Position numbers and translations under genes: made by a program
Shown here: piece after piece, positions 1-64,000 of the stretch
How the letters are laid out: every line of letters begins with the position of its first letter
Numbering within the stretch: the first letter of the stretch is position 1
NCBI GenBank assembly: GCA_049515535.1
Contig: JBEKTZ010000001.1
Coordinates: 80,599-144,598, forward strand
DNA: 64,000 bases
Origin: Candidatus Aminicenantales bacterium
GTDB lineage: Bacteria > Acidobacteriota > Aminicenantia > Aminicenantales > UBA4085
Direction of reading: 5' to 3'
Notes under the pieces: model-generated
Databases searched by the model: none
What the model was told of the DNA's origin: nothing
What the model saw: the letters and a program-made list of their open reading frames with translations, nothing else

Positions 1-10
1 CGGCGAACCG

Positions 11-1561
11 CTACTTTTCCCGCTCCAGCACCCCGGTCACGCAGTTGTTCCGGGTGAAATATTTCTTCGCGACCCGCATCAGATCCGCCGGCGTCACGGC
101 CATGCGTTGTTTGTATTGCTCGTCAAGATACTGCCAGCGGTAGGCCACTTCCATCGAGGCCAATTGGCCGGCGATCCCGGTTCCAGCCAGGCCTTGGAGA
201 TACCTGGCTTCGACCGAGTTCTTCACTCGCTGGAGCAGCACGTCATCGCAGGGCGTGTTCTTGGCGTCTTCGATGTACGTCCATAGCTCCTTTTCGATCT
301 GATCGAGAGGCACGACCGCCTCATTCCTGACTTCCTTGGCCGTGGCGCTCACGCGGAATTCGCCGTCGTACTCGGAATTGGAAGCCCGGGCACTGACGTT
401 GGTCGCGTGCTCGTTTTTCAGCACCATGTCCAGATACATCTTGCCGGTTCTCGCGCTCATGACCTGGCTCAGCATGGAGAGGGGGGCCAGATCGTCATGC
501 CACAGCGCCGGGATATGGAACATGATTTGGACGCTCGGATTCACGGCGGCCCGGCCCATGACGCGCTTTTCGATGTAAGGCGCCTTGAAATCCGGCCCGT
601 TGACCTTCTGGTAATATTGGGGGGTCGGTTCTTCGGAGCGCACGCGCGGCGAGGGGCCTTTGGACGGGATCGGGCCGAAGTACTTGGCCACAAGGGCCAT
701 GGTCGGCTCGACATCCAGGTCGCCGGCCAAAACCAGCACCGCGTTGTCGGGACGATAGTATTGGCTGCGGTAGTCGATCATTTCCTGCTTGGTGATGCGG
801 CTCATGTCGGACATCCAGCCCAGGACTTCCCAATGGTAGGGACTGGCGGCATAGAACGTCGCGTTGAGCTGTTCATTGAAGAAGAACCCGGGGCTGTTCT
901 CGCTCATCCGGCGCTCTTCGGTGATAACATCGCGCTCCGAATAAAATTCGCGAAAGACCGGGTTGGCCATCCGATCCGCCTCGAGCGCCATGTAGAGCTC
1001 GAGCTTGTTCTTCGGCAGCGTGACATAATACTGGGTCATCTCCTGGCCCGTCGAAGCGTTCAGGCCGGTCCCGCCCGCCTCCTGGTAGGCGCCCCAGATC
1101 TCCTGGCTCACGATCGTTTCGGCCTTCTCTTTCGTGAGCAAGTCGGACACCTGCTTTTTGAGGGCGATGATCTTGGCCTCGTCACGCCCCTTGATCTTGG
1201 ATTCTTCGGCTACGATCTGATCTTCGAGGGCGTCGATCTGCCGGTTGTACTCCGTGTCCTTATCGAGCGTACCCGGCTTGATCCCCATCGTATAGGTTCC
1301 CTTGAACATCATATGCTCGTGGAAGTGCGAGATGCCGGTGATTCCCGGCCGCTCATTGACGGACCCGACGCGATAGGCCAGAATGCAGCGGACCGTGGGC
1401 GTGTCCACTCGCTTGACCATCAAGACCTTAAGCCCGTTGGGCAGCGTGCGTTCGATGACCTGTTTCGTCAGGCTGAGCTCCTGCGCCACGATGGGCGCGA
1501 GCCCGATGAACAAAAAAAGCGGAACCAAAAGAACCAAACGTGTGAATTTACGACATATCAT
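11..1561 (-). CDS. M16 family zinc metallopeptidase (pitrilysin/insulinase-like), secreted
   Basis: Inverted zinc motif HFHEHMMFKGT (HxxEH) near the N-terminus. N-terminal signal peptide. Start set at the internal ATG (MICRKF) preceded by GGAGGAGG rather than the ORF-track start at 1576. Confidence 0.8.
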   Translation of the reverse strand: MICRKFTRLVLLVPLFLFIGLAPIVAQELSLTKQVIERTLPNGLKVLMVKRVDTPTVRCILAYRVGSVNERPGITGISHFHEHMMFKGTYTMGIKPGTLDKDTEYNRQIDALEDQIVAEESKIKGRDEAKIIALKKQVSDLLTKEKAETIVSQEIWGAYQEAGGTGLNASTGQEMTQYYVTLPKNKLELYMALEADRMANPVFREFYSERDVITEERRMSENSPGFFFNEQLNATFYAASPYHWEVLGWMSDMSRITKQEMIDYRSQYYRPDNAVLVLAGDLDVEPTMALVAKYFGPIPSKGPSPRVRSEEPTPQYYQKVNGPDFKAPYIEKRVMGRAAVNPSVQIMFHIPALWHDDLAPLSMLSQVMSARTGKMYLDMVLKNEHATNVSARASNSEYDGEFRVSATAKEVRNEAVVPLDQIEKELWTYIEDAKNTPCDDVLLQRVKNSVEARYLQGLAGTGIAGQLASMEVAYRWQYLDEQYKQRMAVTPADLMRVAKKYFTRNNCVTGVLEREK

Positions 1562-1681
1562 CTGGACCTCCTCCATGCCGCTATCTATATATCGCTGCTC
1601 ATGGCTTTGTCAAGGCGTCGGGCGAGCGTGGGGCAAGCAAGGTTTGTTGATATTCGCTCGGAATTTCACTACACTTCTTCT

Positions 1682-4405
1682 ATGAAAAAAATATCGCCTT
1701 TTGCCGTAACCGCTGTTTTCGGTTTGCTGATCCTGTTTCTGAGCACGCCTTCGTTTTCGGTTCCTGCCCACGAGGCCTATCAGCAAAATCTTTACTCCGG
1801 CCTGCGCTGGCGCATGATCGGGCCTTTTCGCGGGGGCCGCGTCAACGCCGTGAGCGGCGTGCCCGGCGAGCCCAACACCTTCTACTTCGGCTCGGTCGGC
1901 GGCGGCCTCTGGAAATCCACGAATGCCGGCCGCACCTGGAGACCGGTGTTCGACGCACAACCTGTCGCCTCGATCGGAGCCATCGGTGTCGCGCCGTCGA
2001 AGCCCGGCGTCCTTTATGTCGGAACGGGCGAAAGCGACATGCGGGATTCGATCGGCTGCGGCCATGGGATGTACAAATCCACGGACGGCGGGAACACCTG
2101 GAAACCCATCGGCCTCGAGGCCACCCGGCAGATCGGGCGCGTCCTTGTCGATACGAAAAACCCGGACATCGTCTTTGTCGCGGCGCTCGGCCACGCGTAC
2201 GGACCCAGTCCCGACCGGGGCGTCTATCGTTCGCGCGACGGAGGCGCGACGTGGCAGAAGGTCCTGTTCAAAAATGACGGGGTCGGCGCGGTCGATCTCG
2301 CCTTCGATCCAACCGACGCGCAGATCGTCTATGCGGCGATGTGGGCCACCCGCCGCCCGCCCTGGTACATCTACGCGCCATCGAACGGCCCGGGCGGCGG
2401 CATCTTCAAGTCCGTCGACGGCGGCACGACATGGCGGCAGCTCACCGCCGGCCTTCCGGCCGAGGGCGTCGGGCGCATCGGCATCGCCGTGGCGCCCACG
2501 AACGCGAGTCGCGTCTACGCCATCATCGACGCGAAAGACGGTGGGCTCTATCGTTCGGACGACGCGGGAGAGAACTGGAGCAAGTTCTCCGGCGAAAATC
2601 GCATCTGGGGACGCGGCTGGTACTTCGGCAGGATCGCCGTCGATCCCAAGAACGCGGACGTCGTCTACGTCTCGAACACGGCGCTATATAAATCCACGGA
2701 TGCGGCCAAAAGCTGGACGCCGATCAAAGGCGCGCCGGGAGGCGACGATTATCATCAGCTCTGGATATATCCCGACGATCCGAACCGGATGATCGTTGCC
2801 AGCGACCAGGGCGCGGTCGTCACCGTCGACGGCGCGGCGACATGGAGCTCCTGGTACAACCAACCGACCGCGCAACTCTACCACGTGGCGGCCGACTATC
2901 GTTTCCCGTATTGGGTGACCGGCGCGCAACAAGACAGCGGCGCCGTGGGAATGCCGACCCGCAGCCCGCATGCCGAGATTTCCATGCACGATTGGACAGG
3001 CCTGGCCGCCGGCGGCGAGAGCGGCTTCACCGCACCCGATCCGCTGCATCCCGAGATTCTCTTCGGCGGGATGGTCACGCGTTGGAACCTTGTCACGGGC
3101 GCAGGTCAGAACGTTTCGCCCGAACGCGGGGGGCAGGGACCGTTCCGGCACGCGTGGACGCAGCCGCTGGTCTTCTCCCAGGCCGATCCGCACGCGCTCT
3201 ACTTCGCCAATCAGTTCCTGTACAAGACGACGAACGGCGGCCAAAGCTGGACGCAGATCAGCGCCGACCTCACGCGCGAGGATCCGGGCGTGCCGCCCAA
3301 CCTGGACGAGGCCGCCGCGGCCGACGCCCCTTCCGGCAAGCGCCGCGGCGTCATCTACGCGATCGCGCCGTCGCCCGTACGCGCATCGATGATCTGGATC
3401 GGAACGGACGATGGGCTCGTTCAAATCACCGCGGACGACGGCCGGACCTGGCAAAACGTGACTCCGCCGGCGCTGACGCCATGGAGCAAGGTGACGATGA
3501 TTGAGGCGTCGCACTTCGACGCGAACGAAGCCTGGGCCGCCGTGGAACGGCATCAGCTCGAAGACTATGAGCCGCATATCTATCGCACGCGCGACGCCGG
3601 CAAGACCTGGCAGAAAATCACGAAGGGCCTGCCCGGGGGCGTCTACGTGCAGGCCGTGAAGGAAGATCCGGCGCGGCGGGGGCTGCTCTTCGCGGGCACG
3701 GAGCTGGGCGTGTTCGTGTCGTTCGACGACGGCGACGACTGGCAGTCGCTGCAGCTCAATCTTCCGCCGGTGTCGATGCGCGACTTGGCCATCCACGGCG
3801 ACGACCTGATCGTCGCGACGCACGGCCGCGGGTTCTGGGTGCTCGACGACATCGCCGCGCTGCGCCAGATCGACGACACGGTCGCGCAGTCGGACGCGGT
3901 TCTCTTCAAACCCGCTGAAGCGATCGCCATGCCGCCGGGCAGCAACTACGGGACGCCGCTCCCGAAAGACGAGCCGTTCGCGGAGAATCCGCCGAATGGG
4001 GCCATGATCGATTACTACTTGAAATCCGCCGCGTCCGGGCCCGTCATGCTCGAGGTTCTCGATTCCGCGGGCCAGGCCATCCGACGCTATTCCAGCGACG
4101 ATCAGAGACCGGCCCAAAATCCAAATATGATCAACGTTGCCGCCGCCTGGGTACCCGCCACGGAGCCTCTTTCGGCCGCCGCAGGCATGCATCGCTGGGT
4201 GTGGGATCTGCGTCCCACTCCAGCCGCCGGCAGCGGCGGACGAGGCGGCGGGGGTTTTGGCGGCGGCGGACGCGGCGGCGCGCCGCTGGTCCAGCCGGGG
4301 ACGTTTACCGTGAAGCTGACAGTCAACGGTAAGAGTTACACGCAGCCGCTCACGGTGAAGCCGGACCCACGGGCGACGAGTCCCGGACCCGGAGGCAACG
4401 ATTAA
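1682..4405 (+). CDS. BNR/Asp-box repeat protein, sortilin/Vps10-like beta-propeller glycosidase-like secreted protein
   Basis: The long ORF 407..4405 is trimmed to ATG at 1682 (MKKISPF, signal peptide). Repeated S-x-D-x-G-x-T-W BNR motifs (KSTNAGRTWRP, KSTDGGNTWKP, RSRDGGATWQK, KSVDGGTTWRQ, RSDDAGENWSK, TRDAGKTWQK). Gly-rich C-terminal tail. Confidence 0.75.
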   Translation: MKKISPFAVTAVFGLLILFLSTPSFSVPAHEAYQQNLYSGLRWRMIGPFRGGRVNAVSGVPGEPNTFYFGSVGGGLWKSTNAGRTWRPVFDAQPVASIGAIGVAPSKPGVLYVGTGESDMRDSIGCGHGMYKSTDGGNTWKPIGLEATRQIGRVLVDTKNPDIVFVAALGHAYGPSPDRGVYRSRDGGATWQKVLFKNDGVGAVDLAFDPTDAQIVYAAMWATRRPPWYIYAPSNGPGGGIFKSVDGGTTWRQLTAGLPAEGVGRIGIAVAPTNASRVYAIIDAKDGGLYRSDDAGENWSKFSGENRIWGRGWYFGRIAVDPKNADVVYVSNTALYKSTDAAKSWTPIKGAPGGDDYHQLWIYPDDPNRMIVASDQGAVVTVDGAATWSSWYNQPTAQLYHVAADYRFPYWVTGAQQDSGAVGMPTRSPHAEISMHDWTGLAAGGESGFTAPDPLHPEILFGGMVTRWNLVTGAGQNVSPERGGQGPFRHAWTQPLVFSQADPHALYFANQFLYKTTNGGQSWTQISADLTREDPGVPPNLDEAAAADAPSGKRRGVIYAIAPSPVRASMIWIGTDDGLVQITADDGRTWQNVTPPALTPWSKVTMIEASHFDANEAWAAVERHQLEDYEPHIYRTRDAGKTWQKITKGLPGGVYVQAVKEDPARRGLLFAGTELGVFVSFDDGDDWQSLQLNLPPVSMRDLAIHGDDLIVATHGRGFWVLDDIAALRQIDDTVAQSDAVLFKPAEAIAMPPGSNYGTPLPKDEPFAENPPNGAMIDYYLKSAASGPVMLEVLDSAGQAIRRYSSDDQRPAQNPNMINVAAAWVPATEPLSAAAGMHRWVWDLRPTPAAGSGGRGGGGFGGGGRGGAPLVQPGTFTVKLTVNGKSYTQPLTVKPDPRATSPGPGGND

Positions 4406-4420
4406 CTCAGAAGAGGATCG

Positions 4421-5788
4421 TTGCAAAGGAGCCAAATGGAACATCATATCTTCGAACGCATCGGGAAATTTACGTTTATCATTCTGGCCCTAGCGGCGCT
4501 TTTCAACTTTGCGACGCCCCCGGCCGCCCTGGGACGCCCATCCGATGCTCAAGCCGCGCGTGTCCAAAACGCAGCCCCCGCCCTTCTGCTCCGGCCGGCG
4601 CGCGTTTTTGACGCCGAAGACGGCAAAACTCACGAAGGTTGGGCCGTGCTCGTGAAGGGCGAAAGAATCGCCGCGGTCGGGCTTGCCGCACAGATCATTG
4701 TGCCGGAAGGCGCAAAAACGATCGAGCTCGCCGGAATGACCCTGCTCCCGGGGCTCATGGACATCCACTCTCACATATTCCTGCATCCCTACAATGAGAC
4801 TCTTTGGAATGACCAGGTGCTGAAGGAACCTCTCGCCTACCGGACCATCCGAGCCGTGCGCCACTGCGAAACCACACTCATGGCGGGATTCACTCTGCTG
4901 CGAGACCTCGGCACCGAGGGCGCTGGCTACGCGGATGTCTCGGTTCAGCGCGCCATCAGGGAAGGCCTGATCCCAGGGCCGCGCCTCCTGGTGGCGACGC
5001 TGGCCATTGTCGCCACCGCCAGCTACGGGCCGGGACCTGCCGGCTTTGCTCCCGACCTCGTCTTGCCGAAGGGCGGTCAGGAAGTGAGCGGGCAGACGGA
5101 GATTATCAAGGCGGTCCGCGAGCAGGTCGGGCACGGCGCCGACTGGGTCAAGGTGTACGCCGATTATCGTCATGGGGTGAGCGGGACCGTTCCAACCTTC
5201 AGCGAGGAAGAGCTGCGCGCGCTGGTGGCGGAAGCCCGCTCCGCGGGCAGGCCGGTGTCCGCCCATGCCACCACCGCGGAGGGGATGCGCCGGGCAACGG
5301 TCGCCGGAGTGGACACGATCGAACATGGGTATGGCGGCACCGAAGAAGTCTTCCGCCTCATGGCCGAGCGCGGGGTTGCGTTTCTCCCCACCCTGACGGC
5401 CGAGGAGGCGTATGCCGAGTATTTCGAAGGATACAAACAAGGCCAGCCTTTCACAGCGGGGATGCAGCAGGCCCTGCGCGCTTTCAAGTTCGCGCTTGCG
5501 GCGGGAGTGACGATCGGGTTGGGGAGCGATGTCGGCGTTTTCGCTCACGGCACCAATTACCGCGAGCTGGAGTGGATGGTGCGCGGAGGCATGACGCCTT
5601 CCCAAGCTCTCCTGGCGGCGACGGCCGTGAACGCCAAGATCATCCGTATGCAGGACCAGCTTGGGCGAATCCGTCCCAATCTTCTGGCCGACCTCGTGGC
5701 CGTGCCCGGCGATCCTACGGAGAATATCCAGGCCATCCGCGATGTGCGCTTTGTCATGAAGGGCGGCGTGGTCTACAAGCGTCCCTAG
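4421..5788 (+). CDS. amidohydrolase family protein (metal-dependent hydrolase), secreted
   Basis: Signal peptide. Metal-binding HxH motif in [13 protein letters not shown]. Length and composition fit the amidohydrolase fold. The start could be the downstream Met (MEHHIF). Confidence 0.7.
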
Positions 5789-5831
5789 CGGTTTCTCGTC
5801 GGGGCGCTTTGCCGCCGCGTCCGTAAAAGCC

Positions 5832-6593
5832 TTAATTCATTCTTTTTAGAATCCGTTTCCAGGTCGGGGTGATCAGGAAGCTCTCGTCCATATCTTCCAC
5901 CATTTCCCCAAACTTTTTGAGCGGCACCGCGAAACTCAAAATATTCTCACCGACATGCGGCCGGGCCGACGGGTCGAACATGCCGATCACCGCCCTCTGG
6001 TTTGGCATATGCGATTCGAGCAGAGGATAGCCGATGATGCTCCCGCATCCCGCCGAAAAAGGCGTCATGACCGAGTGGGGATTCGAGCTCCGAAAATTGG
6101 CCAGAGTGAACAGGCCGCTGAGAACGTCGGGTTTCGCAAAAAAGTTCACGACAAGGGGCGTCTCATCCGCTTCCACTTTGTCCCAACGCCTGAAGACCAG
6201 ATACTTACCCGCGGCTATGATCTGCGTCGTTTCCTTCATCGATTCCACGACGATCTCCGGCGTTTTTTTATAACGCTCGCCCTCCATCTCGCCAGGAATT
6301 CCGCACGACAAAAAATATTTGAATTTCGGCCTGAGTCCCGTCGCGTAGCCCGAATAGCGCGCCCCTCCCTGGCAGCCCATGGTTTCCTTGGAGAAAGCGA
6401 TGGGTTTCCCTTTTCGCGCCAAGCCCAGCATGGCGATGACGCAGAGCTGGGCCGTCCCGCTCCGCCCCGATATCGGCCTCAAAAACTCTGCATATTTCTC
6501 ATCGTCCGAATAGAAGAAAACGAGCGGCACCTCCGCCCCGCCGAAATATTTCCCCCATTTCTTCAGAAAATCTTGCTGGAATGCTTTATCCAT
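5832..6593 (-). CDS. hypothetical protein, possibly DUF169-like
   Basis: Clean 253-aa ORF with good coding character. The DUF169 assignment comes from overall resemblance only and is weak. Confidence 0.4.
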   Translation of the reverse strand: MDKAFQQDFLKKWGKYFGGAEVPLVFFYSDDEKYAEFLRPISGRSGTAQLCVIAMLGLARKGKPIAFSKETMGCQGGARYSGYATGLRPKFKYFLSCGIPGEMEGERYKKTPEIVVESMKETTQIIAAGKYLVFRRWDKVEADETPLVVNFFAKPDVLSGLFTLANFRSSNPHSVMTPFSAGCGSIIGYPLLESHMPNQRAVIGMFDPSARPHVGENILSFAVPLKKFGEMVEDMDESFLITPTWKRILKRMN

Positions 6594-6604
6594 GCCCGCA
6601 CCGA

Positions 6605-7303
6605 CTACGCCTTCGCCGGAAAACCCACGGTCTGGGCGAACAGGACCCGCTGCTCTGGCCGCAATTTGAACTCTTTTGGCGTGTTCACTTTATCACAATT
6701 GTGGAACCAGGCCGCCAGACCGTGCGAGGCGGCGAACAAGTAAACGTTCGAGGCGATGAGACCCGTCGCCACAAAATAATAGGACTTCTGGACTTCCGGA
6801 TCCCCGATGGATCGGTCCGGCTGTCCCGCCATGACGTATCGCGCGAGATCCACGACGTAGAAGATATTCACCGGAGCCGTGCCCGCGGCCCCTCTCCCCG
6901 ACCGCGCTCGAAAGTCGCCGGCAACGACGGGAACTAGGCGGTGAGGAACCGCTTCGTAGAGATAGACTCCCTGGGGCAGGGCGACGTAAAGATCGATTTC
7001 CTGCGAGTTGCTGGCCGAAGCGGCCGTTCGGCCGGGCTTTCCCCTCACCCCTTCGGGCCGGTTCACGCCGAAAGCCGCCCAGAGAAGATTGGAGAGCATC
7101 TGCGGCGAAAGAGGATCGGGACTTACGGTGCGGATGGTCTTTCGCTCCTGGATGGACGCCAGCACGGACTTACCGCCGTCCTTCTCGGGTTTCGGAAGCG
7201 TGATAGGTTGCGGCTCTTGGGCGAAGTTGACGGAAGGGATGCCCAGCACGGCGAACGCCGGCAAAGCCGTCACCGCGCTCTTCACGAATGTTCTTCGTTT
7301 CAT
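6605..7303 (-). CDS. Tat-signal SagB/ThcOx-type nitroreductase-superfamily protein
   Basis: Twin-arginine signal (MKRRTFVKSAVTALPAFA). The LSNLLWAAFGVNRP motif and downstream PSAG-like region are typical of the SagB-type nitroreductase fold. Confidence 0.6.
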   Translation of the reverse strand: MKRRTFVKSAVTALPAFAVLGIPSVNFAQEPQPITLPKPEKDGGKSVLASIQERKTIRTVSPDPLSPQMLSNLLWAAFGVNRPEGVRGKPGRTAASASNSQEIDLYVALPQGVYLYEAVPHRLVPVVAGDFRARSGRGAAGTAPVNIFYVVDLARYVMAGQPDRSIGDPEVQKSYYFVATGLIASNVYLFAASHGLAAWFHNCDKVNTPKEFKLRPEQRVLFAQTVGFPAKA

Positions 7304-7331
7304 TTAATCCTCCTTTTAAGTCGGAAGTCGT

Positions 7332-8084
7332 TCACCATCGATTGATGTTTTGAAACGCCTGTTCCGGGTTCGTCCTGGCCCCCATGGCTAAATCCTTGGC
7401 TTCTCCGACGAATATCTCATATTCGTTATCGGCCATCGCCGACAAAGCGGCTCGAGCGACTTCACCCGGCGGTATGCCTCGATATTCCGGCTCCCCTTCC
7501 TCAGCTGACCCCTTGCCTAATTCAGTATCGACCGCGGGCGGGACTAATTCAAAAACTTTTATCGGAGTATTTCTCAATTGATATCTGAGGGATACGGTGA
7601 ACGAATGAAGGGCCGCCTTGGTCGCGCAATAAACAGGCATAGCGGCTATGGGCACAAATCCTAAACCGGAAGAAACATTAACAATGGCGGCTTCCTTCCG
7701 CTTTAAAAGCCATGGAACAAAATAGGCGGTTAAGCTGATAGGAGCCATCAAATTCGTTTCAATTTCGTTTTTGCCGCTCACCGGCGCTTGAGCTCCCGCC
7801 TTGAGATCGATCATCGTTTGTATTCCCGCGTTATTGATCAATATATTCATGTCTTTGAAATTTTCTTTGGCCCAGTTGAATAGGGATTCGCGTTCCTTCT
7901 CTTTCGATAAGTCGCAGGCTCGAGCACATATCAGGGGCAGTTTTTTCTTGGCCTCTTTGAGCTTATCTTCCCTTCTCCCGCAGATGATGACCGTATTGCG
8001 GGCATGGACAAAGGATTCAGCCAGGGCGAAACCGATGCCTGTCGCTCCGCCGGTAATTAAGACCGTGTTGCCTTGAGTTTTCAT
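7332..8084 (-). CDS. short-chain dehydrogenase/reductase (SDR) family oxidoreductase
   Basis: N-terminal TGGATGIG Rossmann motif. Catalytic YxxxK (YCATK). NNAG motif. About 250 aa. Confidence 0.85.
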   Translation of the reverse strand: MKTQGNTVLITGGATGIGFALAESFVHARNTVIICGRREDKLKEAKKKLPLICARACDLSKEKERESLFNWAKENFKDMNILINNAGIQTMIDLKAGAQAPVSGKNEIETNLMAPISLTAYFVPWLLKRKEAAIVNVSSGLGFVPIAAMPVYCATKAALHSFTVSLRYQLRNTPIKVFELVPPAVDTELGKGSAEEGEPEYRGIPPGEVARAALSAMADNEYEIFVGEAKDLAMGARTNPEQAFQNINRW

Positions 8085-8279
8085 CCATGACCTCCGGCTA
8101 TTTGAAGTCCTGAGTCAAAGATATGCGTCGTCCGCCTTTATGGCTTTCGATGACAATTCCCACTTTACTAACCAGACTTTGACATGTCAACTTGATCAGC
8201 CCAACGGGAATTGGATTTACGGCGCTTTCGTTTTTCTTGACAGCGGCCTGCAAGGGTCAAGGGACGAGCCTTCGCGGGG

Positions 8280-8370
8280 AAGCAGATCCCCGGGCAAAGC
8301 CCGGGGAACTCACCCGCGATGTAAATACCCGGCTGAGTGCGGCGGAAGCGGATCCCCAGACAAAGCCTGG
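8280..8370. repeat. two tandem ~50-bp repeat units each carrying a GC hairpin (CCCCGGGcaaagCCCGGGG; CCCCAGacaaagcCTGGGG)
   Basis: Read directly from the sequence. Lies in the intergenic region downstream of the RluA-like gene and upstream of the SDR gene, both on the minus strand. May act as a terminator or attenuator. Confidence 0.3.
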
Positions 8371-8400
8371 GGCCCCAACCGCCGCCCCGACCGCCGTGGA

Positions 8401-9435
8401 TTATTTCGGTAACGGTGCGGCAGGATCGAGGATGGGTGGAGGAGGACAAAGGACCTCCACGTCTCCGCCCCTTTCCGGATGAGGAAACCGGATTTTCCAT
8501 GAATGCAGGAAATAGCCGCTGTCACCGGGCAGCGCGGAGCGTTCGTCATCCTTGCCGCGGTCAAGAGGAATTCCACCCGATGGATAGAGCGGATCGCCCA
8601 CAAGAGGGAATCCCGCATGGCTGAGATGAATTCGGATCTGGTGGGGCCGGCCCGTGGGAATGGTCACTTCCAGGAGTGTCGCGTTCTCCTGGGGAAGCCG
8701 ACGGATCACCCGAACATGGCTCGTCGATGGCCGACCGTGGGGACAATACGCGTGGATGGTTGTCAGCGGCGGATAGGGAACGGGCCCAATGGGCGCATCG
8801 ACCGTAAATGCATCCGGCATGGCGGTTCCGGAGGCCAAGGCCAGATACACCTTACGGATTCGTCTTTCGTCCATGGCCATTCTTAAAAAATACGCGGTTC
8901 GGGCATTACGGGTGAACAGGATGGCCCCTGAAGTCGCACGCCCAAGCCGATGAAGAGGCGAACATGCGACATCATAGCGTTGACGGACCAGGTGAAGCAG
9001 TGTATTTTCCAAAAAACCGCCGCCGGGAAGGACAGGCAGTCCGGAAGGCTTCGCCAGGACTAAAACATTTGCATCTTCGAACAGAGTTATAATATTTCTT
9101 GGAACATCAGGCTCTTCCCACGCAGGACGATCATAGATAAGCCGGTCGCCCCGAGTTAGAGTATCGTCCGACGATGTCGGCCGCCCATTGAGCAAAACCT
9201 GCCCCATATTGATTCGTTGCTGCCATGTTTCCCGGGTCGAGTGGGTGTAATGAAGGGCATAGAAGGCCGCAACCGAGAGACCTTCGTCTGACTTGAGGAC
9301 GCGATCTGGATAGCTATAGCCGCTATTTTTCATGATATCGGGCGGCGGAAGTGCCGGCTTAACAAGAAAGGGGACGCGGTTCGGTTTTTTCATGATATGC
9401 GGGATCACCATCGTTTGAAAATTAAAGCCGATCAT
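8401..9435 (-). CDS. RluA-family pseudouridine synthase
   Basis: Catalytic motif HRLGRATSG (HRLD family). S4-like N-terminal region. Typical RluA length. Confidence 0.8.
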   Translation of the reverse strand: MIGFNFQTMVIPHIMKKPNRVPFLVKPALPPPDIMKNSGYSYPDRVLKSDEGLSVAAFYALHYTHSTRETWQQRINMGQVLLNGRPTSSDDTLTRGDRLIYDRPAWEEPDVPRNIITLFEDANVLVLAKPSGLPVLPGGGFLENTLLHLVRQRYDVACSPLHRLGRATSGAILFTRNARTAYFLRMAMDERRIRKVYLALASGTAMPDAFTVDAPIGPVPYPPLTTIHAYCPHGRPSTSHVRVIRRLPQENATLLEVTIPTGRPHQIRIHLSHAGFPLVGDPLYPSGGIPLDRGKDDERSALPGDSGYFLHSWKIRFPHPERGGDVEVLCPPPPILDPAAPLPK

Positions 9436-9470
9436 CTTGAAAAAAGATTACTCCAAACCGCGAACCGCGG

Positions 9471-11999
9471 TCAAGGAATGGGGTGCCGCGTCTTCGCCGG
9501 CTGAGGGCTTGGCTCGGCCCAAAGGAATTCACCAGCATCCAGCGACCAATCGAGGCCGAAGAATCCGGCCAACTTGACCCCCTCCCCCCCGCCCTTAACG
9601 ACGCCGGAGTCGAAGACCACAAGGTCGGGGAGCGCAAAGCCGGCATAGAGATACGAGCGCGTGTTCGTCAAACGCATGCCCAGAATGCCCGTGCCGGAGA
9701 CGACGCCGACGCAGGCCGAGGCGCTCTTCGGCCGGGGCCGGAGGAATAGGCAAGCAAGGTCCTTGCCCACGATTTTTTTGCCGCCCGCCGCGATAACATC
9801 TTTGTTGACCTGGACCGGGCTGTCGCCGAGGAGCGGCTTCCAGGCGCCGTTCGTCGCCGCGTTCCCATAAAGGATCACGCTGCGGTCGGGCTCGCTCGCC
9901 GGGTCGAAATCGCGGTCGGCCCTGACCTCGACCGAGCCGTTGCCCTGGTATTGAAAACACTCGGCGTCGAATCTCGCCTTTTCGAACGCCCAAGCGTTTT
10001 CCTCGGCCGCGCCCTTCGTGCCGTAGACGAAGATCATCCGGTTGCGGAAAGCGTCCTTGAACGGTCCGGAGCGTCGCGGTCCCTTGAGCGCGGGAGAAGG
10101 CTCGTCGCCGACCGTCCACGTGGAATCGTTCCTGTAAAGCCAAAGCGTTGATCCCTTTGGAACCGCTTTCAGCTCCTGCCCGTCGAGCCGGACGACGACG
10201 GCATCCGGTTGGCCAAGCAGGGCAAGGTCGAGGGCCAGCCGGGCGACGTTATCGGTCGTTCCCGAAAACCGCTTCATCCCCGGATCGACGAGCAAATGAA
10301 CCGAGCTGAGCTTGAGCGGGACGGTCTGGGCTTCGATCCGCGCCCACCGGCATTGGGACGAAAGACCGGGGTTGGCCGTCGCGAATTCGACCTCGCGGAC
10401 GTTTTCCGGACGTGGCAAAGAGTGGCGGCCGAAGAAATCGAACATCGGCGCGTAATCCACGCAATCAGTGCCCGGTTCATCCGACTTGTCCCACCAGTGT
10501 TGCGCGTCCTTTTCCTCGTGATAGATGAAGTCCTTGTGGAACTCGGCCAGCGTCTGGGCCATCTGTCTCGACTGCGCAACGGGAACGCTCTCGTCTTTCT
10601 CTCCGTGGAGCATATATACCCCGAAGTTCAGCGTATTGCGGACAAAGGCGAGCGTGTCTCCTTGAATGAGCGGCCGAGCGGCCAGCTTCTCAATCCCGGT
10701 CGAGCCTTCGTCCCTTTGACGCGAGGAATAAGTCCGGAAGCTGATCCAGCCGGCGCTCGGGCCGACTGCGGCGAACAGGTCGGGGAACTGAACGCCGAGG
10801 ATCCAGGCGCCATGGCCGCCCATGGAATGCCCGGTGAGATAGACGCGCTCCGGGTCGACGGGATAGCGCCGCTTGAAATCCGCCATCGCCTCAAGGGCAT
10901 CGATCCGGCCCCAATCTTCCCAGTCGAATCCGTAGGGCCGCCGGTTGGTCGGGGCGATGATGTTCGTCCAGGATTTGCTTTCATAGGACCCGGCCTGGTT
11001 GACCGCTTCGACGCCCGCGCCATGGACGGACAGAACGAGAGCCGGCTTGAATTCCGGCGAGCGATCCCGGGCCGGATTCACGGCGTAATATTGGATGCTG
11101 CCGTCGATATCGCTCCGGAACGTCCGTTTGTGGTTCTGGAGCGGACTCTTGATATCCAGCGCCACGGTAACGTCCTGGAGCGCCGTTTGGACGGCGGCTT
11201 TGTCTTTCAAGACGATTTTGAGCTGAATCCGGGCCGGCTGCGGCAGCGCCTCTCCCTTGATCAGAAAAGCGGCCTTCCGGACGCTCATCGGCTGGATGAG
11301 CCCGACGTCCGTCGTCGCGCTCTCCAAGCCTTCGCCCGACGTTTCGATAATGAGGTTCCTGCGGAGCTCGCTCGTCCCGTTCATGACGACGATCGCGCCC
11401 CAGGCCTCGGTCCTCTCGCCGACGATCAAGTCGGGCAGCGTGACGTCCTTGTCGTTGAGGACGATGGGGGCCGCGGGCGAAGAGAGGACGGCTTTCAGCC
11501 GTCCCCGGCTCAAGCGAAAGAGAAAATGGTTCTCCCCTTTTTTCAGGAGCACCGGCACCTGGCCGTAATCGAAACGCGGCTCCCAGGATTCGTACGCATC
11601 TTTGACGGCGTACTTCCCGCCCATGCGGAGCTCGCCGTTCGCGAAGACGTACGAATCGCCCAGCCCGTTGAGGATCATCACCTGCGCCCGAGCGCTGCTG
11701 ATCCGGGCGTCGACATAGCTGTCGCCCGGGGTCGCGAACCAGCCGTTGGCGTCGGCGACGATCTTGTCCCATTTCGCGTTCTCCGTAGCCGAAAACGCCA
11801 CGGCCTCGCCCGGTCTCGGCGCTTTCCATGTTCGCGCCGCCATCATCATTTCCACGGGATCGACGGCGAACGCCGAGCGCTGAATGGTCCGCGGAATCCG
11901 GAGCACCAGCCCTTCCTTGATGATCAGCTCTTCGGCTCCAAGCCGGAGCTGAACCGCGGCAAAGCAAAACAGAAAAACAACCGACAATCGTTTGGTCAT
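9471..11999 (-). CDS. secreted alpha/beta-hydrolase (prolyl oligopeptidase S9-like / esterase domain) multidomain protein
   Basis: Signal peptide. Nucleophile elbow GHSMGG in YLTGHSMGGHGAWILG. Large flanking beta-rich domains. Confidence 0.7.
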   Translation of the reverse strand: MTKRLSVVFLFCFAAVQLRLGAEELIIKEGLVLRIPRTIQRSAFAVDPVEMMMAARTWKAPRPGEAVAFSATENAKWDKIVADANGWFATPGDSYVDARISSARAQVMILNGLGDSYVFANGELRMGGKYAVKDAYESWEPRFDYGQVPVLLKKGENHFLFRLSRGRLKAVLSSPAAPIVLNDKDVTLPDLIVGERTEAWGAIVVMNGTSELRRNLIIETSGEGLESATTDVGLIQPMSVRKAAFLIKGEALPQPARIQLKIVLKDKAAVQTALQDVTVALDIKSPLQNHKRTFRSDIDGSIQYYAVNPARDRSPEFKPALVLSVHGAGVEAVNQAGSYESKSWTNIIAPTNRRPYGFDWEDWGRIDALEAMADFKRRYPVDPERVYLTGHSMGGHGAWILGVQFPDLFAAVGPSAGWISFRTYSSRQRDEGSTGIEKLAARPLIQGDTLAFVRNTLNFGVYMLHGEKDESVPVAQSRQMAQTLAEFHKDFIYHEEKDAQHWWDKSDEPGTDCVDYAPMFDFFGRHSLPRPENVREVEFATANPGLSSQCRWARIEAQTVPLKLSSVHLLVDPGMKRFSGTTDNVARLALDLALLGQPDAVVVRLDGQELKAVPKGSTLWLYRNDSTWTVGDEPSPALKGPRRSGPFKDAFRNRMIFVYGTKGAAEENAWAFEKARFDAECFQYQGNGSVEVRADRDFDPASEPDRSVILYGNAATNGAWKPLLGDSPVQVNKDVIAAGGKKIVGKDLACLFLRPRPKSASACVGVVSGTGILGMRLTNTRSYLYAGFALPDLVVFDSGVVKGGGEGVKLAGFFGLDWSLDAGEFLWAEPSPQPAKTRHPIP

Positions 12000-12180
12000 G
12001 GGTACGTCCTCGGTTCATAAAATATTGCCGACACGAAGAGATTGTCAAGCGTTGTGATCCCAGGAGCGAACTTGCCGAAAAGGAGGGCAGGTCACAAAAA
12101 TTGTCGAATCTCGCCTAAACTGGGATAACGGAGCATAAAGAACAGGATGACTGAAAACCTTTAAAATCATGGGAAAACCT

Positions 12181-12243
12181 GAGAAACAATGCTGGTAGCG
12201 CTACGGGGATTCGAACCCCGGTTTGATGGCTGAGAACCAACCG
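12181..12243. repeat. attL-like direct repeat: copy of the 3' half of tRNA-Glu plus 3' flank (63 bp, 1 mismatch versus 38471-38533)
   Basis: 12191-12243 is identical to 38481-38533. 12181-12189 is identical to 38471-38479. It contains the T-arm and acceptor 3' strand (GGGGTTCGAATCCCCG...CCA, reverse complement) without the tRNA 5' half. Confidence 0.75.
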
Positions 12244-12265
12244 CATGCCCATCTCATACACCTCG

Positions 12266-13714
12266 CTAATTGATTGTCGTAGAAGAAGTTACGAGGGTCA
12301 AAGAATCGGCCGATTTTTCCGCGTCACAGATACGTAACAGATTTGAGGGCTTTTCGGACTTTTCGCAGCCGGGAGCGTCGAGCTTTTCAACCGCCGCACT
12401 CATCTGAAGCAGGCTTGAATGGAGATAGATCTCCGTCGTCTTTAGGTTCGCATGCCCTAGGATGTTTTTAACCGTGATCGGATCGACTCCCCTGCTGATG
12501 AGACGTGTTCCTACCGTATGTCGAAGATCATGGAAATGAAGATTTTTAATCTTCGCCCGCTTGCAAGCCATCGTAAAAGCCCTCCGAACAGTCGTAACGG
12601 GACGAAGCTTGCCTGTTTTCGAGTCCTCGTATAGGAAAACGTAATCGTTCCGGCCTTCATTGATCCGCCGAAGCCGCAGGAGTTCGTTGAAGAGAGGCTT
12701 GTTGATCGGAATTATGCGCTTTTTCCCGCTTTTGCTTGTTTCCGGCTTTACCGTAATCTGCAATTTTGCCATATCCACATTCTCCCAGGAAAGACTGAGA
12801 ATCTCAGAATAGCGCATTCCTGTCGCCAAGGCGCAGACTAAGATCGATCTCAAATGCGGCGCAGCAGCCAGAAAAAGCCTCGTTTCTTCTTCATACGTAA
12901 GAACCCTCTCCCTCCGATACGCATCTTCAGAAAAATAATTCCCCTTTTTAACGGGATTTCGTTCGATCTTGTAGCCCCATTCAATGCCCAGGGAAAGCAT
13001 CTTTTTCAAGACGGTCAGTTCTCGATTGATAGTCGAGTTCTTAACTCCGTCCTTCTGTCGTTTGACCATGAATTGGCTAACGTGGAGAGGGGTTATCTCT
13101 TGAAGATCAATTTCGCCAAAGAACGGTTTGAGTTGAGCCCTGATGTATTTCTCATCCGACCGCCAACTCCGCTTTTTCACTTTGGCATAGTTGTTCAGAT
13201 AAACTTCTGAAAACGCTGAAAAGATGATTTGCTGTTCGCTCTTTTGGGCCCTGTGCTCATGGTTGAATTCTTGGGCGACCATGCGCTGAAGCGCTAAGAG
13301 AGCTTCCTCTTGGGTGATGGCATGCGGGACGAGTTTCTGGATTCTCTGGCCTTTGCTTCGATAATCGACGTACCAGCGAATTCCTCCATTTTTTATCTTC
13401 CTCTGATAGATCGCACCATAGCCAAAATTATAGCGAGTCTTGGACTTGGACGTTCTTGCCACCTCGCTCATACCTCCTCGTCCCACTATTGCGTTTGGCG
13501 AGAGCTGGGCCAAATCAAACGCCATGGTATCGAGAGCTGGGCAATTTCTTTTGCCTTGGTCAATCCAAATGTCGAGATCGCTCCGGCGAAAGCGGAGTCC
13601 GAATCTCTTTCGAATGTATGGAAGGGCGCCGCCCCGTACATACCTGTAGACCGTCGTCCTTGACACCTGAAGAAGGCTTGCGACATCGGCGCAGGTCATC
13701 AGATGGTCAGGCAA
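12266..13714 (-). CDS. int: tyrosine-type site-specific recombinase/integrase (phage integrase family) with N-terminal HTH
   Basis: C-terminal catalytic signature HDLRHTVGTRL...LGHANLKTTEIYLH (R..H..R..Y). N-terminal MerR/excisionase-like HTH (ADVASLLQVSRTTVYRY). Immediately adjacent to the att repeat. Confidence 0.9.
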   Translation of the reverse strand: MPDHLMTCADVASLLQVSRTTVYRYVRGGALPYIRKRFGLRFRRSDLDIWIDQGKRNCPALDTMAFDLAQLSPNAIVGRGGMSEVARTSKSKTRYNFGYGAIYQRKIKNGGIRWYVDYRSKGQRIQKLVPHAITQEEALLALQRMVAQEFNHEHRAQKSEQQIIFSAFSEVYLNNYAKVKKRSWRSDEKYIRAQLKPFFGEIDLQEITPLHVSQFMVKRQKDGVKNSTINRELTVLKKMLSLGIEWGYKIERNPVKKGNYFSEDAYRRERVLTYEEETRLFLAAAPHLRSILVCALATGMRYSEILSLSWENVDMAKLQITVKPETSKSGKKRIIPINKPLFNELLRLRRINEGRNDYVFLYEDSKTGKLRPVTTVRRAFTMACKRAKIKNLHFHDLRHTVGTRLISRGVDPITVKNILGHANLKTTEIYLHSSLLQMSAAVEKLDAPGCEKSEKPSNLLRICDAEKSADSLTLVTSSTTIN

Positions 13715-13801
13715 TCATAACCTCAGCATAATGAAATAACCCCTGCGAGGCCCGGGCCGAGAATCTCTGAAGTCGGGCTTCCGGCACAGGGGAACCGCTA
13801 T

Positions 13802-14098
13802 TCACAAAGTCTCATCACCCTCGTCGGGCAGCTTGCCTTCGCCGCTGGCATTGGATCCAAGTTTGGAATTCAGCCTCTTCCAGAGCTCGTAGGCTTTGTC
13901 GATCCCTTCTTTCAGCTGGGGGAGTAGTTCACGACGAATTGAAATGCCCTTAGTCCTCGGTTTCCAGACGTCGGCATAGTTATCGAAGTAGAAGATTCTA
14001 GCCGATATCAAATCTGTGCCCTCGTACTTCGTGAATTGAATTCGGACTACTTCCCGGGAGTTCTTTTTGAACTCGAAAACCGTTGCTTCATTTGCCAT
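13802..14098 (-). CDS. hypothetical protein (island cargo)
   Basis: 98-aa ORF between the integrase and the replication module. No recognisable motif. Confidence 0.35.
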   Translation of the reverse strand: MANEATVFEFKKNSREVVRIQFTKYEGTDLISARIFYFDNYADVWKPRTKGISIRRELLPQLKEGIDKAYELWKRLNSKLGSNASGEGKLPDEGDETL

Positions 14099-14122
14099 GG
14101 CAATTATTCCTCCTTTGTCATC

Positions 14123-14326
14123 TTAAAAAAGTCGTGCTTTGTTGCCCCTAGAGCTATCCCCGATGAGCCCCAGGCCTACACCCATTGGCTTTCCACTTGT
14201 CCCTAGTCGAAGATCCCAGCCGGAAAGGACATAGGAGGCTGGTTCGATTAGGAAAAATACGGCCTTTTTGGGCGACCCGCCGGAGCATTCCGGGCAATGT
14301 CGCCCGATTGCTTTGCTTTTATTCAT
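14123..14326 (-). CDS. hypothetical small zinc-ribbon-like protein
   Basis: CPEC motif in a 67-aa ORF. Weak support. Confidence 0.25.
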   Translation of the reverse strand: MNKSKAIGRHCPECSGGSPKKAVFFLIEPASYVLSGWDLRLGTSGKPMGVGLGLIGDSSRGNKARLF

Positions 14327-14370
14327 GATTCCTCCTTCAAGGAAAAAGCTGTGACAACCCTGCCGGGGAT

Positions 14371-14500
14371 GGTGGACGAAATGAATAAAATGTCGGATAA
14401 GCTCGTATCTAATTGAAAGATCATGAAATAGAATATGGCTATTTCGTCCACTCTATATATATCCAGGCGGGTGTCCAACCGTGGACGAAATGGACGAAAT
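14371..14500. repeat. iteron-like cluster: 4 copies of GGACGAAAT (two tandem, one inverted) just downstream of the primase-helicase gene
   Basis: GGTGGACGAAATG at 14371-14383. ATTTCGTCCAC (reverse complement) at 14442-14452. GTGGACGAAATGGACGAAAT at 14481-14500. Flanked by the AT-rich TCTATATATATATCC. Confidence 0.35.
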
Positions 14501-16345
14501 CTATTCCCGCGGCTCATCTTGATCGCCCATTAGCTGGAGCATTTTGGGGTTTCCTTTCCCCTTTATCACTCTGACACGGATCTGATGCCGCTTTGTCGCT
14601 TCATAAATCGCCTCTTTGATCAAGCGCACAGCGGCTACATCCCTGAATTTCTCGATGATTTGGGATTGAAGCATCTCGCCGCCGTTTTCCCGCAGGGCTT
14701 CGACGATATCTTGGGCGGATACTTTTTTATTCTCTTTGGGCTCGGCATTCTCGTACCATAGCGTCTCTGGATCCCGATGTAAGATCATGGGTTCAAGAGA
14801 AGACGCATTTCTAAGTTCGAACGACAAGATGCCATATTCTGAACGTGGCGACGTGAGCGAGTACTTATTCGGAGGGATTCGGCTGAACGTCCAATTTGCA
14901 TCCGAGGCTGCCGCGATTACCGAGGAACCTCTATGTAATTCACCACCTTCGCGCCCTAATAAATTGGGTTTCCCAAAGTGATGGATCAGAGAAACGGCGA
15001 TCTCGTATCTTTTTATCAAATCGTGGACAATTCGGAAGAAGGCCGCCATATCTTCAGCCGTGTTTTCTTTTTTTGTATGGAACGTATACATGGGATCAAG
15101 GAAGACAATGTCGGGACTTATTTCCTCGATGATCCCGCGTATCTTTTTGAGCCCTTCATCGGAATCGAGGAGAAGACCTCTCTCGGACTTAAGGAAGAGA
15201 TTCTCCAGGGCGCTGCTTGGATCCGGCGAAGTCGCAGCCGGCAAAACACCCCCCATCATTTTTTTCAACCGCTCTTGCAAGGACTCCTCGCTCACCTCTT
15301 GCTGAATTAGGAGTACGCGGCAGGGCTGATTGATGTCAAAGCCAAGCCAAGGCTTGCCGTTGGCGAGACTCAAGGCGATATTCAGAGACAAGATGCTCTT
15401 CCCGAGCTTCGCCGGTCCGGAAAGAATCGTCAGCTCTTTTTTCGCGAGCAGAGATCCCATCAGGCATTGGCGCGGGGGAATAGGCTTTTCAAGAAATTCT
15501 TTTAACGATTCGACACCGGAGGTGCGGGCTGATGGAATGAGAGCCTTCCGATATTGGGGAGTATCTTTTATGAGCCGCTCAAGATATTCCTTACCCTCAA
15601 GTCCGTTTTCGAGCCAATCCGAGATGTCTTCCTTTTCCCGCAGCCCCGGCAACTTCAGGATTTTAACCGAGGCCGCGTCTTTCAGCAGAGACTCCGCCAC
15701 CTTTTGAGCATGTTTTTTGCCCGGCTCATCGTTATCCGGGATGATGACGACTTCCTTTCCTTTGAAATATCCGGAAAATTCATCCTTCCAATTCCCGGCA
15801 CCATGAGGATTCGTCGTAGCGGTCCATCCGAGCTTTTCTTTCACCGTATCGACATCTTTTTCGCCTTCAACGATCAGCACGAAATGAGCATTGATGATCT
15901 CGTCGAGTCGATAGGGCACCCTCCTGGTAGCCTTTAGGTCCCAAATCCAACCGCCGTTGCCGTTCGGTCTGCGATACTTGAAGGACTTGGGATTGGAACG
16001 GACACATTGATAGAGAAGGTTTCCCGATTCGTCGACGTAGTCGTAAATTTTTACGATCTCGGGACCATCAGAAGGAAGCTCTTGGGTAAGGCGGCTAATG
16101 GCTTCCGCTATATCGATATGCTCTTGCTCTACGAGAAAGTCGATAATCGACCCTCCCTTGCCGCACCCGAAACAATGCCAGAGCCAAGTCCCATCCTCTT
16201 GGCTGATCGATAAGGACGGATTGGTATCATGATGGAACGGGCAGAGAGCATGATCGGAGTTATTGAAAATGAGCCCGTATTTGTCCTGAAGGTATTTTTT
16301 CAGGTCGATCTTCTTAAGATCTTCGATCTGATCTTTCATATGCAT
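14501..16345 (-). CDS. bifunctional DNA primase (CHC2 zinc finger + Toprim) / RepA-DnaB-like P-loop helicase
   Basis: N-terminal CHC2 zinc finger (CPFHHDTNPSLSIS...HCFGCG). Central Toprim-like acidic motifs (IVEGEKD, IIPDNDEPG). C-terminal Walker A (LTILSGPAKLGKS). This is the P4-alpha / primase-helicase architecture. Confidence 0.8.
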   Translation of the reverse strand: MHMKDQIEDLKKIDLKKYLQDKYGLIFNNSDHALCPFHHDTNPSLSISQEDGTWLWHCFGCGKGGSIIDFLVEQEHIDIAEAISRLTQELPSDGPEIVKIYDYVDESGNLLYQCVRSNPKSFKYRRPNGNGGWIWDLKATRRVPYRLDEIINAHFVLIVEGEKDVDTVKEKLGWTATTNPHGAGNWKDEFSGYFKGKEVVIIPDNDEPGKKHAQKVAESLLKDAASVKILKLPGLREKEDISDWLENGLEGKEYLERLIKDTPQYRKALIPSARTSGVESLKEFLEKPIPPRQCLMGSLLAKKELTILSGPAKLGKSILSLNIALSLANGKPWLGFDINQPCRVLLIQQEVSEESLQERLKKMMGGVLPAATSPDPSSALENLFLKSERGLLLDSDEGLKKIRGIIEEISPDIVFLDPMYTFHTKKENTAEDMAAFFRIVHDLIKRYEIAVSLIHHFGKPNLLGREGGELHRGSSVIAAASDANWTFSRIPPNKYSLTSPRSEYGILSFELRNASSLEPMILHRDPETLWYENAEPKENKKVSAQDIVEALRENGGEMLQSQIIEKFRDVAAVRLIKEAIYEATKRHQIRVRVIKGKGNPKMLQLMGDQDEPRE

Positions 16346-16631
16346 CTTCCTCGTCTTGAATAAATTTTTTTATCACCTCTTGATATTTCGCGATGACCGC
16401 ATTTTGAATCGTCTCTCCCACCGTGCGAGACAGGGGACGGAAACAGCACGTCCCCATCTTCATGGGATAGACGAGCCGGAAGCCGCCGGGCGTGGAAGGT
16501 GATGTATAAATGGCGACGGAGCCGACGAAATAGCGCCCGTCAATTAGAAAGGAAGCGAAGGCGACCAAGCCTTTCTGGGGAGGAACGGGGGCGATTTCTA
16601 TTTGGGCAATCTCGATTTCTTCTTTACACAT
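16314..16631 (-). CDS. hypothetical protein (overlaps primase start)
   Basis: 105-aa ORF with plausible composition. No motif recognised. Confidence 0.3.
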   Translation of the reverse strand: MCKEEIEIAQIEIAPVPPQKGLVAFASFLIDGRYFVGSVAIYTSPSTPGGFRLVYPMKMGTCCFRPLSRTVGETIQNAVIAKYQEVIKKFIQDEEDAYERSDRRS

Positions 16632-16732
16632 TTTCTAAACTCCGAGACTACCACAGGCTATTACAAGCTATTATTGGGATGTGGCCCCGAATTAATGACC
16701 TAATTCGGGGATAACAAAATTGAGATTATGGA

Positions 16733-17899
16733 TTAGGCGAGGCCGGGGATTCGATCAATTATTTTTGATACATGTTCAACAATGGTATTATTTGAATCGA
16801 TTACTCTTCTTATTTGTCTTTTGCTTGAATTGAAGATTTTTGACACAAGAAACAGAGCTAATTCAGATGGTTCAGCGGTCCGAATAGTGTCTAATATTTC
16901 TAAAAACATAGTTTCATTTAGGATTTTTTTTATATCTTTTTCTTTCATGGGGCTCTGAGCATCGAGGCCGGCGCGCTTCCTCATTTCCTGCCTGAACTCT
17001 TGCTCGGGCATGCCATACCTTGGAAGCTGCTTGAACAAATCAAAATTATTTATTAACCATCCTCCACCTATGCTTTCCCACGAATCATAGCCTTTACTTA
17101 TTTCCCAAAGTTTCAATAGATCCTTTTTTACTTCAAAATATCGGTGCTTCCTAAGGAAGATTCTATATTTACGCCATTCTTTTCTCGCCTCTTCATTTGA
17201 ATATAGCTCTTTGACTATCGGACGACTTTTGACAAATATTCTCCTTAAATACTCGTACCTAAAAACAATTCGGATTTTTTCCTTTTTGGTATAGCTGGCG
17301 GGGCCCCTCGTGACAATGCCTGCTCTATTTTTAAGCTGATAGACCAATTCATCAATTTTGTTGGACATTGCAGATGATTCAAACCAATGCTGGAATAGCC
17401 TAAAAAATATCGGATTCTTTAGTATTGTAGGTCCTTCAAATAAATACACGAGGTTTTTAAGATTATTCTCGTTAGCTAGGATCGCCGTATCCAGATAAGA
17501 CGACTCAGCTTTTCTTTTAAGATCTCTAAAGAAGGCTAGGTCATCGGCGGATAATTTATTACTTGCAGCTCCCCCAAAATTCTTCTCTCTCTTCGGCTTT
17601 ATTTTTTCTTTTGACAAGACTTCTTCAATTAATCGGTCGACTTCATCATCCAAACATAGGTCAATCCATTTTTGATTAGATTCGATTTCAAGTTCCTGAA
17701 TAATCTGGCCCAGCATATCTCTGAGAAAGATTGGAGTCTTGTTTTTATAGAGGTCTGCCCAGGCTTTTCGTCTGGAAATAAATTCGAGCTTTCTGTGACT
17801 TGAATCAAGCTCCTCTTCATCAAGTCTGATCGAAATTATTTTTTCTCTTAAATCGCTGCAAATATTTAGCTCAGCCCAATATTTCTCTTTTTCAGACAT
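16733..17899 (-). CDS. hypothetical protein, AT-rich orphan (Lys/Glu-rich, 388 aa)
   Basis: Long clean ORF in a markedly AT-rich block (16.7-18.1 kb) within a high-GC context. Preceded by an AT-rich promoter-like region at 17900-18130. No recognisable catalytic motif. Confidence 0.55.
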   Translation of the reverse strand: MSEKEKYWAELNICSDLREKIISIRLDEEELDSSHRKLEFISRRKAWADLYKNKTPIFLRDMLGQIIQELEIESNQKWIDLCLDDEVDRLIEEVLSKEKIKPKREKNFGGAASNKLSADDLAFFRDLKRKAESSYLDTAILANENNLKNLVYLFEGPTILKNPIFFRLFQHWFESSAMSNKIDELVYQLKNRAGIVTRGPASYTKKEKIRIVFRYEYLRRIFVKSRPIVKELYSNEEARKEWRKYRIFLRKHRYFEVKKDLLKLWEISKGYDSWESIGGGWLINNFDLFKQLPRYGMPEQEFRQEMRKRAGLDAQSPMKEKDIKKILNETMFLEILDTIRTAEPSELALFLVSKIFNSSKRQIRRVIDSNNTIVEHVSKIIDRIPGLA

Positions 17900-18160
17900 C
17901 TTTATTACCTTTTTAAAAATTCTTTATATGAATTTTGATACTAAATATTTAAACAAGTCTTTAGGTCATTTACAAGCCAATGAAATAAATGAGAAAATAA
18001 ATTCTGATCTTCGTCATATTGAGGCGCTAATACGCTCAGCGATCATATCGACAGCGGGAAGCACTCCTAAGTAGCGAGTTGGCCAGGGGCCATTTCACTA
18101 ATTAGTTTTTATCGATCTTATCTCATATTTCTTGCCATCTTGAGCTTTTCGTTTAGCTTG

Positions 18161-18289
18161 TTAATCAGACCCACAGATTGCACACTTCCCCATGAAAATA
18201 TCCGTATCATCGTAATCCTCAAACGGCATCGGCAATCCGCAGGTGTGACAGAAAAGGACGATAATTTTCTGGCGTTTGATTCGCGCCAT
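18161..18289 (-). CDS. possible 42-aa zinc-ribbon micro-protein (MARIKRQKIIVLFCHTCGLPMPFEDYDDTDIFMGKCAICGSD)
   Basis: Not in the ORF track (below its length cutoff). Two CxxC pairs. ATG with a purine-rich upstream stretch. Lies directly downstream of the SNF2 gene. Competes with a plus-strand ORF at 18140..18424. Confidence 0.25.
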   Translation of the reverse strand: MARIKRQKIIVLFCHTCGLPMPFEDYDDTDIFMGKCAICGSD

Positions 18290-18466
18290 GAGAATAATTC
18301 CCGCTTTCCTTCGTCCTTCCTGATGAGGCCAGATTTTGCCTTCGCGGTGTCGTTTTCATCGGGAGGCTTGTCGATGAGCCAGGTTTCCCCGCCTCATTGC
18401 TGCACTCCAGTCTTTGAACAGTAGAGGGTTTATACTTTGAAGATAGAAACCCATGGTTCACCTCTC

Positions 18467-21400
18467 CTATTGCGCAGGCTTTAGCTTTCCTACCTCCCAG
18501 CGGTGGTCGGCGAAGGCGGCGTCGATGCTGCTGCCGGAAAGGCGGGAGCGTTGATCGTTGGGTGTGAGGGTACGGAGGAACTGTTCCAGTTCCCACGCGA
18601 GTTGTGGGGTCCAGCCGAACCGGCCGCCAAGCGATTCCTTGGCCCGGCGAATTCTTTCCGCGAGCGGGCCGGTGCGGGCTGCCTGGGCTTCGGAAAGTTG
18701 GGCAAGGTCCGCAGCAGCAGAGTCGATGCAGCGCAGTAAGCGTCCAACTTCGCGATTAAGTCTCAATGCTGCGGAGGCGCGTTGCGCGGCGAGGTTGGCC
18801 TGTTCTATCTTGGCGGCACGGCTCTCCAATTCGCGGACCTGGCGTTCAGCTTCCTGTTGGGCGTGCCGCGCGGCGGCTGCGATCTTCTCCGGGGCGGGTA
18901 GTGTACCGTCCCATTCCTCCACACGTGCCCGCAGGGCGGCAAGGTTCTGGAGTGGTTCCGCGGCGTTTTCGGAGACCCAGAAGGCGCATGAGCGGCGAAA
19001 GGCTCCGACTCGGGCGCTGCCAACAACGAGTGGCAAGGTCTCGCCGGGCCGCGTCAGGCGGTCGGCGATCTGCGCGACCTCTGGGCTAAGTGCTGTAAGG
19101 GGCCGCGCGGTGGGGGCTACGTCCAGCGCCGGATCGACGAAGGCAAAGGTGATCGGCTTGTTTTCGAGGCCCTTGACTATGACAGTTCCCTTCGCGGCAT
19201 GTCCGGAAATCTGGAGACCGTAATCTGGTTGAAGGATTTCCAGAGCGGAAACGATGTCGGCGCGAGTTACTGAGGGTGTTGGCTGATCGATCTGGACCGC
19301 TTCGGAGTCGAGGTAGGTTTCGGCGCTGATGAAGTTGCGCTCCGCCTCGAAAGCAATGCGCTCCAACTCGTCCACGGAGAACTGGCCAGGGTGATTCAGC
19401 ATGACCTGGGCGCGGGCGAGCACAGGCTGCATCGTACCAACGAAATGCATAAACAGGCCGCACCGGCGGCGAAGCGCACCGTAGACCTTCTCGTCGATGC
19501 TATCCTTGAGCAGGAAGTTGTAGACTCGGATTTCCCGCTCACTTTGGCCGATTCGGTCAATGCGGCCGATGCGCTGCTCGACCTTGCTCGGGTTCCAAGG
19601 CAGGTCGTAGTTGATGAGGGCGCTGGCGGTCTGGAGGTTCAACCCCTCGCTGGCGGCATCAGTGCAGATGAGGTAGCGTATAGTCCCCTGTTTGAGGGCG
19701 TCGGTAATCTCCCTCTTCGTGACAGGGATCCATTTACTTTCCCGGTAGAAGGCGCCGCCTCCGCCGCTGTAGCTTGCGACCTGCTCGGCGTAGTGATTCG
19801 CGAGGTTGTCTCGGAGATACTCCATAGTTTCTGCGTACTCGCTGAAGACGAGGATGGGGCGCCCTTCCGCGGACAAATCCCGGATGCGATCGAAGAAGCG
19901 GTCGCGCTTGGTATCCGTGGCGCCCAGGGCGCGGAGTTGGTCGAGCAGAATCGTGACTTCGGCGGCTTCCCTGCGAGCATCTTCCGGGTTGGTGGGCAAA
20001 CTGGCCGGGATGGCTCGGGTGTCGAGGCCCTCGGGGATGTCGGCATCGCTGAGGCCGGCGGGCACGTCAGTCTCTTCGATGTAGCCGGAACTGGCGCGCT
20101 GAGTCATCACGCGTTGCAGACCGGCAAGGCGGCGCTCCAGACTGCAACGGAGCGCATAGGGCGAGCTAGCCGCGCGGCGGCGGTAGATCGTCATGACAAA
20201 GCCCTTGCCGGGCTTTTCCCCTTCAAGTTCCTCAAAACGTTTCTCAATGTAGCGCGCAACGGCATTATAGACCCGGCGTTCCGGGCCGTTTGGCGGCTGG
20301 AAGTCGAAGGGGATGTCAACCACGACGCGTATGGGCGGAGCTGCGGGGAGAAGGCCGCGTTGGTGGTAGTCCCGGAGCGTCTTCCGGGTGTTACGGTGCA
20401 TCCGCCTGGCGAGTGGCGAGCCCTGACGAAGCCAGCGGATCACATCGTCCTTCCAGCCTGGTGGAACAAACCGTAGGCGGCGTTCGCCGTCCTGCGGCGA
20501 GGCGATCCGCGCGAAGCCTGCTGGCGGAGGCGGGAAACGTAAGTCGGATGTGACTAGAAAGGCAGCGCGGTGGGCGTCTTCCGGGGAGGGAGTGCCGGTC
20601 TTGAGCCCGTGTATGAGGCCATAGAAGCCGCGGACACCCTCGAAGTCGGAGAGCCATGCGCCGCCCTCGCCGAGGATAGACATGAGGTCCCAAGGTTCCC
20701 ACGGGGACGTTTGCATAGGCGTGGCACTGAGCAGTAGGAAGCCGCAGGCTTTGCGACGGACCTGCATCAGGCGGAGCAGATTAAGGAGAAGTGTGGATGA
20801 ATTGAATTCGCCTTCCTCCTGCTTGCCTCGTCGCGCGGCGTGGGCCTCGTCCATAAGCACCAAGTCCCAGGGTCGAGCGGCAAGCAAGATGTTGGCGTTG
20901 GACTCTGTCCTCGCCGTCTCGCGGCTCATGAGGAGGAAGTCTTGTTCGAGGGCTGCGGCCAGGCCTGGAAAGTGTTGGGTGCGGCCATCCGGCCAGACGA
21001 GCGTGTCGAGACCCTGGAGGCGGGGGACGACCAGACCGCCCTTTTCGCGGAGCTCATCCTGCCATTGGGCGGTGAGGCCAGCGGGGAGTAGCAACAGGGC
21101 ACGGGCGACGCCGCGGCCAGCCATGAGGCGGCGAAGGATCATAATGGCCTCGATGGTCTTGCCCATCCCGACTTCGTCGCAAAGCATGCGGCCGTCCGGC
21201 CACGCGGCGGACGCTTCCTCGATCACAACCCGCTGGTGCGGCCAGAGGTCAATCGGCGAGGTGGCTTCGCACGCGGACGCGCCACTTTCCAAATAAGGAG
21301 CCTCGGCAATGAAGCGCCAGAGCACGGCGGCCTTGCGTCGGGCAAGGGCGTCCGTGGGTTCCGTGACCGGGGGTTCCGGCGGCGCGAGTTTGACGAGCTT

Positions 21401-22111
21401 CAGCTTGAGGGCTTCGGGGAGCGTGACGGTGTGAACGTGCGGGTGGCTGTCTTTCCAGAGCGCATCGAACTCCTCCCGATACTCGCGGAAGCGTTCCTCG
21501 TCCTGCCATGAGGCGGAGACCTCCAGGCGCTCGTAGTTGGCGCGGAGACCCTGGGCGGACTCGTTGCCGCTGCCGTTGAAGACGATGGCCTTGCCGGAGG
21601 CGTCGTACACGAGACCGAACTTACCGTGAACAATGCCTTCGCCTTGCCGCATGACTCCCACGCGAACGGCCAGGAGGCCGGATTTGGTCATCCAGCCGAG
21701 CATGGCAAGGCGCTGCTTTTCCAGTAGATCGCGCGGCGTCTTGAAGCGTTTGGCGAGCGTCGCCTCCAGTGCGGACGTGTCGCCGGTCTCGATCAGGGCG
21801 CGGACATCGTCTTCGGCCAATTCCTCGTTAACCACGAGGCGGACCGCGGGACGCGGAGCCTTGGCGCCGAGAGCAATCAGGCGGCCGATCAGCCCGGCGA
21901 AGCCGCGGGCCGCGGCCGAAAGAACGCTACTTGAAAAATAGGCGCAGCAACGGTCATAGCGGATGGCCTCTGACAAGGCCGGGACGTAGAGTTTCTCGAC
22001 CAGTTCGTTATCCGGTCCCCGGATGAAGCGCCGCCAAGCGTGACGGGTCAAGTCGCCGGCAGCCAAGGATGACTTGGACGCCGAGACGATTTTGGACGGG
22101 GCAGTGCTCAT
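18467..22111 (-). CDS. PLD-family (HKD) nuclease domain fused to SNF2/DEAD-box superfamily-2 helicase
   Basis: N-terminal single HKD motif (HGKFGLVYD = HxK(x)4D). Helicase Walker A (DEVGMGKT). DEAH-like box (VLMDEAH). SAT motif (LLLSATPMQ). Helicase_C motifs (LICTDAASEGLNLQ, QRIGRIDRIGQ). The ATG overlaps the upstream methyltransferase stop (ATGA). Confidence 0.85.
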   Translation of the reverse strand: MSTAPSKIVSASKSSLAAGDLTRHAWRRFIRGPDNELVEKLYVPALSEAIRYDRCCAYFSSSVLSAAARGFAGLIGRLIALGAKAPRPAVRLVVNEELAEDDVRALIETGDTSALEATLAKRFKTPRDLLEKQRLAMLGWMTKSGLLAVRVGVMRQGEGIVHGKFGLVYDASGKAIVFNGSGNESAQGLRANYERLEVSASWQDEERFREYREEFDALWKDSHPHVHTVTLPEALKLKLVKLAPPEPPVTEPTDALARRKAAVLWRFIAEAPYLESGASACEATSPIDLWPHQRVVIEEASAAWPDGRMLCDEVGMGKTIEAIMILRRLMAGRGVARALLLLPAGLTAQWQDELREKGGLVVPRLQGLDTLVWPDGRTQHFPGLAAALEQDFLLMSRETARTESNANILLAARPWDLVLMDEAHAARRGKQEEGEFNSSTLLLNLLRLMQVRRKACGFLLLSATPMQTSPWEPWDLMSILGEGGAWLSDFEGVRGFYGLIHGLKTGTPSPEDAHRAAFLVTSDLRFPPPPAGFARIASPQDGERRLRFVPPGWKDDVIRWLRQGSPLARRMHRNTRKTLRDYHQRGLLPAAPPIRVVVDIPFDFQPPNGPERRVYNAVARYIEKRFEELEGEKPGKGFVMTIYRRRAASSPYALRCSLERRLAGLQRVMTQRASSGYIEETDVPAGLSDADIPEGLDTRAIPASLPTNPEDARREAAEVTILLDQLRALGATDTKRDRFFDRIRDLSAEGRPILVFSEYAETMEYLRDNLANHYAEQVASYSGGGGAFYRESKWIPVTKREITDALKQGTIRYLICTDAASEGLNLQTASALINYDLPWNPSKVEQRIGRIDRIGQSEREIRVYNFLLKDSIDEKVYGALRRRCGLFMHFVGTMQPVLARAQVMLNHPGQFSVDELERIAFEAERNFISAETYLDSEAVQIDQPTPSVTRADIVSALEILQPDYGLQISGHAAKGTVIVKGLENKPITFAFVDPALDVAPTARPLTALSPEVAQIADRLTRPGETLPLVVGSARVGAFRRSCAFWVSENAAEPLQNLAALRARVEEWDGTLPAPEKIAAAARHAQQEAERQVRELESRAAKIEQANLAAQRASAALRLNREVGRLLRCIDSAAADLAQLSEAQAARTGPLAERIRRAKESLGGRFGWTPQLAWELEQFLRTLTPNDQRSRLSGSSIDAAFADHRWEVGKLKPAQ

Positions 22112-25086
22112 TCGCTGGCCTCTTCATCTTCCGTTTCGTCGTCGGTCTCATTCTCCTTCTCTTCCTCGTACTGGAGATTGAGTTCGAGTTCGTACTTGGG
22201 TTCTTGCCATTCGGGTGGCTTAATTCCGAAGATTGGTTCGATCATGGCATGCCAGGCGCGGAACTCGGGATAGATTGCGGCGGCGCTGGTCTTGCCCTTA
22301 TCAAACCAGAGTGCGGGCGGAGCAGCTTTGAGCAAGGCTTCCATGAGGCGGGCGATAGGCGAGCCGCTCTTCCAGCCTTGTTGAGTGGCAAGTTGTCGGG
22401 CGGAGCCGAGACCAGGATTACCGCCACCAGCCTCGGCGTAGCGCAGGGCCAACGCGTGGCAGGCATCGAGCGCGGTCCGGAAGTGCGAGTCGTTGGGATG
22501 GACCTTGAGGACATCGCCTTTCTTGACCCGCTTTTTCTTGCCGGCGGGCATGGGACCGAAGAGCGTTTCCTCCATCTCCTCCTGCTCCAGTTTCTTCGCG
22601 CGGCGGCGGTCCCTGGCGGAGAGGATCTTGATTTTGTCACCGGACTTGGAAACAAGGCTGGCGTAAACCATGGTGTCAACGTCCATGCCGACGGCCTTGC
22701 CCAGCAGATGGGCTTCATTGAAGCGAAACTCGGCGGCTTGGAGAACGTCCCAGCAGAGCAGATAGAAACGGCCCTCGGCCTCGACCCCCTGGAGTCCACG
22801 CGCGGCGAGTTGCTGGATACGGAAGGCGGCCACCGCTTCGCTGGCCTCATCCAGCGCGCGGTCAACGCCGACGGCGTCGCCGGTATCGGTGCGGACCTCC
22901 GAATGGCAGCTGTAAACCTCCATCGCCGGACCGAAGGACCCAACGAGTTGGTCAACCGGGTTCAGGCCATCCTTCATTAGGCGTTCGGCGGTCTTCTGTG
23001 CGGCGAGGCGAATCTCGCGCCGCATCTCGTCGTCGAAATAGCCGACCTCAGCCTTGGGGTTCCGCTTGCGGGCAACAAGGATCACGGTGCTCTGGGCCGC
23101 GTTCTTCTTGGCCTGGTGGAGGGAGTGCTCGCTCTCGGTCTTGACCGGCCAGGTGGCGGTGATGGTGAAGCCGGCCTTGACCAGCGACGTGAAAAGGGCT
23201 TCCCACGCCTCCTGCTTCTTGTGAGTGAACATCACGGTCAGCGCGCCGTTGTCGCACAGGACGCGGCGGCATTCGGTGAACGTCTCGGCCATGATGCGTT
23301 GGTAGAAGTCGTTGGCCTTCCGGCGGGCGTCGGCGGCCTTCTCGCCGTCGTTCCGATGGCGAGGGATGTTGACGACCGCCTCTTCCGTGTGGTCGCAGAG
23401 GTAACTTGAGAACCATTCCGGCCGGCGATGCCCTTGGGTACGCTTGAGCCAGACGTAGAAGAAATCGGCGAGTTCGGAGTACTGGACGTTGTCGGCGTAG
23501 GGAGGGTCAACGACAACGGCGGAGATAGTGCGGTCTGCAATCTCGGGTAAAGAGGTTGCGGAACCGAAGTTGATTGCGACGCAACGGGCGGCATCGTGGC
23601 GTGGGAAGCGAGAGATCTCCTCGTAGGCTTCCATCACGTTGTCAGTAGCCCAGGCCATACCGTTGCCTGAGTGGCAGGCTGCCATTTCCGCGAAGGTCGG
23701 CTTGAACTGGAAGTCATGGCGGTCCATACGCCCTTTGATGACGGATCTTGTGTTCTCGTAGCGGGTTGCCATGCAGTCGTGGTTGATAAACTTGTCGAGG
23801 ATGAACGCAAGCAGATGGATGACGGCCTCGCCTGTCTCTCGACCTTCGGTCTTGATGACTATTGGCATCATGTCCTTGAGTTCGTCAACGAAGACCGCTG
23901 CGCTGAGAAGTTGGCGGGGTGTGAAGATATCTGCCCATCGTGGCATACCGTAGATGCGTGGGCGCTCGTCCGTTGTGATCTCTGGATAGAGTTCCGTTGG
24001 AATTATATTCTCATTTTCCCAACGCTTTCGATGCTTGGAGAGTTCGTTTTCTGCACTTTTCAGCGTTTGTAGTTCGTTCTCGGTGGGGCGGTCGAATGTC
24101 AGACCCTTCGCTTTGACGGCAACGGCGTAAAGGGCACATTTCATCTTGCCGGCCTGGGCCTGGGCCTTGATCCAGGTGTCGGCGATTTGTTGGCCGGAGA
24201 AGAGGCTGATGCCTTTGCCGTCTCCGTACGTAGGCGCAGGCGGGGTTTTGCCGCGCGCTCGCTGGTCGCGGTTGTCCACGATGCGGACGCTCCACGTGCC
24301 GGCCTTCTTGTCCACGATGGGTTCGGCCCAGATGCGGACCTTGGAGTCCTTGGGTTTGAGGACGTGCCAGTCCGGGATGAGTGGTGTATGGGGGTGGCCT
24401 TCCGTGTCGGGGCATGGCACGGTGCGAGCGAAGATGTAGGCGTGGACCAGGCCGTCTTTGCGTCTAGGGAAAAAGGGCGCGAGATGCTTCTCTGCGCGCG
24501 CGAGCCATTCTTTGGCCCATTGCCGGGTGCGTTCGGCGAGTTTGTCGCCGAAGCGGAATGGATAGTCCACGGTGGCTTCGAGGACGGTGCATGCAACGGG
24601 GTTGTACTCGTTGGCTAGGGTGCGGAAGCCGAGCCGGGCGGATTCAAGGGGGATCGAGCCGCCGCCTGCCATGGGGTCAATTACGGCGATGTCTTTGCCG
24701 AATAATCGCGCGGCGGCTGCGTGGGCTTTGGCGAGATCGTCCTCGCGCATAGGCCCCTTGAAAGCGCGATCGCAGCCGAAGCCGCCTTCGACCCGTTTGC
24801 CGGTGTCCATGAGTTGCCGAATACAAACAAGTTCCTTGCCGGGTTTGCCGAATCCGAGTAGGCGCTCGAAGACATCGTGCGGGAAGTCTGCGGGTAGGAG
24901 TGAACCAAGTACGGCAGCGCGGGAGGCGCAGAGCGGCCGGCGCGCCCACCAGACGTGGAGGTAGGTCGTTGGCGCGAGTGCGCTGGCGCTGCCGCGTTCG
25001 CGCATGCACTCGACGCCGATGGCGGCGGCGGGAAGCCAGTCTTCGATGAGGAGGCGGGGTTTCTTCATTACAGGGTACCAAGGCAT
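22108..25086 (-). CDS. DUF1156-type N6-adenine/N4-cytosine DNA methyltransferase (DPPY motif)
   Basis: N-terminal region characteristic of DUF1156-type methylases (MPWYPVMKKPRLLIEDWLPAAAIGVE...). Catalytic motif IV VVVDPPYADNV. 992 aa. Stop overlaps the SNF2 start. Confidence 0.8.
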   Translation of the reverse strand: MPWYPVMKKPRLLIEDWLPAAAIGVECMRERGSASALAPTTYLHVWWARRPLCASRAAVLGSLLPADFPHDVFERLLGFGKPGKELVCIRQLMDTGKRVEGGFGCDRAFKGPMREDDLAKAHAAAARLFGKDIAVIDPMAGGGSIPLESARLGFRTLANEYNPVACTVLEATVDYPFRFGDKLAERTRQWAKEWLARAEKHLAPFFPRRKDGLVHAYIFARTVPCPDTEGHPHTPLIPDWHVLKPKDSKVRIWAEPIVDKKAGTWSVRIVDNRDQRARGKTPPAPTYGDGKGISLFSGQQIADTWIKAQAQAGKMKCALYAVAVKAKGLTFDRPTENELQTLKSAENELSKHRKRWENENIIPTELYPEITTDERPRIYGMPRWADIFTPRQLLSAAVFVDELKDMMPIVIKTEGRETGEAVIHLLAFILDKFINHDCMATRYENTRSVIKGRMDRHDFQFKPTFAEMAACHSGNGMAWATDNVMEAYEEISRFPRHDAARCVAINFGSATSLPEIADRTISAVVVDPPYADNVQYSELADFFYVWLKRTQGHRRPEWFSSYLCDHTEEAVVNIPRHRNDGEKAADARRKANDFYQRIMAETFTECRRVLCDNGALTVMFTHKKQEAWEALFTSLVKAGFTITATWPVKTESEHSLHQAKKNAAQSTVILVARKRNPKAEVGYFDDEMRREIRLAAQKTAERLMKDGLNPVDQLVGSFGPAMEVYSCHSEVRTDTGDAVGVDRALDEASEAVAAFRIQQLAARGLQGVEAEGRFYLLCWDVLQAAEFRFNEAHLLGKAVGMDVDTMVYASLVSKSGDKIKILSARDRRRAKKLEQEEMEETLFGPMPAGKKKRVKKGDVLKVHPNDSHFRTALDACHALALRYAEAGGGNPGLGSARQLATQQGWKSGSPIARLMEALLKAAPPALWFDKGKTSAAAIYPEFRAWHAMIEPIFGIKPPEWQEPKYELELNLQYEEEKENETDDETEDEEASE

Positions 25087-25132
25087 TGCTGATTCAGCAT
25101 AGAATTCGCTGAATCAGCATAACTGCAACCGT

Positions 25133-26770
25133 TCATCCATGCTCCTTGAGAGTCCATTTGGCCCTGCGAGTAGCACCGACCTGTTTCACAACCCCTTCGT
25201 TTTCAAGTTGTTTCAGGAGATACCATACCTGGTTACGGTTCATGCCGGTGATTTCGCGGAACTGGGAATTGGTGAGTGGGCCCTGCCTCAGGGAGGCCAG
25301 AACCCGTCCGCGTGCGGCCTCGGATGCCATGCGGCGGTCAAGGTGGTAGGCAAGGTCCGTTTCGAGGATGTGATAGGCACGCAATGAAAGCCGGAAATAA
25401 CGCCCCCGGCCGGGGCCGCCAGCGGCTTCGAGCAGACCGCGACGGTTGGCCAAGGCGCCGAGGTGTTCGCGGGCATCTTCCAGGGGCCGCTGGCAGAACT
25501 CCGCCGCTTGACGGGCCGTGATCTCCCGGTGGCGGGTGAGGTAGTGAATGACCAACAGTTCGTCCACGCCGAGATCGTCGTACTCGCGCATCAGATCGAG
25601 GAACGGCTTGCGAGCATCCTGGCCTTTGACGGCGACTGAGACCGTCTGGCCGGTGGTCCAGTAGTACGGAGGCTCCTTGCCTTCGGCCAGCAAGTCCCAG
25701 TACACGCGCGGCACACCAAGGTTGGCGGCATTGGCAAGACGGATGCGGGCGAGCGCGGCAAACAGGGCCGGGTTTCTTGGCACAGAGGTGTGGTGCAGGA
25801 TGTTTTCCGGCGTAATGTCGCCGGGGAAACCGCCGGGGTTGGATATTTCGATGCGATCCGGATACAGTTTCACAACCAGAGAGCCGGGCGCGGAGAAATC
25901 GCGATGCGCCAAAGCGTTGACTAGTAGTTCGCGCATGGCCAGGACCGGATAGCGCGGGAACTCCGGGTGGACCAGATCGCCTTTGATGGTGAGGACCGGG
26001 TTGTTGGCGTTGATCAACTCGCGCAACCGGCGGAGCGCTACTGCGAGGCAGTCAAAGCCGGAGTCGGCCTGATCGTAGTCCGTATCCGAGAGCATGCGGA
26101 AGAACTGCCACTGGGAATGGGTTACGCGCCGGCGGATTTCCTCTGTTTGGCCGACGAGCAATAGACCAGCCATGATCAATTGGCCCTCATTGGTCAGCAC
26201 GCCAAGAGCCCGAAGCAGATCAGGGTCGGAAAGGCGGAGCAGGTCCGCCGTTGCGCCCACTTCACGCATGAGGGCCCGCAGGTCTTCCATGCCGGCAGGT
26301 CGAATCAGCGGTTCCCAAGGTCCGACCACTGGCGCCGCGGTGAACTCGATGCCAGCCTCGGCGCGGATCGCGTCGATTTCCGCGAGGGTCAGGCCGCGCA
26401 GATCCTCGCCCACGCGGATAAGGTAGTCGCCGCGGCGGGTGTGGAAGAGCTGTCCACGCGGACGGCCTGGGATGGTGACGACAACGACATTGCCCTCGGG
26501 CGTGGCAAGGTTCTCGACTTGGACGTGAATCTGGGCGGAATCGTACACGCTGCGGCGAATCTGCTGCATCTCATCCGGGGGCAACGGATCAACTGGTTGG
26601 ATGCGGCGCGGAGGGCGATTGGTGACGCCCATGACCAGGTGTCCGCCGCCGGAGTTACCGATACCAACGGCATAGCGCGCGATCTCGGTTCGCGGTTCAA
26701 GGGACGGCTTGAACTCCACGTTTTCCGTTTCGTTGCCAACCATGAGCGCCTGGAGTTCGGCAAACGTCAT
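25133..26770 (-). CDS. AlbA_2 (Schlafen-like) + HATPase_c_4 + C-terminal wHTH protein (RecG-C-terminal-like putative DNA-binding regulator)
   Basis: N-terminal ENVEFKPSL...GIGNSGGGHLVMGV is typical of the AlbA_2 divergent AAA domain. The central region is ATPase-like. The C-terminal end is a winged-helix (NQVWYLLKQLENEGVV). Start set at ATG 26770, which overlaps the upstream stop (ATGA). Confidence 0.65.
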   Translation of the reverse strand: MTFAELQALMVGNETENVEFKPSLEPRTEIARYAVGIGNSGGGHLVMGVTNRPPRRIQPVDPLPPDEMQQIRRSVYDSAQIHVQVENLATPEGNVVVVTIPGRPRGQLFHTRRGDYLIRVGEDLRGLTLAEIDAIRAEAGIEFTAAPVVGPWEPLIRPAGMEDLRALMREVGATADLLRLSDPDLLRALGVLTNEGQLIMAGLLLVGQTEEIRRRVTHSQWQFFRMLSDTDYDQADSGFDCLAVALRRLRELINANNPVLTIKGDLVHPEFPRYPVLAMRELLVNALAHRDFSAPGSLVVKLYPDRIEISNPGGFPGDITPENILHHTSVPRNPALFAALARIRLANAANLGVPRVYWDLLAEGKEPPYYWTTGQTVSVAVKGQDARKPFLDLMREYDDLGVDELLVIHYLTRHREITARQAAEFCQRPLEDAREHLGALANRRGLLEAAGGPGRGRYFRLSLRAYHILETDLAYHLDRRMASEAARGRVLASLRQGPLTNSQFREITGMNRNQVWYLLKQLENEGVVKQVGATRRAKWTLKEHG

Positions 26771-27189
26771 TTGACGGCCTCCACAAGGATGCGTAAAGCG
26801 CGGATAGCGCGGACGCGGCGGGTTCCGGACATGAGGCCGAGCCACCAGGCAGCCTCAGTGGCGTCAGCGCGCTTGAGGGAATCGGCAGCGTTGTGCATGG
26901 CGGTAGCGTTACGGAGTCCGCTTGTTACAAGCGCATAGCAGGCGACGCGCGCGCCGTAGTCCTGGTCCAGCGGGTAGAACGGGCCGGGCGTGAACTTGGT
27001 GACGTTGGCGCCACGGACAGAAGCGCGAAGCAGTGACGCGCCAGCGGAGAATGCCAGCGGGCCGATGGCGGCGACGCGGGCGAGGCGCTCCTCGCCGGTA
27101 GTCTTGAGGGAGCGGCGGCAGATGATGGCCGCGGCGCCGGCCTTGCGCTTGACGATGCGGAGAGCGAATGAAGCTTCGCGGACGGTCAT
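26767..27189 (-). CDS. small conserved hypothetical protein (positional equivalent of the DUF3780-like component of DUF499/DUF1156 cassettes)
   Basis: 140-aa ORF translationally coupled on both sides (ATGA overlaps at 27186-27189 and 26767-26770). No motif. The family assignment is an inference from synteny. Confidence 0.45.
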   Translation of the reverse strand: MTVREASFALRIVKRKAGAAAIICRRSLKTTGEERLARVAAIGPLAFSAGASLLRASVRGANVTKFTPGPFYPLDQDYGARVACYALVTSGLRNATAMHNAADSLKRADATEAAWWLGLMSGTRRVRAIRALRILVEAVK

Positions 27190-30140
27190 TTCTTACCCCC
27201 TCCCTTGGCGGCCGGTTTGCCGAAAGTCGCGGAGGGGGCTACGTCGTCGCCGGCCTTTTCGGCGGCGGCTTCGAGTTGGATCTTCATGTTCGGGCGGCCG
27301 GGGTCCTTGAACTTCAAGCGGAGTTGCGCGCCATAGGTCATGCCCTCCTGCATGGCGTTGAAGAGGGTGCGAGAAGACTCCAAGGCTTTGATGGGGCTGT
27401 TTTGTTTGACGCCGCGGACTTCGAGGCTGGCCGTGCCGCCGGACTTGAGTTCGCCGCTGACGGTGACTTCGAGTGTAAGTTCGTCGGCCCCGAGCGGTTG
27501 AGCGATGCCGGCGAGGGTTTCCGCAACAATGGGAGTGCCAGCGTTGAGTTCGAGGATGCGGAGGGGGCGCGTTTCAGCGTGCGCGAGGATATTGGTCCAG
27601 TTGGAGGCGATGACGGTGTCGGGCTCAGCGGGAGGCGGGAAAGGCTGCGCGCCTGGTTCCTTGACTTTGCCCGATTCCTTGGCCGCGTCCACTTTGAGCC
27701 AGTCCTTGGCGGCGGTGCTGTCGGCGCGGGTGATGAGTTCGTCTTCGCGGAGTCCGAGACTGGGTGTCTCGCCTTGGATGCGGCGGCGTTGACCGGGCGC
27801 GCCGGTCACGGCTCCGGTCTTGTCGTAGGCGGCGCCGTCGGCGGCGCGAACGACGGCTTTGCCCTGCTCGACGGACCGGAGCACGGTCAGCTTGACGACG
27901 GAGGCGTCCGGTACGAGGCGGAGGCCGGGGGCGGCAAGGAAGCGTTCGTGAACGTCGCTCTGGCGGTAAACGTCGGGCTGGTCGGGGATGGGTGTGGTGC
28001 TGCTGAGGACGGTCTTGAGGAAGCGGTCGGGATCGAGAGCCTGGCCGGCCTTGTAGAGCATCTCCTTATCCTCAAGGAAGGAGCGTAGGCAGCGCTGGCC
28101 CTGGGGCTTGCTGAGGATGTCTTCGTCAGAGACCTGGTACTTCTCCTCGAAGCGGCCAGCGACTCCGTCAGCACGGACGACGGTGTCGAAGGCACGGCAG
28201 GTCTGAAGTTTGAACTCGCGGGCGAGAGTGGGTTCGAGCCGAGTAAGTTGCTCGCGGACGAGGGCGCCGCTGTCGCCGTGGCGGGCATCCTTTTTGATCT
28301 GCTCGGCGGCGATCAAGCGCTTGGTGCGTTCGAGGGCGTTCTGGAACGCGTCCGGGTTTGGGGCGACGGCCACGATGGCGTTGCGGAAGCGGCGGGGCGT
28401 GGGGGCCGCGGGGTCAGTGTCGTCCTCGTACTGGCAGACGTTGACCGCTATGTCCACGGTGGCGCACAGGGCGAGTTGCAGCGAGGGGTGCTTCTGCACG
28501 TCGCGGGCCTTTTCGGGCCAACTGGCTAGGGAAAAGAGCGGGCCGGCGAAGTAGCTCTGGGCCTCGGAGAAGACGCGGTCGAGGGCTTCGTCCTGGTCCA
28601 CGGTGGCGGCGCGCTGTTCGATCTGCTTGATGACATTGGGCTCAAAGCGGAACTGCCAGCCTTTGTGACCGGCGAGCGGATATGTGTGCCAGCAAGCGCC
28701 GACGAGACGGTCAAGGGCTTGGGATGGCTCCTCGCCGGATTCCGAAGTGCGAAGTATCGCAAGGGTAAGGTCGGCGGGATCCATACCGCTATTCTCGTTG
28801 CGCGGGAGGCTTTCAAGAAGCAGTGCAGAAGCCACGCGGTAGTGGATGCCGTCGGGTTTGCGATCGTCGAGATCGAGGGCATGACCTTCGATGTCGGCGC
28901 TGACGGCGGCTTCGAATTGGTCCTTGCGTAGGCGTTGGAGAAGGTCTCCACGGATGTCTGGGCTTCCCCAGTTGATTTCGCCGGCGGTGACGAGTTCAAC
29001 CTCGCGCTGGCTGTTCCAGATCTCGCGGATGATGCGGGCGAATAGGCGAAGCACGCCGCGACTGCGTTGGAACTCGGGAAGTGGGCCGAGGCGTTCCTTG
29101 GCGGTGTCAATCAGGCGGGGATGGAAGGGGTAGCACTCCTGGATTCGGCGGGCGTAGTCGGCGCTGAGTACGGCGGTCGGGAGCAGGTCGGGGTGGGCCT
29201 CCCGGACGCGTTCGTAGAGTTGATGATAGATGGCAGATGCCTGGGCTGCGGCGGCGGGATCGATCTTGTCGAAGAGGCGGCGCGCGATAACGCGGGCGGC
29301 TTGTTTGCCGACGGGATCGAAGTCGGTCATCTTACGACCGAGGATGTCTTCCATCTTCATGGCCGAAGGTCCAAACGCCTTCGCCATCAGAGCAGCTTCA
29401 GATGCATAGGCTGCTTGCTGGCCAGGGTCGGTGATAACTAGGACTGCTTGTTTCCGTTTGGCAATGGCCGAAATCAGTTTCCCAAGGGAACTCATCAGGT
29501 TCCCTTGGCCGGTAGCGGAGAGGCAGGCCATGTAGATGACGAGTTCGTCGAGGAGAATGAGCAGAGGGCCTTCACCGAGCATTTTCGAGAGGAGTTTTTC
29601 ATCCGGCGAGGCTTCATGATGATCTGCTGGACTGAGTGCCTTAAGGGCGGACGGGCCGCCAAGTTGGAAGGCCAGTTCGCCCTGCAAGCTGTGCGTCTTG
29701 GTTGCATTATGCGTGGAGAAGATGGGAAGGCCGGCTTTTGCAGCATCTACCGCAACCACGGTCACGGAGTTCGGCCGGCCAGCCGCTGGAAGCAGTTCCG
29801 TTCCGAGCGTAAGTTTGTTGATGTTCTGCGCGAGGTGCCAGAGCGCCATAAGGGTGTGGGTCTTGCCGCCGCCGAAGCCGGTGCTGAGGCGGATCAACTG
29901 GCCGGTTTCCTTATTATCCGCGAGAGCCTTAAAGACGGCAGTGCAGACGGCCTTGAGGTCGGGCGTTGGTTCCGTATTGCGGAAAAAGGTCTCTGCATGG
30001 CCGTAGACCTTGGGTGCGCTTCCGTCAATGAGTTGGCCGAAGTCGGCGGCGAAGATGGCGTCGTCGAGTTCGCCTTCGAGGACTTCCTTGCGTGGCTTGC
30101 AAGCATTCAAAACGCTAAATCCTTTACTTTTCTTGCTCAT
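27186..30140 (-). CDS. DUF499-type AAA+ ATPase (BrxC/PglY-like)
   Basis: Walker A (STGFGGGKTHTLMAL). Walker B-like (LLILLDELVIY). About 980 aa. GGAG RBS 5 nt upstream of the ATG at 30138-30140. First gene of the operon. Confidence 0.8.
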   Translation of the reverse strand: MSKKSKGFSVLNACKPRKEVLEGELDDAIFAADFGQLIDGSAPKVYGHAETFFRNTEPTPDLKAVCTAVFKALADNKETGQLIRLSTGFGGGKTHTLMALWHLAQNINKLTLGTELLPAAGRPNSVTVVAVDAAKAGLPIFSTHNATKTHSLQGELAFQLGGPSALKALSPADHHEASPDEKLLSKMLGEGPLLILLDELVIYMACLSATGQGNLMSSLGKLISAIAKRKQAVLVITDPGQQAAYASEAALMAKAFGPSAMKMEDILGRKMTDFDPVGKQAARVIARRLFDKIDPAAAAQASAIYHQLYERVREAHPDLLPTAVLSADYARRIQECYPFHPRLIDTAKERLGPLPEFQRSRGVLRLFARIIREIWNSQREVELVTAGEINWGSPDIRGDLLQRLRKDQFEAAVSADIEGHALDLDDRKPDGIHYRVASALLLESLPRNENSGMDPADLTLAILRTSESGEEPSQALDRLVGACWHTYPLAGHKGWQFRFEPNVIKQIEQRAATVDQDEALDRVFSEAQSYFAGPLFSLASWPEKARDVQKHPSLQLALCATVDIAVNVCQYEDDTDPAAPTPRRFRNAIVAVAPNPDAFQNALERTKRLIAAEQIKKDARHGDSGALVREQLTRLEPTLAREFKLQTCRAFDTVVRADGVAGRFEEKYQVSDEDILSKPQGQRCLRSFLEDKEMLYKAGQALDPDRFLKTVLSSTTPIPDQPDVYRQSDVHERFLAAPGLRLVPDASVVKLTVLRSVEQGKAVVRAADGAAYDKTGAVTGAPGQRRRIQGETPSLGLREDELITRADSTAAKDWLKVDAAKESGKVKEPGAQPFPPPAEPDTVIASNWTNILAHAETRPLRILELNAGTPIVAETLAGIAQPLGADELTLEVTVSGELKSGGTASLEVRGVKQNSPIKALESSRTLFNAMQEGMTYGAQLRLKFKDPGRPNMKIQLEAAAEKAGDDVAPSATFGKPAAKGGGKK

Positions 30141-30557
30141 ACCTACTCCATTCGCAATTACATAATGGCTTTATTATCGCTTTTTTTAATTGGGTTACTT
30201 GAAGATAAGACATTCCCCTTTCGCATTGACTATAGCTTTCGGCATAGGTCGGAGTCAAGAAGTCAAGGATTCGCAATCATGCCCAGCTAGGTAAGGGGTC
30301 CGACTTCCTCTTGAAATCGTTTATAAGGGGTTTGTCCGTAGACGTCCGGATCATAAGCGAAATGAACCACTAGATTTCTCCCCAAAAATCCATGTGAAAA
30401 AATTGAGGACAAGATCGCTATTAATGGCTCAGCTTAATTAGTCCAGCTAAAAATGGGCTGACCCGGCTCACCATTGCAACAATAGCTGAAGAAATCTTTA
30501 TGGAGATGCCTCTGCATGGCTCCCAGGCGGGCGCATCGGCTCGGACCGTACCTTAGG

Positions 30558-30578
30558 GCTATGCTCATAGAGCATAGC
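30558..30578. promoter_or_regulatory. perfect 21-bp palindrome GCTATGCTC-ATA-GAGCATAGC followed by a (TA)n tract and a half-site repeat (TGAGCATAGCA at 30613-30623)
   Basis: Read directly from the sequence. Lies in an AT-rich 530-bp gap between the Mrr-like gene stop and the DUF499 operon start. Candidate operator or promoter region. Confidence 0.3.
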
Positions 30579-30673
30579 ATAGCTATATATATATTAGTAA
30601 TATATATAAATATGAGCATAGCAAAGCAGGATCCACGCCTTCCTGAGCTGCGGCTTGGTGCTGGGCGAGGAAT

Positions 30674-31564
30674 TTATTTTGTTTTATTGATTTTTGGAAT
30701 TTTTTTTGAGAAATATTTGGACAGAGAAGGCGAGAAATCTTCCACTATTGACAGCCACGGCCTGTCCGGCAATAGCGGGCCTACCATTCGATTCAGCTTT
30801 CCCCTGTCAAACAGCTTGATTATCTTTCCTCGCTCTTTCGCTCGGCCGACTGCTTCATAGGCGCGGTAAGTGAAATGGTCGGCTGTGGAGACCAAGATTC
30901 CGTTCAACGAATCCTTTAAATCCAACGCCCCAAGGAGATTGCGTATAGTTGCTACACCCTCAGAGGAATTGGGGCGTCCGCGCCTCTTGACCTGTATGAG
31001 CCACTGTTTCTCCCTTGAATCAATAAAAACTACATCAACGCCGCCATCGCTGGGCTTGCCGACATGAAACACTTCGCAATCTCCGTGATTTGCCTTAAAG
31101 ACAGAAGCCACCAGTTTTTCAAGTCTGGCAGGACTTATCGTGTGCCAAATATTTTTGTCTCTCCTAACAGCCTGAGCAAGCTCATCATCCGGCCCTTCGG
31201 GCAATTTCCCTTCAAAGTCTCTTAGCTTGGAAATATAAGCATCCGAAATTAATTCCGATGCGGTGTTGTCTTTGCCCTCATGCCAGTACCACTGCCAATA
31301 TGCGCAATAATCACAAGACCATAGAGTGGAATCAACTAAGAAAACGAATCGTTTTGATTCAGGGTCATTTTGTTCTTTATAAAAATCAGCCGAACGCAGG
31401 GAAGTGCCGCAGAATGGGCAATTTTTTATTTCCGGGAACTGATCGTAAACCCACTCATAAATTAATTCGGCTTGCTCACCCTCAATACATTCTCCATTAA
31501 TTTCACATGTGAAGTCTGCCGCGACAATATGGTCATGTGGTATCTTGGAAGCTTTGGACATCAC
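30674..31564 (-). CDS. Mrr-like (Mrr_cat) restriction endonuclease-domain protein with N-terminal Cys-rich (zinc-ribbon-like) domain
   Basis: C-terminal PD-(D/E)xK signature DGGVDVVFID...QWLIQVKRR matches the Mrr catalytic pattern (GIDG...IQ.KR). N-terminal CPFCG...CDYC Cys cluster. The exact first codon is ambiguous. Confidence 0.7.
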   Translation of the reverse strand: MMSKASKIPHDHIVAADFTCEINGECIEGEQAELIYEWVYDQFPEIKNCPFCGTSLRSADFYKEQNDPESKRFVFLVDSTLWSCDYCAYWQWYWHEGKDNTASELISDAYISKLRDFEGKLPEGPDDELAQAVRRDKNIWHTISPARLEKLVASVFKANHGDCEVFHVGKPSDGGVDVVFIDSREKQWLIQVKRRGRPNSSEGVATIRNLLGALDLKDSLNGILVSTADHFTYRAYEAVGRAKERGKIIKLFDRGKLNRMVGPLLPDRPWLSIVEDFSPSLSKYFSKKIPKINKTK

Positions 31565-31794
31565 ATTAAATCCGTTTCTTAACGGACCTAATAATATTAC
31601 AGCCTATTTCTTTCTGCTTCAATCCGGCAAGAAAAAACGGAATCCGTAGCTTAAAAAATCAGCACGCGAGTCCGAACCCGCCTGACGACGAACATCCTCC
31701 GAATTTGCCGCCCAACACGTTGGGGTTCAGCGGCGGGCGCAGCCCATCCCGTAGAACCCCATGTTGGGCCACGTTGCGGTCCTGATTGATGTTC

Positions 31795-33192
31795 TCATGC
31801 GTGGTGCTTCTGGCGCCAGCTAGCAAACATAGCCCGTCGCGCCTTCCATGACGGCGGAGATGGTTCGAGACGTTGAATCCGGACGTTGTCCCAGACGAGG
31901 AGCCGCCTCCCGTCTCGCAACACGGCCCGTACATCGCCATCCTGAGAGACTACAAAGCCGACGCTGCCCGGATATGCCCAGCAATATCGCATCATTGAGC
32001 GATGACGGGTGCCGAGACTGTCAATGGCGAAACTACGCAGACTTGCTGGCTGCGCCGTAGCAGTGGTCGCGAGATGAACTCGGGGCGGCTCCTCTCTCGT
32101 CGTTATCTCCACGCCAAATGCTTGGATGGCTAGATTTCCTGTGGCCAACACCAGCCCGTCAATCCTGGATAGTCCGGCAACGAAGGTGGCGCAACCTGCC
32201 TCAGCACTGATGGCGTCCGACTCGTCGGTTTTGGCTATAGACTCCTTCAAGTAAAGATCGGCTGGCACGGTGTCCAAGCCTGGGTCGAGGTAATCTTCGA
32301 TAATATCTTGGCCGGTTCGATAGGCGATAAGTCGACTTGCAGATCGCAAGGCCAGCACGGTGGCAAGTTTCCTATACTGGAGGACATACTTCGGCCGCAA
32401 TCCGGCCCAGTTAAGGCGCGGCAGCAACAGCAACGCCCCGCCATGTCCCTGTCGGCGGATGGCCAAGAGAAGGCGACGCAAGCCATCCGTCCAGGTTTCA
32501 GCCGCCGTTTTCAGGTCGAATGGACCCGGTCGGACTGCCTCGCGCCGCAGAATGTTGCGTACACTCCGCATATGGTGCCTTACGAATGGTCGAAAACACC
32601 GATTTACGGGACCGTGGCTGAAGACATCTATCTGGCCCGGCGCAATTGAATCCTGTCGAAGTGTAGCTATGAGATATTTTTCGTCGTACACTGTCAGCGC
32701 GCCTTGGCCCGTGATCTGCAGCTGGAAGACGCCGGGGCGCCCAAAGGACACTTCTCCCTCGAAGTGTATGTTGCTTTCGAAATGGAGCTCTTGGTCGAAC
32801 ATGCCCCAGGCAAATGGTCGATGCGCTGCGTCGGCGAAGACAGCCAACGCCGCTGAATATCGCGGCGCGGCCTGCGCAAGCTTAGCCAGGGAGGCCGCTG
32901 TGAGGGCAACGCGGTTCTCGAATGGGAATAGCGACCCTCGTTGCGGCCTCACAAGAGGCGGATCTGGATCAGGGTGCTTCGGGTCCATAAACACGAGCGT
33001 ACAGGTGCATGGCCTGCTCTCGTCCCGTCGCATGCTGGCGAAGTAAGCGACCTCGAAGAGCCTGGTAAGGCTCAATAGAGGCGGTGGCCTACGGCCTACC
33101 TGGTGAAGATGTCTTAGCAGCCGAATGGCTAGATCGCGAGGATAGCTACTCGCCATGTAGGTTACTCTATGCGCCGGCCCAACAATGATCAT
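31795..33192 (-). CDS. protein with C-terminal diadenylate-cyclase-fold (DAC/DisA_N-like) domain; N-terminal 300 aa unknown
   Basis: C-terminus aligns to the CdaA/DisA DAC core: DGLVLATGNLAIQAFG (DGA region, as DGL), LGTRHRS (RHR motif), FVVSQDGDVRAV (VVSEETG region). May start at the second Met (MASSY, 33156). Confidence 0.6.
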   Translation of the reverse strand: MIIVGPAHRVTYMASSYPRDLAIRLLRHLHQVGRRPPPLLSLTRLFEVAYFASMRRDESRPCTCTLVFMDPKHPDPDPPLVRPQRGSLFPFENRVALTAASLAKLAQAAPRYSAALAVFADAAHRPFAWGMFDQELHFESNIHFEGEVSFGRPGVFQLQITGQGALTVYDEKYLIATLRQDSIAPGQIDVFSHGPVNRCFRPFVRHHMRSVRNILRREAVRPGPFDLKTAAETWTDGLRRLLLAIRRQGHGGALLLLPRLNWAGLRPKYVLQYRKLATVLALRSASRLIAYRTGQDIIEDYLDPGLDTVPADLYLKESIAKTDESDAISAEAGCATFVAGLSRIDGLVLATGNLAIQAFGVEITTREEPPRVHLATTATAQPASLRSFAIDSLGTRHRSMMRYCWAYPGSVGFVVSQDGDVRAVLRDGRRLLVWDNVRIQRLEPSPPSWKARRAMFASWRQKHHA

Positions 33193-33224
33193 ACAGTCTG
33201 TATAATTCTTGAAATACAGACTGT
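33193..33224. promoter_or_regulatory. hyphenated palindrome ACAGTCTGTAT-N10-ATACAGACTGT abutting the annotated start codon of the DAC-fold gene
   Basis: 11-bp perfect inverted arms read directly from the sequence. An AT-rich promoter-like region lies upstream (33225-33500). Confidence 0.35.
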
Positions 33225-33898
33225 CCCTTTCCGTATAAGAAGTCTCTTCCTTTCCTTATCTTTTCGTCCATCGCCTTTCATTCCGACTAGTTACCTCCGT
33301 CTTTCACCACAGAGCTTCCCGGACGGAATAATCGCCTTTTTTTTCGCGACGAAGACAACTTTCTGTCTTGTCTGTAAATATCCCCCGGTTAACATATATG
33401 TAGATTATCACTCTGATTCGAAAGATGTCAATTTTCTATAATTTAGGAGGGGCGGAAGACTTCGAATGAATGCTCTAAAACATGGGTAAGATTTTTAAAT
33501 AGCTTGGAAAAATTTCTTTTGGTCAGCGCAGGACGAACCGGCTAGTGTTGTTCCTCGCACTCGGCATGTTTGCTGCGGAGGAACCCGGCGGGTTTTCCAC
33601 AATACTTGCAGTTGCCCAAAGTGACCTCCTGAAAGTGCTAACAATAAGATCAGCCGCGAGTGTAACGAGTCGGCTACATTGCCTTGTTGGGGACTATGCG
33701 TTTTCGAGTAAGTGACCCGCCCCCACTTTGTGTACCACCTGTGAAGTGAAAATTCTAGGTTCTGGACCTGCCCCCTGATTAGGTCCATTTTTTAGGTTAG
33801 AAAAATATTTTATGGAGGGAGCCTCACCCCAAAACTGATCCAGCCAAAAATGAAGTTTTTTGGCTTTGTTTACTCCTTGCGAATTTATCAACGAACTC

Positions 33899-34642
33899 CT
33901 ATGGCGTCAAGTCTCCGAGCGCGCTATGCGGTCGAAACCTATTGTAGTCCTCTCGCAACTTCTCTATTTTTTCTCGGGCGTCCTCCATCGACAAGAACCA
34001 ATTGACGTTCAGGCATTCATCCCTGAACGTTCCGTTGAACGATTCGATCATCGCGTTATCCATAGGTTTACCGGGTCTCGAAAAATCTATCGTGACTCCG
34101 CTTTCATAGGCCCACTTGTCTAAAACCCTTGAAATAAATTCGCTCCCGTTGTCGCATTGGATGCGATCCGGAGCGCCCCGCTCCTTCACCAGCCGCTCGA
34201 CGACAGCCGCCACTTCCGCCCCCGTGAGGCTCTGGCCGGCTTCGATCGCCAGGCACTCGCGACTAAAATTATCGACTATCGTTAAGGCCCGGAATCGATG
34301 GCCGTTGAAGAGGCTGTCGACCACGAAATCCATGCTCCAGCAGACGTTGGGACGGCCGACCTCCGGCCGCGCCATTCGTCGGCTTCCCGTGACATGGCGC
34401 CGAGGACGCTTTCGGCGTAAGTTGAGTCCCTCCTGGCAGTAGATCCGATAAGTCCGCTTGTGATTGACGCGCCAGCCCTCGCGCCGAAGCAGGACATGTA
34501 TCCGACGATATCCATACCGAATCCGTGTCTCAGCGATCTCCCGGATTCGCATCCGCAGAGCTCCGTCGTCCTTGTGGTGCGAACGGTACCGATGGGACGA
34601 ACGCCAGATCCTGATCACCTCGCATGCCCGCCGCTCGCTCAC
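33899..34642 (-). pseudogene. IS3-family transposase OrfB (rve integrase core) truncated by an in-frame TAG
   Basis: DDE core (WSMDFV...DNGSEF...). Translation ends at ...HSALGDLTP*. Reading through the TAG at 33899-33901 gives EFVDKFARSKQ..., restoring the conserved LG(Y)LTPxEF tail. This points to a nonsense mutation. Confidence 0.65.
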
Positions 34643-34692
34643 CCAATACGCTTCCTCAAGATGCTCGACACGTTCCCGTCTCTGGGCTGGCT

Positions 34693-34965
34693 TCAGAATT
34701 TTTTTGAGAGCACATCCTGGAGCATCTGCTTATCCAGGCTCAGGTCAGCGACCATGCGCTTGAGACGCCGGTTCTCCTCCTCCAGTTGCCTCAAGCGACG
34801 CAGCTCCGATACTCCGAGCCCTCCGTACTTCTTCTTCCAGCGATAGAACGTCTGCTCCGAAATCGCCATCTTCCGGCAAACCTCGGGCACCCGGGTCCCC
34901 GTCTCGGCTTGCCGCAGAGCGAAGGCGATCTGCTCTTCCGTGTACTTCGATGTCTTCATCGACAA
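34693..34965 (-). CDS. IS3-family transposase OrfA (HTH)
   Basis: MSMKTSKYTEEQIAFALRQAETGTRVPEVCRKMAISEQTFYRWKKKYGG is the canonical IS3/IS911 OrfA. Leucine zipper follows. Confidence 0.85.
   Translation of the reverse strand: MSMKTSKYTEEQIAFALRQAETGTRVPEVCRKMAISEQTFYRWKKKYGGLGVSELRRLRQLEEENRRLKRMVADLSLDKQMLQDVLSKKF
34699..34705 (-). other. programmed -1 ribosomal frameshift slippery heptamer (A AAA AAA) at the orfA/orfB junction
   Basis: OrfA ends ...CTC TCA AAA AAA TTC TGA. The A7 run sits at the expected IS3 position. Confidence 0.5.
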
Positions 34966-35087
34966 AACCTCCTGCTGAGAGATTTTGCCATAAAACTCAC
35001 ATTATCGGTGGACCATTTTTAAGGGATGAGGTCCATAGGCTTAGAAGCTTTGAGTATTATTGCATGATCTATAAAAATTAGATTTTT

Positions 35088-36350
35088 TTACTTGGTCATC
35101 TTTGTAATCATAATGGGAATCCCAAATCGAAATGGACATTTTCCTATATATGATTCTGGATTTAAATTTATATCTGGCAAACCATTATCCTTGAACCAAT
35201 ATTCCCATTCCTTTCTGCCCAATTCCAAAACTGTATCTAATTCATTTTCCCAATTTTCATTTAATTTATAAATTTCTGATAATCCAATTAAATGACTAAT
35301 CTTTTTGCCAACATCCGAATAATCTTCTTTATCTGTAATTCCCAATTCAGATATTTCGCTAATGCATGAACTGAAAGATTCCTTATTTTTGGTATTTTTA
35401 TAATCATTTAATGAACTCAATATTACGAATCCTAGTCCAGGGATTGGCTTTTTTCCGGAATTAAGACTCTCCTCTTCAGCTGATCTTGTAGCAATTCCTG
35501 TATAGTTGTCATGAATTAATTTATAAATTTTTGTTAAAGGAATATCTGGGCTATTCAGCCATCCAAATTCGTCTGTAACAATGATGACTCGTTTAAAATC
35601 CGCTCTTCCTAAAATTAGAAGTAATAGGAAAAATCCTTCAACTATTGGGATTTCTTCAAAAAATTTTAAAATATTAGCAGAAAGTTCCTTTCTATATTTT
35701 TTATAAGATAAGAACAATGCAAAAGATATCGCTAATTTATCACCATAAGAAAGGCCCGTTTCTTTTAATTTATCATAAAGAGCTTTTCTTTCAAAGAAAA
35801 TCCTAATATTTCGAGCATAGTTTCTGAATGGCATTAATAAAATGCCTGCAATTCCAAAAGATGCAGCTGTTGTAATCGCGCTAAGAATAAGCAAGGAACT
35901 TGCGATGGCATCAAAAGCGACCGAAATTCTGCTTTCGCTTTTCTGTTTCTTTTCGTTATATCTATTATCTTCAATACCGATTCGTGTGTGGATTTCTCTA
36001 AGAAGTTCTCCTGGCCTAATATTACGGCCTTCGCTGCTCGTAAGAAGCACTTTGCCAATATTCATTTGGCCTTCCTGGTTAATATAAAGGAATAAGGTAT
36101 TTTCCAGCCCGATCGCCAGCTCCTTAATATAATATGCACAGGTTGATTTTCCGGCTCCATATTCTCCTTTTATAAGCAAACTTCTGAATTTCTTTGAACT
36201 TGTTTCACTCCATAATTTAGATAAGATGTTCGCAAATTTTTCGAAAGGCTTTCCTCCTGCGAAACTCGATATATATTCTTGGGGAACCCCCTTGTTTTTT
36301 AAAGAAGTAATTATTGCATCCGCAATTTTCGCAGAAATGGATTTACTCAT
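35088..36350 (-). CDS. KAP-family P-loop NTPase (membrane-inserted P-loop)
   Basis: Walker A GEYGAGKST. Hydrophobic transmembrane insert between Walker A and Walker B (ISVAFDAIASSLLILSAITTAASFGIAGILLMPF). Walker B RVIIVTDEFGW. AT-rich gene. Confidence 0.7.
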   Translation of the reverse strand: MSKSISAKIADAIITSLKNKGVPQEYISSFAGGKPFEKFANILSKLWSETSSKKFRSLLIKGEYGAGKSTCAYYIKELAIGLENTLFLYINQEGQMNIGKVLLTSSEGRNIRPGELLREIHTRIGIEDNRYNEKKQKSESRISVAFDAIASSLLILSAITTAASFGIAGILLMPFRNYARNIRIFFERKALYDKLKETGLSYGDKLAISFALFLSYKKYRKELSANILKFFEEIPIVEGFFLLLLILGRADFKRVIIVTDEFGWLNSPDIPLTKIYKLIHDNYTGIATRSAEEESLNSGKKPIPGLGFVILSSLNDYKNTKNKESFSSCISEISELGITDKEDYSDVGKKISHLIGLSEIYKLNENWENELDTVLELGRKEWEYWFKDNGLPDINLNPESYIGKCPFRFGIPIMITKMTK

Positions 36351-36355
36351 TTTAT

Positions 36356-36634
36356 TTAGGTGAAGAAGCCCTTTTTATTCTTTTTTGAAAGTTCTTCCGT
36401 GAGATCGTCAATCTTAGATGAAAGGCTATAAAGTGCTTCTGATATTCTTTGATTTTGATAAGACGATTTCTCAATAAAGAGAAAATATTGATCAATTTTT
36501 CTTAATAATTTCATTAGGTAAAATAGGAAAAAAATAGAAACTGTTGTTTGTACAACGATAAATACTAATAATACTAAGTTTAGAGTTGACATATTTTCCC
36601 TCGCAATTAGCTCTAATATATTGGAAAAAATCAA
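36356..36634 (-). CDS. small membrane protein (one TM helix), upstream partner of the KAP NTPase
   Basis: 92-aa ORF with a hydrophobic helix (LNLVLLVFIVVQTTVSIFFLFYL). Separated from the KAP gene by 5 bp. AT-rich. Confidence 0.45.
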   Translation of the reverse strand: MIFSNILELIARENMSTLNLVLLVFIVVQTTVSIFFLFYLMKLLRKIDQYFLFIEKSSYQNQRISEALYSLSSKIDDLTEELSKKNKKGFFT

Positions 36635-36734
36635 ACCCTATTTTAGCTTCTTCCCCTTTCAAAATAAGTATACTAAATTCCTTTTTCTGCTTCAATGAAA
36701 ATTATGCTGTTTGGGATGATCGCTCTTTCTAACC

Positions 36735-37019
36735 TTGCTGCGGATCGGTTCTGAAGATCTTGCATACGATCCCTACGTGCTCTCGGGCATCAACGACCTC
36801 CGGATCGATGCTGCCGACAACGTCTATGCCCTGGATCGTGAGGAATTCATGATCAAGGTCTTCTCGCCGACGGGCAAGTACATTAAAACCTATAAGGAAT
36901 TTGATTTTTCTGCGGCCTGGCGAATTCCCGCTCCGACCGATGAATCTCCCAGTCTTCCGATCCCCAAGCTGACCCGCTTCCAAAATTCTAGGAGACCAAA
37001 GACAGGGCTTTTTAGCTAA
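36735..37019 (+). pseudogene. NHL-repeat beta-propeller gene fragment (remnant)
   Basis: NHL-repeat-like segment GINDLRIDAADNVYALDREEFMIKVFSPTGKYI. No start or signal context. Only about 90 aa. An alternative minus-strand ORF 36729..37127 exists. Confidence 0.25.
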
Positions 37020-37513
37020 ATTCGTGACAAAATCTGATTGAAAATGATGGCTAGGGTTATCGTCTTGGAATGAAACAGAAAAGAGAAAAAGGGGTTGGTA
37101 GGGTACCCTTACCCCCCCTCTCGCCAAAAGCCCGTCCTAAATGCGCTACGACGTCCTGGGTGAGCGTCACGACCATTCCTTATGCGTTCTCAGAAGGGTC
37201 AGAACATAATAATCGATGCGCTGGAGGGCAAGCGCCGGCATTCGCCCTGATCTCCGGCCAGATATCAATCAGAGTTTTTATATGAAAAATTTCCCGAAAA
37301 TTCACAGCAAAATCTCGAGTATGGTCATCTGAACAGCCCGGCAGAATTCCCATAGGGGGGTGCCCCCCCGGCCCTCGCTTCTTTCTGCCTGCCTGGCCAA
37401 GCTTGAAACGCCCAATTTTCAACGCTCACGGACTCAATTGGGGAGGTCGCTCCCTTGCGCAATAGAAGGACGCCGGTGATCAGCCGGCGCAATAGTAGAG
37501 CGAGGCAAACGCC

Positions 37514-38020
37514 ATGAGGAATCAACAAACGGAGCGCGGGATCATGAAGCTCCCCTTCACCAAGAAGCCCGTGAAAATGCCCGTTTTCGAGCGGCCGGAT
37601 TACCATGACGGCGCGATGTTATGCAGCTCCGGCGCTGTCTTCGAGGCGTTCAAGAGCTACGCGAAGGCGGATCGGGAATTTTTTGTCGTCGTGTATCTGG
37701 ACCCGAAAAACCGGGCGATTGAAGTTATTGAGGCAAACGAGGGCACGATTGATAGCGCGGCCGTGTATCCGCGCGAGATCATCCGGGGCGCGCTCATCCT
37801 GGGGGCGACGGCGATCGTCTGCTTTCACAATCACCCGAGCGGCGACCCGGAACCTAGCCTATGCGACAAGGAAATTACTAGAGAAATCTTGTTCGCCTGC
37901 AAAATCATGGGAATCCGGTTTTTAGATCATGTCGTCATCGGCAACAATTGCTATTACAGCTTCGCGGACAAGGGCCTCATTGAAGACTACGATCTTCGTT
38001 TTCTTTCGTTGAACCGATAA
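37514..38020 (+). CDS. radC: RadC-like JAB/MPN (JAMM) domain protein
   Basis: JAMM motif HNHPSGDPEPSLCD. Characteristic RadC length and context (mobile-element cargo). Confidence 0.85.
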   Translation: MRNQQTERGIMKLPFTKKPVKMPVFERPDYHDGAMLCSSGAVFEAFKSYAKADREFFVVVYLDPKNRAIEVIEANEGTIDSAAVYPREIIRGALILGATAIVCFHNHPSGDPEPSLCDKEITREILFACKIMGIRFLDHVVIGNNCYYSFADKGLIEDYDLRFLSLNR

Positions 38021-38032
38021 GGAGGCTATGTC

Positions 38033-38338
38033 ATGCCGCAATTCAAGGCGACAGAGGACGGCGGCTTAGAGATCGACGGCCGGAAGGTCCTTAAGGCCTG
38101 GGAATCGTTCTCGGGCTGGTATTTGTTCGGCTTCGAGATCGCCGAGACGCGGACGCCGGGGAAGGACGGCGGCGGGTCGATGATCGACGGCCGCGAGGTC
38201 CCGGACGTGATATGGTTCGGGCTCGTCCAGGGATTCGAGGAAGAGCTAGGCTATTTCAGCGAAGCCGAATTGAAAGCAGCCGCTCCGCGCGTCTGGCAGA
38301 TCAAGCCCCGGGACCTGCCCTATGCCGGGCGAAAATAG
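38033..38338 (+). CDS. hypothetical protein (co-oriented with radC, 12-bp spacing)
   Basis: 101-aa ORF with good composition. No motif. Confidence 0.45.
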   Translation: MPQFKATEDGGLEIDGRKVLKAWESFSGWYLFGFEIAETRTPGKDGGGSMIDGREVPDVIWFGLVQGFEEELGYFSEAELKAAAPRVWQIKPRDLPYAGRK

Positions 38339-38470
38339 GACATAAATTTGAAAAGCTGAGGCAATCCCGTGTCACACCGGCGTCACAGAATTTGCCTAAA
38401 ATCGCTTAATCTTGGCTATTGGTGCTTAAAAGACAAAGCAAGAAAAATGAAGAAATATCAGGGGAAAATA

Positions 38471-38533
38471 GAGAAACAAGGCTGGTAGCGCTACGGGGAT
38501 TCGAACCCCGGTTTGATGGCTGAGAACCAACCG
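38471..38533. repeat. attR-like direct repeat (overlaps the 3' half of the intact tRNA-Glu)
   Basis: Matches 12181-12243 with 1 mismatch. Confidence 0.75.
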
Positions 38534-38557
38534 TCCTAACCCCTAGACGATAGCGCC
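38483..38557 (-). tRNA. tRNA-Glu (anticodon CUC), 75 nt with encoded CCA
   Basis: Manually folded cloverleaf. Acceptor GGCGCTA/TAGCGCT (G1-U72). D-arm GTCT-AGGGGTTA-GGAC. Anticodon arm GTTGG-TTCTCAG-CCATC (one U-U mismatch). 4-nt variable loop, typical of tRNA-Glu. T-arm CGGGG-TTCGAAT-CCCCG. Discriminator A plus CCA. Confidence 0.7.
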
Positions 38558-38697
38558 GCGATGCAAGAAAATAGCAGAACCACCCTGAAAAGTCAACGGT
38601 AATCGGCGCAAAAAAAGGATTGGCGACAATCCCTAGGCCAGGGATGTCTGCGTCAGTGCGATTTCGGAAAAAAATCGGATTCGGGCGGGGGCCCGGT

Positions 38698-39147
38698 TCA
38701 TTTCCGCTTTTCGCGAACCGCGAAAACCGGGCACGGGGCGTGTCGGATGACCTTTTCGGCCACGGAACCCAGAACCAGATGGTGCCATCCCGTATTCCCT
38801 TGCGTGGCAATGACGATCAGGTCCATTTTCCCTTCTTCCGCGATGCGCACGATTTCCTTCGCCGCGCTGCCGTGGCCGACCACGGTCTCGGCCTTGATGC
38901 TCGCGGGCACGCGGGTCTTCACGATCTCATGAAGCTTGTCGATGGATTCTTTATGGACGATGCGCTCGTATTCCGGCACTTCGAAAGAAATGTTCGGATT
39001 CGACGGGTTGGGCGGCAGTTCGTTTATGACATGCACAATGGAAAGTTTGGCATTGAACAGCTCGGCCAGTTCGATGGCATATCCCAGCCCCTGCAAGGAA
39101 GGCTCGCTAAAATCCGTCGGGCAAAGAATTTTTTTAATCGCCAGCAT
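38698..39147 (-). CDS. universal stress protein (UspA family)
   Basis: 149 aa. ATP-binding motif G-x2-G-x9-G(S/T) region (GSVAEKVIRHAPCPVFAV). Typical UspA layout. Confidence 0.85.
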   Translation of the reverse strand: MLAIKKILCPTDFSEPSLQGLGYAIELAELFNAKLSIVHVINELPPNPSNPNISFEVPEYERIVHKESIDKLHEIVKTRVPASIKAETVVGHGSAAKEIVRIAEEGKMDLIVIATQGNTGWHHLVLGSVAEKVIRHAPCPVFAVREKRK

Positions 39148-39228
39148 GTTGGATTCCTTTCCTGAGCAATATTTTCGGTCTTTCCGCGCAAGAACTCTAT
39201 CACAGAAAAAAAACCAAAGTCAACCTTC

Positions 39229-39275
39229 GACTCCCCGGCATGAATGCCGGGGCTTATTCGGGGTTAACCCTGAGC
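39229..39275. repeat. REP/MITE-like ~47-bp element (internal hairpin CCCCGGcatgaatgCCGGGG), copy 1
   Basis: About 80% identical to the reverse complement of 40166-40213. A second GC hairpin (CCCCGCCtcgaaaGGCGGGG) lies at 39288-39308. Confidence 0.5.
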
Positions 39276-39364
39276 CTCGCTTCTCGTCCCCGCCTCGAAA
39301 GGCGGGGCTTAGCAGAGGCGAACGGGTCAAATTAGCGGAAGTCTCCATGCGGCGGATGCCGGGA

Positions 39365-39392
39365 TTGACAGCCGGGCGGGATCGGATACAAT
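39365..39392 (+). promoter_or_regulatory. near-consensus sigma70 promoter (TTGACA-N16-TACAAT) for the HAD hydrolase gene
   Basis: TTGACA at 39365-39370. TACAAT at 39387-39392. ATG at 39411. Confidence 0.45.
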
Positions 39393-39410
39393 GCCTTGCG
39401 GAGCCGTGAC

Positions 39411-40067
39411 ATGACCTTCAAAGCCGTTGTTTTCGACCTGGACGGAACGCTGCTCGACACGATCGAGGATCTGACCGATTCGATGAACGCGGCGCTGGCG
39501 CGGATGGGATACCCAGGCAAGACCATCGAGGAGAGCAAAAAACTCGTCGGAGACGGGCTGAAAACGTTCGTCCGGCGTGCGCTGCCCGCCGAAGCGGTCG
39601 ATGATCCCGTGGCGATCACTCGGCTGAAAGACCTCATGCGCGCCGAGTACAGCGTCAGGGATGCCGTGAAGACCAGGCTCTACGAGGGCATCCCCGAACT
39701 TCTCGACGCCTTGAACCGGCGGGAGATCCCCATGGCCGTGCTTTCGAACAAGCCCCACGACGCGACGCTCGCCGTCATGGCGAAATTTTTTTCCCGGTGG
39801 CGTTTCCAAGTCATCTACGGCGCCCGTGACGGCGTTCCCGTGAAACCCGATCCGTCCGCCGCGCTGGAAATCGCCCGGAAGCTGGATATCGCGCCGGTCG
39901 AAATCGCTTACGTCGGAGACACGAACACTGATATGCTGACCGCGAACGCGGCCGGGATGTTCGCTATCGGCGCGCTCTGGGGTTTTCGCACCGCCGAGGA
40001 ATTGAGGGCGAACGGAGCGAAGGTCCTCATCGGCCAGCCGCTCGAATTGCTCCCTTTCTGTATGTGA
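39411..40067 (+). CDS. HAD-IA family hydrolase (phosphoglycolate phosphatase-like)
   Basis: Motif I FDLDGTLLDT directly after the start. Motif III/IV (GD(T)NTDM). The ORF-track start at 39396 is a TTG, so ATG at 39411 is used. Confidence 0.85.
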   Translation: MTFKAVVFDLDGTLLDTIEDLTDSMNAALARMGYPGKTIEESKKLVGDGLKTFVRRALPAEAVDDPVAITRLKDLMRAEYSVRDAVKTRLYEGIPELLDALNRREIPMAVLSNKPHDATLAVMAKFFSRWRFQVIYGARDGVPVKPDPSAALEIARKLDIAPVEIAYVGDTNTDMLTANAAGMFAIGALWGFRTAEELRANGAKVLIGQPLELLPFCM

Positions 40068-40165
40068 GAAGACTGTGATGATATGGGCGATAAGGCTCGC
40101 CCGGCTTTTTTATATGTTCGACGGCGCAAAACCCCGATTTTTAAATCGGGGTAAAAGCGCCGCTC

Positions 40166-40213
40166 AGTATTAACCCTGAATATACCCCGGGCTTCAGCCC
40201 GGGGAGTCGAATG
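40166..40213. repeat. REP/MITE-like element, inverted copy 2 (CCCCGGGcttcagCCCGGGG)
   Basis: Inverted relative to 39229-39275. Together they bracket the HAD gene. Abuts the stop of the FucI-like gene. Confidence 0.5.
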
Positions 40214-40216
40214 GGT

Positions 40217-41959
40217 TTATTTCCGCCCGGCGAGCCGCATTTTGGCCGTCGTTTCTCCACCGTTCAAGCGCCAGAGCATGGGCTGAGGCCGGTCCAATCC
40301 CTCCGTGTATTCCGGCGTATTTTCCCACGTTCGGTTCAGGATCAGACAGTAATCCGAGAAATGCTGCCACCGGCGCCTCGGAAGCCCGATCGCCATGTGG
40401 ATATGGTTCGCGGGCATGCCCGTTTTGGCATAGCCCGCCGGGATATGGTCGAACGTCAGGAACGTGTGCGGCCACGAATAATCGGACGCATGGCATACCC
40501 GCTCCGCCAGGACGGGCGGAAGCTCCTGGGTTTCGGCTTCGTCCTGGATCATAGTGAACATCCCGGAAAGGTCGGAATAAGCGAGCCGCCCGACCTGCCC
40601 CTTGATTCCCTTGGGCGAGATAAAGCCGGTCGAAAAGCCGCCGCCCGGGAAATAATGTTCCGCGGCTTTGAATAAATAGGGTTTTTCCGCATAATCCAGT
40701 GAGGCGCTTCCGGAGTTGTTGCCGTCGATAAAGCCCCGCTGCATCCAGGGCTTGGTCTTGTACGCGCCGGCCGTCAGGCCGAGTTTCTTGGCGTTTCTTT
40801 CGATTTCCCAGGGCTCATAGACCTTCCGGAAATCCATGAACAGCGTCGGCGCCCCGCCGGACAAATAGTTATAAGCCAGCATGGTCAGCAGCCCCTGGAT
40901 ATCGTTCTCCGTGGCGAAGGGAATGACGGCCTTCCTGCCCGTATGATCCTCGCTGGAATTGAAGAGCGATTCGGCGATGTCGGCCGTCGTCAGCGGGATC
41001 CCGCGCCGGTCCGATCCCCAGGCCAGCTGGTTCGTCCATCCGCCGCCGATCGCGTTGATGTCGCGCATGTAGTCCCTGATGATCAGGTATAAGGCCAGGC
41101 CCTCGTCCAATTTTTTCCTGTCCCCGGCGGTTAATGCCGGGGGGCGGATCCGGCCGCTCGTGTAAACCGGAAGCTCGCGCCTCACGATGTCTTCGGTGTT
41201 GTTGAAAATCCGGCTTTTGAACCTGACGTTGACGACCCAATCGCGAAGGGCTTCGAGCTCCTCCGGATCGTAGCCTCCCTTTTTCGCGAGCATGTCGGCG
41301 AAGATCTTCATGGACTCGCGCGTGGACTCGAGGCCGAAGAAGTGGCGCGCCGCGTGGACATGGTTAAGGGCCGTCTCCATTTGCATGGAATCCGTATCGA
41401 CGGCGAGATACCGCCGGCCCCGGAGCGCGACCACGGTCAGGACGGCCTGGGCCAGGTCGATGATCTCGTCCTTGGTCGCTTCGTCGTAATCGGGATGGAG
41501 TCCCGTTTCGGGCATGGTCCCGATGACCATCGGGCTCAGGCGCCCCGTCTGGGCGTAACCGCCGACCAGCGCGTCGATGCCGACGACGCCGGGCTTGGGG
41601 GCGTTGTTTCCGCCGACGCAGGCGATCGGCAGATCCGAAGAAAAATGGGCCGTCACAGCCATCGCCGATTTCCCCGGGAAAAACCACGTATCAGGCACGA
41701 TGAACAAGGCATCGACGCAGGCGCCTTTCAATTCCAGGGCGGCCGCGTCCGCCGTTTTTTCGCTGTCGACAAGGCCGGAGGCGAAAAAGACGTTGGGATG
41801 AGTTCCGTCCGGGAGACGCAGCCTTTCGGACAGCAGTCCGGCCGTCGCCGTCCCGATATTATAAGCCCGCTTCCTGGACTCCTCATCGATCCGCGGGTCG
41901 CAGGGAACAAAAACACCCAGGGTATTGACGCCGGATCTCACTTTTTTGACGAACGGCAT
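40217..41959 (-). CDS. L-fucose/L-arabinose isomerase family protein (FucI-like)
   Basis: About 580 aa. N-terminal VKKVRSGVNTLGVFVPCDPRIDE and overall layout resemble the FucI/AraA-like sugar isomerase family. Family-level call only. Confidence 0.6.
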   Translation of the reverse strand: MPFVKKVRSGVNTLGVFVPCDPRIDEESRKRAYNIGTATAGLLSERLRLPDGTHPNVFFASGLVDSEKTADAAALELKGACVDALFIVPDTWFFPGKSAMAVTAHFSSDLPIACVGGNNAPKPGVVGIDALVGGYAQTGRLSPMVIGTMPETGLHPDYDEATKDEIIDLAQAVLTVVALRGRRYLAVDTDSMQMETALNHVHAARHFFGLESTRESMKIFADMLAKKGGYDPEELEALRDWVVNVRFKSRIFNNTEDIVRRELPVYTSGRIRPPALTAGDRKKLDEGLALYLIIRDYMRDINAIGGGWTNQLAWGSDRRGIPLTTADIAESLFNSSEDHTGRKAVIPFATENDIQGLLTMLAYNYLSGGAPTLFMDFRKVYEPWEIERNAKKLGLTAGAYKTKPWMQRGFIDGNNSGSASLDYAEKPYLFKAAEHYFPGGGFSTGFISPKGIKGQVGRLAYSDLSGMFTMIQDEAETQELPPVLAERVCHASDYSWPHTFLTFDHIPAGYAKTGMPANHIHMAIGLPRRRWQHFSDYCLILNRTWENTPEYTEGLDRPQPMLWRLNGGETTAKMRLAGRK

Positions 41960-41993
41960 GCGGCCTCCTTAGCGGCGAAGAACGAGCCGTGTT

Positions 41994-43328
41994 TCAGAAT
42001 TTCTTGATCACGTTCATGGACGCCCCGATCTCGGCCGCGCCGGATAATACCACTTTGTGGTTGACGGTGAAAGTCCCGGCGCTGGTCCTGGTGTAGACGC
42101 CGGAATATTTCTTTTTCGCGAGACTGCTGCACGGATCCGAGAACGTGTTCGTCTCGTTCAGGACCTGCACGCCGTCAACCGATACGATGTCCTGGCGCTT
42201 TTTCCCGTCACCGGCGCCGATCGTCACGTCCATATTCAGAGAGATGCTGCCGACCGTTCCCCCGGTCACCGAAAGCGTATACGTGACGTGGTCCTCCCAA
42301 TTGTTGCCTTCGTTCGGCTGGGGATACGCGTCCGGCGTGAACGATGCTGTCCCCGGAGCTCCGAGCCATTCCACGTTGACCTGGAATTCCCAATAGGTCG
42401 TGAAGCAGGTGCTGCTGTAGGTCCCGCTGCTTCCTTCAGATTTTTTCTTGAATGGACCGTTTTTGGAGAAGAATAGGTACCAGATGAGACCGCTGACGAC
42501 CGCCGATATCAGGAGACTTTTCAGGATCGTGCCCATGACGCTGCTTCCCCGCGATCTCGTCCCCTCCGGAGCGCTCGTCGCCCCGGCCATGGCGACGCCG
42601 GCGCCCGGGCATTCCGTCGCATAATAATTCAGTCTTTCAAGATCGACGCCGGCGATGGTCTTCCCTTGTCCGAGAATGGACTTGGCCAGGCAAAAATATT
42701 TGATCGCCGCGCTTCTCGATCCCAGAGCGTCGTAAACGGCCCCGGCCAGGAGGTACGTCTCCCCTTTGAAAGCAGTCCGGCCGGAGACGGATTCCAGGTC
42801 CGCAAGCAAAGTCTCCATCAAGCCCTTGGCGTACTCGAGGTTTCCCGAGAGGTAAGCGTCTTTCCCTTTGTCGAATTTGGCGTGAAGCGTGTCCATATCC
42901 GCCGCGACCTCGGGTACCGGCTGATTTAGTCCTCCGCCGAACGTTTGTTCTAAAAGAGGCAGCCCGGTCAGGCTGATGCCTTCGATGCTCGGTTCCGCTC
43001 CCCGTCCGAGAAGCCCGGCGGATTTAGCGTAAGAATTTTTCGCCCTGCCGTTTTCCCCGAGCTTCTCCAAGCTTGCGCCAAGCAATAGGTAGACATGTCC
43101 CATGAAGTCCCTGTTCTCGGGCCGGCTGTCGTCCACGACTTTCACGATCGCTTCAAGGTCCCCGACGGATGACCTGAAGTCTCCATTCGCATAATCCTGC
43201 CGTGCTCTGGCGAAATTCGCCAGCGGCGTGTCCTGCTGGGAAAACGCGAAATGGGCTTCCGCGGCGAGCCAAACGCAGAGAACGACCGCTAGAAATTTAC
43301 AAAATGGCCATTTCTTTATAGATGTCAT
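41994..43328 (-). CDS. secreted hypothetical protein (TPR-like N-terminal region, beta-rich C-terminus)
   Basis: Signal peptide. No catalytic motif. Confidence 0.5.
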   Translation of the reverse strand: MTSIKKWPFCKFLAVVLCVWLAAEAHFAFSQQDTPLANFARARQDYANGDFRSSVGDLEAIVKVVDDSRPENRDFMGHVYLLLGASLEKLGENGRAKNSYAKSAGLLGRGAEPSIEGISLTGLPLLEQTFGGGLNQPVPEVAADMDTLHAKFDKGKDAYLSGNLEYAKGLMETLLADLESVSGRTAFKGETYLLAGAVYDALGSRSAAIKYFCLAKSILGQGKTIAGVDLERLNYYATECPGAGVAMAGATSAPEGTRSRGSSVMGTILKSLLISAVVSGLIWYLFFSKNGPFKKKSEGSSGTYSSTCFTTYWEFQVNVEWLGAPGTASFTPDAYPQPNEGNNWEDHVTYTLSVTGGTVGSISLNMDVTIGAGDGKKRQDIVSVDGVQVLNETNTFSDPCSSLAKKKYSGVYTRTSAGTFTVNHKVVLSGAAEIGASMNVIKKF

Positions 43329-43424
43329 CCTTGGCTTCCTCCCTCATAAAACATAAGGAATTGCCCGAACGATGTCAAGACATATGATACGAAAGAAGAT
43401 ACGCCCCGCGTCCGGCCCCTAATT

Positions 43425-43988
43425 TTGACATCGCCGTTCTTCTATGTTATTTCTTCTCCCGGAACGCCCGGAACCGACATGCTCAATTCTCTCCGCAGGA
43501 TGAACGAAATCGCGGGGATTTTAGCGGTTTTTCTCTGCCTTTTTTTGGCCTCGTCCACGCCGGCCGCCGCTTTCGAACAAGAACGGCCGCCCGCCGAAAA
43601 GTCCCTCGGTCCCCTGGAAAAATCCCTGCTTCTTCCCGGCTGGGGACAATTCTCCGAGAAAAGATATATCGAGGGCGCCGCCTTCCTCGCCGCGGAAGCG
43701 GTTTGTCTTTATGGAGTCTTCGCCAACGACCATCTCGGCAATCTGAACTACGATCTTTATAAATCGGCCGCGAGCACGGACGACGCCGTTCGTTTCCGGC
43801 AGCTCGTGGAAAAATACGACGGGCGGCGGAATCGTTTTCTTCTGGCCGCGGCCGCGGTCTGGGCGGCGAACCTCGTCGACATCTACCTCATCGTCAAAAA
43901 CAAAGGAAAAACAGACAAGGGATTTTCCTTCAGGATCGAACGTGGCGGACATCAGAAAATATCATTTACGGCTGCTTGCCGTTTTTAG
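43425..43988 (+). CDS. DUF5683-like small envelope protein
   Basis: Signal/TM segment. LLPGWGQ motif typical of DUF5683. Confidence 0.45.
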   Translation: MTSPFFYVISSPGTPGTDMLNSLRRMNEIAGILAVFLCLFLASSTPAAAFEQERPPAEKSLGPLEKSLLLPGWGQFSEKRYIEGAAFLAAEAVCLYGVFANDHLGNLNYDLYKSAASTDDAVRFRQLVEKYDGRRNRFLLAAAAVWAANLVDIYLIVKNKGKTDKGFSFRIERGGHQKISFTAACRF

Positions 43989-44667
43989 CCTGATCCTCTC
44001 GGCCGGCTGCAAGGACCGGTTGTTCGATAATCCCTTCGATCCCCAGGCCGGCGAAATCGTTTTCGAAATCATGAACACCGTTTACACGCCGGCCATCGCT
44101 CCGCGGGGCATGACTTGGGACGGCTCGACGCTGTGGAACGTGGACGGCTCCGGCGACACGCTCTTGAGCCTCAACGCCTCGAATGGGACTCTCGTCCGGA
44201 CCTTGAAATCGCCCTTGGTCAACACAACCGATATCGCTTATGACGGCCTGGATCTCTGGGTCTGCGGCGAATCCGACGTGAACGTCTACAGGATCAACGT
44301 GTTCAGCGGCGACGTCCAAAAGAGGCTGAACCTTCAGCGAGGATCGTTTACGGCCATGGAATACGGCTTGGGCTTCTTGTGGCTGGCCGACGCCCAATCC
44401 AATAAGATCCTCAAGGTCAACGCGGAAACGGCCGAAATCCTCGCCTCTTTTCCAAACCCCGGCGTTCGGGCCAGCGGCCTGGCCTTCGACGGAAGCCATT
44501 TTTGGATTTCCGACCCAAGAACCCTGTCGATCTATGAAACCACACTTGACGGACAAGTCCTCAGGAAATATCTCTCACCCGGTCAATCTCCTCAGGGATT
44601 GGCCTTCGACGGGCGGTTTTTGTGGAACGTGGACGCCAACCAAAAACTCTATCAATTGAGATTTTGA
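43942..44667 (+). CDS. beta-propeller lipoprotein (glutaminyl-cyclase-like repeats)
   Basis: Lipobox LILSAGC. Repeated GLAFDG..LW..D motifs. Overlaps the preceding ORF by 47 nt, so the start is uncertain. Confidence 0.45.
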   Translation: MADIRKYHLRLLAVFSLILSAGCKDRLFDNPFDPQAGEIVFEIMNTVYTPAIAPRGMTWDGSTLWNVDGSGDTLLSLNASNGTLVRTLKSPLVNTTDIAYDGLDLWVCGESDVNVYRINVFSGDVQKRLNLQRGSFTAMEYGLGFLWLADAQSNKILKVNAETAEILASFPNPGVRASGLAFDGSHFWISDPRTLSIYETTLDGQVLRKYLSPGQSPQGLAFDGRFLWNVDANQKLYQLRF

Positions 44668-44668
44668 A

Positions 44669-46537
44669 GTGAGCGGGCGAAGATCGGCGATCATCTTTCT
44701 TTTCCTGGCGGGCTTTTCAGCCGCCCTGCCGGCGGCCGCCGAGGACGTCTTTCTCCGCGTCGACGGCGGATATCTCGCCTACAGCTACGATCACGGCCAG
44801 ATTTACGGGGAAAAAGTCGTTTTCAAGCTGGAGCCTTACGATATCGCGTGTCAATATCTCAAAATCGATCTCGCCTCCCGCTCTTTCCTGGCTTACGGCG
44901 GCGTTACGGCGACGAGCGGCGACCGGAAACGCGAAGCCGACGAATTCCTTTTCGACCCGGTGAAAAAAACCGGACTCCTCATCAGCTACAAAAGCGCGAT
45001 CGAGGTTCAAACCCTCGATTCCGAGCTCGCCCCGCCCGACGACATCCGTCAGGGCTTTATGGCTAAACGCCGGGCCTTGGCCGAAGTCGATTTGATGAAA
45101 ATCCAGGGCTCCCTGCTCTACGCGACAGCTACGGCTTTCGAGATCACATCCGGGCTCGAGGTCTACGGCTATGACGTGACCCTTTTCGTCGAGGGCATCG
45201 GATCCATCGGTTTCAAAAAATTCAAGCTGTCCGGAGGCGATCAACCCCGGACAAACGGCTTTTCTCTCGATAAAATCTGGTTCACCGAGCAGCAGGGACT
45301 CTTCGGCAAGGTCAGCTACGCCTACGAGCGGGAGAAGAAAATTCAGAGCCGGACCCAGGTTTATTACGAGGAACATTCCATCCTGAAAAATTACGCCGGA
45401 CTTCCCCGCCAGCTCGACCTCCAGACAACGACGACGTTCACGCTCAGCGAGCGAACAAGCCTCGGGCTGGCCGGCGACTATAATTCGACAAGCCTGTGGA
45501 ACGCGAGGTTCTGGCTCGACCGGAAATGGAAAAACGGCCAAAACGATCTTCTTCTAGACCTCACCTATAATAAGCCTCTTCAAGCGGAAGGCGAGACATG
45601 GCTGGGACTGCAGTCGACGTTCAATCTCGACCAATGGGGGCAGGCGTCCTTCCAGGGAAGATATGAAGTCCACGACCAAGTCCTAGCCAATTTTTCGTAC
45701 GCGAAAGAGATCCTGAAAAAGATCAAGTTTCAGCTCTCATCCAGCTATTCCCAGATTCGCATCGGCGGGACCGGAAATTTCTCCAAGATCTTCATGGGCG
45801 ATGTCAATCTTTCCTATAGCGCCGACCTGTTCGCCATCGCCGGGGATTATTACCTCAACTACGACTTGTTCGGAAATCAGCGAATGACGCGGCCGCAACT
45901 GAGACTCGGCTTCGCGCCCGTGACTTTTTACGGCGGGCTCCTGACGGCGACGTTCCAAAATACGGCCATCATCAACAACGTGAGCCGGGATACGGCCGAA
46001 ACGCAAAACATCAGCAACAACGCCGTGCTGAATATCGCCGCAAAGCCCATGTTCTTCCGGCCGGACACGAGCCTTCAGGTCCAATTGGCGCTCGAACAAT
46101 TCCTGGAGAAGGAAGGCCGGAATTTCACGTCGGGGGGCATGATCCTCAAAGCCGTTCATTCCTTCGGCGCCGGCCTGACGATCGAGGGCTTCTATAGCCT
46201 GCAGTCGCGGCGAAAAACCAAAGGGTGGCTGATCGAAGGGACAACAAGCCAGGACCTGAGCGGCGTGCTGAGGTTCAGTCCATCCGAACGGCTCAGCGGC
46301 TGGGTTTCCCTCTCCTATGACCCGAAGGCCGGCGAATGGAAACAGTCCTTCGCCGACATCTCGATCGGGCTCCTCAAAAACTGGAAATTCCAGTCGCTTC
46401 TCAACTATGACTTCTACCGGAAAACGATCAATAACATCGACCTTTATTTGATTCGAAAGGCCGGCCGCCTCGATCTTCGCTTCATCTGGCGGAGCATCTC
46501 GAAACAGTTCCTGGTCGAGCTCATTCCCTCGCTCTGA
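44669..46537 (+). CDS. hypothetical outer-membrane beta-barrel-like protein
   Basis: Signal peptide. Alternating beta-strand pattern with aromatic-rich C-terminal strands. 622 aa. Confidence 0.45.
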   Translation: MSGRRSAIIFLFLAGFSAALPAAAEDVFLRVDGGYLAYSYDHGQIYGEKVVFKLEPYDIACQYLKIDLASRSFLAYGGVTATSGDRKREADEFLFDPVKKTGLLISYKSAIEVQTLDSELAPPDDIRQGFMAKRRALAEVDLMKIQGSLLYATATAFEITSGLEVYGYDVTLFVEGIGSIGFKKFKLSGGDQPRTNGFSLDKIWFTEQQGLFGKVSYAYEREKKIQSRTQVYYEEHSILKNYAGLPRQLDLQTTTTFTLSERTSLGLAGDYNSTSLWNARFWLDRKWKNGQNDLLLDLTYNKPLQAEGETWLGLQSTFNLDQWGQASFQGRYEVHDQVLANFSYAKEILKKIKFQLSSSYSQIRIGGTGNFSKIFMGDVNLSYSADLFAIAGDYYLNYDLFGNQRMTRPQLRLGFAPVTFYGGLLTATFQNTAIINNVSRDTAETQNISNNAVLNIAAKPMFFRPDTSLQVQLALEQFLEKEGRNFTSGGMILKAVHSFGAGLTIEGFYSLQSRRKTKGWLIEGTTSQDLSGVLRFSPSERLSGWVSLSYDPKAGEWKQSFADISIGLLKNWKFQSLLNYDFYRKTINNIDLYLIRKAGRLDLRFIWRSISKQFLVELIPSL

Positions 46538-46639
46538 AGGATTTTCCCATCGCCCCTTCTCCCTGGGCTGAAGGAGCCTCGAAGGGAATGAAATTTTTCC
46601 CGGCCGTGATGGATAAGGGAAGCGTTGGACCGGCCGCTC

Positions 46640-48196
46640 TTATATCTTCAAGAAGCGATTCACGTAGGCCCGGACTTCGTGGGCTCCCAGAAGGCGGCAG
46701 AACCCATAAAAAATGGCCAGCCCGGCTCCTCCGCAGAAGATCACGCCGGCGAGTTTGACGAAGAACGCATTCCCGGCCGCCGACCGCAGGACGAGAAACA
46801 GGCCGCTCGCGGCGCCGCCGCCAAGGACCGCGGCCAAGGTCAGCCGCCCCGCGTATTTCAGCAGCGGACCGAGATCAAAGGCGCCGATCTTTTTCGGCAG
46901 AAGGAGAAAAAGAATCGTGATATTGGCCACGGCGGCGATCGAGGCCGACAGGGGAAAAGCGAGGTAGCCCAAGACGTTCATCAGCGAAAGGTTGAGCACG
47001 AGATTGATGCCGACCGAGGTGAAGCTGGCCAGCATGGGCGAGCGGGCGTCCCGCGATGCGTAGAAAACGCCGGCCACATTCCGGAGAATGGAGACGAAGG
47101 GAACGCCGAGCATGTAGAGGACAAGGATCGAGGCCGTCGCCGCGGTGTCCGACGCTTGGAATCGGCCGTGCTCGTAAATAAGGCTGGTGATGGGGCGGGA
47201 AAGAAAGGCGATGAGGGCCGACGTGGGGATGGTCAGGAAAAGAACCATCCGGAGCGAATCGGCGAGGGTCTGCCGGATCTTGTCGTGCGCGCCGTCCGCG
47301 ACCAGGCGGGAGAACGTAGGGAGGGCCACGGTGCCGACCGCGATCCCGAACATGCCCAGGGGCAAGTGCATGATCCGGAAGGCATAATTCAGCCAGGAGA
47401 TGCTGCCTTCCTTGAGGAGCGAAACGAGCTGGGTGTTGACGAAGACGTTGATCCGCTCGCCGGAAAGGCCGATGACGACGGGAACGAATAGGACCATGAC
47501 CCTGCGGAACTCAGGATCCTTGAAACTCAGATGGAGCTTGTAGCGGAAACCTTTTTTGTAAAGGAGGGGGAGTTGAATCGCCAGCTGCATCAAGCCACCG
47601 ACCGTGACGCCGAGGGCCATGCCGAAAATGGGGTTGATCCCCTTTTTGACGAGAAAGGCGAACAGGGCGAGAGGCGTGAGGATCGAAAAAATATTGAAAA
47701 AGGAAGGGGCCAGAGAGGGGACAAAAAAAGCGCTCTCGGTGTTGAGGTAGCTCATCGCCCAGGCCGCGAGGGCGATGAACAGCAGGAACGGGAAGAGAAT
47801 CGCGGTGAGCTGTCCGGTCAAGGCGATCTTGCCTGGGATCTTGCCGAATCCGAAGGCGGCGACCTTGACGATCCCGGAGGAAAAGACGATGCCGAGGATG
47901 GCCACGGCCCCGACGACGACCAGGAGCGTGTTCAGGATGTTGGAGGCGAAGAGATTTTCGGCGTCCTTCCCCTTTTTCTGCTGGGTCGTGAGAACCGGGA
48001 CAAAGGCCGCGGAGAGGGCGTTTTCAGCGAAGAGATCGCGGAGAAGGTTGGGGATGCGGAAAGCGGCATTGAAGGCGTCGGTCGAGGTGCCGACGCCGAA
48101 AAGATGGGCAAACACGGATTCGCGGACGAGGCCCATGACCCGGCTGATGGCCGTGCCGATAGTGAACGAACGGACGCCTTTCGCGATATCGGCCAT
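46640..48196 (-). CDS. murJ: lipid II flippase MurJ (MviN family)
   Basis: N-terminus MADIAKGVRSFTIGTAISRVMGLVRE...FGVG..DAF is canonical MurJ. 519 aa multi-TM. The 703-aa track ORF is an in-frame 5' extension that was rejected. Confidence 0.85.
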   Translation of the reverse strand: MADIAKGVRSFTIGTAISRVMGLVRESVFAHLFGVGTSTDAFNAAFRIPNLLRDLFAENALSAAFVPVLTTQQKKGKDAENLFASNILNTLLVVVGAVAILGIVFSSGIVKVAAFGFGKIPGKIALTGQLTAILFPFLLFIALAAWAMSYLNTESAFFVPSLAPSFFNIFSILTPLALFAFLVKKGINPIFGMALGVTVGGLMQLAIQLPLLYKKGFRYKLHLSFKDPEFRRVMVLFVPVVIGLSGERINVFVNTQLVSLLKEGSISWLNYAFRIMHLPLGMFGIAVGTVALPTFSRLVADGAHDKIRQTLADSLRMVLFLTIPTSALIAFLSRPITSLIYEHGRFQASDTAATASILVLYMLGVPFVSILRNVAGVFYASRDARSPMLASFTSVGINLVLNLSLMNVLGYLAFPLSASIAAVANITILFLLLPKKIGAFDLGPLLKYAGRLTLAAVLGGGAASGLFLVLRSAAGNAFFVKLAGVIFCGGAGLAIFYGFCRLLGAHEVRAYVNRFLKI

Positions 48197-48307
48197 GGCT
48201 GCTGTCTCTCGAACTGGCTTATAGCATAGCCCCCCCGTGAAGTCAAAAAGCCCCTGGACTTTGCCCGGAAATTGATTCAAAATGCCGCCATCGAAAGAGG
48301 TGAGGCC

Positions 48308-49060
48308 ATGGACGGAACTTTGAAAATCCGGCTGCGCGAAGGCGGACTCCTGATCGGAACGCTGATCTCGCTGCCCAATCCCGAAGCGGCGGAGATCTGC
48401 GCCGAGGCCGGCTTCGACTGGCTCTTTTTGGACTGGGAGCACGGGCTCTTGGACGTCAAGAGCCTGCAGGCGATCCTCCAGGCCGTCGGGGGGAAATGCC
48501 CCTGCGTCATCCGCGTCCCGGAAAACGAGGCGATCTGGATCCAGAAAGCGCTGGACTCGGGGGCGGACGGCGTGATCATCCCTCACGTCAACAACGCGGG
48601 GGACGCGCAGAAGGCGGCGCGGTCGGCCAAGTATCCCCCCGAGGGCGTCCGCAGCATCGGCGTCGCGCGCGCCCAGGGCTACGGTCCGAACATCCGCGGA
48701 TCGGTCGAGCGCGACAATCAGCGGACCGTCCTCATTGTCCAAGCCGAACACATCGAGGCCGTCCGCGAAATCGATAAGATCCTGGACGTTCCGGGCGTCG
48801 ATGCCGTTTTCATCGGGCCGTTCGACCTTTCAGCCAGCATGAACAAGCCGGGCCTCATATCGGACGACGACGTCGTGACGGCCATCGGCCGCGTCCGGAA
48901 AGCGGGCCAAGAAAAAGGCATCCCCGTCGGCATTTTCGCCCCGGACGTCCGGGCGGCTAAAAAAGCCGCGGAGGAGGGTTTTGCGCTGATCTGCGTCGGC
49001 ACGGACGCGATGACGCTGGCGACCGCGATGCGCGGCATCGTCCAGGATCTGAAGTCCTAG
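48308..49060 (+). CDS. HpcH/HpaI-family aldolase (2-keto-3-deoxy-sugar acid aldolase-like)
   Basis: LIGTLISLPNPEAAEICAEAGFDWLFLDWEHG matches the HpcH/HpaI N-terminal signature. AAGAGGTGA RBS before ATG 48308. Confidence 0.8.
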   Translation: MDGTLKIRLREGGLLIGTLISLPNPEAAEICAEAGFDWLFLDWEHGLLDVKSLQAILQAVGGKCPCVIRVPENEAIWIQKALDSGADGVIIPHVNNAGDAQKAARSAKYPPEGVRSIGVARAQGYGPNIRGSVERDNQRTVLIVQAEHIEAVREIDKILDVPGVDAVFIGPFDLSASMNKPGLISDDDVVTAIGRVRKAGQEKGIPVGIFAPDVRAAKKAAEEGFALICVGTDAMTLATAMRGIVQDLKS

Positions 49061-49250
49061 TATCCCGTCTCTCAATTTCCTTATCAAATATCTCCATGAG
49101 ACGGGATACTTCCAGGGGGGAGTCAAGCTCCCCCCTCGGCGCTTCGCTGACCCCCTGAGGGGGAACCAATCCATTCCCCCTCAAACTCCCCCGGATGTTG
49201 TGCGTCCCCCTCGTCTGCTATTTAACCAAGGAACTTACGAGACGCACAAC
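49060..49250. terminator. cluster of GC hairpins between convergent aldolase and GH38 genes (TATCCCGTCTC...GAGACGGGATA; GGGGGGAGtcaagCTCCCCCC; CCCCCtgaGGGGG; GTTGTGCGTC...GACGCACAAC)
   Basis: Read directly from the sequence. Bidirectional termination region. Confidence 0.35.
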
Positions 49251-51922
49251 TAGGCGCTTTTTGTTTTCGCCGGATAAAGCTTCAACGTCTCGATGGCGTT
49301 GGACCCGACGTTCCAGAGAAGAACGGTCCTCCGCGAGGGAATCGTCTTTCCCTCGTCCTCGATCATGTTGACCCGCTCGGCCTTTTCAACGGGAAAAAAG
49401 AATTCCAACTGAGCGCCGCTCCCCTTCCCTTCGATATCATAGCCGCGCACGATTACCGCCTCGTCGTCTTCGCTTTTCTTGATCGTGCTGATGAGGACGT
49501 TCGGCGCGGAAACCGAGAAAAAGCTTTTCGATTCGGGCAGGGCGGCTCCCGTCTCTCGCACCGGTTGGAGGATCGTGAACAGCGGACCGTTGACTTGGAT
49601 GGCGGAGCGATAGCCGTTCCGCCATCCGGGCGCGTGCGAGACGACGGAAAACCGATAATGATGATCTCCTTCCTGGAGATACCAGTTCCCTTCCGCGTGG
49701 CAGCTCCGGCGGGAAGCGAGGAGCACGGCCTGGAGGACCGGGGAGCTCGCCGGATCGCTCGTCGGATCCTGGAAATCGTTGACCGCGACGCTCGTGCTCA
49801 TCGTCAGCCCGAGGCGGGCGTCGCTCACGCTCATGAAATTCTGGACTTCGCGCGGCCGGATCTGCGACAGGGGCTCGTCATAAACCAGGCTGCCGTAGGC
49901 AGGCCCTCCCGTTCCGGCGGCCTCGTCCTTCCCGACTTCGACAACACCCATGGGCACTTCGTAAGCGACATGTCCTCCGGTCGCGGCCGCCGGCAGGGCC
50001 AATCGGTATTCACGGTACGGCGATCCGTCCCAGCCGAGCAGATCGATCTCGCAATCGATACGCTTGATGGCATGATAGAGGATGAGTTTTTCCCTGACGG
50101 TGCAATCCGGAAGCGGTTGCGTCATGCTGAACACGGTCTTGAGCGGGCCGGATTCCCCGGCTTCGAATGTCCAGGGCGTGCCGTGCGCGCTGAGCTTGTC
50201 AAACCCTTCCATGGTCGGCTGCTGGACGCGGCCGAACTCGCCGGCTCCGCTGCCGACGGACTGCATCGTGAAGATCTCGAAGCCCAGGAATTTTCGCGTG
50301 TTCAGGATCTCGAGCCCGAGCTCCTTGTCGAAAATGCTCTTGACTCCGCCCGGCGCGAGTTCGATCCTATAAAAGGAATTTTCAAGAGTTCCTCCAGAAC
50401 GCGCGCCCTGCGGCCGGACCGGGCCGAGATTGAGGTGTTCGGTCAAGTAGAACGTCTTGTAGCCGATGGGAGGGACATCCTCCGCGATGAATTCATAGCG
50501 GATTTCGTCCGGGGATTGATCGGGCAGCGGGGGCAGCATCTGGCAGGGGACGACTTTGCCCCGCGCATCCTGCACGGTCAAAGGGGCCGGGCCTCTCTTG
50601 ATCGTGACCATCACGGGATCGCTGCGCGTCCATGAGAGGGCGTTAAAAACGATGACCGGCTTGCCTTTGGCCGGGTCCGTCCCGACGCGCGCGGCGATCG
50701 CCCGGAGGGCGCCCATCAGCATCTCCCGGCCTTTGTCCCGGGCGAACTCATATTTCTTGCGGAAGAGCCGGTCCGTGATTTGGCCTTCTTTCCCGCCCCA
50801 GCCGTGGTCCGGATAAATCGCGGCCTGCCAGGCCTCTTCCATGGATTTCACGGGATAGTCCTTGAAGCCGCCGGCGAGCAGGGCGTTGACCGTTTGGAAT
50901 TTCTCGGCCGCGGGGAGGAGAAATCCGGCTTCCCGCTGCGCGGAGATCGCCTCATGATGCGTCGGGCCGTGGATATAAAGCCAAAGGTTCGGCCGCTCGC
51001 CCATGACCCGGTCGAACGACGATTGAGCCCCGTCGAGCGCCCTGAAGAAATCGGCGGTCGAGGAATACTGCATCTTAGGCCCGGGGACGCCGGCGGCCGT
51101 TCGATGCGAGTCGTTCCACAGACCGATGAGCGGGCCGTAATCCGTGGGTTTCGAGAAATCCTCGGAATGAAGAAGCGGGAATTCCGGGGGAAGGCCGCGT
51201 TGCCGGTAATAAGGCGTCCAGGCGGCCAGTTTTTCGGCGATGGCTTTGACCCCCTGCTCCGGCTTGGCGTTCAAGAGCGCGGAGGTGTTGCTGTAATGGC
51301 CGGGCGAATAAGCCAGCACCTTCGATCCGTCCGGGCTGGCCCAGTCGTAAAATCCCTCGTGATAGCGGCTGATGACCATGTACGGAACGCCGGACTTGCT
51401 CAGGATCTGCTGCATCTGGAGGGCGCGGCCGGGCACGTCGGGATTGAAATAGACCACGGCATCGCAGCCGGGGAGATTCTTCCTGATCCAGCGCCGGCCG
51501 AAGTAGACTTCGCGGACGAGTTGCTCGCCCGAGAGGAGGGATTCATACGGCTGGTTGAACGTCGCTCCCCATTCCAACCGCCCCTCCTTTGTATAGCGTT
51601 GGATGTCCGCTTTCCTGTCCGGATGGCGCTCGAGATATTCCATCAGGTTGAGCATGTTCTCCATGACGAAGCAGTAATCGGGATTCCTGGCCATCATTTC
51701 GAGGGCCGGAGTGATGCAGTGTTCGTCGCGATAAACAATGCATTTCTGCGGGCTGTCCATCCAAGCGATGTCCTGATGGCTCGAGGACAGAAGGCGGAGC
51801 CGCCCGCCGTTTTTGAAATCGGATTCGCCCCCGGTGACTTTTTGCGGTTGTTCCTTGCCCATGGTGAATGATGCTCCCCATAAGATTCCGATAAGGAGAA
51901 AAACGCCGATCGTTGTCTTCAT
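49250..51922 (-). CDS. glycoside hydrolase family 38 alpha-mannosidase, secreted
   Basis: Signal peptide. GH38 N-terminal metal-site motif SSSHQDIAW (HxD). 890 aa. Confidence 0.85.
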   Translation of the reverse strand: MKTTIGVFLLIGILWGASFTMGKEQPQKVTGGESDFKNGGRLRLLSSSHQDIAWMDSPQKCIVYRDEHCITPALEMMARNPDYCFVMENMLNLMEYLERHPDRKADIQRYTKEGRLEWGATFNQPYESLLSGEQLVREVYFGRRWIRKNLPGCDAVVYFNPDVPGRALQMQQILSKSGVPYMVISRYHEGFYDWASPDGSKVLAYSPGHYSNTSALLNAKPEQGVKAIAEKLAAWTPYYRQRGLPPEFPLLHSEDFSKPTDYGPLIGLWNDSHRTAAGVPGPKMQYSSTADFFRALDGAQSSFDRVMGERPNLWLYIHGPTHHEAISAQREAGFLLPAAEKFQTVNALLAGGFKDYPVKSMEEAWQAAIYPDHGWGGKEGQITDRLFRKKYEFARDKGREMLMGALRAIAARVGTDPAKGKPVIVFNALSWTRSDPVMVTIKRGPAPLTVQDARGKVVPCQMLPPLPDQSPDEIRYEFIAEDVPPIGYKTFYLTEHLNLGPVRPQGARSGGTLENSFYRIELAPGGVKSIFDKELGLEILNTRKFLGFEIFTMQSVGSGAGEFGRVQQPTMEGFDKLSAHGTPWTFEAGESGPLKTVFSMTQPLPDCTVREKLILYHAIKRIDCEIDLLGWDGSPYREYRLALPAAATGGHVAYEVPMGVVEVGKDEAAGTGGPAYGSLVYDEPLSQIRPREVQNFMSVSDARLGLTMSTSVAVNDFQDPTSDPASSPVLQAVLLASRRSCHAEGNWYLQEGDHHYRFSVVSHAPGWRNGYRSAIQVNGPLFTILQPVRETGAALPESKSFFSVSAPNVLISTIKKSEDDEAVIVRGYDIEGKGSGAQLEFFFPVEKAERVNMIEDEGKTIPSRRTVLLWNVGSNAIETLKLYPAKTKSA

Positions 51923-52119
51923 CCCGCCCCCGTTTTTTTTATTTCTCTAGGATCGAAGGACGGCGGATAAAACGATTACAGCGATGACAAAGGCCGGGCC
52001 GTCGCGATGCGTCTTCAATTTTTTTGGGTCCGCGATATCCATAACACAAGAATTTCCGCGTGTCAAAAAACGGCTTGTAAATCCAAACCGATTCGGTATG
52101 ATGACAAAGAACCCGGATC

Positions 52120-53394
52120 ATGACTCGACCCCCTTCGGACCTCCAGGAGAAAACGGGTCATTTTCGTTGGACGGTCTGCGCCCTTCTTTTCGCCGGCACG
52201 ACGATCAACTATATCGACCGCCAGGTCCTGGGGGTTCTCGCCCCCCACCTCCAAAAAACGCTGGGATGGACCGAAATCCAGTACAGCGACATCGTCACGG
52301 CCTTCCAGACGGCCTATATGTTGGGACTCGTCGTTTTCGGATTTTTGATCGACCGGTACGGGACAAAAATCAGCTATGCGGCTTCGCTCACTATTTGGAG
52401 CCTTGCCGCGGTGGCTCACGCGGCCGTGCGCAGCGTTTTCGGTTTCGGGGCGGCTCGTTTCGCTCTCGGGCTGGGCGAATCGGGAAATTTTCCCTCGGCC
52501 ATCAAAGCCGTCGCCGAGTGGTTTCCGCGCAAGGAGCGGGCCTTGGCCACGGGCCTGTTCAACGCCGGCTGTAACCTCGGCGTGGTCATCTCCCTGGCCG
52601 TCGTGCCCTGGCTCACGAACAGGTTCGGTTGGCCTTCCGCGTTCATCGCCACCGGAACGATCGGCTTCTTGTGGCTCATCTTCTGGCTCGCGCTCTACGA
52701 GATCCCGGAAAGGAAGAAAAATCTGAGCCGCGCCGAGCGGGCGCTGATCCACAGCGACCCCCCTGAGCCCGCTTCGGAAAAGATCCCCTGGCTCCGGCTG
52801 CTCAAGCACCGGCAGACCTGGGCGATCGTCCTCGGCAAATTCCTGACCGATCCGATCTGGTGGTTTTATCTCTACTGGCTGCCGAAATTTCTCAACGCGA
52901 AATTCGGGTTGACCCTGACGGAACTGGGTCTTCCTCTCATCATCGTCTATGTCATTTCGGACGCGGGCAGCGTCGGCGGCGGATGGATGTCGTCCGCTCT
53001 CATCAAAATCGGCTGGACGGTGAACCGGAGCCGCAAACTCGTGATGTTCATCTGCGCCCTGTGTGTCGTCCCCATCGTCACGGCGTCGAACGCCTCGAAG
53101 CTGGGGACGGCGGTCCTCCTCATCGGACTCGCCGCGGCGGCCCACCAGGCCTGGTCGGCGAATATCATGACCTTCGCCTCGGACATGTTCCCCAAAAAGG
53201 CGGTCGGGTCCGTGACGGGATTGGGCGGCATGGCCGGGGCCGCCGGCGGGCTGCTGTTTTCCAAATCGGCCGGCTATGTTTTGCATTGGACGGGCAGCTA
53301 TTATGCCCTGTTCATCGTCGCGGCGTCGGCCTATCTGCTGGCGCTTGGGATCATCCAGCTGCTCGCCCCGCGGATGAAGCCGGCGGAATTTTAA
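52120..53394 (+). CDS. MFS transporter (hexuronate/anion:cation symporter ACS-like)
   Basis: 12-TM profile. N-terminal TINYIDRQVLGVLAP and D-R-x-G-x-K-like loop (FGFLIDRYGTK). Confidence 0.85.
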   Translation: MTRPPSDLQEKTGHFRWTVCALLFAGTTINYIDRQVLGVLAPHLQKTLGWTEIQYSDIVTAFQTAYMLGLVVFGFLIDRYGTKISYAASLTIWSLAAVAHAAVRSVFGFGAARFALGLGESGNFPSAIKAVAEWFPRKERALATGLFNAGCNLGVVISLAVVPWLTNRFGWPSAFIATGTIGFLWLIFWLALYEIPERKKNLSRAERALIHSDPPEPASEKIPWLRLLKHRQTWAIVLGKFLTDPIWWFYLYWLPKFLNAKFGLTLTELGLPLIIVYVISDAGSVGGGWMSSALIKIGWTVNRSRKLVMFICALCVVPIVTASNASKLGTAVLLIGLAAAAHQAWSANIMTFASDMFPKKAVGSVTGLGGMAGAAGGLLFSKSAGYVLHWTGSYYALFIVAASAYLLALGIIQLLAPRMKPAEF

Positions 53395-53409
53395 TGGTAT
53401 AATGCGCCC

Positions 53410-54195
53410 ATGGAGATCATCATCCGGCCGGACAGCCAACAGGCCAGCCTCCTGGCCGCCGAGATCACGGCGCGCCTGGTCCGGGAAAAACCGCACGCCG
53501 TCATCGGATTCGCCACGGGACAATCGCCGCTCCAGCTTTATCGGTTCCTTATCCAGATGCGCCGGGAGGAGGAGCTGGATTTCAGCCAGGTGACGACGTT
53601 CAATCTGGATGAATACGTCGGCCTCGACCCCTCCCACCCGGAATCCTATCACCACTACATGTGGAAGAACCTCTTCGGCTCCATCAATATCCCGAAAGAC
53701 CGCGTGAACATCCCTGACGGGCAGGCGAGCGACATTCCCGCCGGCTGCCGCGCGTACGAAGAACAGATTCACGCGGCCGGCGGCATCGATATCCAGATTC
53801 TGGGGCTCGGCACGGACGGCCACGTCGGCTTCAACGAGCCCACGTCCTCGCTTGCTTCCCGAACCCGCATCAAGACTCTCACCGCGCGGACGCGCAAAGA
53901 CAACGCCCGCTTTTTCGGCGGCGAAGACAAAGTCCCCCATCACGTCATCACCATGGGGCTGGGGACGATCATGGCCTGCCGGATGTGCCTCCTGCTCGCT
54001 TTCGGGAAAAGCAAGGCCCACGCGGTCGCCCAGGCCGTCGAGGGGCCGCTGACGGCCATGGTGCCGGCCTCCATCCTCCAGATGCATCCGCGGGCGATCT
54101 TCCTCCTCGACGAGGACGCCGCGTCCGAACTCCAACGGGCGGAATATTACAAATGGGTCTACGATAACAAGCCGGATTGGCAGAAGTACGGATGA
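53410..54195 (+). CDS. nagB: glucosamine-6-phosphate deaminase
   Basis: IGFATGQSP, FNLDEYVGL and LGLGTDGHVGFNEP are canonical NagB motifs. Confidence 0.9.
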   Translation: MEIIIRPDSQQASLLAAEITARLVREKPHAVIGFATGQSPLQLYRFLIQMRREEELDFSQVTTFNLDEYVGLDPSHPESYHHYMWKNLFGSINIPKDRVNIPDGQASDIPAGCRAYEEQIHAAGGIDIQILGLGTDGHVGFNEPTSSLASRTRIKTLTARTRKDNARFFGGEDKVPHHVITMGLGTIMACRMCLLLAFGKSKAHAVAQAVEGPLTAMVPASILQMHPRAIFLLDEDAASELQRAEYYKWVYDNKPDWQKYG

Positions 54196-54243
54196 CTCTT
54201 TCGGTTATCCGGCCCCCGGATCAATCCGCCCTGCGCTACTCCG

Positions 54244-55794
54244 TCATTTGACCGGTCCCATCCGGACTAAGGCGACACCGTGGGGCGCGACGGGGACTTC
54301 GAACCTTCCTTCGAAAACGCCGACGTCCTTCTGCCGCCACAGATCGCGGATCTTTTGCTTCCCGCTCAAACCGAGATCCGCCCACGTCGCCGCGACGGCC
54401 TTGGTCGCCGGGCCGCGGTTGAACAATCCGACCGCGAGCGAGCCGTCTTCCATCGGCCGCGCCCAGACTTCGAGATCCCCGTTTTTGGCCGCGCGCCGGC
54501 CGGGCCGGCCGAGGGGATCCTGGTCGACATCGATGACCTCGTCATTGGTGAGCAGGCCCAGCGTGAAATCGTCGAGCCGGGTGATGTCGCCGCTGAAGAT
54601 CAAGGGGGCCGCCACGAGGCACCATAAGGAAACGTGCGTGTACTGCTCGTCCGGGGTGAGCGGCGTGGGCGCGGTCCCGCCCTTCCAATTGCTCAAGTAG
54701 CCAAGGAGCAGGTAATCCGGGTCATTCCACGCTCCCGGCCGGCCGTATTTATGGAGCTCGTTCTTGGCGTAAACGTCGAAGCCGTCGCGGAAGAGGGCCT
54801 CGCCGATCTTTTCGAACGTGCCGCCCAGATCGTCGGCCGTCCGCCAACTGTTTCCGCCGACGTCCCTCCCCCACTCCCAGACGTTGCCCGTCCCATACTG
54901 GCAGAGATTGAGGACGATGTCGCGCGGCTGCTTCTTCAGAATTGCGCTGATCAGGCGATACGGTTTTTGGAGCTCTTCACGGCTCTTGTCTTTGGCGACG
55001 GAGCTGTATGAGCACCAATCATATTTGAGAAAATCGAAGCCCCACGCGACGAAGCGCTCGACATCCTGCCGTTCATGCCCGTAGGCGCCGACATGACCCG
55101 CGCATGTTGTCGGTCCGGGAGACGTGTAGATCCCGGCTTTGAGGCCTTTATCGTGAATAAAATCCGTCAGCGCTTTCATGTCGGGGAACCGCGGATTGGC
55201 GTTGACCCGGCCATCGGCATTTCGCTCCTCGCCCAGGAGCGTCGGATCCTTCGCGCCCGGCCTGACGGCCCAGCAGTCGTCGATATTCACGTACATATAG
55301 CCGTGGTCGATCATGCCGCTCGCGACCATCGCCTCAGCCGCCTCGCGCATGATCCGGTCCGTGACGTGGTTCTCCCAAACATACCAGCTGTTCCAGCCCA
55401 TTTGCGGCGTGAGAGAGAGCGTATCGCCGCAGACGATCTTGAATTTGCGCTCGGCCTTGCCGCGCTTGTTCTCGGCCCTGAACGTGACGACGTATTCGCT
55501 CTTATCCTTGATCCGGCCGGTGATCCGTCCGGAGAGAGGATCGACCCGGAGCCCCGCGGGCAGCTTGTCGACGGAGAACGTCATCGGCCTCTCGCCCGTC
55601 GCCGGAATCGCGAAAAGAAAAGGCGAACCGGGACGGACGCCGAAGATCCGGGCGCCGTTGAGGCGCGGCTCCGGCCCCGGCTTGGGGGTGAGTCTGACGG
55701 GAGATTCGGTCAAGGCCAAAGCGACGCCGGTGAAGGCGGAAATCCAAAATAAGAATGTCATCAGGCGCTTTGTCCCTATTCTGAGACGGCTCAT
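54244..55794 (-). CDS. glycoside hydrolase family 27 alpha-galactosidase-like, secreted
   Basis: Signal peptide. GH27 motif TPQMGWNSW. Catalytic-region DDCW. C-terminal beta-sandwich. Confidence 0.8.
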   Translation of the reverse strand: MSRLRIGTKRLMTFLFWISAFTGVALALTESPVRLTPKPGPEPRLNGARIFGVRPGSPFLFAIPATGERPMTFSVDKLPAGLRVDPLSGRITGRIKDKSEYVVTFRAENKRGKAERKFKIVCGDTLSLTPQMGWNSWYVWENHVTDRIMREAAEAMVASGMIDHGYMYVNIDDCWAVRPGAKDPTLLGEERNADGRVNANPRFPDMKALTDFIHDKGLKAGIYTSPGPTTCAGHVGAYGHERQDVERFVAWGFDFLKYDWCSYSSVAKDKSREELQKPYRLISAILKKQPRDIVLNLCQYGTGNVWEWGRDVGGNSWRTADDLGGTFEKIGEALFRDGFDVYAKNELHKYGRPGAWNDPDYLLLGYLSNWKGGTAPTPLTPDEQYTHVSLWCLVAAPLIFSGDITRLDDFTLGLLTNDEVIDVDQDPLGRPGRRAAKNGDLEVWARPMEDGSLAVGLFNRGPATKAVAATWADLGLSGKQKIRDLWRQKDVGVFEGRFEVPVAPHGVALVRMGPVK

Positions 55795-55860
55795 TTTATC
55801 CTCCTGTGATGGAAAAACATCCGCCTTCTCCTTTCTCGGAAAAGAGGAAGCGGGAAGATT

Positions 55861-56979
55861 TCACGAATAAACGCATTCCCCGGCTGCGCCGGCCATGGTC
55901 CGGAGATTATCCACCGGCGTCTCGAAAAAATGGTCGGACGCCGAGCAGATATATCCGCCCTCCCGGCCGACGGTTTCAAAGAGCTTGAACACGGCCCGCC
56001 GGATCTCGCTCGGCGATCCCAGCGTCAGCGTATTGAACTGGTCGATCCCGCCGATCAAGGCCAGCCGACGGCCGACTTTCCGCCGGAATTCCCACGGTTC
56101 CTGATTGCCGCCGATGCTGATCGGCGCGAGCGTTTCGGAGACATCGGCGCCGTTCCCGACGATCATGTCCTCGATGCCCAGCGTGCCGCCGCACGTGTGA
56201 TACGTGATCTTGAAGCCGAAGGCGTGGAGAGCCTCGTGCATGACCCGGTCGTACGGCAGGCAGAACTCCGCGTGCAGCTTCGGCGAAATGAGCGTCGAGG
56301 ACGCCGATCCTCCTCCCGTTTCGACCAGGTCGAACTTCGCGCCTTTCATCGATTCGATGAACCGCAATTTTTTTTCGAGCAAAATTCCCAGGAATTCATG
56401 GACCCAGCCCGGCTTATCGAACACGGCCAGGAGCAGCTCATTGATGTCGTAGAGGCAGGCGGCGTGCTGCCAACAGCCAGCCTGGTCGCCCCAGACGAAT
56501 CCTCGCAAAATGCCCCGATCGCCGACATCGTCATAAGCTCTGGCGACGGAGTTGAGATCCAGGCGCGGGACGGGCATGTATTTTTCGACGAGCCGGATGT
56601 CCTCGTCGCGTTTGACGAGGTACTCCGAGATCCATGTCGTTTTGCGGTCGCCCTCGGTTTTATAGGTCAACGCGCCCTCGGGCGTATGGATCGTATGATG
56701 GACGACGCGATGGTCGGGATCGCCGCTGATGACCTCGGCGTCGTCCTTCCAGGCCGACGTGTTCAATTTCGTGAAATCGGCGTCCGTGAGCCAGAATTGG
56801 GCCATGGACTCGAAATACTGGATCTGGGCGTCCATGCCGACCATCTGAAAAGCTTCGATATCGCTCATGCCGTTCATATAGGTCTCGAGATGAAATTTCT
56901 GCCATTGATGAACAGACACGGGAAGCCGATCGGGCTTCTCCCTGTGAACGGCCAGCATCAGGCGATCCTTGGAGGTCAC
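55861..56979 (-). CDS. uroporphyrinogen decarboxylase (URO-D) family protein (MtaA/CmuA-like)
   Basis: URO-D fold hallmarks (N-terminal RLPVSVHQW, TIM-barrel length 372 aa). Family-level call only. Confidence 0.55.
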   Translation of the reverse strand: MTSKDRLMLAVHREKPDRLPVSVHQWQKFHLETYMNGMSDIEAFQMVGMDAQIQYFESMAQFWLTDADFTKLNTSAWKDDAEVISGDPDHRVVHHTIHTPEGALTYKTEGDRKTTWISEYLVKRDEDIRLVEKYMPVPRLDLNSVARAYDDVGDRGILRGFVWGDQAGCWQHAACLYDINELLLAVFDKPGWVHEFLGILLEKKLRFIESMKGAKFDLVETGGGSASSTLISPKLHAEFCLPYDRVMHEALHAFGFKITYHTCGGTLGIEDMIVGNGADVSETLAPISIGGNQEPWEFRRKVGRRLALIGGIDQFNTLTLGSPSEIRRAVFKLFETVGREGGYICSASDHFFETPVDNLRTMAGAAGECVYS

Positions 56980-57029
56980 GGCCGCGGTCCTCTCATGGTT
57001 CGCTCCTGGCTTCAGCTTCCAGCCTCATC

Positions 57030-58573
57030 TCATTTCTTCGGCAGCGAGGCCTGGACAAACTTCACCAGGTCGGCGTGGTACTTCGCCGCCGAAGGCAAGT
57101 CAATGTAAACCATGTGGCCCGCTTCGTAATAACCCATGGAGATGTTGTTCTTCTTGATTTCGTCCGAGACCTTCAAGTGGGCAACGGTCCACTCCACGGG
57201 GAAGAAAGGGCAGGCGAAATCGTAATAGCCCATGCCCACGAAAAGATGCATGTGCGGGTTCTTGGCAAAGCCGTTCTCCAGGTTGACCACGGTGTTGTAT
57301 TCGCCCGACCAAGGAGGAGCGTTGCCCGAGACGTAATAGAGGTTGTTGTTTTTGTAATTCAGGTCATTACGGACGTAGGCTTCGAAACAGGTAAGGAAAC
57401 AGTTCTCGATGTTGGCGTTGCTGAAGTCAAAGCTCGTATTGGTGGCGCCGCCGTCGATTTGGTAGCCGGCAAAGCGCGAGTCGAGACGGGACGTCATGAG
57501 GTGCTGGTCGCGCAGCAGCTCGGTGCTGAACGGCCCGAGCGGGACGCGCAGGTCGAGGGCGTCGATGAAGGCCTTCGACAGTCCCGTGTACCGGGCCATG
57601 TCGTTCAGCACGTTGTCGCGCTGGGCTTGTGTCGCGCGGGCCCCGTCAAAGAGATACTCCAGGTACTCGCCCGAAGCGAACCGGCGGGCCTCTTCGGCCA
57701 TCTGGTCGACGGTGAGCCTTTGCAGGTCCGGGGCGAGCTTCTTGTGATAATGCGCGGTCATGATCTCGGTCGGCAGGGTGCTGAGCTGACGCTGTTCGCC
57801 CGCGCCGGCGTTGCTGTCGATGACCGCCGAGAGGAGCATCACGCCGTTGATGGGACAGTCGCGGTCGGTGAGATAGCCGGCCAGACCCGCCGCGCGCGTC
57901 GTGCCGTAGCTCTCGCCGCCGACAAAAAGCGGCGAGCCCCAGAGGTTGTATTCGTTCAGGAAGCTCCGGATGAACTCGCCGAAGGCGGCCAGGTCGTTGT
58001 CCACGCCGCCGAAGTTAGGGCCGTAGCCCGGCTTGTCCGGCCGGCTGAAGCCGGTGCCCATGGCGTCGATAAAGACCAAGTCGCCGGTATCCAGCAGGCA
58101 ATTGGGATTGTCGACGTAAGCATACGGGGGCGGCGTGGCCAGGCCGTTCGAGTTCATCTTCACCATTTTGGGGCCGAAGGCGCCCATGTGCAGCCAGATG
58201 GTGGCCGCGCCCGGTCCGCCGTTGAACAGAAACCAGACCGGCCGTTTCGACTTGTCGGTGACGCCGTTCTTGGAATAGTAAACGTAGAACAGATGCCCCT
58301 CGGTCACGCCGCTGGTGGCGTTGCGGATGGGCATGAACCCGACGTGAGCGGTATATTGGATCGTCTCGTTTTGCAGCGTGATCTGATGCTGTGTGGTGAT
58401 CGGCCGCGCCGGGTATTCGATCGCCTGCATCTCCTCCAGGCTGTAATTGAAGCGGAAGAAATTGTTGGGCGCGGCGCCGCCACCCCGGCCCTGGGCCAAG
58501 GCGCCGACGCTCATGGCCGCGATGAAGATGACGAGCCCGAAAAATTTCAGGTCATATCGTCTCTGGATTTTCA
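57030..58573 (-). CDS. peptidase S10 serine carboxypeptidase, secreted (catalytically intact)
   Basis: NGGPGAA (oxyanion region). Nucleophile motif GESYG in FVGGESYGTTRAAGLAGYL. Start at ATG 58573 after a GGAGAA RBS. Confidence 0.8.
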
Positions 58574-58599
58574 TGGCATTTCTCCTCGGTTTCGGGCGC

Positions 58600-60207
58600 C
58601 TATTGGCGTGCCGACGACACGGCCTCATTGATGAACCCGGTCAGGTCGGCCTGCAGTTTGGCCAGCGATTTCGAGTCGACGTAGGTCATCTGGCCGGACT
58701 CGAAATGACTCACCCTGATGTTGTTGGCGCGGACGTCCGGAGACACGTTCAGGTGAGCCAAGGCAAACTCGGTCGCGTAGAACGGCGCATTGAGGTCAAA
58801 AAAGTTCACGCCCACGAAAAGACGCAGGCGGGGATTGCGGACGAACGCGCCGGCCAGGCTCGCGTCGTCATTCCCGGTCGAGGTGAACGTCCCGATGCCG
58901 CCGCTCGACAAGTAAAAGGTGCCGTTGCTGTTGGTGAAAGTGAGCTCGCGCCGCAAATAGGCCTCGTAGGCTGTCAGGAAGCCGCCGGCCAGATAGCTTT
59001 GGTTGTAGTCAATCGCGGGCGCGCTGACGAAGCCGCCGAATCCGCCAAAGCCGCCGCGCCCGCCGCTCGTTCCCGGGACAAAGCCGGTGACGCGCGCATC
59101 CGAGTTCGAAAGCGCCCGGTGCTGGTCGCGCAGCAATTCTCCATTGAAGCGGTCCAGCGTAATGCGCAGATTGTTGCTTACGATAAAGGCCCTCGAAAGT
59201 CCGGTCAACCGCGATAAGCTTGCCACCACCTTGGCGCGTTCCTCGGGCGTCATGCGATCGCCCTTGTAGAGCGCATGGAGGTACTCGCGAGAGGCGAATT
59301 GCCTCGCCTGTTCCGCGATCTGTTCGGCGCTCAGCGCCGTCAACTCCGGCGCCAGCTTCTTGTGGTACCAGGCGGACAGGATTAAATTCGGCAGCAGCGT
59401 TATGTATTGTTCGTCGCCGGCAAGCGCGTCGGCGGCCGGCGTCATCGACAAAAGCACCACCCCGCGGACGGGGAGTTGGTGGTCTTGGAGATAGCCGGCC
59501 AATCCCGCCACCCGCCCCGTGGCCATGTCCTCCCCCGCCAGGAAAACGGGCGAGTTCCGGCGGTCGTAGGTGTTTAAGAAGCTGCGTACGAACTCCGCCA
59601 GCGAAGCGATGTCGGTGGCCGTATTCCAGAAGTTCGGCCCTCGGCTCGGTTGGTCGGGCCGGCTGAACGCGGTGCCCACCGGATTAACGAAAACCAGGTC
59701 GGCCTGGCCCAGTAGGGTGTTGGGATTATCCATCCAGCCATAAGGCGGGAGCCCGACGGTACCGTCGCCCATCCACTTCATCCGCTTCGGACCCAATCCG
59801 CCGAACTCCTGCCAACTGGTCGCTACGCCCGGCGCGCCGCCCAAGAAAAACAACACCGGGCGGGCGGAGGCATCGCTAACGCCATCCTTGGTATAAGAGG
59901 TGAAAAACAAATGCGCTTCCGATTGTCCCGTTGTCGCGTTGCGGAGCGGCACGTAGCCCGCCTGCGCGGTGTAGGCGAGTATTTCTCCATTGATCATGAT
60001 CTTCTGATGAGTCTCCGTCGGCTTGGCATCGGGAATCGGTATCCCTGCGGTTGCCGTCGAATCGTAGTTGTAGAAATCGGCAGCGCCTCCGCCGCCGCGC
60101 CCGCCGCGGCCGGCCTGGCTGCCGCTGCCCTGCCCCCAGGCGCTGAGCGCCAAGCCAAGAGTGATCACCAGCAGGAATTGTCCTTTACGCAGGTATCGCA
60201 TGGTCAT
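58600..60207 (-). CDS. peptidase S10 paralog with nucleophile Ser replaced (GEDMA instead of GESYG), likely pseudo-enzyme
   Basis: Aligns colinearly with the adjacent S10 gene (SPVFLAGEDMATGRVAGLAGYL vs SPLFVGGESYGTTRAAGLAGYL). Signal peptide. GGAGGG RBS. Confidence 0.75.
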   Translation of the reverse strand: MTMRYLRKGQFLLVITLGLALSAWGQGSGSQAGRGGRGGGGAADFYNYDSTATAGIPIPDAKPTETHQKIMINGEILAYTAQAGYVPLRNATTGQSEAHLFFTSYTKDGVSDASARPVLFFLGGAPGVATSWQEFGGLGPKRMKWMGDGTVGLPPYGWMDNPNTLLGQADLVFVNPVGTAFSRPDQPSRGPNFWNTATDIASLAEFVRSFLNTYDRRNSPVFLAGEDMATGRVAGLAGYLQDHQLPVRGVVLLSMTPAADALAGDEQYITLLPNLILSAWYHKKLAPELTALSAEQIAEQARQFASREYLHALYKGDRMTPEERAKVVASLSRLTGLSRAFIVSNNLRITLDRFNGELLRDQHRALSNSDARVTGFVPGTSGGRGGFGGFGGFVSAPAIDYNQSYLAGGFLTAYEAYLRRELTFTNSNGTFYLSSGGIGTFTSTGNDDASLAGAFVRNPRLRLFVGVNFFDLNAPFYATEFALAHLNVSPDVRANNIRVSHFESGQMTYVDSKSLAKLQADLTGFINEAVSSARQ

Positions 60208-60289
60208 TCCCTCCTTAGGATAAAGTTTTTTTCGGGTAACGCGACGATCCCTCCCGTTCAGATTGGAATCGGCACTACCCTTCACGAGA

Positions 60290-60720
60290 AAAGGATATTA
60301 TCAGCCGCGAATCAATGTCAAGGAACGCTCGGACTATTTGGCGAAAAAACACGCCGCCCGCGCGCCCGGCGAGCGCGTGCGCGGCTCGGCCTCCGGGTTC
60401 GCTCCCCGCCGCGTTCGCGCAGCGGGACCGTGCTCGCTCACCCCTCGGACGGTTTTTTCCGCCAATTAGTCCTCGCTAGGGATTAAGCGGTGGCGAGGAA
60501 ACCGGCTCTGGCGTCGGCTCGCTCCCTGCTTCGTTAGGCGAAGCAGGTCCGTGCCCGCTCGCCTCCTTATGGCCTCCTCACCCTCTGCCCCTTCGCTTTA
60601 AATAATAAAGCGGGTCCGTGCCCGCTCACCCCTCGGACGGTTTTTTCCGCCAAATAGTCCTCGCTGGGTGTTAGCCGGTGGCGAAATAACACGCCGCTCG
60701 CGCCCGAAATCGCCGAAGAG
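60290..60720. repeat. repeat-rich divergent intergenic region: two ~76-bp direct repeats (60427-60497, 60613-60690), a third partial copy (60541-60570) and inverted partial copies (60325-60364)
   Basis: Each unit has GTCCGtgcccgctcacccctCGGAC followed by a T6 run and CCGCCAAATAGTCCTCGCT. Read directly from the sequence. Confidence 0.45.
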
Positions 60721-60859
60721 ATCCAACGCGGAATTCCGGGAGGAAGATTGAATTAGATTTCCAATCGCTGTAATATATTCAGTAAGAGTTTTATCGCTCG
60801 CTTCCCACAGAGGGAGAGATCAAAACGACGAAGCTCTTCTTCAAGAAAAGGAGGGACTC

Positions 60860-61726
60860 ATGGTCACGAATCTCATCATCATCGCCGGCGCGATCATCTT
60901 ATTCATTTTCTTCAGCGGCATTCGGATCGTCCGGCCCACCCACCGGGGCCTGGTCGAGCGGCTCGGGAAATACCGAAGGTTCGCCCATTACGGATTCAAC
61001 TGGATCATTCCCGTCATCGACCGGATGTTCCAGATCAACATCACGGAGGTCATGGTGGACGCCCAGCCGCAGGAGATCATAACCAACGACAACTTGAACG
61101 CCCGGGTGGACGCCCAGGTCTATTTCAAGGTCAAGGACGATGAGGAGAGCGTCAAGCATTCCCAATACAGCGTCTTTAACTACCAGTGGCAGATCGTCAA
61201 TCTGGCCCGGACGACGCTGCGGAACATCATCGGCACGCTGACCCTCAAATCGGCCAACAGCGAGCGGGGCAAGATCAACTCCGAACTCCAACGGACGTTG
61301 CGGGAAGAGACCGGGAGCTGGGGCATCGAAATCGTCCGGACCGAGCTCAAGGAGATCGACCCTCCGAAAGACGTCCAGGAAACGATGAACAAGGTCGTCA
61401 AGGCCGAGAACGAGAAGATCGCGGCCATCGATTTCGCCACGGCTACGGAAACGATGGCCGACGGAGCGAGAAGAGCGGAGATCAAGAAGGCCGAGGGGAT
61501 CAGGATGGCCCGCATTCTCCAGGCCGAGGGCGAGGCCCAGGCCATCAAGCTCGTCAACGAAGCGGCCAATCAGTATTTCGTCGGGAACGCGCAGCTCCTG
61601 AGGCGGCTGGAAACGGTGGAGAAAGCGATGGCCGGGAACGCCAAGATCATCGTGCCGGGCGATGCCCAGCTGATCAATGTCATCGGCGACCTGGCCGGAG
61701 TGTTGCCGCTGCCAAAGAAAGACTGA
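60860..61726 (+). CDS. SPFH/Band-7 (stomatin/prohibitin-like) membrane protein
   Basis: N-terminal TM. SPFH core (GIRIVRPTHRGLVERLGKY...). C-terminal coiled coil. Confidence 0.85.
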   Translation: MVTNLIIIAGAIILFIFFSGIRIVRPTHRGLVERLGKYRRFAHYGFNWIIPVIDRMFQINITEVMVDAQPQEIITNDNLNARVDAQVYFKVKDDEESVKHSQYSVFNYQWQIVNLARTTLRNIIGTLTLKSANSERGKINSELQRTLREETGSWGIEIVRTELKEIDPPKDVQETMNKVVKAENEKIAAIDFATATETMADGARRAEIKKAEGIRMARILQAEGEAQAIKLVNEAANQYFVGNAQLLRRLETVEKAMAGNAKIIVPGDAQLINVIGDLAGVLPLPKKD

Positions 61727-61736
61727 TCCTTTTTCT

Positions 61737-61774
61737 CCGCTTCATTTGACAAAAGGAAGCGGGGGGATTTTTTT
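61737..61774. terminator. rho-independent terminator (CCGCTTC-12nt loop-GAAGCGG + GGGGATTTTTTT), bidirectional between convergent genes
   Basis: 7-bp GC-rich stem. T7 run. Directly after the SPFH stop and abutting the beta-lactamase-like gene end. Confidence 0.5.
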
Positions 61775-63203
61775 AGTCATGGATCGCGCTTAAGACATTC
61801 GTCAAAAATTCCGCCAAGCCCCAGCGATTATCGAAGGTCATCCCTAATCGGACGACGACGAGTTTGCGGGACGGAATCACAGCGATCATCTGGCCCTGGT
61901 AGCCTTCGGCCATGAACATGTCGGGAGGCAGCCCGGGATAGGGGCGCTTCGCCGGATCCGGCGGGTCGCTTTTGTTCAGCCAGAATTGGGCGCCATATCC
62001 ACCCCCTTTCAGCGTCGGCGTCGGCGTCGTCGCGTAAGCCACCCAGCTCTCCGGAAGGATGCGGTTCCCCTGCCAGACTCCGTCATTGAGATAGAGCAGG
62101 CCGAACCTGGCGTAATCGCGGGCCGAGGCATAAACGCCCGATCCGGTCGTGAAGGTTCCCGAAGCGTCGGATTCGATGATCGCGCTCCTCATCCCGATCC
62201 TGTTGAAGAGTTCACGGCGGGGGAAGGCCCAGTATTCATCCTGGTCGCCGATCGTCCGCCGGATGATCCTGTTGATGATCATCGTCGTCCCGGTCGAATA
62301 TTCCCATCGCGTATCGGGCGGCGCCGCGAGCGGCTTCTGGGCCGCGTAAGCGGCCATGTCGGACTTCAAAAAAAGCATCTTGTTGACGTCGGAGATCGGG
62401 TGGTCGGCGTAGGCTTCGTACCATTCGAGGCCGGAGCTCATCCGCAGAAGCTGGTCGGTCGTGATCGCTTTCCGCGGATCATTCGGACCCTGCCATTCGG
62501 GGACGGGCGCGGGCGCCCAGATATCCAGCCGGCCCCTCCCGGCGAGGATTCCGACCAGGGTACTCGTGACGCTTTTGGCCACGGACCAGCTGATGAGCCG
62601 CGTGTCCTTCGTAAAGCCCGGCGCGTAGCGCTCGGCGACGATCCGGCCGTCATAGACGACGAGAGCGGCCCGGGTCCTTTTGAGGCGTTTGGGGTCCGGC
62701 TCGGAGAAGACCTTGTCCAAGGCTGACGTGAGCCTGGCGTTGTCGATATTCCAAGGGAGAGGAAGCGCCGGCAGGAGATCTCCGGTCGGCCAAGGAACGG
62801 ATTCCGGATTAGCCGGCTCGGGCGTTGGGATATTCACGTTCCAACCGCGGACCGTTTCTTCCGCCACATCCTGAAGGAGCACGGCGCCCAACGACTCGAT
62901 AAAGATCGCTTTCCTTTTAAACAGCCCCAGGCCCCAAAGGGACACCGTCACGCTCTTTTCCCGGCGGTCGACTTTCGCTTTCAGGATTTTAAACAAGGGA
63001 TGGAAGGCCACGTCTTCGTTCAGGGCCGTAGCCTCATCGCGGCCCGAAACGAATAGCGCGGAGCAGAGCAGTTTCGCCTTGACCCCGCAGCCGATGGGAA
63101 GCTGGGGAAAGAAGTCCCGCTTCGAATAAACAAAGACGGCGGCCGCGAGCAGGAGGACGGCGACGATTCCGAGCCCGACTCTCCTTCGCTTGATATTTTT
63201 CAT
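61773..63203 (-). CDS. beta-lactamase-related serine hydrolase (class C/PBP-like esterase), membrane-anchored
   Basis: N-terminal TM. Active-site S-x-x-K in ISWSVAKSV. About 476 aa. Confidence 0.75.
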   Translation of the reverse strand: MKNIKRRRVGLGIVAVLLLAAAVFVYSKRDFFPQLPIGCGVKAKLLCSALFVSGRDEATALNEDVAFHPLFKILKAKVDRREKSVTVSLWGLGLFKRKAIFIESLGAVLLQDVAEETVRGWNVNIPTPEPANPESVPWPTGDLLPALPLPWNIDNARLTSALDKVFSEPDPKRLKRTRAALVVYDGRIVAERYAPGFTKDTRLISWSVAKSVTSTLVGILAGRGRLDIWAPAPVPEWQGPNDPRKAITTDQLLRMSSGLEWYEAYADHPISDVNKMLFLKSDMAAYAAQKPLAAPPDTRWEYSTGTTMIINRIIRRTIGDQDEYWAFPRRELFNRIGMRSAIIESDASGTFTTGSGVYASARDYARFGLLYLNDGVWQGNRILPESWVAYATTPTPTLKGGGYGAQFWLNKSDPPDPAKRPYPGLPPDMFMAEGYQGQMIAVIPSRKLVVVRLGMTFDNRWGLAEFLTNVLSAIHD

Positions 63204-63326
63204 GGATTCGCTCCCTCTCTTTCCTTTATCATTAAATAATCATTTCCTCCGCCCGATGTCAACGAAAAAACATCCTTATCGCAGTACAGTACTACGGTCA
63301 TGGAAACAGCGCGGTTTTCGCCCTCG

Positions 63327-64000
63327 TTATCCAAAAAGCACGTATAGAACGACCATCGTTATAAAAAGAACGGCGGAAACGAATCGGTAATCGAACGCGC
63401 CTCCCGTCAGCTTTCCCCTCACGGCTTCCATCGGGCTCGACCAGACGAGTTTCTCGCTTTCCGCGGTATGGATGTGAGGCTTAATCAGGGAGACGATGAC
63501 GAGAATCGCCGAACAGAGGACGAAAAGATAGAATGTGGCCAACATCGATGGAACGTTCCAGCCGGTCTTGTCCTTGAACCAGTCCAGGAAAAATACGATC
63601 AACCCGAGCCCCGAGCCGAAGGACAATGTCGCATAGGCGGCGGCCGACGACGCCTTTCGCCAAAAAACGCCCCAGATAAAAACGGCCGTGATGGGTGGAG
63701 CGATGTAACAGATGACCGACACGATGCCCTGGAAGATGCTGGGGAAATGGCTGACCAGCGGCGACCAGAGAATGGCCGCGAGCATGGCGATGAACGTGAC
63801 CAGCCGCCCGACAAAGGTCAGCCGGCGTTCGGTGGCCCGCGGTTTCCAGCGCTTGTAGAAATCGAGGGTGAAGAGCGTGGCGATCGAATTCAGCGCCCCC
63901 GAGACCGTGCTCATCAAGGCGGCCAGCAGGGCCGCCGCGACGATTCCCTTGATACCGACGGGAAGAAGCCGATTGATCAGCACGGAATAAATGTCCGCCG
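63327..64000 (-). CDS. sodium:solute symporter (SSS) family transporter, C-terminal part (gene continues beyond the window)
   Basis: Multi-TM C-terminal region with SSS-like GALNSIATLFTLDFY segment. The ORF is open at the window edge. Confidence 0.65.
   Translation of the reverse strand, partial: ADIYSVLINRLLPVGIKGIVAAALLAALMSTVSGALNSIATLFTLDFYKRWKPRATERRLTFVGRLVTFIAMLAAILWSPLVSHFPSIFQGIVSVICYIAPPITAVFIWGVFWRKASSAAAYATLSFGSGLGLIVFFLDWFKDKTGWNVPSMLATFYLFVLCSAILVIVSLIKPHIHTAESEKLVWSSPMEAVRGKLTGGAFDYRFVSAVLFITMVVLYVLFG

Follow-up and report, generated by a model that had tools for sequence, protein, structure and literature searches.

A 26.3-kb defence-rich genomic island, probably inserted by a tyrosine integrase, at a tRNA-Glu(CUC) gene of a Candidatus Aminicenantales bacterium

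Anticodon-centred sites with a 3' fragment form the common class in the Islander catalogue: of its 3919 islands, 3760 show a 3' fragment, and the site is of A type in 2083 (PMC4383910). According to reviews, the integrase usually lies adjacent to the tRNA gene (PMC2704930). The window analysed here (64,000 nucleotides of a Candidatus Aminicenantales bacterium, numbered from the first letter) contained a locus that resembles the 'A' class tRNA islands of Islander and TIGER in its intact tDNA, its co-oriented displaced 3' fragment downstream, the tyrosine integrase between them, the identity block that begins at the anticodon stem and reaches beyond the 3' end, and the restoration of the gene by island sequence. 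It differs from that class in that the integrase adjoins the displaced fragment and not the intact tRNA gene. The locus is read, with a probability of about 0.9, as a 26.3-kb integrative genomic island that entered tRNA-Glu(CUC) through tyrosine-integrase site-specific recombination of attP with attB.

Comparison of the two ends showed direct repeats of 63 nt that differ at a single base (12181-12243 and 38471-38533, T at 12190 against G at 38480), the copies lying 26,290 bp apart from start to start. The exact part measured 53 nt (12191-12243 and 38481-38533), and about 10 nt of weaker similarity further out extended the match to 73 nt at 93%. The 53-mer gave no match in 100 shuffles of the window, and no third copy of the core was found in the window, even at 3 mismatches. 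The right copy belongs to a functional tRNA-Glu(CUC) gene, the integration target (38483-38557, minus strand), called by ARAGORN as tRNA-Glu(CTC) and matched by the Rfam tRNA model at 38486-38557 (minus strand) with 55.3 bits, the threshold being 29 bits. On this gene the repeat runs from the base preceding the anticodon stem to the CCA, plus 12 nt past it. The sequence-only reading had called a tRNA-Glu(CUC) whose 3' half, plus 12 bp beyond the CCA, recurs with a single mismatch in 63-bp repeats 26.3 kb apart, and all of this was borne out, covariance-model scoring included; its 63-bp core for the att sites also holds as a repeat and can be narrowed to the 53-bp exact block. The att site most probably lies within this block, at the anticodon loop.

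ARAGORN also called a tRNA-Glu at 12193-12267. This candidate second tRNA gene was rejected, as it scored only 22 bits on Rfam against the threshold of 29, the D arm being absent and island DNA standing in place of the 5' half. The left copy is a displaced tRNA 3' fragment fused to island DNA.

The occupied site was compared with two JGI metagenome contigs (L081 and L082) of the same species as the window, with DNA identity of 98% over 72-8190 and 94% across the peptidase gene. Both carry an intact tRNA-Glu(CUC), identical to that at 38483-38557, immediately upstream of the peptidase, and the site is uninterrupted: their sequence equals window positions 38596..38534, then the core, then 12180..11985. 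Homology to the window stops exactly at 12243, where the blastn alignment of L081 starts, and on the tRNA side the alignment covers 38596-38382. Apart from one 115-nt repeat, island DNA was not found in the two contigs. The peptidase variant (P0001) occurs on 13 contigs, of which these two were read and the others are reported with similar neighbours. The single mismatch divides as expected: attR has retained the chromosomal (attB) base, and the attL base at 38480 differs from the empty site and is thus island-derived. Accordingly annotated on the minus strand, attR (12181-12243) comprises the displaced tRNA-Glu(CUC) 3' fragment with 12 nt of chromosomal downstream sequence, matching the empty site including base 12190, and attL (38471-38533) comprises the island-supplied 3' half with 12 nt, joined to the chromosomal 5' half so that the gene is regenerated. 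Upstream of the tRNA promoter the DNA of L081 and L082 differs from the window; this is a separate variable region, unaffected by the island integration. An empty site of S9 peptidase, tRNA-Glu and Usp had been predicted, and the peptidase-tRNA junction was recovered uninterrupted as expected, while Usp, the other predicted neighbour, was not seen in these two contigs.

The empty site in conspecific contigs refutes the view that no mobile element is present, the second copy being due to chance or to local duplication (a tRNA pseudogene) and the genes between being native. That view draws on the ARAGORN calls of both copies as tRNA-Glu, and it is given almost no credence, given that the left copy has no genuine 5' half and is abutted by the integrase, that the shuffles gave zero matches, and that the junction of integrase and fragment recurs in four other elements with differing downstream genes.

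The tyrosine integrase is encoded at 12266-13714 (minus strand) by a 482-aa ORF from TTG, with a likely start at Met6 (13699), and the ORF ends 22 nt from the repeat. It matched Pfam HTH_17 (2.3e-12), Phage_int_SAM_3 and Phage_integrase (4.3e-33), scored above the cut-off of the NCBIfam excisionase domain TIGR01764, and hit the PHROGs integrase family phrog_1 (7.9e-77). Four domains were distinguished: a Xis/BldC-like winged helix-turn-helix, a beta-sheet arm-binding domain, a core-binding domain and a catalytic domain. An AlphaFold2 model of residues 1-165 (pLDDT 82) matched BldC, RacA, Pukovnik Xis and P4-type arm-binding domains in fold. The catalytic residues R301, H395-x-x-R398, H421 and Y430 align with XerA (4a8e); judged by sequence, the active site is intact in a full-length ORF. 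The protein shares with lambda Int, Tn916 Int and P4/HPI Int the N-terminal beta-sheet arm-binding, core-binding and catalytic domains, the R-K-H-R-H-Y catalytic set, and candidate arm-type sites in both arms. It differs from them in the excisionase/BldC-like winged HTH (HTH_17, TIGR01764) fused at its extreme N terminus, and in a catalytic domain whose nearest PDB sequences are of Xer type. A tyrosine recombinase survey from 2021 has HTH_17 solely as a profile for excisionases encoded by genes of their own (PMC8138268). Set against P4-type integrases, the core is Xer-like by sequence, whereas the arm-binding domain resembles theirs.

Four other elements (L083, L086, L094 and L095), in different chromosomal contexts, encode integrases 53-63% identical to this one. 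In each, the integrase is the last gene, and 20-25 nt separate its stop from the anticodon stem in a 3' fragment of tRNA-Glu(CUC); the tRNA identity always starts with the 5' strand of that stem, and the genes downstream of the junction differ. Since the same layout recurs in all four, the tRNA-distal integrase is a trait of the family. Four further contigs (L084, L085, L097 and L098) break 52-54 nt past the integrase stop, within the repeat. In another relative, L090, the same integrase-proximal half-site was found with the loop reverse-complemented and joined to a tRNA 5' half with its promoter; this element appears to have inserted the other way round, which would place the switch point at the anticodon loop.

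According to the proposed model, attP would lie directly after the integrase stop. It would contain a duplicate of the tRNA segment that starts at the anticodon stem and ends 12 nt beyond the CCA, co-oriented with the integrase. Crossover would occur inside the copied block; its most probable place is the 7-nt anticodon loop between the two strands of the inverted-repeat stem, as suggested by analogy and by one flipped relative (L090), whose other end lies off its contig. One product would be attL, with the chromosomal tRNA 5' half joined to the island 3' half into a working gene; the other would be attR, with the original 3' half displaced by 26.3 kb and adjoining the integrase. The tRNA-distal position of the integrase follows from an attP located 3' of the integrase gene and co-oriented with it.

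Candidate arm-type sites were found post hoc on the minus strand of both arms. Two TGTKAC hexamers, 11 bp apart, form the putative P-arm pair (12322-12341), within the part of the integrase gene that encodes the conserved C-terminal LLxICD motif, where the CTG-TTA-C codon choice is conserved in 6 of 7 family members. The putative P'-arm pair (38369-38389, two TGTGAC hexamers, 11 bp apart) is non-coding and lies 82-102 nt from the core, with spacing and distance from the core as in the P-arm pair. All 3 occurrences of CGTMACAGA in the 64 kb fall within the two arms, and 10-mers common to both arms gave a shuffle p of ~0.02.

The island has a GC content of 0.54 and is mosaic (0.36-0.62), the flanks having 0.60 and 0.59. 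The backbone is an integration/replication module made up, besides the integrase, of three genes on the minus strand: a 98-aa PC4-like single-stranded-DNA-binding protein (13802-14098, Pfam PC4 2.4e-07), also present in the matching position in L090; a primase-helicase with CHC2 zinc finger, Toprim and AAA_25 helicase, the replication gene of the element (14501-16345, Pfam AAA_25 3.5e-30 and Zn_ribbon_DnaG 1.3e-16, phrog_239 DNA primase/helicase 5.7e-52); and a SpoVG-like small protein (16314-16631), with a weak Pfam SpoVG match and, by tblastn, 41% identity to its SpoVG counterpart in L086 (8e-20). An AT-rich 388-aa orphan follows (16733-17899, minus strand, GC ~0.36), for which no match was found in Pfam, PADLOC or PHROG.

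The largest cargo block resembles published Hma systems (bioRxiv 10.1101/2024.01.29.577857) in its co-oriented HmaA, HmaB and HmaC homologues and in the placement of two additional genes between hmaB and hmaC; embedded genes are present in 62.7% of Hma systems (bioRxiv 10.1101/2024.01.29.577857). On the minus strand, an HmaA-type SNF2 helicase with an N-terminal PLD nuclease domain (18467-22111) matched PADLOC PLD_Helicase (6e-70) and HmaA (2e-45), Pfam SNF2-rel_dom, Helicase_C and PLDc_2, and NCBIfam phospholipD_antiphage at 3e-99, under the curated cut-off. It adjoins an HmaB-type DUF1156 DNA adenine methyltransferase (22108-25086, PADLOC HmaB 1.2e-81, Pfam DUF1156, NCBIfam DUF1156_antiphage), and the HmaC-type DUF499 ATPase lies at 27186-30140 (PADLOC HmaC 8e-66, Pfam DUF499, NCBIfam DUF499_antiphage). 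The embedded genes, also on the minus strand and assigned by Pfam, encode a Schlafen/AlbA_2, HATPase_c_4 and winged-helix protein (25133-26845) and a DUF7680 protein (26767-27189); neither type is among the nine HEC candidates tested in the published work (bioRxiv 10.1101/2024.01.29.577857). Scores against the NCBIfam anti-phage DUF499, DUF1156 and PLD equivalogs fell far under the curated cut-offs, which makes the island Hma a distant variant.

Further genes on the minus strand were an Mrr-type restriction endonuclease domain protein (30674-31564, Pfam Mrr_cat 8.5e-16), a 465-aa DACNV sensor-domain protein (31795-33192, Pfam DACNV 8.7e-15) and, at 35088-37127, AT-rich orphans (GC 0.31-0.38) comprising a 420-aa protein and ORFs of 92 aa and 132 aa, all without a PHROG match. 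The 420-aa protein has a BrxD-like N-terminal ATPase motif and weak BrxC_BrxD and BrxD matches. The cargo is mostly anti-phage defence (Hma with its two embedded genes, the Mrr-like nuclease, the DACNV protein and the ATPase orphan), and also includes a RadC-like JAB-domain gene (37514-38020, plus strand, Pfam RadC 1.8e-38). An IS3-family insertion sequence of ~1.2 kb (33818-35034, minus strand; orfA 34693-34965, orfB 33899-34642; Pfam HTH_Tnp_1, rve and rve_3) has imperfect terminal inverted repeats at 33818-33864 and 34987-35034, and its insertion would be a later event. The accessory content listed in the sequence-only reading (replication module, defence genes, an IS and AT-rich orphans) was thus recovered, its tyrosine integrase, tRNA-distal and next to the displaced fragment, proved to be an intact ORF, and its reading of site-specific integration into a tRNA 3' end is supported by empty site, repeats and integrase.

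Searches with Pfam and PHROGs found no virion or conjugation genes in the island, and no relaxase, packaging gene or separate excisionase in its ORFs. RadC-like genes are common on conjugative elements, and integration into tRNA genes is typical of ICEs. An integrative mobilisable or conjugative element moved by conjugation could claim the RadC-like gene, yet this reading is very improbable: relaxase, coupling protein and type IV secretion genes were not found in the ~25 ORFs scanned, and 26 kb mostly of defence cargo leaves no room for a conjugation apparatus.

P4-like and PICI-like satellites share with the island a backbone of integrase and primase-helicase, a tRNA gene as integration site and anti-phage cargo. 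The island might be a phage satellite, or a degenerate one, packaged by a helper phage and with its cargo capacity given over to defence, and this is suggested by its satellite-typical core and by L083 and L086, of the same integrase family and target, which have a terminase-large-subunit-like gene (phrog_2, 1e-23; Pfam TerL_ATPase) as well as defence-type cargo. No other virion genes were visible in these two within 10 kb upstream of the integrases. The satellite reading is nevertheless unlikely: unlike its relatives with the terminase-like gene, the island has no gene for terminase, capsid or helper interference that tblastn (queried with proteins of the relatives), Pfam or PHROGs could detect, and in comparison with satellites it has no capsid-size-redirection, helper-derepression or packaging gene. 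No close relative was found in IMG/VR, the GenBank phage collection gave no match at the DNA level, and no helper phage is known. The primase-helicase, of CHC2-Toprim-AAA_25 type, is not a close homologue of P4 alpha, and its best plasmid and phage matches had <40% identity over <60% of length.

A somewhat doubtful possibility is an immobilised remnant that integrated once, no longer excises or transfers, and is kept as a strain-specific defence island. The inserted IS3 and the patchwork GC, which suggests later accretion, are compatible with a decaying element; transfer and packaging genes are absent, and neither an excised circular form nor the attP junction was found in the assembly collection or in one metagenome scan. 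Exact island proteins were likewise absent from the assembly collection, and the metagenome scan gave only a relative. Against decay, the integrase ORF has its full length and keeps every catalytic residue, the repeats are undamaged (53/53 identical) with a sole difference as expected from attP/attB heterology, and absence from the same-species contigs examined (2 read of 13 with P0001) points to recent gain or loss. The integrative island may still be competent to excise, and may have some route of transfer from cell to cell. Taken as such an integrative island, the locus is a genuine yet unremarkable example of an element type that is well known.

Comparison of the two ends of the island showed a 63-nt direct repeat (12181-12243 and 38471-38533, 26,290 bp start to start) with 1 mismatch (T at 12190, G at 38480) and an exact stretch of 53 nt (12191-12243 = 38481-38533). 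Fainter similarity was seen for about 10 nt outward of the repeat and in decaying patches further out. Searches for the 53-mer in shuffled windows gave zero matches in any shuffle, and beyond these two the window contained no copy of the core at 3 mismatches or fewer. ARAGORN called tRNA-Glu(CTC) twice on the minus strand (12193-12267 and 38483-38557). The tRNA-Glu(CUC) call of the sequence-only reading passed covariance-model scoring, as 38486-38557 scored 55.3 bits with the Rfam model (threshold 29), while 12193-12267 was ruled out as a tRNA gene (22 bits, D arm absent) and is the 3' half of the true tRNA joined to island sequence. The repeat begins with the tRNA base that precedes the anticodon stem and runs past CCA for a further 12 nt, and the displaced fragment (12181-12243) lies downstream of the tRNA in the same orientation (minus strand); the duplication of the tRNA 3' half plus 12 nt with a single mismatch was thus recovered as described earlier. 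A promoter-like match upstream of the pseudo-tRNA (12301-12273) was assessed as a possible remnant of a captured tRNA promoter and rejected, being unconserved in L083, a locus with a related integrase, and located within the integrase coding sequence.

With the flanking S9-type peptidase as protein query, 13 JGI metagenome contigs were found to carry a variant of it at 93% identity, and two of these (L081 and L082, from the same species) were retrieved. Both were about 98% identical in DNA to window positions 72-8190, with only 94% in the peptidase gene, and in both the peptidase is preceded, at about 190 bp, by an intact tRNA-Glu(CUC). In the alignment, the two contigs corresponded to window 38596..38534 (tRNA promoter and 5' half), the core and then 12180..11985 (attR-side flank), and their blastn match to the left flank of the window began exactly at 12243. 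This uninterrupted site is the predicted attB and agrees with the TIGER-type comparative criterion; together with the intact tRNA, the co-oriented 3' fragment and the integrase between them, it places the island among tDNA-integrated genomic islands as Islander defines them. The empty-site base at the mismatch position is that of attR, and attR is therefore chromosomal sequence and attL island sequence. Of the proposed empty-site order (S9 peptidase, tRNA-Glu, Usp), the peptidase-tRNA junction was present in both contigs, but the Usp neighbour was absent: beyond 38596, upstream of the tRNA promoter, the DNA of both, over 5.6 kb, consisted of unrelated small ORFs with an IS200-type transposase. 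This divergence is on the side of the tRNA that island integration leaves untouched.

The divergence between the window and L081 (1-5578) was complete from 38597 onward, a point immediately 5' of the -35 box in the tRNA-Glu promoter. Upstream of the tRNA, Usp, HAD and FucI-like genes are present in the window, and L081 has a co-oriented array of small ORFs (ankyrin, zinc-ribbon, DUF5678 and aspartic-protease-like) with the transposase of Y1 type; the 5' side of tRNA-Glu is a second variable region at the same tRNA. A Sod_Fe_C superoxide dismutase gene was also present between the peptidase and a pseudouridine synthase in both contigs (L081 8433-9249) and missing in the window (9436-9470). Among 80 loci from a peptidase scan of the GTDB representative genomes, the nearest reached only 65-70% protein identity and none had a tRNA or other flank genes nearby, so these loci were uninformative on the site; taxonomically, they put the host within Candidatus Aminicenantes / Acidobacteriota. 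Exact-protein look-ups found no record of Usp, HAD, the primase-helicase or the integrase (from Met6); FucI had an exact match, but solely on a contig ending before the tRNA. The flank genes were ordinary metabolic ones, in agreement with the housekeeping-type flanks first described. The integration reading held on every testable point, including the tests that had been proposed to refute it, and the mechanism is classic, textbook tRNA-gene integration that does not overturn current understanding.

Reviews give the position adjoining the tRNA gene as the usual one for an integrase gene (PMC2704930). The integrase of the island (12266-13714) adjoins the displaced fragment, not the tRNA, and its placement at the less common, tRNA-distal end was accordingly confirmed. 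For comparison within the family, the contexts of seven integrase relatives were retrieved. The integrase was the last gene in four independent elements (L083, L086, L094 and L095; 53-63% identical), followed by housekeeping genes in L083 (xanthine-dehydrogenase-type), L094 (peptidase) and L086 (galactokinase, a few genes along), while the first downstream gene in L095 had no Pfam match. All four (4/4) carried the tRNA-Glu(CUC) anticodon stem-loop and 3' half at most 20-25 nt past the integrase stop, with tRNA identity starting at the 5' strand of the anticodon stem in each. A more distant relative (L096, 44% identical) had the same geometry with a different tRNA-like 3' end. Taken together, the contexts indicate that a tRNA-distal integrase is a conserved family trait. 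The position arises because attP lies 3' of the integrase gene with the tRNA-derived block co-oriented with that gene, and after integration the integrase stays with the displaced fragment.

Four independent short contigs with related integrases (L084, L085, L097 and L098) ended 52-54 nt past the integrase stop, inside the tRNA-derived repeat. Assembler breaks are typical at att sites, and these ends are consistent with assembly-graph branching there, and possibly with mixed integrated and excised states in the samples concerned. Downstream of the element in L086, a 41-nt direct repeat similar to the T-arm/3' half of a tRNA (GGAGGTTCGAAT...) was observed at 18274-18314 and 20205-20245, 1.9 kb apart; ARAGORN called no tRNA in this repeat locus, and the repeat may mark another small insertion.

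In the window, as in L083, L086, L094 and L095, the identity block took in the single base preceding the anticodon stem and ran from there to the tRNA 3' end, which by sequence is the anticodon-centred ('A') type. Anticodon-centred sites with 3' fragments form the commonest Islander class (PMC4383910). Because attR is chromosomal and attL island-derived at 12190/38480, the crossover is placed on the tRNA-5' side of the mismatch, inside the 53-nt block. Another locus with a related integrase (L090, 55% identical) showed, at 6345-6480, the same integrase-proximal half-site GGCAAGC-GGTTGG, then the loop CTGAGAA, which is the reverse complement of TTCTCAG, and past this inverted loop the reverse complement of the tRNA-Glu(CUC) 5' half and promoter. 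This looks like an element inserted in the opposite orientation, in the rare 5'-fragment configuration, with the switch at the loop and the other end off the contig. The arrangement, seen in a single relative, is suggestive, being as expected if core binding takes place at the two stem strands and the 7-nt loop forms the overlap region.

The integrase ORF encodes 482 aa, with the likely start at Met6, and matched Phage_integrase at 4.3e-33. Alignment of the catalytic domain to XerA (4a8e) showed R301, K331/K332, H395-x-x-R398, H421 and Y430, and these positions were nearly invariant in a 57-sequence family alignment. The residue set (R, K, H-x-x-R, H/W, Y) identifies a tyrosine recombinase with predicted recombination activity. 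Scores against the XerC, XerD and XerA equivalogs were far under the cut-offs, and in the terms of the Islander criterion the protein is a non-Xer, non-integron tyrosine integrase inside the interval. The N terminus matched HTH_17 and scored above the curated cut-off of the TIGR01764 excisionase domain. An AlphaFold2 model of residues 1-165 (mean pLDDT 82) showed a winged HTH (1-51), a disordered linker and a three- to four-stranded sheet with a helix. Fold searches matched the first domain to BldC, RacA and the mycobacteriophage Pukovnik Xis (target TM-scores 0.70-0.80) and the second to the arm-type binding domains of the P4-like, HPI and HAI7 integrases, both with weak E-values, in keeping with a model of two domains joined by a flexible linker. 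By the profile matches, the model and the fold matches, therefore, the protein is an arm-binding integrase to whose front an additional Xis-like domain is fused.

At least 524 database proteins matched the integrase at E <= 1e-20, and the HTH_17-integrase architecture was present in most of the best 120 of these. Such proteins are frequently named 'excisionase family DNA binding protein' in JGI, and no characterised member of the HTH_17-integrase family was found. A 2021 survey of tyrosine recombinases used HTH_17 only as a profile for separate excisionases (PMC8138268). IMG/VR contained no close integrase relative, the best being 27% identical.

Candidate arm sites were seen on both sides of the island. 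The 64-kb window contains the motif CGTMACAGA at 3 places, which are at distances of 79-102 nt from the core, on the island side of the two junctions. Two TGTKAC hexamers, 11 bp apart and in the same orientation, were present in each arm, that is, in the integrase-side island DNA near attR (P arm) and in the non-coding island DNA near attL (P' arm), and two 10-mers were common to both arms (shuffle p of about 0.02). The hexamer pair of the P arm falls inside the integrase codons for the conserved C-terminal LLxICD motif, and the CTG-TTA-C codon choice was retained in 6 of 7 family members, which hints at a constraint on the DNA itself. The TGTKAC pairs are put forward as hypothetical arm-type sites, from a motif defined post hoc and with both arms taken from one island alone.

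Nearly all island genes were on the minus strand, and the GC content of the island was 0.54 and strongly mosaic, with 0.60 and 0.59 in the flanks. The gene content from Pfam, PADLOC and PHROG matched the phage-like replication module, defence genes, IS and AT-rich orphans named in the sequence-only reading. The integrase beside attR was followed by a PC4-like ssDNA-binding gene, a CHC2-Toprim-AAA_25 primase-helicase (phrog_239, 5.7e-52) and, at the end of this integration/replication module, a SpoVG-like gene and an AT-rich orphan. Next to the module was a GC-rich block (0.62) on the minus strand with PADLOC matches to HmaA, a SNF2 helicase with a PLD domain (HmaA 2e-45, PLD_Helicase 6e-70), HmaB, a DUF1156 adenine methylase (1.2e-81), and HmaC, a DUF499 ATPase (8e-66). 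Two genes were located between hmaB and hmaC, encoding a Schlafen/AlbA_2-HATPase_c_4-wHTH protein and a DUF7680 protein. The PADLOC definition of Hma comprises co-oriented HmaA, HmaB and HmaC with at most 3 embedded genes between neighbours, and the embedded layout is reported to occur in 62.7% of Hma systems (bioRxiv 10.1101/2024.01.29.577857). The gene arrangement in the island agreed with this definition, and the block at 18467-30140 is a predicted Hma-type defence system with embedded genes.

The remaining cargo comprised a Mrr-type nuclease, a DACNV-domain protein, a RadC gene, AT-rich orphans, among them a BrxD-like ATPase, and an IS3-family element. The terminal inverted repeats of the latter (33818-33864 and 34987-35034) were missed by a simple inverted-repeat search and found by local alignment. 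A 44-nt direct repeat (38047-38090 and 38158-38201; 73% identity, 111-nt spacing) was also seen inside a 101-aa ORF next to RadC, near attL. A leader repeat of about 115 nt (18286-18400, minus strand), ending in GGAATWATTCTCATGG (ribosome-binding site and ATG), was located before a 42-aa ORF, precisely where the GC content changes from the integration/replication module to the Hma block. Copies with 72-81% identity were found in L081 (713-825, 1205-1317 and 3377-3441), before three different small genes of the variable region upstream of the tRNA. The repeat was rejected as a structured RNA (no Rfam match, almost no covariation), and a role as a promoter/leader or cassette-associated module is possible.

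No capsid, terminase, lysis, relaxase or secretion genes were detected in the scanned island ORFs; PHROG matches were confined to the integrase and the primase/helicase, and no Pfam family for a relaxase, type IV secretion or a coupling protein was found in any ORF scanned. In these scans the island thus showed neither the virion structural and lysis genes of a prophage nor the relaxase of an integrative conjugative or mobilisable element. Two of the related elements carried a terminase-large-subunit-like gene (phrog_2, about 1e-23; L083 5289-6815, L086 6030-7532) with a gene for about 145 aa in front of it, and the 10 kb upstream of the integrases showed no further virion genes. Their cargo included defence-type genes (reverse transcriptase, Nmad3/NucS, HNH, SocA_Panacea and CHAT-TPR), and these two loci suggest that the integrase family is satellite-like in lifestyle. 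Only the integrase and a SpoVG-like gene were common to them and the window island. In contrast to a phage satellite of the P4/PICI kind, the window island lacks the TerL-like gene seen in L083 and L086, and no packaging, capsid-redirection or helper-regulation genes were found in it. Its primase-helicase had only distant relatives among plasmids and phages, and no phage DNA match to the island was obtained. The island is an integrative and probably replicative element, possibly a satellite whose packaging genes were lost or never present.

Recent mobility is favoured by the intact integrase, by repeats free of damage and by the absence of the island from conspecific populations. The insertion of the IS3 element calls for caution, as does the undetected attP junction: a metagenome scan for the pattern P arm plus core returned only the L083 element and no junction. 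The island may now be immobile.

A wider proposal is that Aminicenantes and related Acidobacteriota harbour an undescribed family of integrative elements, to which we give a probability of roughly three in ten. Its members would have an integrase fused to an excisionase/BldC-type HTH, an attP core about 22 nt past the integrase stop and one set of arm sites in the LLxICD codons, would target the tRNA-Glu(CUC) anticodon loop in either orientation through an inverted 7-nt overlap, and would serve as satellite-like, dedicated defence vehicles of an uncultured phylum.

The analysis adds to the sequence-only reading an empty site, a narrower att site, a demonstration that the distal integrase is a conserved consequence of where attP lies, and a cargo recognised as a predicted Hma system with embedded genes. 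The result is a mobile island whose ends are precisely defined and whose empty site is verified, from Aminicenantes (candidate phylum OP8), a group in which, to our knowledge, there are no cultured genetics and few mobile elements with mapped ends. A complete Hma system with embedded genes, together with other defence genes, can move here as a single unit. The integrase represents a populous, uncharacterised architecture (predicted Xis-like HTH, arm-binding, core-binding and catalytic domains) with a defined target, tRNA-Glu(CUC), probably at the anticodon loop, and the Xis-HTH-fused integrase is testable as a tool for site-specific integration. If the proposed family is real, control of directionality might reside in the integrase itself and not in a separate Xis.

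Follow-up and report, generated by a model that had tools for sequence, protein, structure and literature searches.

The operon at positions 18467-30140 of the window (the whole stretch of DNA that was analysed, 64,000 nucleotides from a Candidatus Aminicenantales MAG) is read, with a probability of about 0.75, as an intact but divergent relative of BR type 2 (Gao_RL, MANTIS), with a fifth, accessory defence gene inserted in it. Its architecture is not new: it represents a variant within a known kind of methylation-based anti-phage system, with a core of four genes; what remains new for study is the DUF7680 lineage itself, named here after the Pfam family of its small protein.

Operon organization

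Five intact open reading frames, indicated as g1 to g5, follow each other on the minus strand (Table 1). ATGA stop/start overlaps are found at three junctions: 27186-27189, 26767-26770 and 22108-22111. At the g3/g4 junction there is no overlap; a spacer of 46-64 nt is present instead. The five genes, the three overlaps and the GGAG ribosome-binding site had been listed in the earlier note and are all read directly in the sequence; its proposal of a single operon is also correct, as indicated by the overlaps at three junctions. For g4, a second in-frame ATG, at 25068, gives a product of 986 aa, which is the one reported by gene callers and likely corresponds to the true start.

A candidate promoter is located about 90 nt upstream of g1: it is a pattern match only, the scan of the region being not enriched in comparison with shuffled sequences. 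No intrinsic terminator was detected 3' of g5. The part of the window upstream of g1 yielded neither an MtsR-like nor an HTH gene, and a 61-aa open reading frame (30434-30619) gave no matches.

Table 1. Features of the operon and of the surrounding island, in window coordinates.
Feature	Position	Strand	Basis
Integrative island, 26.3 kb	12171-38557	.	bounded by a 73-nt direct repeat
Tyrosine integrase	12266-13714		within the island
g5, N-terminal single-HKD PLD nuclease + Swi2/Snf2 SF2 ATPase (MtsD-like), 1214 aa	18467-22111	-	Pfam
g4, DUF1156 N6-adenine DNA methyltransferase (MtsC/PglXI-like), 992 aa	22108-25086	-	Pfam DUF1156 3e-15
Two copies of TATGCTGAWTCAGC, each with palindrome GCTGAWTCAGC	25088-25121	-	g3-g4 spacer, 20 nt apart
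g3, Schlafen (AlbA_2) + HATPase_c_4 + C-terminal wHTH, 545 aa from ATG 26770	25133-26770	-	Pfam
g2, small basic DUF7680 protein, 140 aa, pI 11.2	26767-27189	-	Pfam DUF7680 3e-7
g1, DUF499 AAA+ ATPase (MtsA/BrxC-like), 984 aa	27186-30140	-	Pfam DUF499 2e-19
GGAG ribosome-binding site	30146-30149	-	5 nt ahead of g1 ATG, direct reading
Candidate sigma-70-type promoter (TTGACT, 18 nt, TATAGT)	30229-30258	-	consensus scan, 10/12 matches

ATPase, methylase and nuclease-helicase

In profile searches, DUF499, DUF1156, AlbA_2, HATPase_c_4, SNF2 and Helicase_C, all anticipated from the sequence, were matched, with PLDc_2 just under its gathering score. The domain assignments previously made are therefore retained for four of the five proteins (Pfam); the one made for the small protein, which belongs to DUF7680, is not.

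Both nucleotide-binding motifs of g1 are intact (Walker A, GFGGGKTH, aa 88-95; Walker B, LILLDE, aa 194-199). Its top PADLOC model is HmaC (8e-66), with DUF499 at 2e-29, and the name reported by NCBI is 'DUF499 domain-containing protein'. In g4, motif I (MAGGG) is located ahead of motif IV (DPPY, aa 527-530), the order typical of group alpha; PADLOC reports HmaB as the top model (1e-81), along with DUF1156_MTase (5e-46) and PglXI (2e-16). A related locus (L001) seemed to carry a 5'-truncated methylase when compared with L002: the difference is produced by the gene caller, the DNA being identical.

For g5, Pfam reports SNF2-rel (2e-11), Helicase_C (8e-18) and PLDc_2 (1e-5, the score falling under the threshold mentioned above). 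One PLD motif is found (H162-x-K164...G180SGNES), together with GMGKT at 315 and DEAH at 421. The HxK...GSxNES residues align with those of two PLD-helicases, which bears out the N-terminal single-HKD PLD domain originally described; the PADLOC PLD_Helicase model is matched at 6e-70. The protein is 28% identical to the canonical MtsD over 845 residues (208 bits). By sequence, g1 and g4 find no match in PDB, and g5 finds nothing except Snf2/RapA cores.

The same three proteins match NCBIfam models for anti-phage families, but well below the curated cut-offs: g1 matches DUF499_antiphage at 8e-42, with 143 bits against a cut-off of 1200; g4 matches DUF1156_antiphage at 5e-61, with 207 bits against 1000; g5 matches phospholipD_antiphage at 3e-99, with 334 bits against 1100. 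For all three Gao_RL equivalog models (NF042962, NF042963, NF042964) the scores reach only 12-30% of the cut-offs. As a consequence, annotation based on cut-offs leaves DUF7680-type loci unnamed: labels currently found in such loci are 'DUF499', 'hypothetical', 'ATP-binding' and 'helicase-related'.

The small protein

The protein encoded by g2 occupies, in the gene order, the position of MtsB/DUF3780, and had been described as DUF3780-like. This assignment was wrong: DUF7680 is the only Pfam family matched, even at E <= 10, and no NCBIfam or PADLOC model is matched. Relatives of g2 are numerous (715 were found), and for most of them a DUF7680 domain is already reported in precomputed annotation.

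Sequence comparison gives no statistical support to homology between g2 and MtsB/DUF3780: alignment of the DUF7680 and DUF3780 profiles by hhalign is not significant (probability 0.3%, E 0.21). In that same non-significant alignment, elements b4, a3, a4 and a5 are in register, and LDxxxG..C and E..WWL are lined up. The AF2 model of g2 (pLDDT 89.8) features the element order b-b-b-a-a-b-a-a-a-a; the order is identical in the DUF3780 model, but the pLDDT of the latter is 54, and the comparison concerns element order only. The PDB copies searched returned neither MtsB nor any other MANTIS chain.

Distribution of related loci

The order g1-g2-[slot]-g4-g5 is kept in 65 species-level genome loci, as well as in metagenome contigs, from at least 10 phyla. 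Strong Pfam matches to DUF7680, when tested, showed the same four-gene context also on rhizobial and cyanobacterial plasmids. The plasmid loci giving the best matches to g4 and g5, from Roseomonas, were set aside: they are disrupted by IS elements and have no ATPase. Conserved co-occurrence of all five genes had been anticipated; it is found for the four-gene core (about 60 genomes), but not for the fifth gene.

The content of the slot, which separates the small gene from the methylase gene, was evaluated in the 57 loci that show g2 as well as g4. In 27 of these it is empty. Homologues of g3 occupy it in about seven related loci, counting 6 among the 57 together with L043 and L056, which do not show g4; in others it contains NYN, GmrSD, SMODS, SIR2, a C5-methylase with Vsr, or further genes. 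In the closest relatives of the core, whose g1 is 83-89% identical, the slot holds GmrSD, other cargo or nothing. On the g1 tree, loci bearing g3 are scattered, and basal branches feature empty slots.

The Schlafen gene

The Schlafen (SLFN_AlbA_2, 3e-11) and HATPase_c_4 (4e-15) domains of g3 both score over the gathering score, while the wHTH matches HTH_20, HTH_5 and HTH_24 under it (2e-4 to 2e-3). Domains and mid-operon position are those originally described, as borne out by Pfam and by the coordinates. The HATPase_c_4 domain is histidine-kinase-like, and the protein matches PDB 3lmm_A at 2e-19. An N-terminal motif read in the sequence, E14-x-E16-x2-E19-F-K21, is a candidate for the acidic catalytic residues of the Schlafen RNase.

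Judged by comparison of the related loci, g3 is cargo, carried in a variable slot within the operon and external to the four-gene core: most of them lack it, the slot being empty in nearly half and occupied by other genes elsewhere. The five-gene unit proposed in the earlier note was accordingly abandoned. It is quite unlikely that the operon is a true five-gene system, with the Schlafen-HATPase-wHTH protein as an obligate core subunit, even if some of its features would fit: g3 is translationally coupled to g2 by an ATGA overlap, this type of junction is kept in the divergent loci L012, L043, L056 and L061, the identity of g3 roughly follows that of the core, and cognate-looking repeats are found behind each g3 gene. 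The slot contents of the closest core relatives, the frequency of empty slots and the scattered distribution on the g1 tree all argue against it, and so does the four-gene MANTIS, which functions without any g3-like protein (bioRxiv 10.64898/2026.09.23.753747). The cargo slot represents a compact case of a second defence layered inside a first one.

Paired repeats

Locus-specific pairs of direct repeats, 19-20 nt apart, are located 3' of all of the intact g3 homologues examined (5 out of 5), with sequences that differ from locus to locus; the background for such pairs is 1.2% of 240-nt windows. They look like operators, and may be regarded as candidates for this role on the basis of their sequence. 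Paired repeats 3' of g3-type genes are absent from the descriptions of Schlafen HisKinase-HTH genes in PMC13056530 and PMC12839542. They provide a testable lead to the binding targets of the most common, uncharacterised bacterial Schlafen classes.

Genomic context

Two tRNA-Glu(CTC) genes, at 12193-12267 and 38483-38557, have their 3' part within the direct repeat bounding the island. GC content is 62.5% in the operon and 46-48% in the rest of the island; that of the chromosome is about 60%. Defence-type neighbours within the island include Mrr_cat and DACNV.

Methylase-plus-nuclease pairs, such as those of restriction-modification systems, are able to stabilise mobile elements, and the operon resides on a mobile island integrated at a tRNA gene. 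It is nonetheless very unlikely that it mainly serves as an addiction or epigenetic module of the island rather than in phage defence: both the island neighbours and the slot cargo (Mrr_cat, DACNV, NYN, GmrSD, SMODS, SIR2) are of the defence type, and the nearest characterised family, MANTIS, restricts phages and plasmids (bioRxiv 10.64898/2026.09.23.753747). One role does not preclude the other.

PglZ, BrxA and BrxF were not matched in any of the open reading frames scanned between 8.4 and 43 kb (Pfam, NCBIfam, PADLOC), and iSTAND was not matched anywhere in the island. The definition of the operon as BREX-related and PglZ-less, originally given for the island, thus holds within it and just outside the operon. 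Decay of a BREX type 3 or BR type 3 locus, with loss of PglZ and its partners, would account for the homology of ATPase, methylase and helicase to BrxC, PglXI and BrxHII (weak PADLOC matches; PMC12839542), and a weak BrxD-like ATPase open reading frame is found elsewhere in the island (35088-36350). Such an origin is extremely improbable: none of the proteins presumed lost has a match in the island, the PglZ-less four-gene layout is kept in dozens of genomes, and g5 carries a nuclease of its own, absent from the helicases of BR type 3 and BREX type 3 (PMC12839542).

Proposed mode of action

The mode of action proposed for the operon is modelled on that of MANTIS. In Pseudomonas aeruginosa MANTIS, ATP-dependent hemimethylation of asymmetric 6-bp sites needs A, B and C, while restriction needs A to D and favours inverted sites; nuclease activity of MtsD was not reconstituted in MANTIS itself (bioRxiv 10.64898/2026.09.23.753747). 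By analogy, g1, an ORC/Cdc6-type AAA+ ATPase, would load g4 onto DNA at short asymmetric sites, and g2 would stimulate methylation, in the role of MtsB. ATP hydrolysis by g1 would then allow turnover, so that host sites would be hemimethylated at N6-adenine. Incoming unmodified DNA, recognised by g1, g2 and g4, would recruit or activate g5; this would dimerise to form one complete PLD active site, and would use its SF2 motor for communication between sites and for cutting.

As for g3, it is most likely a second-layer effector of the RNase type, or a regulator. In either case, coupling of its translation to that of g2 would tie its expression to that of the system; it may bind the paired repeats just 3' of its own gene.

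A broader reading may be tentatively considered, although it is more doubtful than the assignment given at the start. DUF7680-type operons could form a separate, unnamed BREX-related lineage, with ATPase and methylase nearer to Type 1, the PLD-helicase and gene order of Type 2, and a small subunit which is either an MtsB diverged beyond recognition or an independent replacement. Such a lineage would have evolved a docking slot, where effectors are swapped in and become translationally coupled; the Schlafen cargo, with its own pair of operators, would control the methylase and the nuclease downstream. If so, it would link an RNase-type second line of defence to a restriction-modification first line.

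Comparison with known systems

The earlier note considered the architecture as uncharacterised. This does not stand: BR types 1-3 are catalogued (NAR 2026, PMC12839542); the mechanism of the four-gene MANTIS (MtsA-MtsB-MtsC-MtsD) has been published, with a biochemical dissection, in a September 2026 preprint (bioRxiv 10.64898/2026.09.23.753747), whose introduction recalls an earlier analysis of Gao_RL for restriction of a subset of DNA phages; and Schlafen-HisKinase-wHTH genes associated with BREX and BR loci have already been reported, in at least 1017 taxa (PMC12839542). Supplements of the NAR 2026 paper, searched by accessions, genera and sequence motifs for the class of DUF7680-type loci, contained nothing decisive.

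BREX type 3 shares with the operon homologous ATPase (BrxC), methylase (PglXI) and Swi2/Snf2 helicase (BrxHII): the resemblance originally noticed is the same relationship drawn in PMC12839542. Both BREX type 3 and BR type 3 feature PglZ, with BrxA/BrxF or iSTAND, which are missing here, and their helicases have no nuclease of their own (PMC12839542).

Hma, or BR type 1 (HmaA-HmaB-HmaC; PMC11232893; PMC12839542), is, like the operon, a PglZ-less, restriction-modification-like system with DUF499 and DUF1156 proteins. Top PADLOC matches of g1 and g4 are to its components, HmaC and HmaB, and their bit scores are higher against a Type-1 locus, L078 (167 and 178, respectively), than against the canonical Gao_RL locus, L076 (105 and 131). 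Membership in BR type 1 is all the same quite unlikely, in view of the helicase and of the gene order. By definition, Type 1 features three genes only and a TUDOR...REase helicase (PMC12839542), with a TUDOR N-terminus, a C-terminal PD-(D/E)XK nickase and no PLD; g5, in contrast, has an N-terminal HKD nuclease, shows no PD-(D/E)XK or NOV_C domain in its C-terminal 335 aa, and, at 1e-5, gives no BLASTP match to the L078 helicase. The operon has a small gene next after its ATPase, as MANTIS does, while BR type 1 has no small protein, and the order in L078 is helicase-MTase-ATPase. Many Type-1 ATPases also carry an N-terminal HEPN, which g1 does not.

Among Schlafen proteins, g3 has the architecture of the HisKinase-HTH class, where AlbA_2/Schlafen is joined to a histidine-kinase-like ATPase and an HTH; this is the second most common class of pSlfn (19.2%; PMC13056530). 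Like the accessory Schlafen-HisKinase-wHTH genes previously reported (PMC12839542), g3 is located within a BR core locus. The characterised RorSlfn5 belongs to another class: it is a stand-alone tRNase, triggered by a phage protein (PMC13056530).

SauUSI, a Type IV restriction enzyme and structural relative of MtsD, combines a PLD nuclease with an SF2 motor, as g5 does, and dimerises, the two subunits sharing one PLD site; it targets modified DNA and acts autonomously (bioRxiv 10.64898/2026.09.23.753747).

MANTIS / Gao_RL / BR type 2 remains the closest known architecture. A DUF499 AAA+ ATPase, a small protein, a DUF1156 group-alpha DPPY methylase and a PLD-SF2 protein are common to both, PglZ is absent from both, and the catalytic motifs are present here; L076 shares the order ATPase-small-MTase-PLD helicase, with identities of 23-28%. 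Differences concern g5, about 300 aa longer than its MANTIS counterpart; the cargo slot, located where, in L076, the small gene abuts the methylase; the MtsR repressor of MANTIS, no gene for a similar repressor being seen here; and the small protein. In MANTIS the latter is a DUF3780 protein of 195 aa, whose C-terminal extension contains a dimer interface (bioRxiv 10.64898/2026.09.23.753747); g2 is shorter and basic (Table 1), belongs to DUF7680 and lacks such an extension. The DUF7680 lineage appears as a widespread sister of MANTIS/BR type 2, with a highly conserved small protein of the same predicted topology. Features common to the two small proteins likely mark the methylation activator, so that the lineage offers a natural comparison, which bears on the role of MtsB in a family whose mechanism has become available only recently.

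Organization of the operon

The positions of the main features are reported in the table. Positions 18467-30140 contain five long ORFs, all on the minus strand, indicated as g1 to g5. ATGA overlaps are read directly in the sequence at the g1/g2 (27186-27189), g2/g3 (26767-26770) and g4/g5 (22108-22111) junctions, as is a GGAG motif (30146-30149), 5 nt ahead of the g1 start; all had been pointed out in the earlier note, and are confirmed. No overlap is present at the g3/g4 junction, where a spacer of 46–64 nt is found; the gene call on an identical contig places the g4 start at 25068. Some 90 nt ahead of g1 there is a candidate promoter-like element, TTGACT-18-TATAGT.

Features of the operon, of related loci and of the island (window positions, unless another locus is named)
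Feature	Position	Strand	Remarks
g1, DUF499 ATPase	27186-30140	minus	984 aa
g2, small protein	26767-27189	minus	140 aa
g3, Schlafen-HATPase-wHTH	25133-26770	minus	545 aa
g4, DUF1156 methylase	22108-25086	minus	992 aa; 986 aa if the start is the ATG at 25068
g5, PLD-SNF2 helicase	18467-22111	minus	1214 aa
Repeat pair, window	25088-25121		g3-g4 spacer
Repeat pair, L012	~8376-8410
Repeat pair, L061	~12053-12085
Repeat pair, L026	~12308-12340
Repeat pair, L056	~2022-2055
Island	12171-38557		26.3 kb
Tyrosine integrase, N-terminal HTH_17	12266-13714		left side
PC4-like ssDNA-binding protein	13802-14098
Primase-helicase-like gene	14501-16345		left side; DnaG zinc ribbon/Toprim/AAA_25
388-aa ORF	16733-17899		40% G+C
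Inverted repeat	30558-30622		12 bp, perfect
Mrr_cat nuclease-domain protein	30674-31564		right side
DACNV sensor-domain protein	31795-33192		right side
IS3 element	33899-34965		right side, among defence-type genes
420-aa ATPase	35088-36350		right side; weak BrxD/BrxC N-terminal match, very AT-rich DNA
RadC	37514-38020		right side

Pfam assigns g1 to DUF499, g2 to DUF7680, g3 to SLFN_AlbA_2 and HATPase_c_4 (wHTH matches being weak), g4 to DUF1156, with a weak N6_N4_Mtase match, and g5 to SNF2-rel and Helicase_C, with PLDc_2 slightly under threshold. Catalytic motifs are intact in g1 (Walker A GFGGGKTH, Walker B LILLDE), g4 (MAGGG preceding DPPY) and g5 (single HxK...GSGNES, GMGKT, DEAH). ORFs, Pfam assignments and motifs thus bear out the earlier description of five genes and their domains, except for the small protein: proposed to be DUF3780-like, it matches DUF7680 as its sole family, even at E<=10. 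The interpretation attached to that description is supported in part. NCBI product names for the operon proteins are limited to 'DUF499 domain-containing', 'hypothetical', 'ATP-binding' and 'helicase-related'.

At 62.5% G+C, the operon is close to the surrounding chromosome (about 60%) and above the remainder of the island (12268-18466 and 30141-38482), which is at 46–48%: this mosaic composition suggests different histories for operon and island backbone.

The small protein

Relatives of g2 (715 at E<=1e-3, 60–94% identity) are found in Planctomycetota, Verrucomicrobiota, Acidobacteriota, Chloroflexota, Thermodesulfobacteriota and other phyla. The family is small, as it forms just 107 clusters at 50% identity among 1.84 billion proteins; no mention of DUF7680 was found in the literature searched. 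Compared with DUF3780, the family of MtsB in the MANTIS system, g2 is shorter, much more basic (pI 11.2) and devoid of the C-terminal tail. The predicted order of structural elements is identical in g2 and in the DUF3780 model, a poor one (pLDDT 54). In a non-significant hhalign alignment of the two families, b4, a3, a4 and a5 are in register, and LDxxxG..C and E..WWL, each invariant within both families, coincide. g2 is probably a remote homologue of MtsB, or at least its positional and topological equivalent.

DUF7680 is usually conserved at least as well as the large subunits (loci L010-L074), with at least 60% identity across many phyla; in locus L004, identity is 63% for g2 versus 53% for g1 and 56% for g5. 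DUF3780 retains at least 73% identity between Proteobacteria and Firmicutes. The constraint acting on both small subunits seems unusually strong.

The g2-g4 slot and its cargo

The order g1-g2-[slot]-g4-g5, where the slot is the gap between g2 and g4, is essentially invariant in the comparison set (65 species-level genome loci and several metagenome contigs). Of 57 loci, 27 have a gap of at most 144 nt, with overlapping genes in 19 of the 27; in the remaining 30 it spans 0.7–9.8 kb. ORFs found there include NYN (9 members), AlbA_2 + HATPase_c_4 (4, in the scanned set), SMODS, GmrSD, SIR2, C5-methylase with Vsr, DUF4411 with M78 peptidase, AAA ATPases and others; in a cyanobacterial DUF7680 locus (L006), toxin-antitoxin and defence genes fill 4.6 kb in this same slot. 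In the nearest cores, whose g1 is 83–89% identical to that of the window, the slot contains GmrSD, a different 3-kb cargo, or nothing. Schlafen-bearing loci are dispersed in the g1 neighbour-joining tree, where basal branches have empty slots. g3 is therefore cargo, and the five-gene unit previously proposed is not maintained. At least 1017 taxa are reported to have Schlafen-HisKinase-wHTH genes closely linked to BREX/BR core loci (NAR, PMC12839542); the architecture accounts for 19.2% of bacterial Schlafens (Nature Microbiology, PMC13056530).

In the g3-g4 spacer, TATGCTGAWTCAGC occurs twice at a distance of 20 nt, and each copy includes an 11-bp palindrome. An exact direct repeat of 8–12 nt, with 19–20 nt spacing, is present at or just past the g3 stop in all five intact g3-bearing loci examined; such repeats occur in 1.2% of 240-nt windows from related loci. 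Its sequence is different in each locus, and palindromic in three. Lying upstream of the methylase gene, these repeats may be the cognate operators of the g3 C-terminal wHTH.

The island

The island holding the operon is bounded by a 73-nt direct repeat, corresponding to the 3' part of two tRNA-Glu(CTC) genes, one per end; its layout resembles P4-like or satellite-like mobile elements. Further defence-type genes (Mrr_cat, DACNV, weak BrxD-like ATPase, RadC) lie at 30674-38020. Immediately past the operon lies the 388-aa ORF, for which Pfam, NCBIfam and PADLOC give no match; in L007, an independent contig, the operon is followed by the same gene. Between the region upstream of the operon and the Mrr_cat gene, the two arms of a perfect inverted repeat, GCTATGCTCATA ... 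TATGAGCATAGC, enclose AT-rich (TA)n sequence. Among the ORFs scanned from 8.4 to 43 kb, none matches PglZ, BrxA, BrxF or iSTAND, and the absence of PglZ from the island, noticed earlier, holds.

Relation to known systems

The architecture, formerly taken as uncharacterised, is not new to the literature. Among BREX-related (BR) systems, Type 1 (Hma) comprises ATPase, methylase and a helicase with TUDOR and C-terminal REase; Type 2 has the same core, with an N-terminal HKD nuclease on the helicase, plus a stand-alone DUF3780 gene; Type 3 features a nuclease-less helicase, PglZ and iSTAND (PMC12839542). Gao_RL (BR type 2) was renamed MANTIS by Shaw et al., who described its mechanism: MtsA (AAA+) loads the methylase MtsC on DNA, MtsB stimulates methylation, and asymmetric 6-bp sites are hemimethylated; restriction requires all four proteins and both ATPases, with a preference for inverted unmodified sites, and MtsD is a SauUSI-like dimer with one PLD site (bioRxiv 10.64898/2026.09.23.753747).

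By analogy with MANTIS, from which we infer the whole scheme, g1 would load g4 on DNA and g2 would activate methylation, leaving host sites hemimethylated; g1, g2 and g4 would recognise unmodified sites, licensing a g5 dimer to translocate and cut. g3 would be co-expressed through translational coupling to g2 and add a second layer, probably as RNase effector and/or regulator. The chief value of the locus lies in the comparison it offers on the MtsB question and in its lead on Schlafen-wHTH operators.

MANTIS and the window operon share content and gene order, but their sequences are distant, and small gene and methylase adjoin each other in the canonical MANTIS locus. Scores against the NCBIfam Gao_RL equivalogs are 143, 207 and 334 bits, versus cut-offs of 1200, 1000 and 1100. 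g1, g4 and g5 are respectively 23.5%, 23% and 28% identical to their counterparts in the canonical Type-2 locus (L076, A. baumannii pSSMA17_1), where nothing significantly matches g2. g1 and g4 score somewhat higher against a Type-1 locus (L078) than against L076, while g5 matches only PLD-helicases in this comparison, with no hit at 1e-5 to the L078 helicase. The best PADLOC assignments (g1 HmaC, g4 HmaB, g5 PLD_Helicase) mirror this split.

A cultured clinical isolate of Roseomonas mucosa carries a related locus on a plasmid (L077, NZ_CP025194.1, 7315-16931), with an MBL-fold hydrolase gene inserted between methylase and PLD-helicase; as an IS6 element takes the expected ATPase position, it is a degraded or remodelled variant.

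The closest annotated relatives are plasmid loci of Sinorhizobium, Aminobacter, cyanobacteria and haloarchaea; the small proteins of the examined Sinorhizobium and Leptolyngbya loci match DUF7680 strongly (1e-44 and 1e-48). There is a broad DUF7680-type lineage of ATPase/small protein/methylase/PLD-helicase operons, and the window falls in a divergent branch of it: its operon belongs to a known, mechanistically studied family as a divergent DUF7680-type variant, and carries an accessory gene of known type.

Follow-up and report, generated by a model that had tools for sequence, protein, structure and literature searches.

A DACNV-family diadenylate-cyclase-like protein beside an apparently independent Mrr-like endonuclease on a genomic island integrated at tRNA-Glu

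The two neighbouring genes considered here, A and B, are probably best read as a predicted member of the DACNV family of diadenylate cyclases (DAC), present as an orphan cargo gene of a genomic island, and as an independent endonuclease, respectively. Both lie in a stretch of 64,000 nucleotides from a Candidatus Aminicenantales bacterium (the window), where the original prediction had joined them into a defence module made of a cyclase and an Mrr-like nuclease. This module did not survive the co-occurrence search that the original prediction had named as a test, in which homologs of the two genes were never found together. The practical upshot for the window is a negative one, namely, that the DAC and the Mrr-like nuclease are to be annotated as separate genes.

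RESULTS AND DISCUSSION

The island that carries genes A and B

The following features define the island and its defence genes.

12171 to 38557, no strand: integrative genomic island of 26.3 kb holding A and B, with tRNA-Glu(CTC) at 38483 to 38557 and a duplicate of its 3' part at 12171 to 12243
18467 to 30140, minus strand: Hma-type defence system (HmaA, HmaB, and HmaC, by Pfam and PADLOC)
18467 to 22111, minus strand: PLD-SNF2 helicase (PADLOC PLD_Helicase, E 6e-70)
22108 to 25086, minus strand: HmaB/DUF1156 methylase (PADLOC HmaB, E 1.2e-81)
25133 to 26845: SLFN/AlbA_2 gene inserted in the Hma system
27186 to 30140, minus strand: HmaC/DUF499 (PADLOC HmaC, E 8e-66)
33899 to 34959, minus strand: IS3-family transposase genes directly upstream of A (Pfam rve, rve_3, and HTH_21)

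The ends of the island form a 73-nt direct repeat with 93% identity, and the tRNA-Glu gene at one of them was called by ARAGORN, Rfam calling only the copy at 38486 to 38557. Pfam recognizes an integrase, encoded at 12266 to 13714, and a primase; core-like genes start again at 39396, and GC3 is mosaic across the island, with values of 0.71 to 0.79 in the core genes. The presence of the Hma system and the integration of the whole region at tRNA-Glu bear out the defence island setting originally proposed, on which A would be an orphan cargo gene. In the IS3 element, orfA (34693 to 34959) ends in an A7 slippery run and is followed by orfB (33899 to 34642). As for CBASS genes, tblastn of the window with SMODS, Cap4, HORMA, Cap8, Trip13-like, ThiF, and CapP queries gave no match, and no CD-NTase or SAVED domain was found by Pfam in the surrounding open reading frames (ORFs).

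Structural organization and conserved motifs of gene A

Gene A and the elements recognized in and next to it are as follows.

31795 to 33192, minus strand: gene A, DACNV-family diadenylate-cyclase-like protein, whose longest ORF has 465 amino acids (ORF and translation)
32623 to 33156, minus strand: N-terminal domain of A (residues ~13 to 190, including Pfam DACNV at 37 to 132), a second, degenerate DAC-like fold that lacks the catalytic motifs
32452 to 32613, minus strand: two-helix linker of A (residues ~194 to 247), joining both DAC-like domains
31858 to 32451, minus strand: C-terminal DAC catalytic-type domain of A (residues ~248 to 445)
33193 to 33224, no strand: perfect inverted repeat ACAGTCTGTAT-N10-ATACAGACTGT, with 11-nt arms at 33193 to 33203 and 33214 to 33224 and a 10-nt loop

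The 465-amino-acid ORF exists as predicted, on the minus strand. Translation probably begins with M13 (ATG at 33156), giving a product of 453 amino acids, since in the homolog alignment the N termini of the relatives line up with residue 13 (MASSYPRDLA) and residues 1 to 13 show a pLDDT of <50 in the AF2 model. The inverted repeat borders directly on the first ATG of the longest ORF; with respect to the probable start, it is located 37 to 68 nt upstream. Of the perfect palindrome with 11-bp arms formerly placed at the start codon, the palindrome thus stands and the position does not. It is probably real, though not unique in the window, where distinct perfect inverted repeats of such size number about 6, versus 1.2 expected in shuffles. 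The MFE and the centroid fold both contain the hairpin, but the 91-nt region around it folds no better than shuffles (z -0.75). We consider it a candidate operator or 5'-UTR hairpin; an intrinsic terminator was rejected, because no T-run follows the hairpin. Near A and B, Rfam reports no riboswitch (including the c-di-AMP riboswitch) or other RNA family.

The AF2 model of A (pLDDT 92) presents the DAC alpha/beta fold in the C-terminal part, where it had been anticipated. This domain carries the HGGA (250 to 253), DGL (345 to 347), GTRHRS (394 to 399), and SQDG (416 to 419) motifs and is interrupted by a helical hairpin of ~65 amino acids (275 to 341), while the linker helices were assigned by DSSP to residues 194 to 217 and 224 to 247. 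In particular, we could locate all of the motifs named in the original prediction (DGL, an intact LGTRHR, and VVSQDGD): RIDGLVLA, with D345-G346-L347 at 32152 to 32160; SLGTRHRSMM, with G394-R398 at 31999 to 32013; and GFVVSQDGDVRA, with S416-G419 at 31936 to 31947. Their conservation among homologs was examined, and H250, G251, G252, D345, G346, G394, R396, H397, S399, S416, Q417, D418, and G419 are invariant in 56 homologs and again in a second set of 59, with T395 and R398 conserved in at least 90% of the sequences. The third position of the DGA motif is Leu throughout the family, and Q-D occupies the place of the acidic pair of SEE(T)G.

The correspondence to the DAC core was confirmed by profile-profile alignment with hhalign (E 1.3e-4), in which the DAC domain of the family places SLSRVDGLVL on ELSKMDGAIVL and GTRHRSM on GTRHRTA of DisA, DGL thus falling on DGA. 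The product of A gives no match to Pfam DAC (PF02457) even at E 1, and the weak matches obtained in 46 of the 56 relatives reach an E of 0.0013 at best; likewise, searches against PDB sequences with the single sequence, the full-length profile, and the DAC-domain profile found no DAC. The homology of A to the DAC enzymes therefore rests on the fold and on short motifs, being visible only by fold comparison and profile-profile alignment. No PADLOC or NCBIfam model matches A.

With regard to the N-terminal 300 residues, which had been thought to match nothing recognizable, residues 37 to 132 are covered by Pfam DACNV (PF21751; 55.1 bits, cutoff 27), the only DACN-type domain reported by Pfam, with neither DACNG nor DACNH. 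The structure of this domain was predicted from an alignment of the window N terminus with full-length database proteins. In hhalign, neither its comparison with the C-terminal domain (E 0.33), which gave no sequence signal of a duplication, nor that with DisA (E 0.66) produced any signal.

The gene A family and its link with CBASS

The family comprises ~1,795 cluster representatives, and 206 homologs bear the name "sensor domain DACNV-containing protein" (NCBI and JGI). All 56 aligned relatives contain DACNV and align over the full length at 33 to 44% identity; A conforms to their architecture, in which DACNV is N-terminal to DAC in a total of ~430 to 470 amino acids, and the longer members show one TPR fusion only and some unknown extensions. 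Among 1.8 billion representatives, the closest relative of A shares 43 to 44% identity with it, which points to a sporadic, horizontally moving distribution. DACNV figures among the DAC architectures in the catalogue of Galperin 2023 (as cited through PMC13640721 and PMC12901056); our literature search found the term "DACNV" itself in no paper.

In one tight clade, the family member lies directly downstream of a Cap4-SAVED nuclease in 8 of the 8 complete loci examined, in most of them on the same strand and after a gap of 29 to 128 bp; the operons are of type II and type III CBASS, and a ninth locus (L003) is truncated, with a Cap4 fragment only. Since this separate clade is fixed behind Cap4-SAVED in CBASS operons, the gene A family is linked to nucleotide-signal immunity, but not via the Mrr-like nuclease of the window. 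PADLOC gave SAVED_TIR and ThsB matches among the flanking genes of the family, for which local jackhmmer searches recovered only the relatives of the seeds themselves.

It is possible to hypothesize, as a conjecture that we regard as fairly unlikely, that DACNV proteins make up a third class of diadenylate cyclases serving immunity, tandem pseudo-DAC/DAC enzymes whose inactive N-terminal domain would sense a nucleotide or phage cue and gate the active C-terminal one. In CBASS, a fixed Cap4(SAVED)-DACNV cassette would then supply the SAVED nuclease with a second input or decoy of the c-di-AMP type, and the free-standing copy on the defence island of the window would make a product read by an unrecognized receptor, conceivably the zinc ribbon of B. 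Were the DACNV proteins active cyclases, they would be candidates for a second signal or a decoy input to SAVED effectors. In line with such an input, host c-di-AMP is reported to be readable by a TIR-SAVED effector (bioRxiv 10.1101/2025.06.19.660554).

The same clade could also suggest that A is a stranded CBASS accessory, whose ancestral CD-NTase/SAVED partners were lost or are at other sites of the genome, possibly after a rearrangement by IS3, and which acts in trans or has no function. An IS3 element lies directly upstream of A; in the window protein's own clade, one member (P0073) lies 2 kb from an IS3 element and a type III CBASS, and at another locus (L035) a CD-NTase, a KAP NTPase, and a TIR gene lie upstream of the family member. 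We nevertheless deem this origin unlikely, as SMODS, Cap4, SAVED, and HORMA are without a match in the window, the window protein falls outside the CBASS clade in a neighbour-joining tree, and most family members are in nondefence settings, with histidine kinases (14 of 122 flanking genes), ABC transporters, and hydrolases nearby. Furthermore, the intact ORF of A, in which none of the conserved residues is lost, speaks against decay.

Predicted activity of the gene A product

For A as a predicted diadenylate cyclase, we infer that two C-terminal DAC domains, which keep the metal- and ATP-binding residues, would form a head-to-head pair and join two ATP molecules to give c-di-AMP or a closely related product. 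A regulatory or ligand-sensing role may fall to the pseudo-DAC domain at the N terminus, which would gate the formation of the pair.

Alternatively, A could be a catalytically inactive DAC-fold receptor or sensor that binds a nucleotide and does not synthesize one. The Leu in DGA, the replacement of E-E by Q-D, the large helical insertion inside the DAC domain, and the lack of a significant Pfam DAC match are consistent with such a role, and the N-terminal domain shows that DAC folds of this family can lose catalysis. On the other hand, the metal and phosphate residues of DisA and CdaA (the D of DGA, RHR, and the Ser plus acidic position) are invariant in about 60 sequences at 30 to 43% overall identity, a pattern that, judged from sequence, would be the signature of retained catalysis, and among related multidomain proteins, those of the DS-2C type are active cyclases. 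We thus regard an inactive sensor as quite improbable.

Gene B and its relationship with gene A

Two further features describe the neighbour of A.

30674 to 31564, minus strand: gene B, stand-alone restriction-endonuclease-like protein of 296 amino acids, with the annotated start ATG at 31561
31565 to 31794, minus strand: A-B intergenic spacer of 230 nt, AT rich at the B-proximal end and strongly structured

The assignment of B to the Mrr-type nucleases with the IQVKRR motif and a Cys-rich N terminus proved correct. Residues 142 to 260 (30785 to 31141) match Pfam Mrr_cat (PF04471; 58.6 bits, cutoff 21; E 8.5e-16), the LIQVKRRG motif is present, and a zinc ribbon of the CxxC...CxxC type spans C49 to C87 (31304 to 31420). 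In 41 homologs, the four cysteines (C49, C52, C84, and C87) are invariant together with D173, D177, Q191, and K193. The 269 homologs have ~300 amino acids, are named "restriction endonuclease", and have neighbours that vary fully between loci, with no recurrent cluster. Pfam, PADLOC, and NCBIfam recognize in B no SAVED, CARF, STING, cNMP, or other nucleotide-sensing domain, and no solved structure related to the family is detectable by sequence profile. Gene B looks like a separate, self-sufficient restriction-like endonuclease, formed by a zinc ribbon and an Mrr-type PD-(D/E)xK domain, which was acquired independently.

A true two-gene module, in which A would make a c-di-AMP-like signal on infection and activate the nuclease B, is in our judgment very improbable. 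The two genes share the orientation, as originally stated, but they are not immediately adjacent, being separated by the spacer, where the GC content falls to 0.39 to 0.47, the RNA fold has a z of -3.47, and our scans called no canonical terminator or promoter. The shared orientation with no canonical terminator in between, the location of both genes within the defence island, and the persistence of the pair on a second contig would suit a module; the sequence of the latter is, however, identical, and it probably belongs to the same organism. In addition, the CBASS-operon relatives of A adjoin Cap4, a PD-(D/E)xK nuclease effector, so that a functional tie of the A family to some nuclease is not absurd. 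Against the module, no homolog of B was found near members of the A family in 80 genome loci (within 8 kb on either side) and no homolog of A near members of the B family in 80 metagenome loci (within 6 kb on either side), that is, in none of 160 loci searched from both sides. Moreover, the family of B is solitary, with variable neighbours; the 296 residues of B, occupied by the ribbon (49 to 87) and Mrr_cat (142 to 260), contain no known cyclic nucleotide sensor and leave no room for one; and GC3 differs by 16 points (0.62 in A versus 0.46 in B) across a structured spacer of 230 nt. The adjacency is thus not supported as a cyclase-effector module and is read as gene packing in defence islands.

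That A is an ordinary host synthase of c-di-AMP for housekeeping or stress (osmotic or cell wall signalling), present in the island by chance, is extremely improbable: many relatives (Pedobacter, Mucilaginibacter, and Acidobacteria) are indeed chromosomal, beside histidine kinases, transporters, and hydrolases, and the family has no members in phages and hardly any in plasmids, but A belongs to an island bounded by an integrase, where an IS3 element and restriction-type genes flank it, its GC3 of 0.62 is below that of the core genes, and its distant nearest relative indicates a horizontally moving gene.

Comparison with known systems

DAC enzymes are the last major class of nucleotide signal synthases to be tied to phage defence, in preprints of August 2026 only, which cover the minimal DACs (PanS) and CdaG/DS-2C. 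The window locus places a further catalogued DAC architecture, DACNV, on mobile defence islands as well, and two further aspects emerge from its relatives, namely, that the DACNV "sensor" domain is a degenerate DAC fold and that one clade is hard-wired behind Cap4-SAVED in two types of CBASS. A DAC-based defence component can no longer be called unusual, as was first supposed, given the DACs of CBASS variants and of Panoptoo/PanDA described in 2023 to 2026.

Gene B resembles the solitary restriction endonucleases of Mrr type (type IV-like) in its Mrr_cat domain with D...D...QxK residues, in the lack of an adjacent methyltransferase of its own, and in its variable neighbourhoods. The DNA recognition module of E. 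coli Mrr is a winged helix; different from it, the N-terminal module of B would be, as far as its residues indicate, a zinc ribbon of the CxxC...CxxC type.

With DisA and CdaA/DacA/CdaM (3c1y, 7y0d, 2fb5, 6hvl, 7dg0, and 8ofj), A shares the order of the motifs, that is, the G-A-L strand, DG(A), the G-T-R-H-R helix, and the strand with Ser and the acidic position. It differs in having neither the HhH DNA-binding domain of DisA nor the transmembrane helices of CdaA, in the DGL and SQD sequences in place of DGA and SEE/SER, in the helical hairpin of ~65 amino acids that separates the DG motif from the first strands, and in a similarity lying below the detection limit of HMM-sequence searches.

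PanS (Panoptoo/PanDA) is likewise a DAC-fold protein of antiphage defence islands in which residues of the DGA and RHR type are conserved. It is, however, a single domain of ~150 amino acids that constitutively makes a decoy, cUA or c-di-AMP, and is always paired with an S2TM-beta receptor-effector (2TM-beta), whereas A is three times larger, combines a pseudo-DAC N-terminal domain with a second DAC-like domain, and has as neighbours an Mrr-like nuclease and IS3, with no membrane effector beside it.

The logic of a cyclase beside a nuclease effector does occur in the A family, in the type II and III CBASS operons with Cap4. In those systems, however, a CD-NTase serves as the signalling cyclase and the sensor of the nuclease is SAVED, neither of which is in the window, where the nuclease B lies downstream and not upstream of A and belongs to the unrelated Mrr_cat family.

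CdaG/DS-2C (DACNG-DACNH-DAC, found in CBASS-variant operons) makes c-di-AMP in vitro (Ragucci et al., bioRxiv 10.64898/2026.08.10.743927), a precedent for active DAC proteins of defence systems that carry DACN-type domains at the N terminus; its architecture was described by Galperin 2023 (J Bacteriol 205:e00023-23, as cited in PMC13640721), and its DACNH domain is a remote, catalytically dead DAC-like fold (PMC13640721). Different from CdaG/DS-2C, A presents DACNV and neither DACNG nor DACNH, has 453 to 465 instead of ~550 to 575 amino acids, and misses the Pfam DAC model, while the DAC of DS-2C is described as a canonical DisA_N, and the copy in the window has no CBASS genes nearby. Both are nonetheless multidomain cytoplasmic DAC proteins with the catalytic-type domain at the C terminus, preceded by a dead DAC-like "DACN" domain (DACNH in the one, DACNV in the other), and both have members tied to CBASS operons and defence islands.

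The island and its cargo

Gene A (the DACNV-family DAC-like protein) and gene B (the zinc-ribbon and Mrr_cat nuclease) are held by an integrative island delimited by a tRNA-Glu(CTC) duplication and accompanied by a tyrosine integrase. The defence-island setting assumed in the original prediction is real, as this tRNA-Glu-bounded island includes an Hma system.

12171-38557: integrative island, 26.3 kb
12171-12243: duplicate of the 3' part of tRNA-Glu(CTC), 93% identical, one island boundary
12266-13714: tyrosine integrase, beside the tRNA duplicate
14501-16345: primase-helicase
18467-30140: Hma-type defence system (PADLOC), with HmaC/DUF499, HmaB/DUF1156 methylase and PLD-SNF2 helicase
25133-26845: Schlafen/AlbA_2, HATPase_c_4 and wHTH gene, inserted between HmaB and HmaC
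30674-31564, minus strand: gene B, 296 aa, containing LIQVKRRG
31795-33192, minus strand: gene A, 465 aa
33193-33203 and 33214-33224: perfect inverted repeat with 11-nt arms, upstream of A
33899-34959 (element roughly 33790-35010): IS3-family element, directly upstream of A
35088-37127: AT-rich ATPase cassette, GC ~0.30, GC3 0.27
38483-38557: intact tRNA-Glu(CTC) gene, the other island boundary

The cargo also includes a RadC gene. The orfA of the IS3 element ends in an A7 slippery run ahead of orfB, and the AT-rich cassette encodes a 420-aa ATPase with a weakly BrxC/BrxD-like N terminus, together with two small ORFs that gave no family match. GC3 spans 0.27-0.74 between cassettes, and in composition the island is a mosaic whose cassettes were acquired independently of one another. 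The window lacks CD-NTase, SAVED and HORMA genes. Between the IS3 element and A, we noticed a short ORF fragment on the minus strand (33543-33620; LGNCKYCGKPAGFLRSKHAECEEQH, then a stop codon), which resembles what is left of a zinc-ribbon N terminus, possibly from a gene truncated via IS insertion.

Family, fold and conserved residues of protein A

The predicted ORF of gene A was confirmed, and the motifs RIDGLVLA, SLGTRHRSMM and GFVVSQDGDVRA were read in it. Since the N termini of homologs align at residue 13 of this 465-aa ORF (MASSYPRDLA) and the AlphaFold2 model shows residues 1-13 as disordered, translation probably begins at the ATG at 33156. The palindrome that had been placed at the start codon is indeed a perfect repeat, but it likely lies 37-68 nt upstream of the real start, a position that probably makes it a candidate operator or 5'-UTR element; inverted repeats of its size number about six in the window, where chance alone would give 1.2.

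The N-terminal stretch of about 300 aa, previously said to match nothing, does contain a recognizable domain, with residues 37-132 matching Pfam PF21751, "probable sensor domain DACNV" (55 bits, cutoff 27). A search of 5.8 billion proteins retrieved 206 relatives of about 436 aa and 33-43% identity, nearly all with DACNV; NCBI or JGI annotates some of them as "sensor domain DACNV-containing protein". When 1.84 billion cluster representatives were scanned exhaustively with HMMER, the family grew to 1,795 members at E <=0.001, none of them more than 44% identical to protein A.

Sequence-only methods are near their limit for the DAC homology of A: the Pfam DAC model does not match the protein itself and matches 46 of 56 relatives weakly, and HMM searches of A against PDB sequences found nothing. 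Profile-profile alignment of the family C-terminal domain with three DisA DAC domains (one sequence that matches PDB DisA at E 3.6e-47, and two taken from the output of that search) gave E 1.3e-4, with SLSRVDGLVL on ELSKMDGAIVL and GTRHRSM on GTRHRTA. The motif-by-motif reading of the DAC core, with DGL in the place of DGA and GTRHR intact, was therefore right. Furthermore, the AlphaFold2 model built from the 56-sequence alignment is confident (pLDDT 92, pTM 0.89), and its best 50 Foldseek matches are all DAC enzymes. The model shows a tandem in which two long linker helices connect a degenerate DAC-like domain (DACNV) to a catalytic-type DAC domain; into the latter a helical hairpin of about 65 residues is inserted.

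In the same alignment, H250, G251, G252, D345, G346, G394, R396, H397, S399, S416, Q417, D418 and G419 are invariant, including the DG and RHR residues whose conservation had been proposed as a check, and the matching positions are again invariant in a separate set of 59 sequences. Conservation this strict speaks for an active enzyme and against a dead sensor. The analysis thus establishes the fold, the conserved catalytic-type residues and the tandem architecture of A, which is a new, divergent member of the known DACNV family with a putative catalytic role.

Gene B and its pairing with gene A

The ORF of gene B and its LIQVKRRG motif were found as predicted, and Pfam confirmed Mrr_cat at residues 142-260 (E 8.5e-16). 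A search for its family gave 269 "restriction endonuclease" matches, about 300 aa long and including an identical entry from a Candidatus Aminicenantales MAG; C49, C52, C84 and C87 (zinc ribbon) and D173, D177, Q191 and K193 (Mrr catalytic signature) are invariant across the family. B belongs to a known nuclease family, and no nucleotide-sensing domain was found in it with Pfam, PADLOC or NCBIfam.

Gene A is not immediately upstream of B, as a structured spacer of 230 nt, whose predicted fold is much stronger than that of shuffled controls (z -3.47), lies between them; neither a canonical terminator nor a promoter was called in it. A hairpin of 13 bp with a 4-nt loop (31565-31600, minus strand), part of this spacer, ends at the B start codon and could mask the ribosome-binding region of B. 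Just downstream of the B stop codon, a nested AT-rich palindrome (30558-30622), with perfect 12-nt arms GCTATGCTCATA / TATGAGCATAGC around a perfect 11-nt palindrome rich in TATATA, could serve as a terminator or recombination site or mark the edge of a cassette.

The original prediction joined A and B in a signalling module, cyclase or sensor plus nuclease effector, to be abandoned if the two genes never co-occurred elsewhere. Within 8 kb on each side of the best 80 genome loci of the A family, tblastn found a B homolog in none, and 94 A-family queries found no A homolog in any of 80 B-family metagenome loci (479 kb in total). The module hypothesis therefore fails. The sole other A-B pair is on a 2.8-kb contig encoding proteins identical to those of the window, and no recurrent neighbour cluster surrounds the B-family genes. 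Moreover, A and B are compositionally distinct (GC3 0.62 versus 0.46; adjacent Hma genes 0.74, core genes 0.71-0.79). Given the lack of co-occurrence from either side, the variable neighbours of B and the difference in GC3, we rejected A and B as one system; the two genes are independent of each other.

Genomic contexts of the relatives of A

The flanking genes of the A family are heterogeneous: 14 of 122 immediate neighbours are histidine kinases, mostly in Sphingobacteriaceae, and the remainder are transporters, hydrolases and RNA-repair enzymes. PNKP-type kinase-phosphatase-ligase genes adjoin the DACNV gene as the upstream gene in four Hymenobacter loci (L030, L033, L043 and L073), and RtcB with a TROVE/Ro-like gene stands beside it at L172:45-4554. 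The family had zero matches in a phage collection and only two on plasmids.

A neighbour-joining tree, built without support values, puts protein A in a deep group outside the CBASS clade (the relatives beside Cap4-SAVED genes). The contexts of this group comprise a sugar ABC operon, toxin-antitoxin and mobile genes, RtcB and Ro-like genes and, once, an IS3 element with a type III CBASS beyond it, 2 kb away. Such an arrangement, with IS3 between a related DACNV gene and a type III CBASS operon, is that of locus L169. Another defence-type context is the same-strand row at L035:2138-9326 (Syntrophaceae MAG), which runs from a CD-NTase through an unknown gene, a KAP NTPase, a TIR protein and two small ORFs to a DACNV protein belonging to a further clade of the family.

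In the CBASS clade, which is tight, all eight complete loci examined (L002, L004, L010, L083, L084, L166, L167 and L168) have the DACNV gene directly behind a same-strand Cap4_nuclease-SAVED gene, usually at 29-128 bp, except that in L167 a HEPN gene intervenes. A ninth locus, L003, is truncated and has a Cap4 fragment. The cassettes are inside type II (ThiF E1 and SMODS) or type III (SMODS, HORMA, Cap8, AAA) CBASS operons. Since Cap4 is 70-84% identical across these loci, against about 25% for the CD-NTases, the comparison suggests that Cap4 and DACNV travel together as one unit.

Putative mechanism and comparison with known DAC systems

If A works as DisA and CdaA do, two of its C-terminal DAC domains would have to meet face to face to join two ATP, and the product would be c-di-AMP or another dinucleotide related to it. 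The natural candidate for gating this activity would be the pseudo-DAC at the N terminus, which could either occupy the DAC face or bind a nucleotide cue.

As cited in PMC12901056 and PMC13640721, Galperin 2023 catalogued DAC architectures in 22 families. Two August 2026 preprints (one being bioRxiv 10.64898/2026.08.10.743927) describe the defence-island DACs DS-2C/CdaG and the minimal PanS as active cyclases, and neither mentions DACNV. The remaining interest lies mostly outside the window, in the pseudo-DAC "sensor" and in the cassette of Cap4 and DACNV. For the CBASS clade, the SAVED nuclease could receive the DACNV product as a second input or as a decoy, an idea made plausible by the TIR-SAVED effector that reads host c-di-AMP (bioRxiv 10.1101/2025.06.19.660554) and by the known decoy-type DAC systems (PMC13640721; August 2026 preprints).
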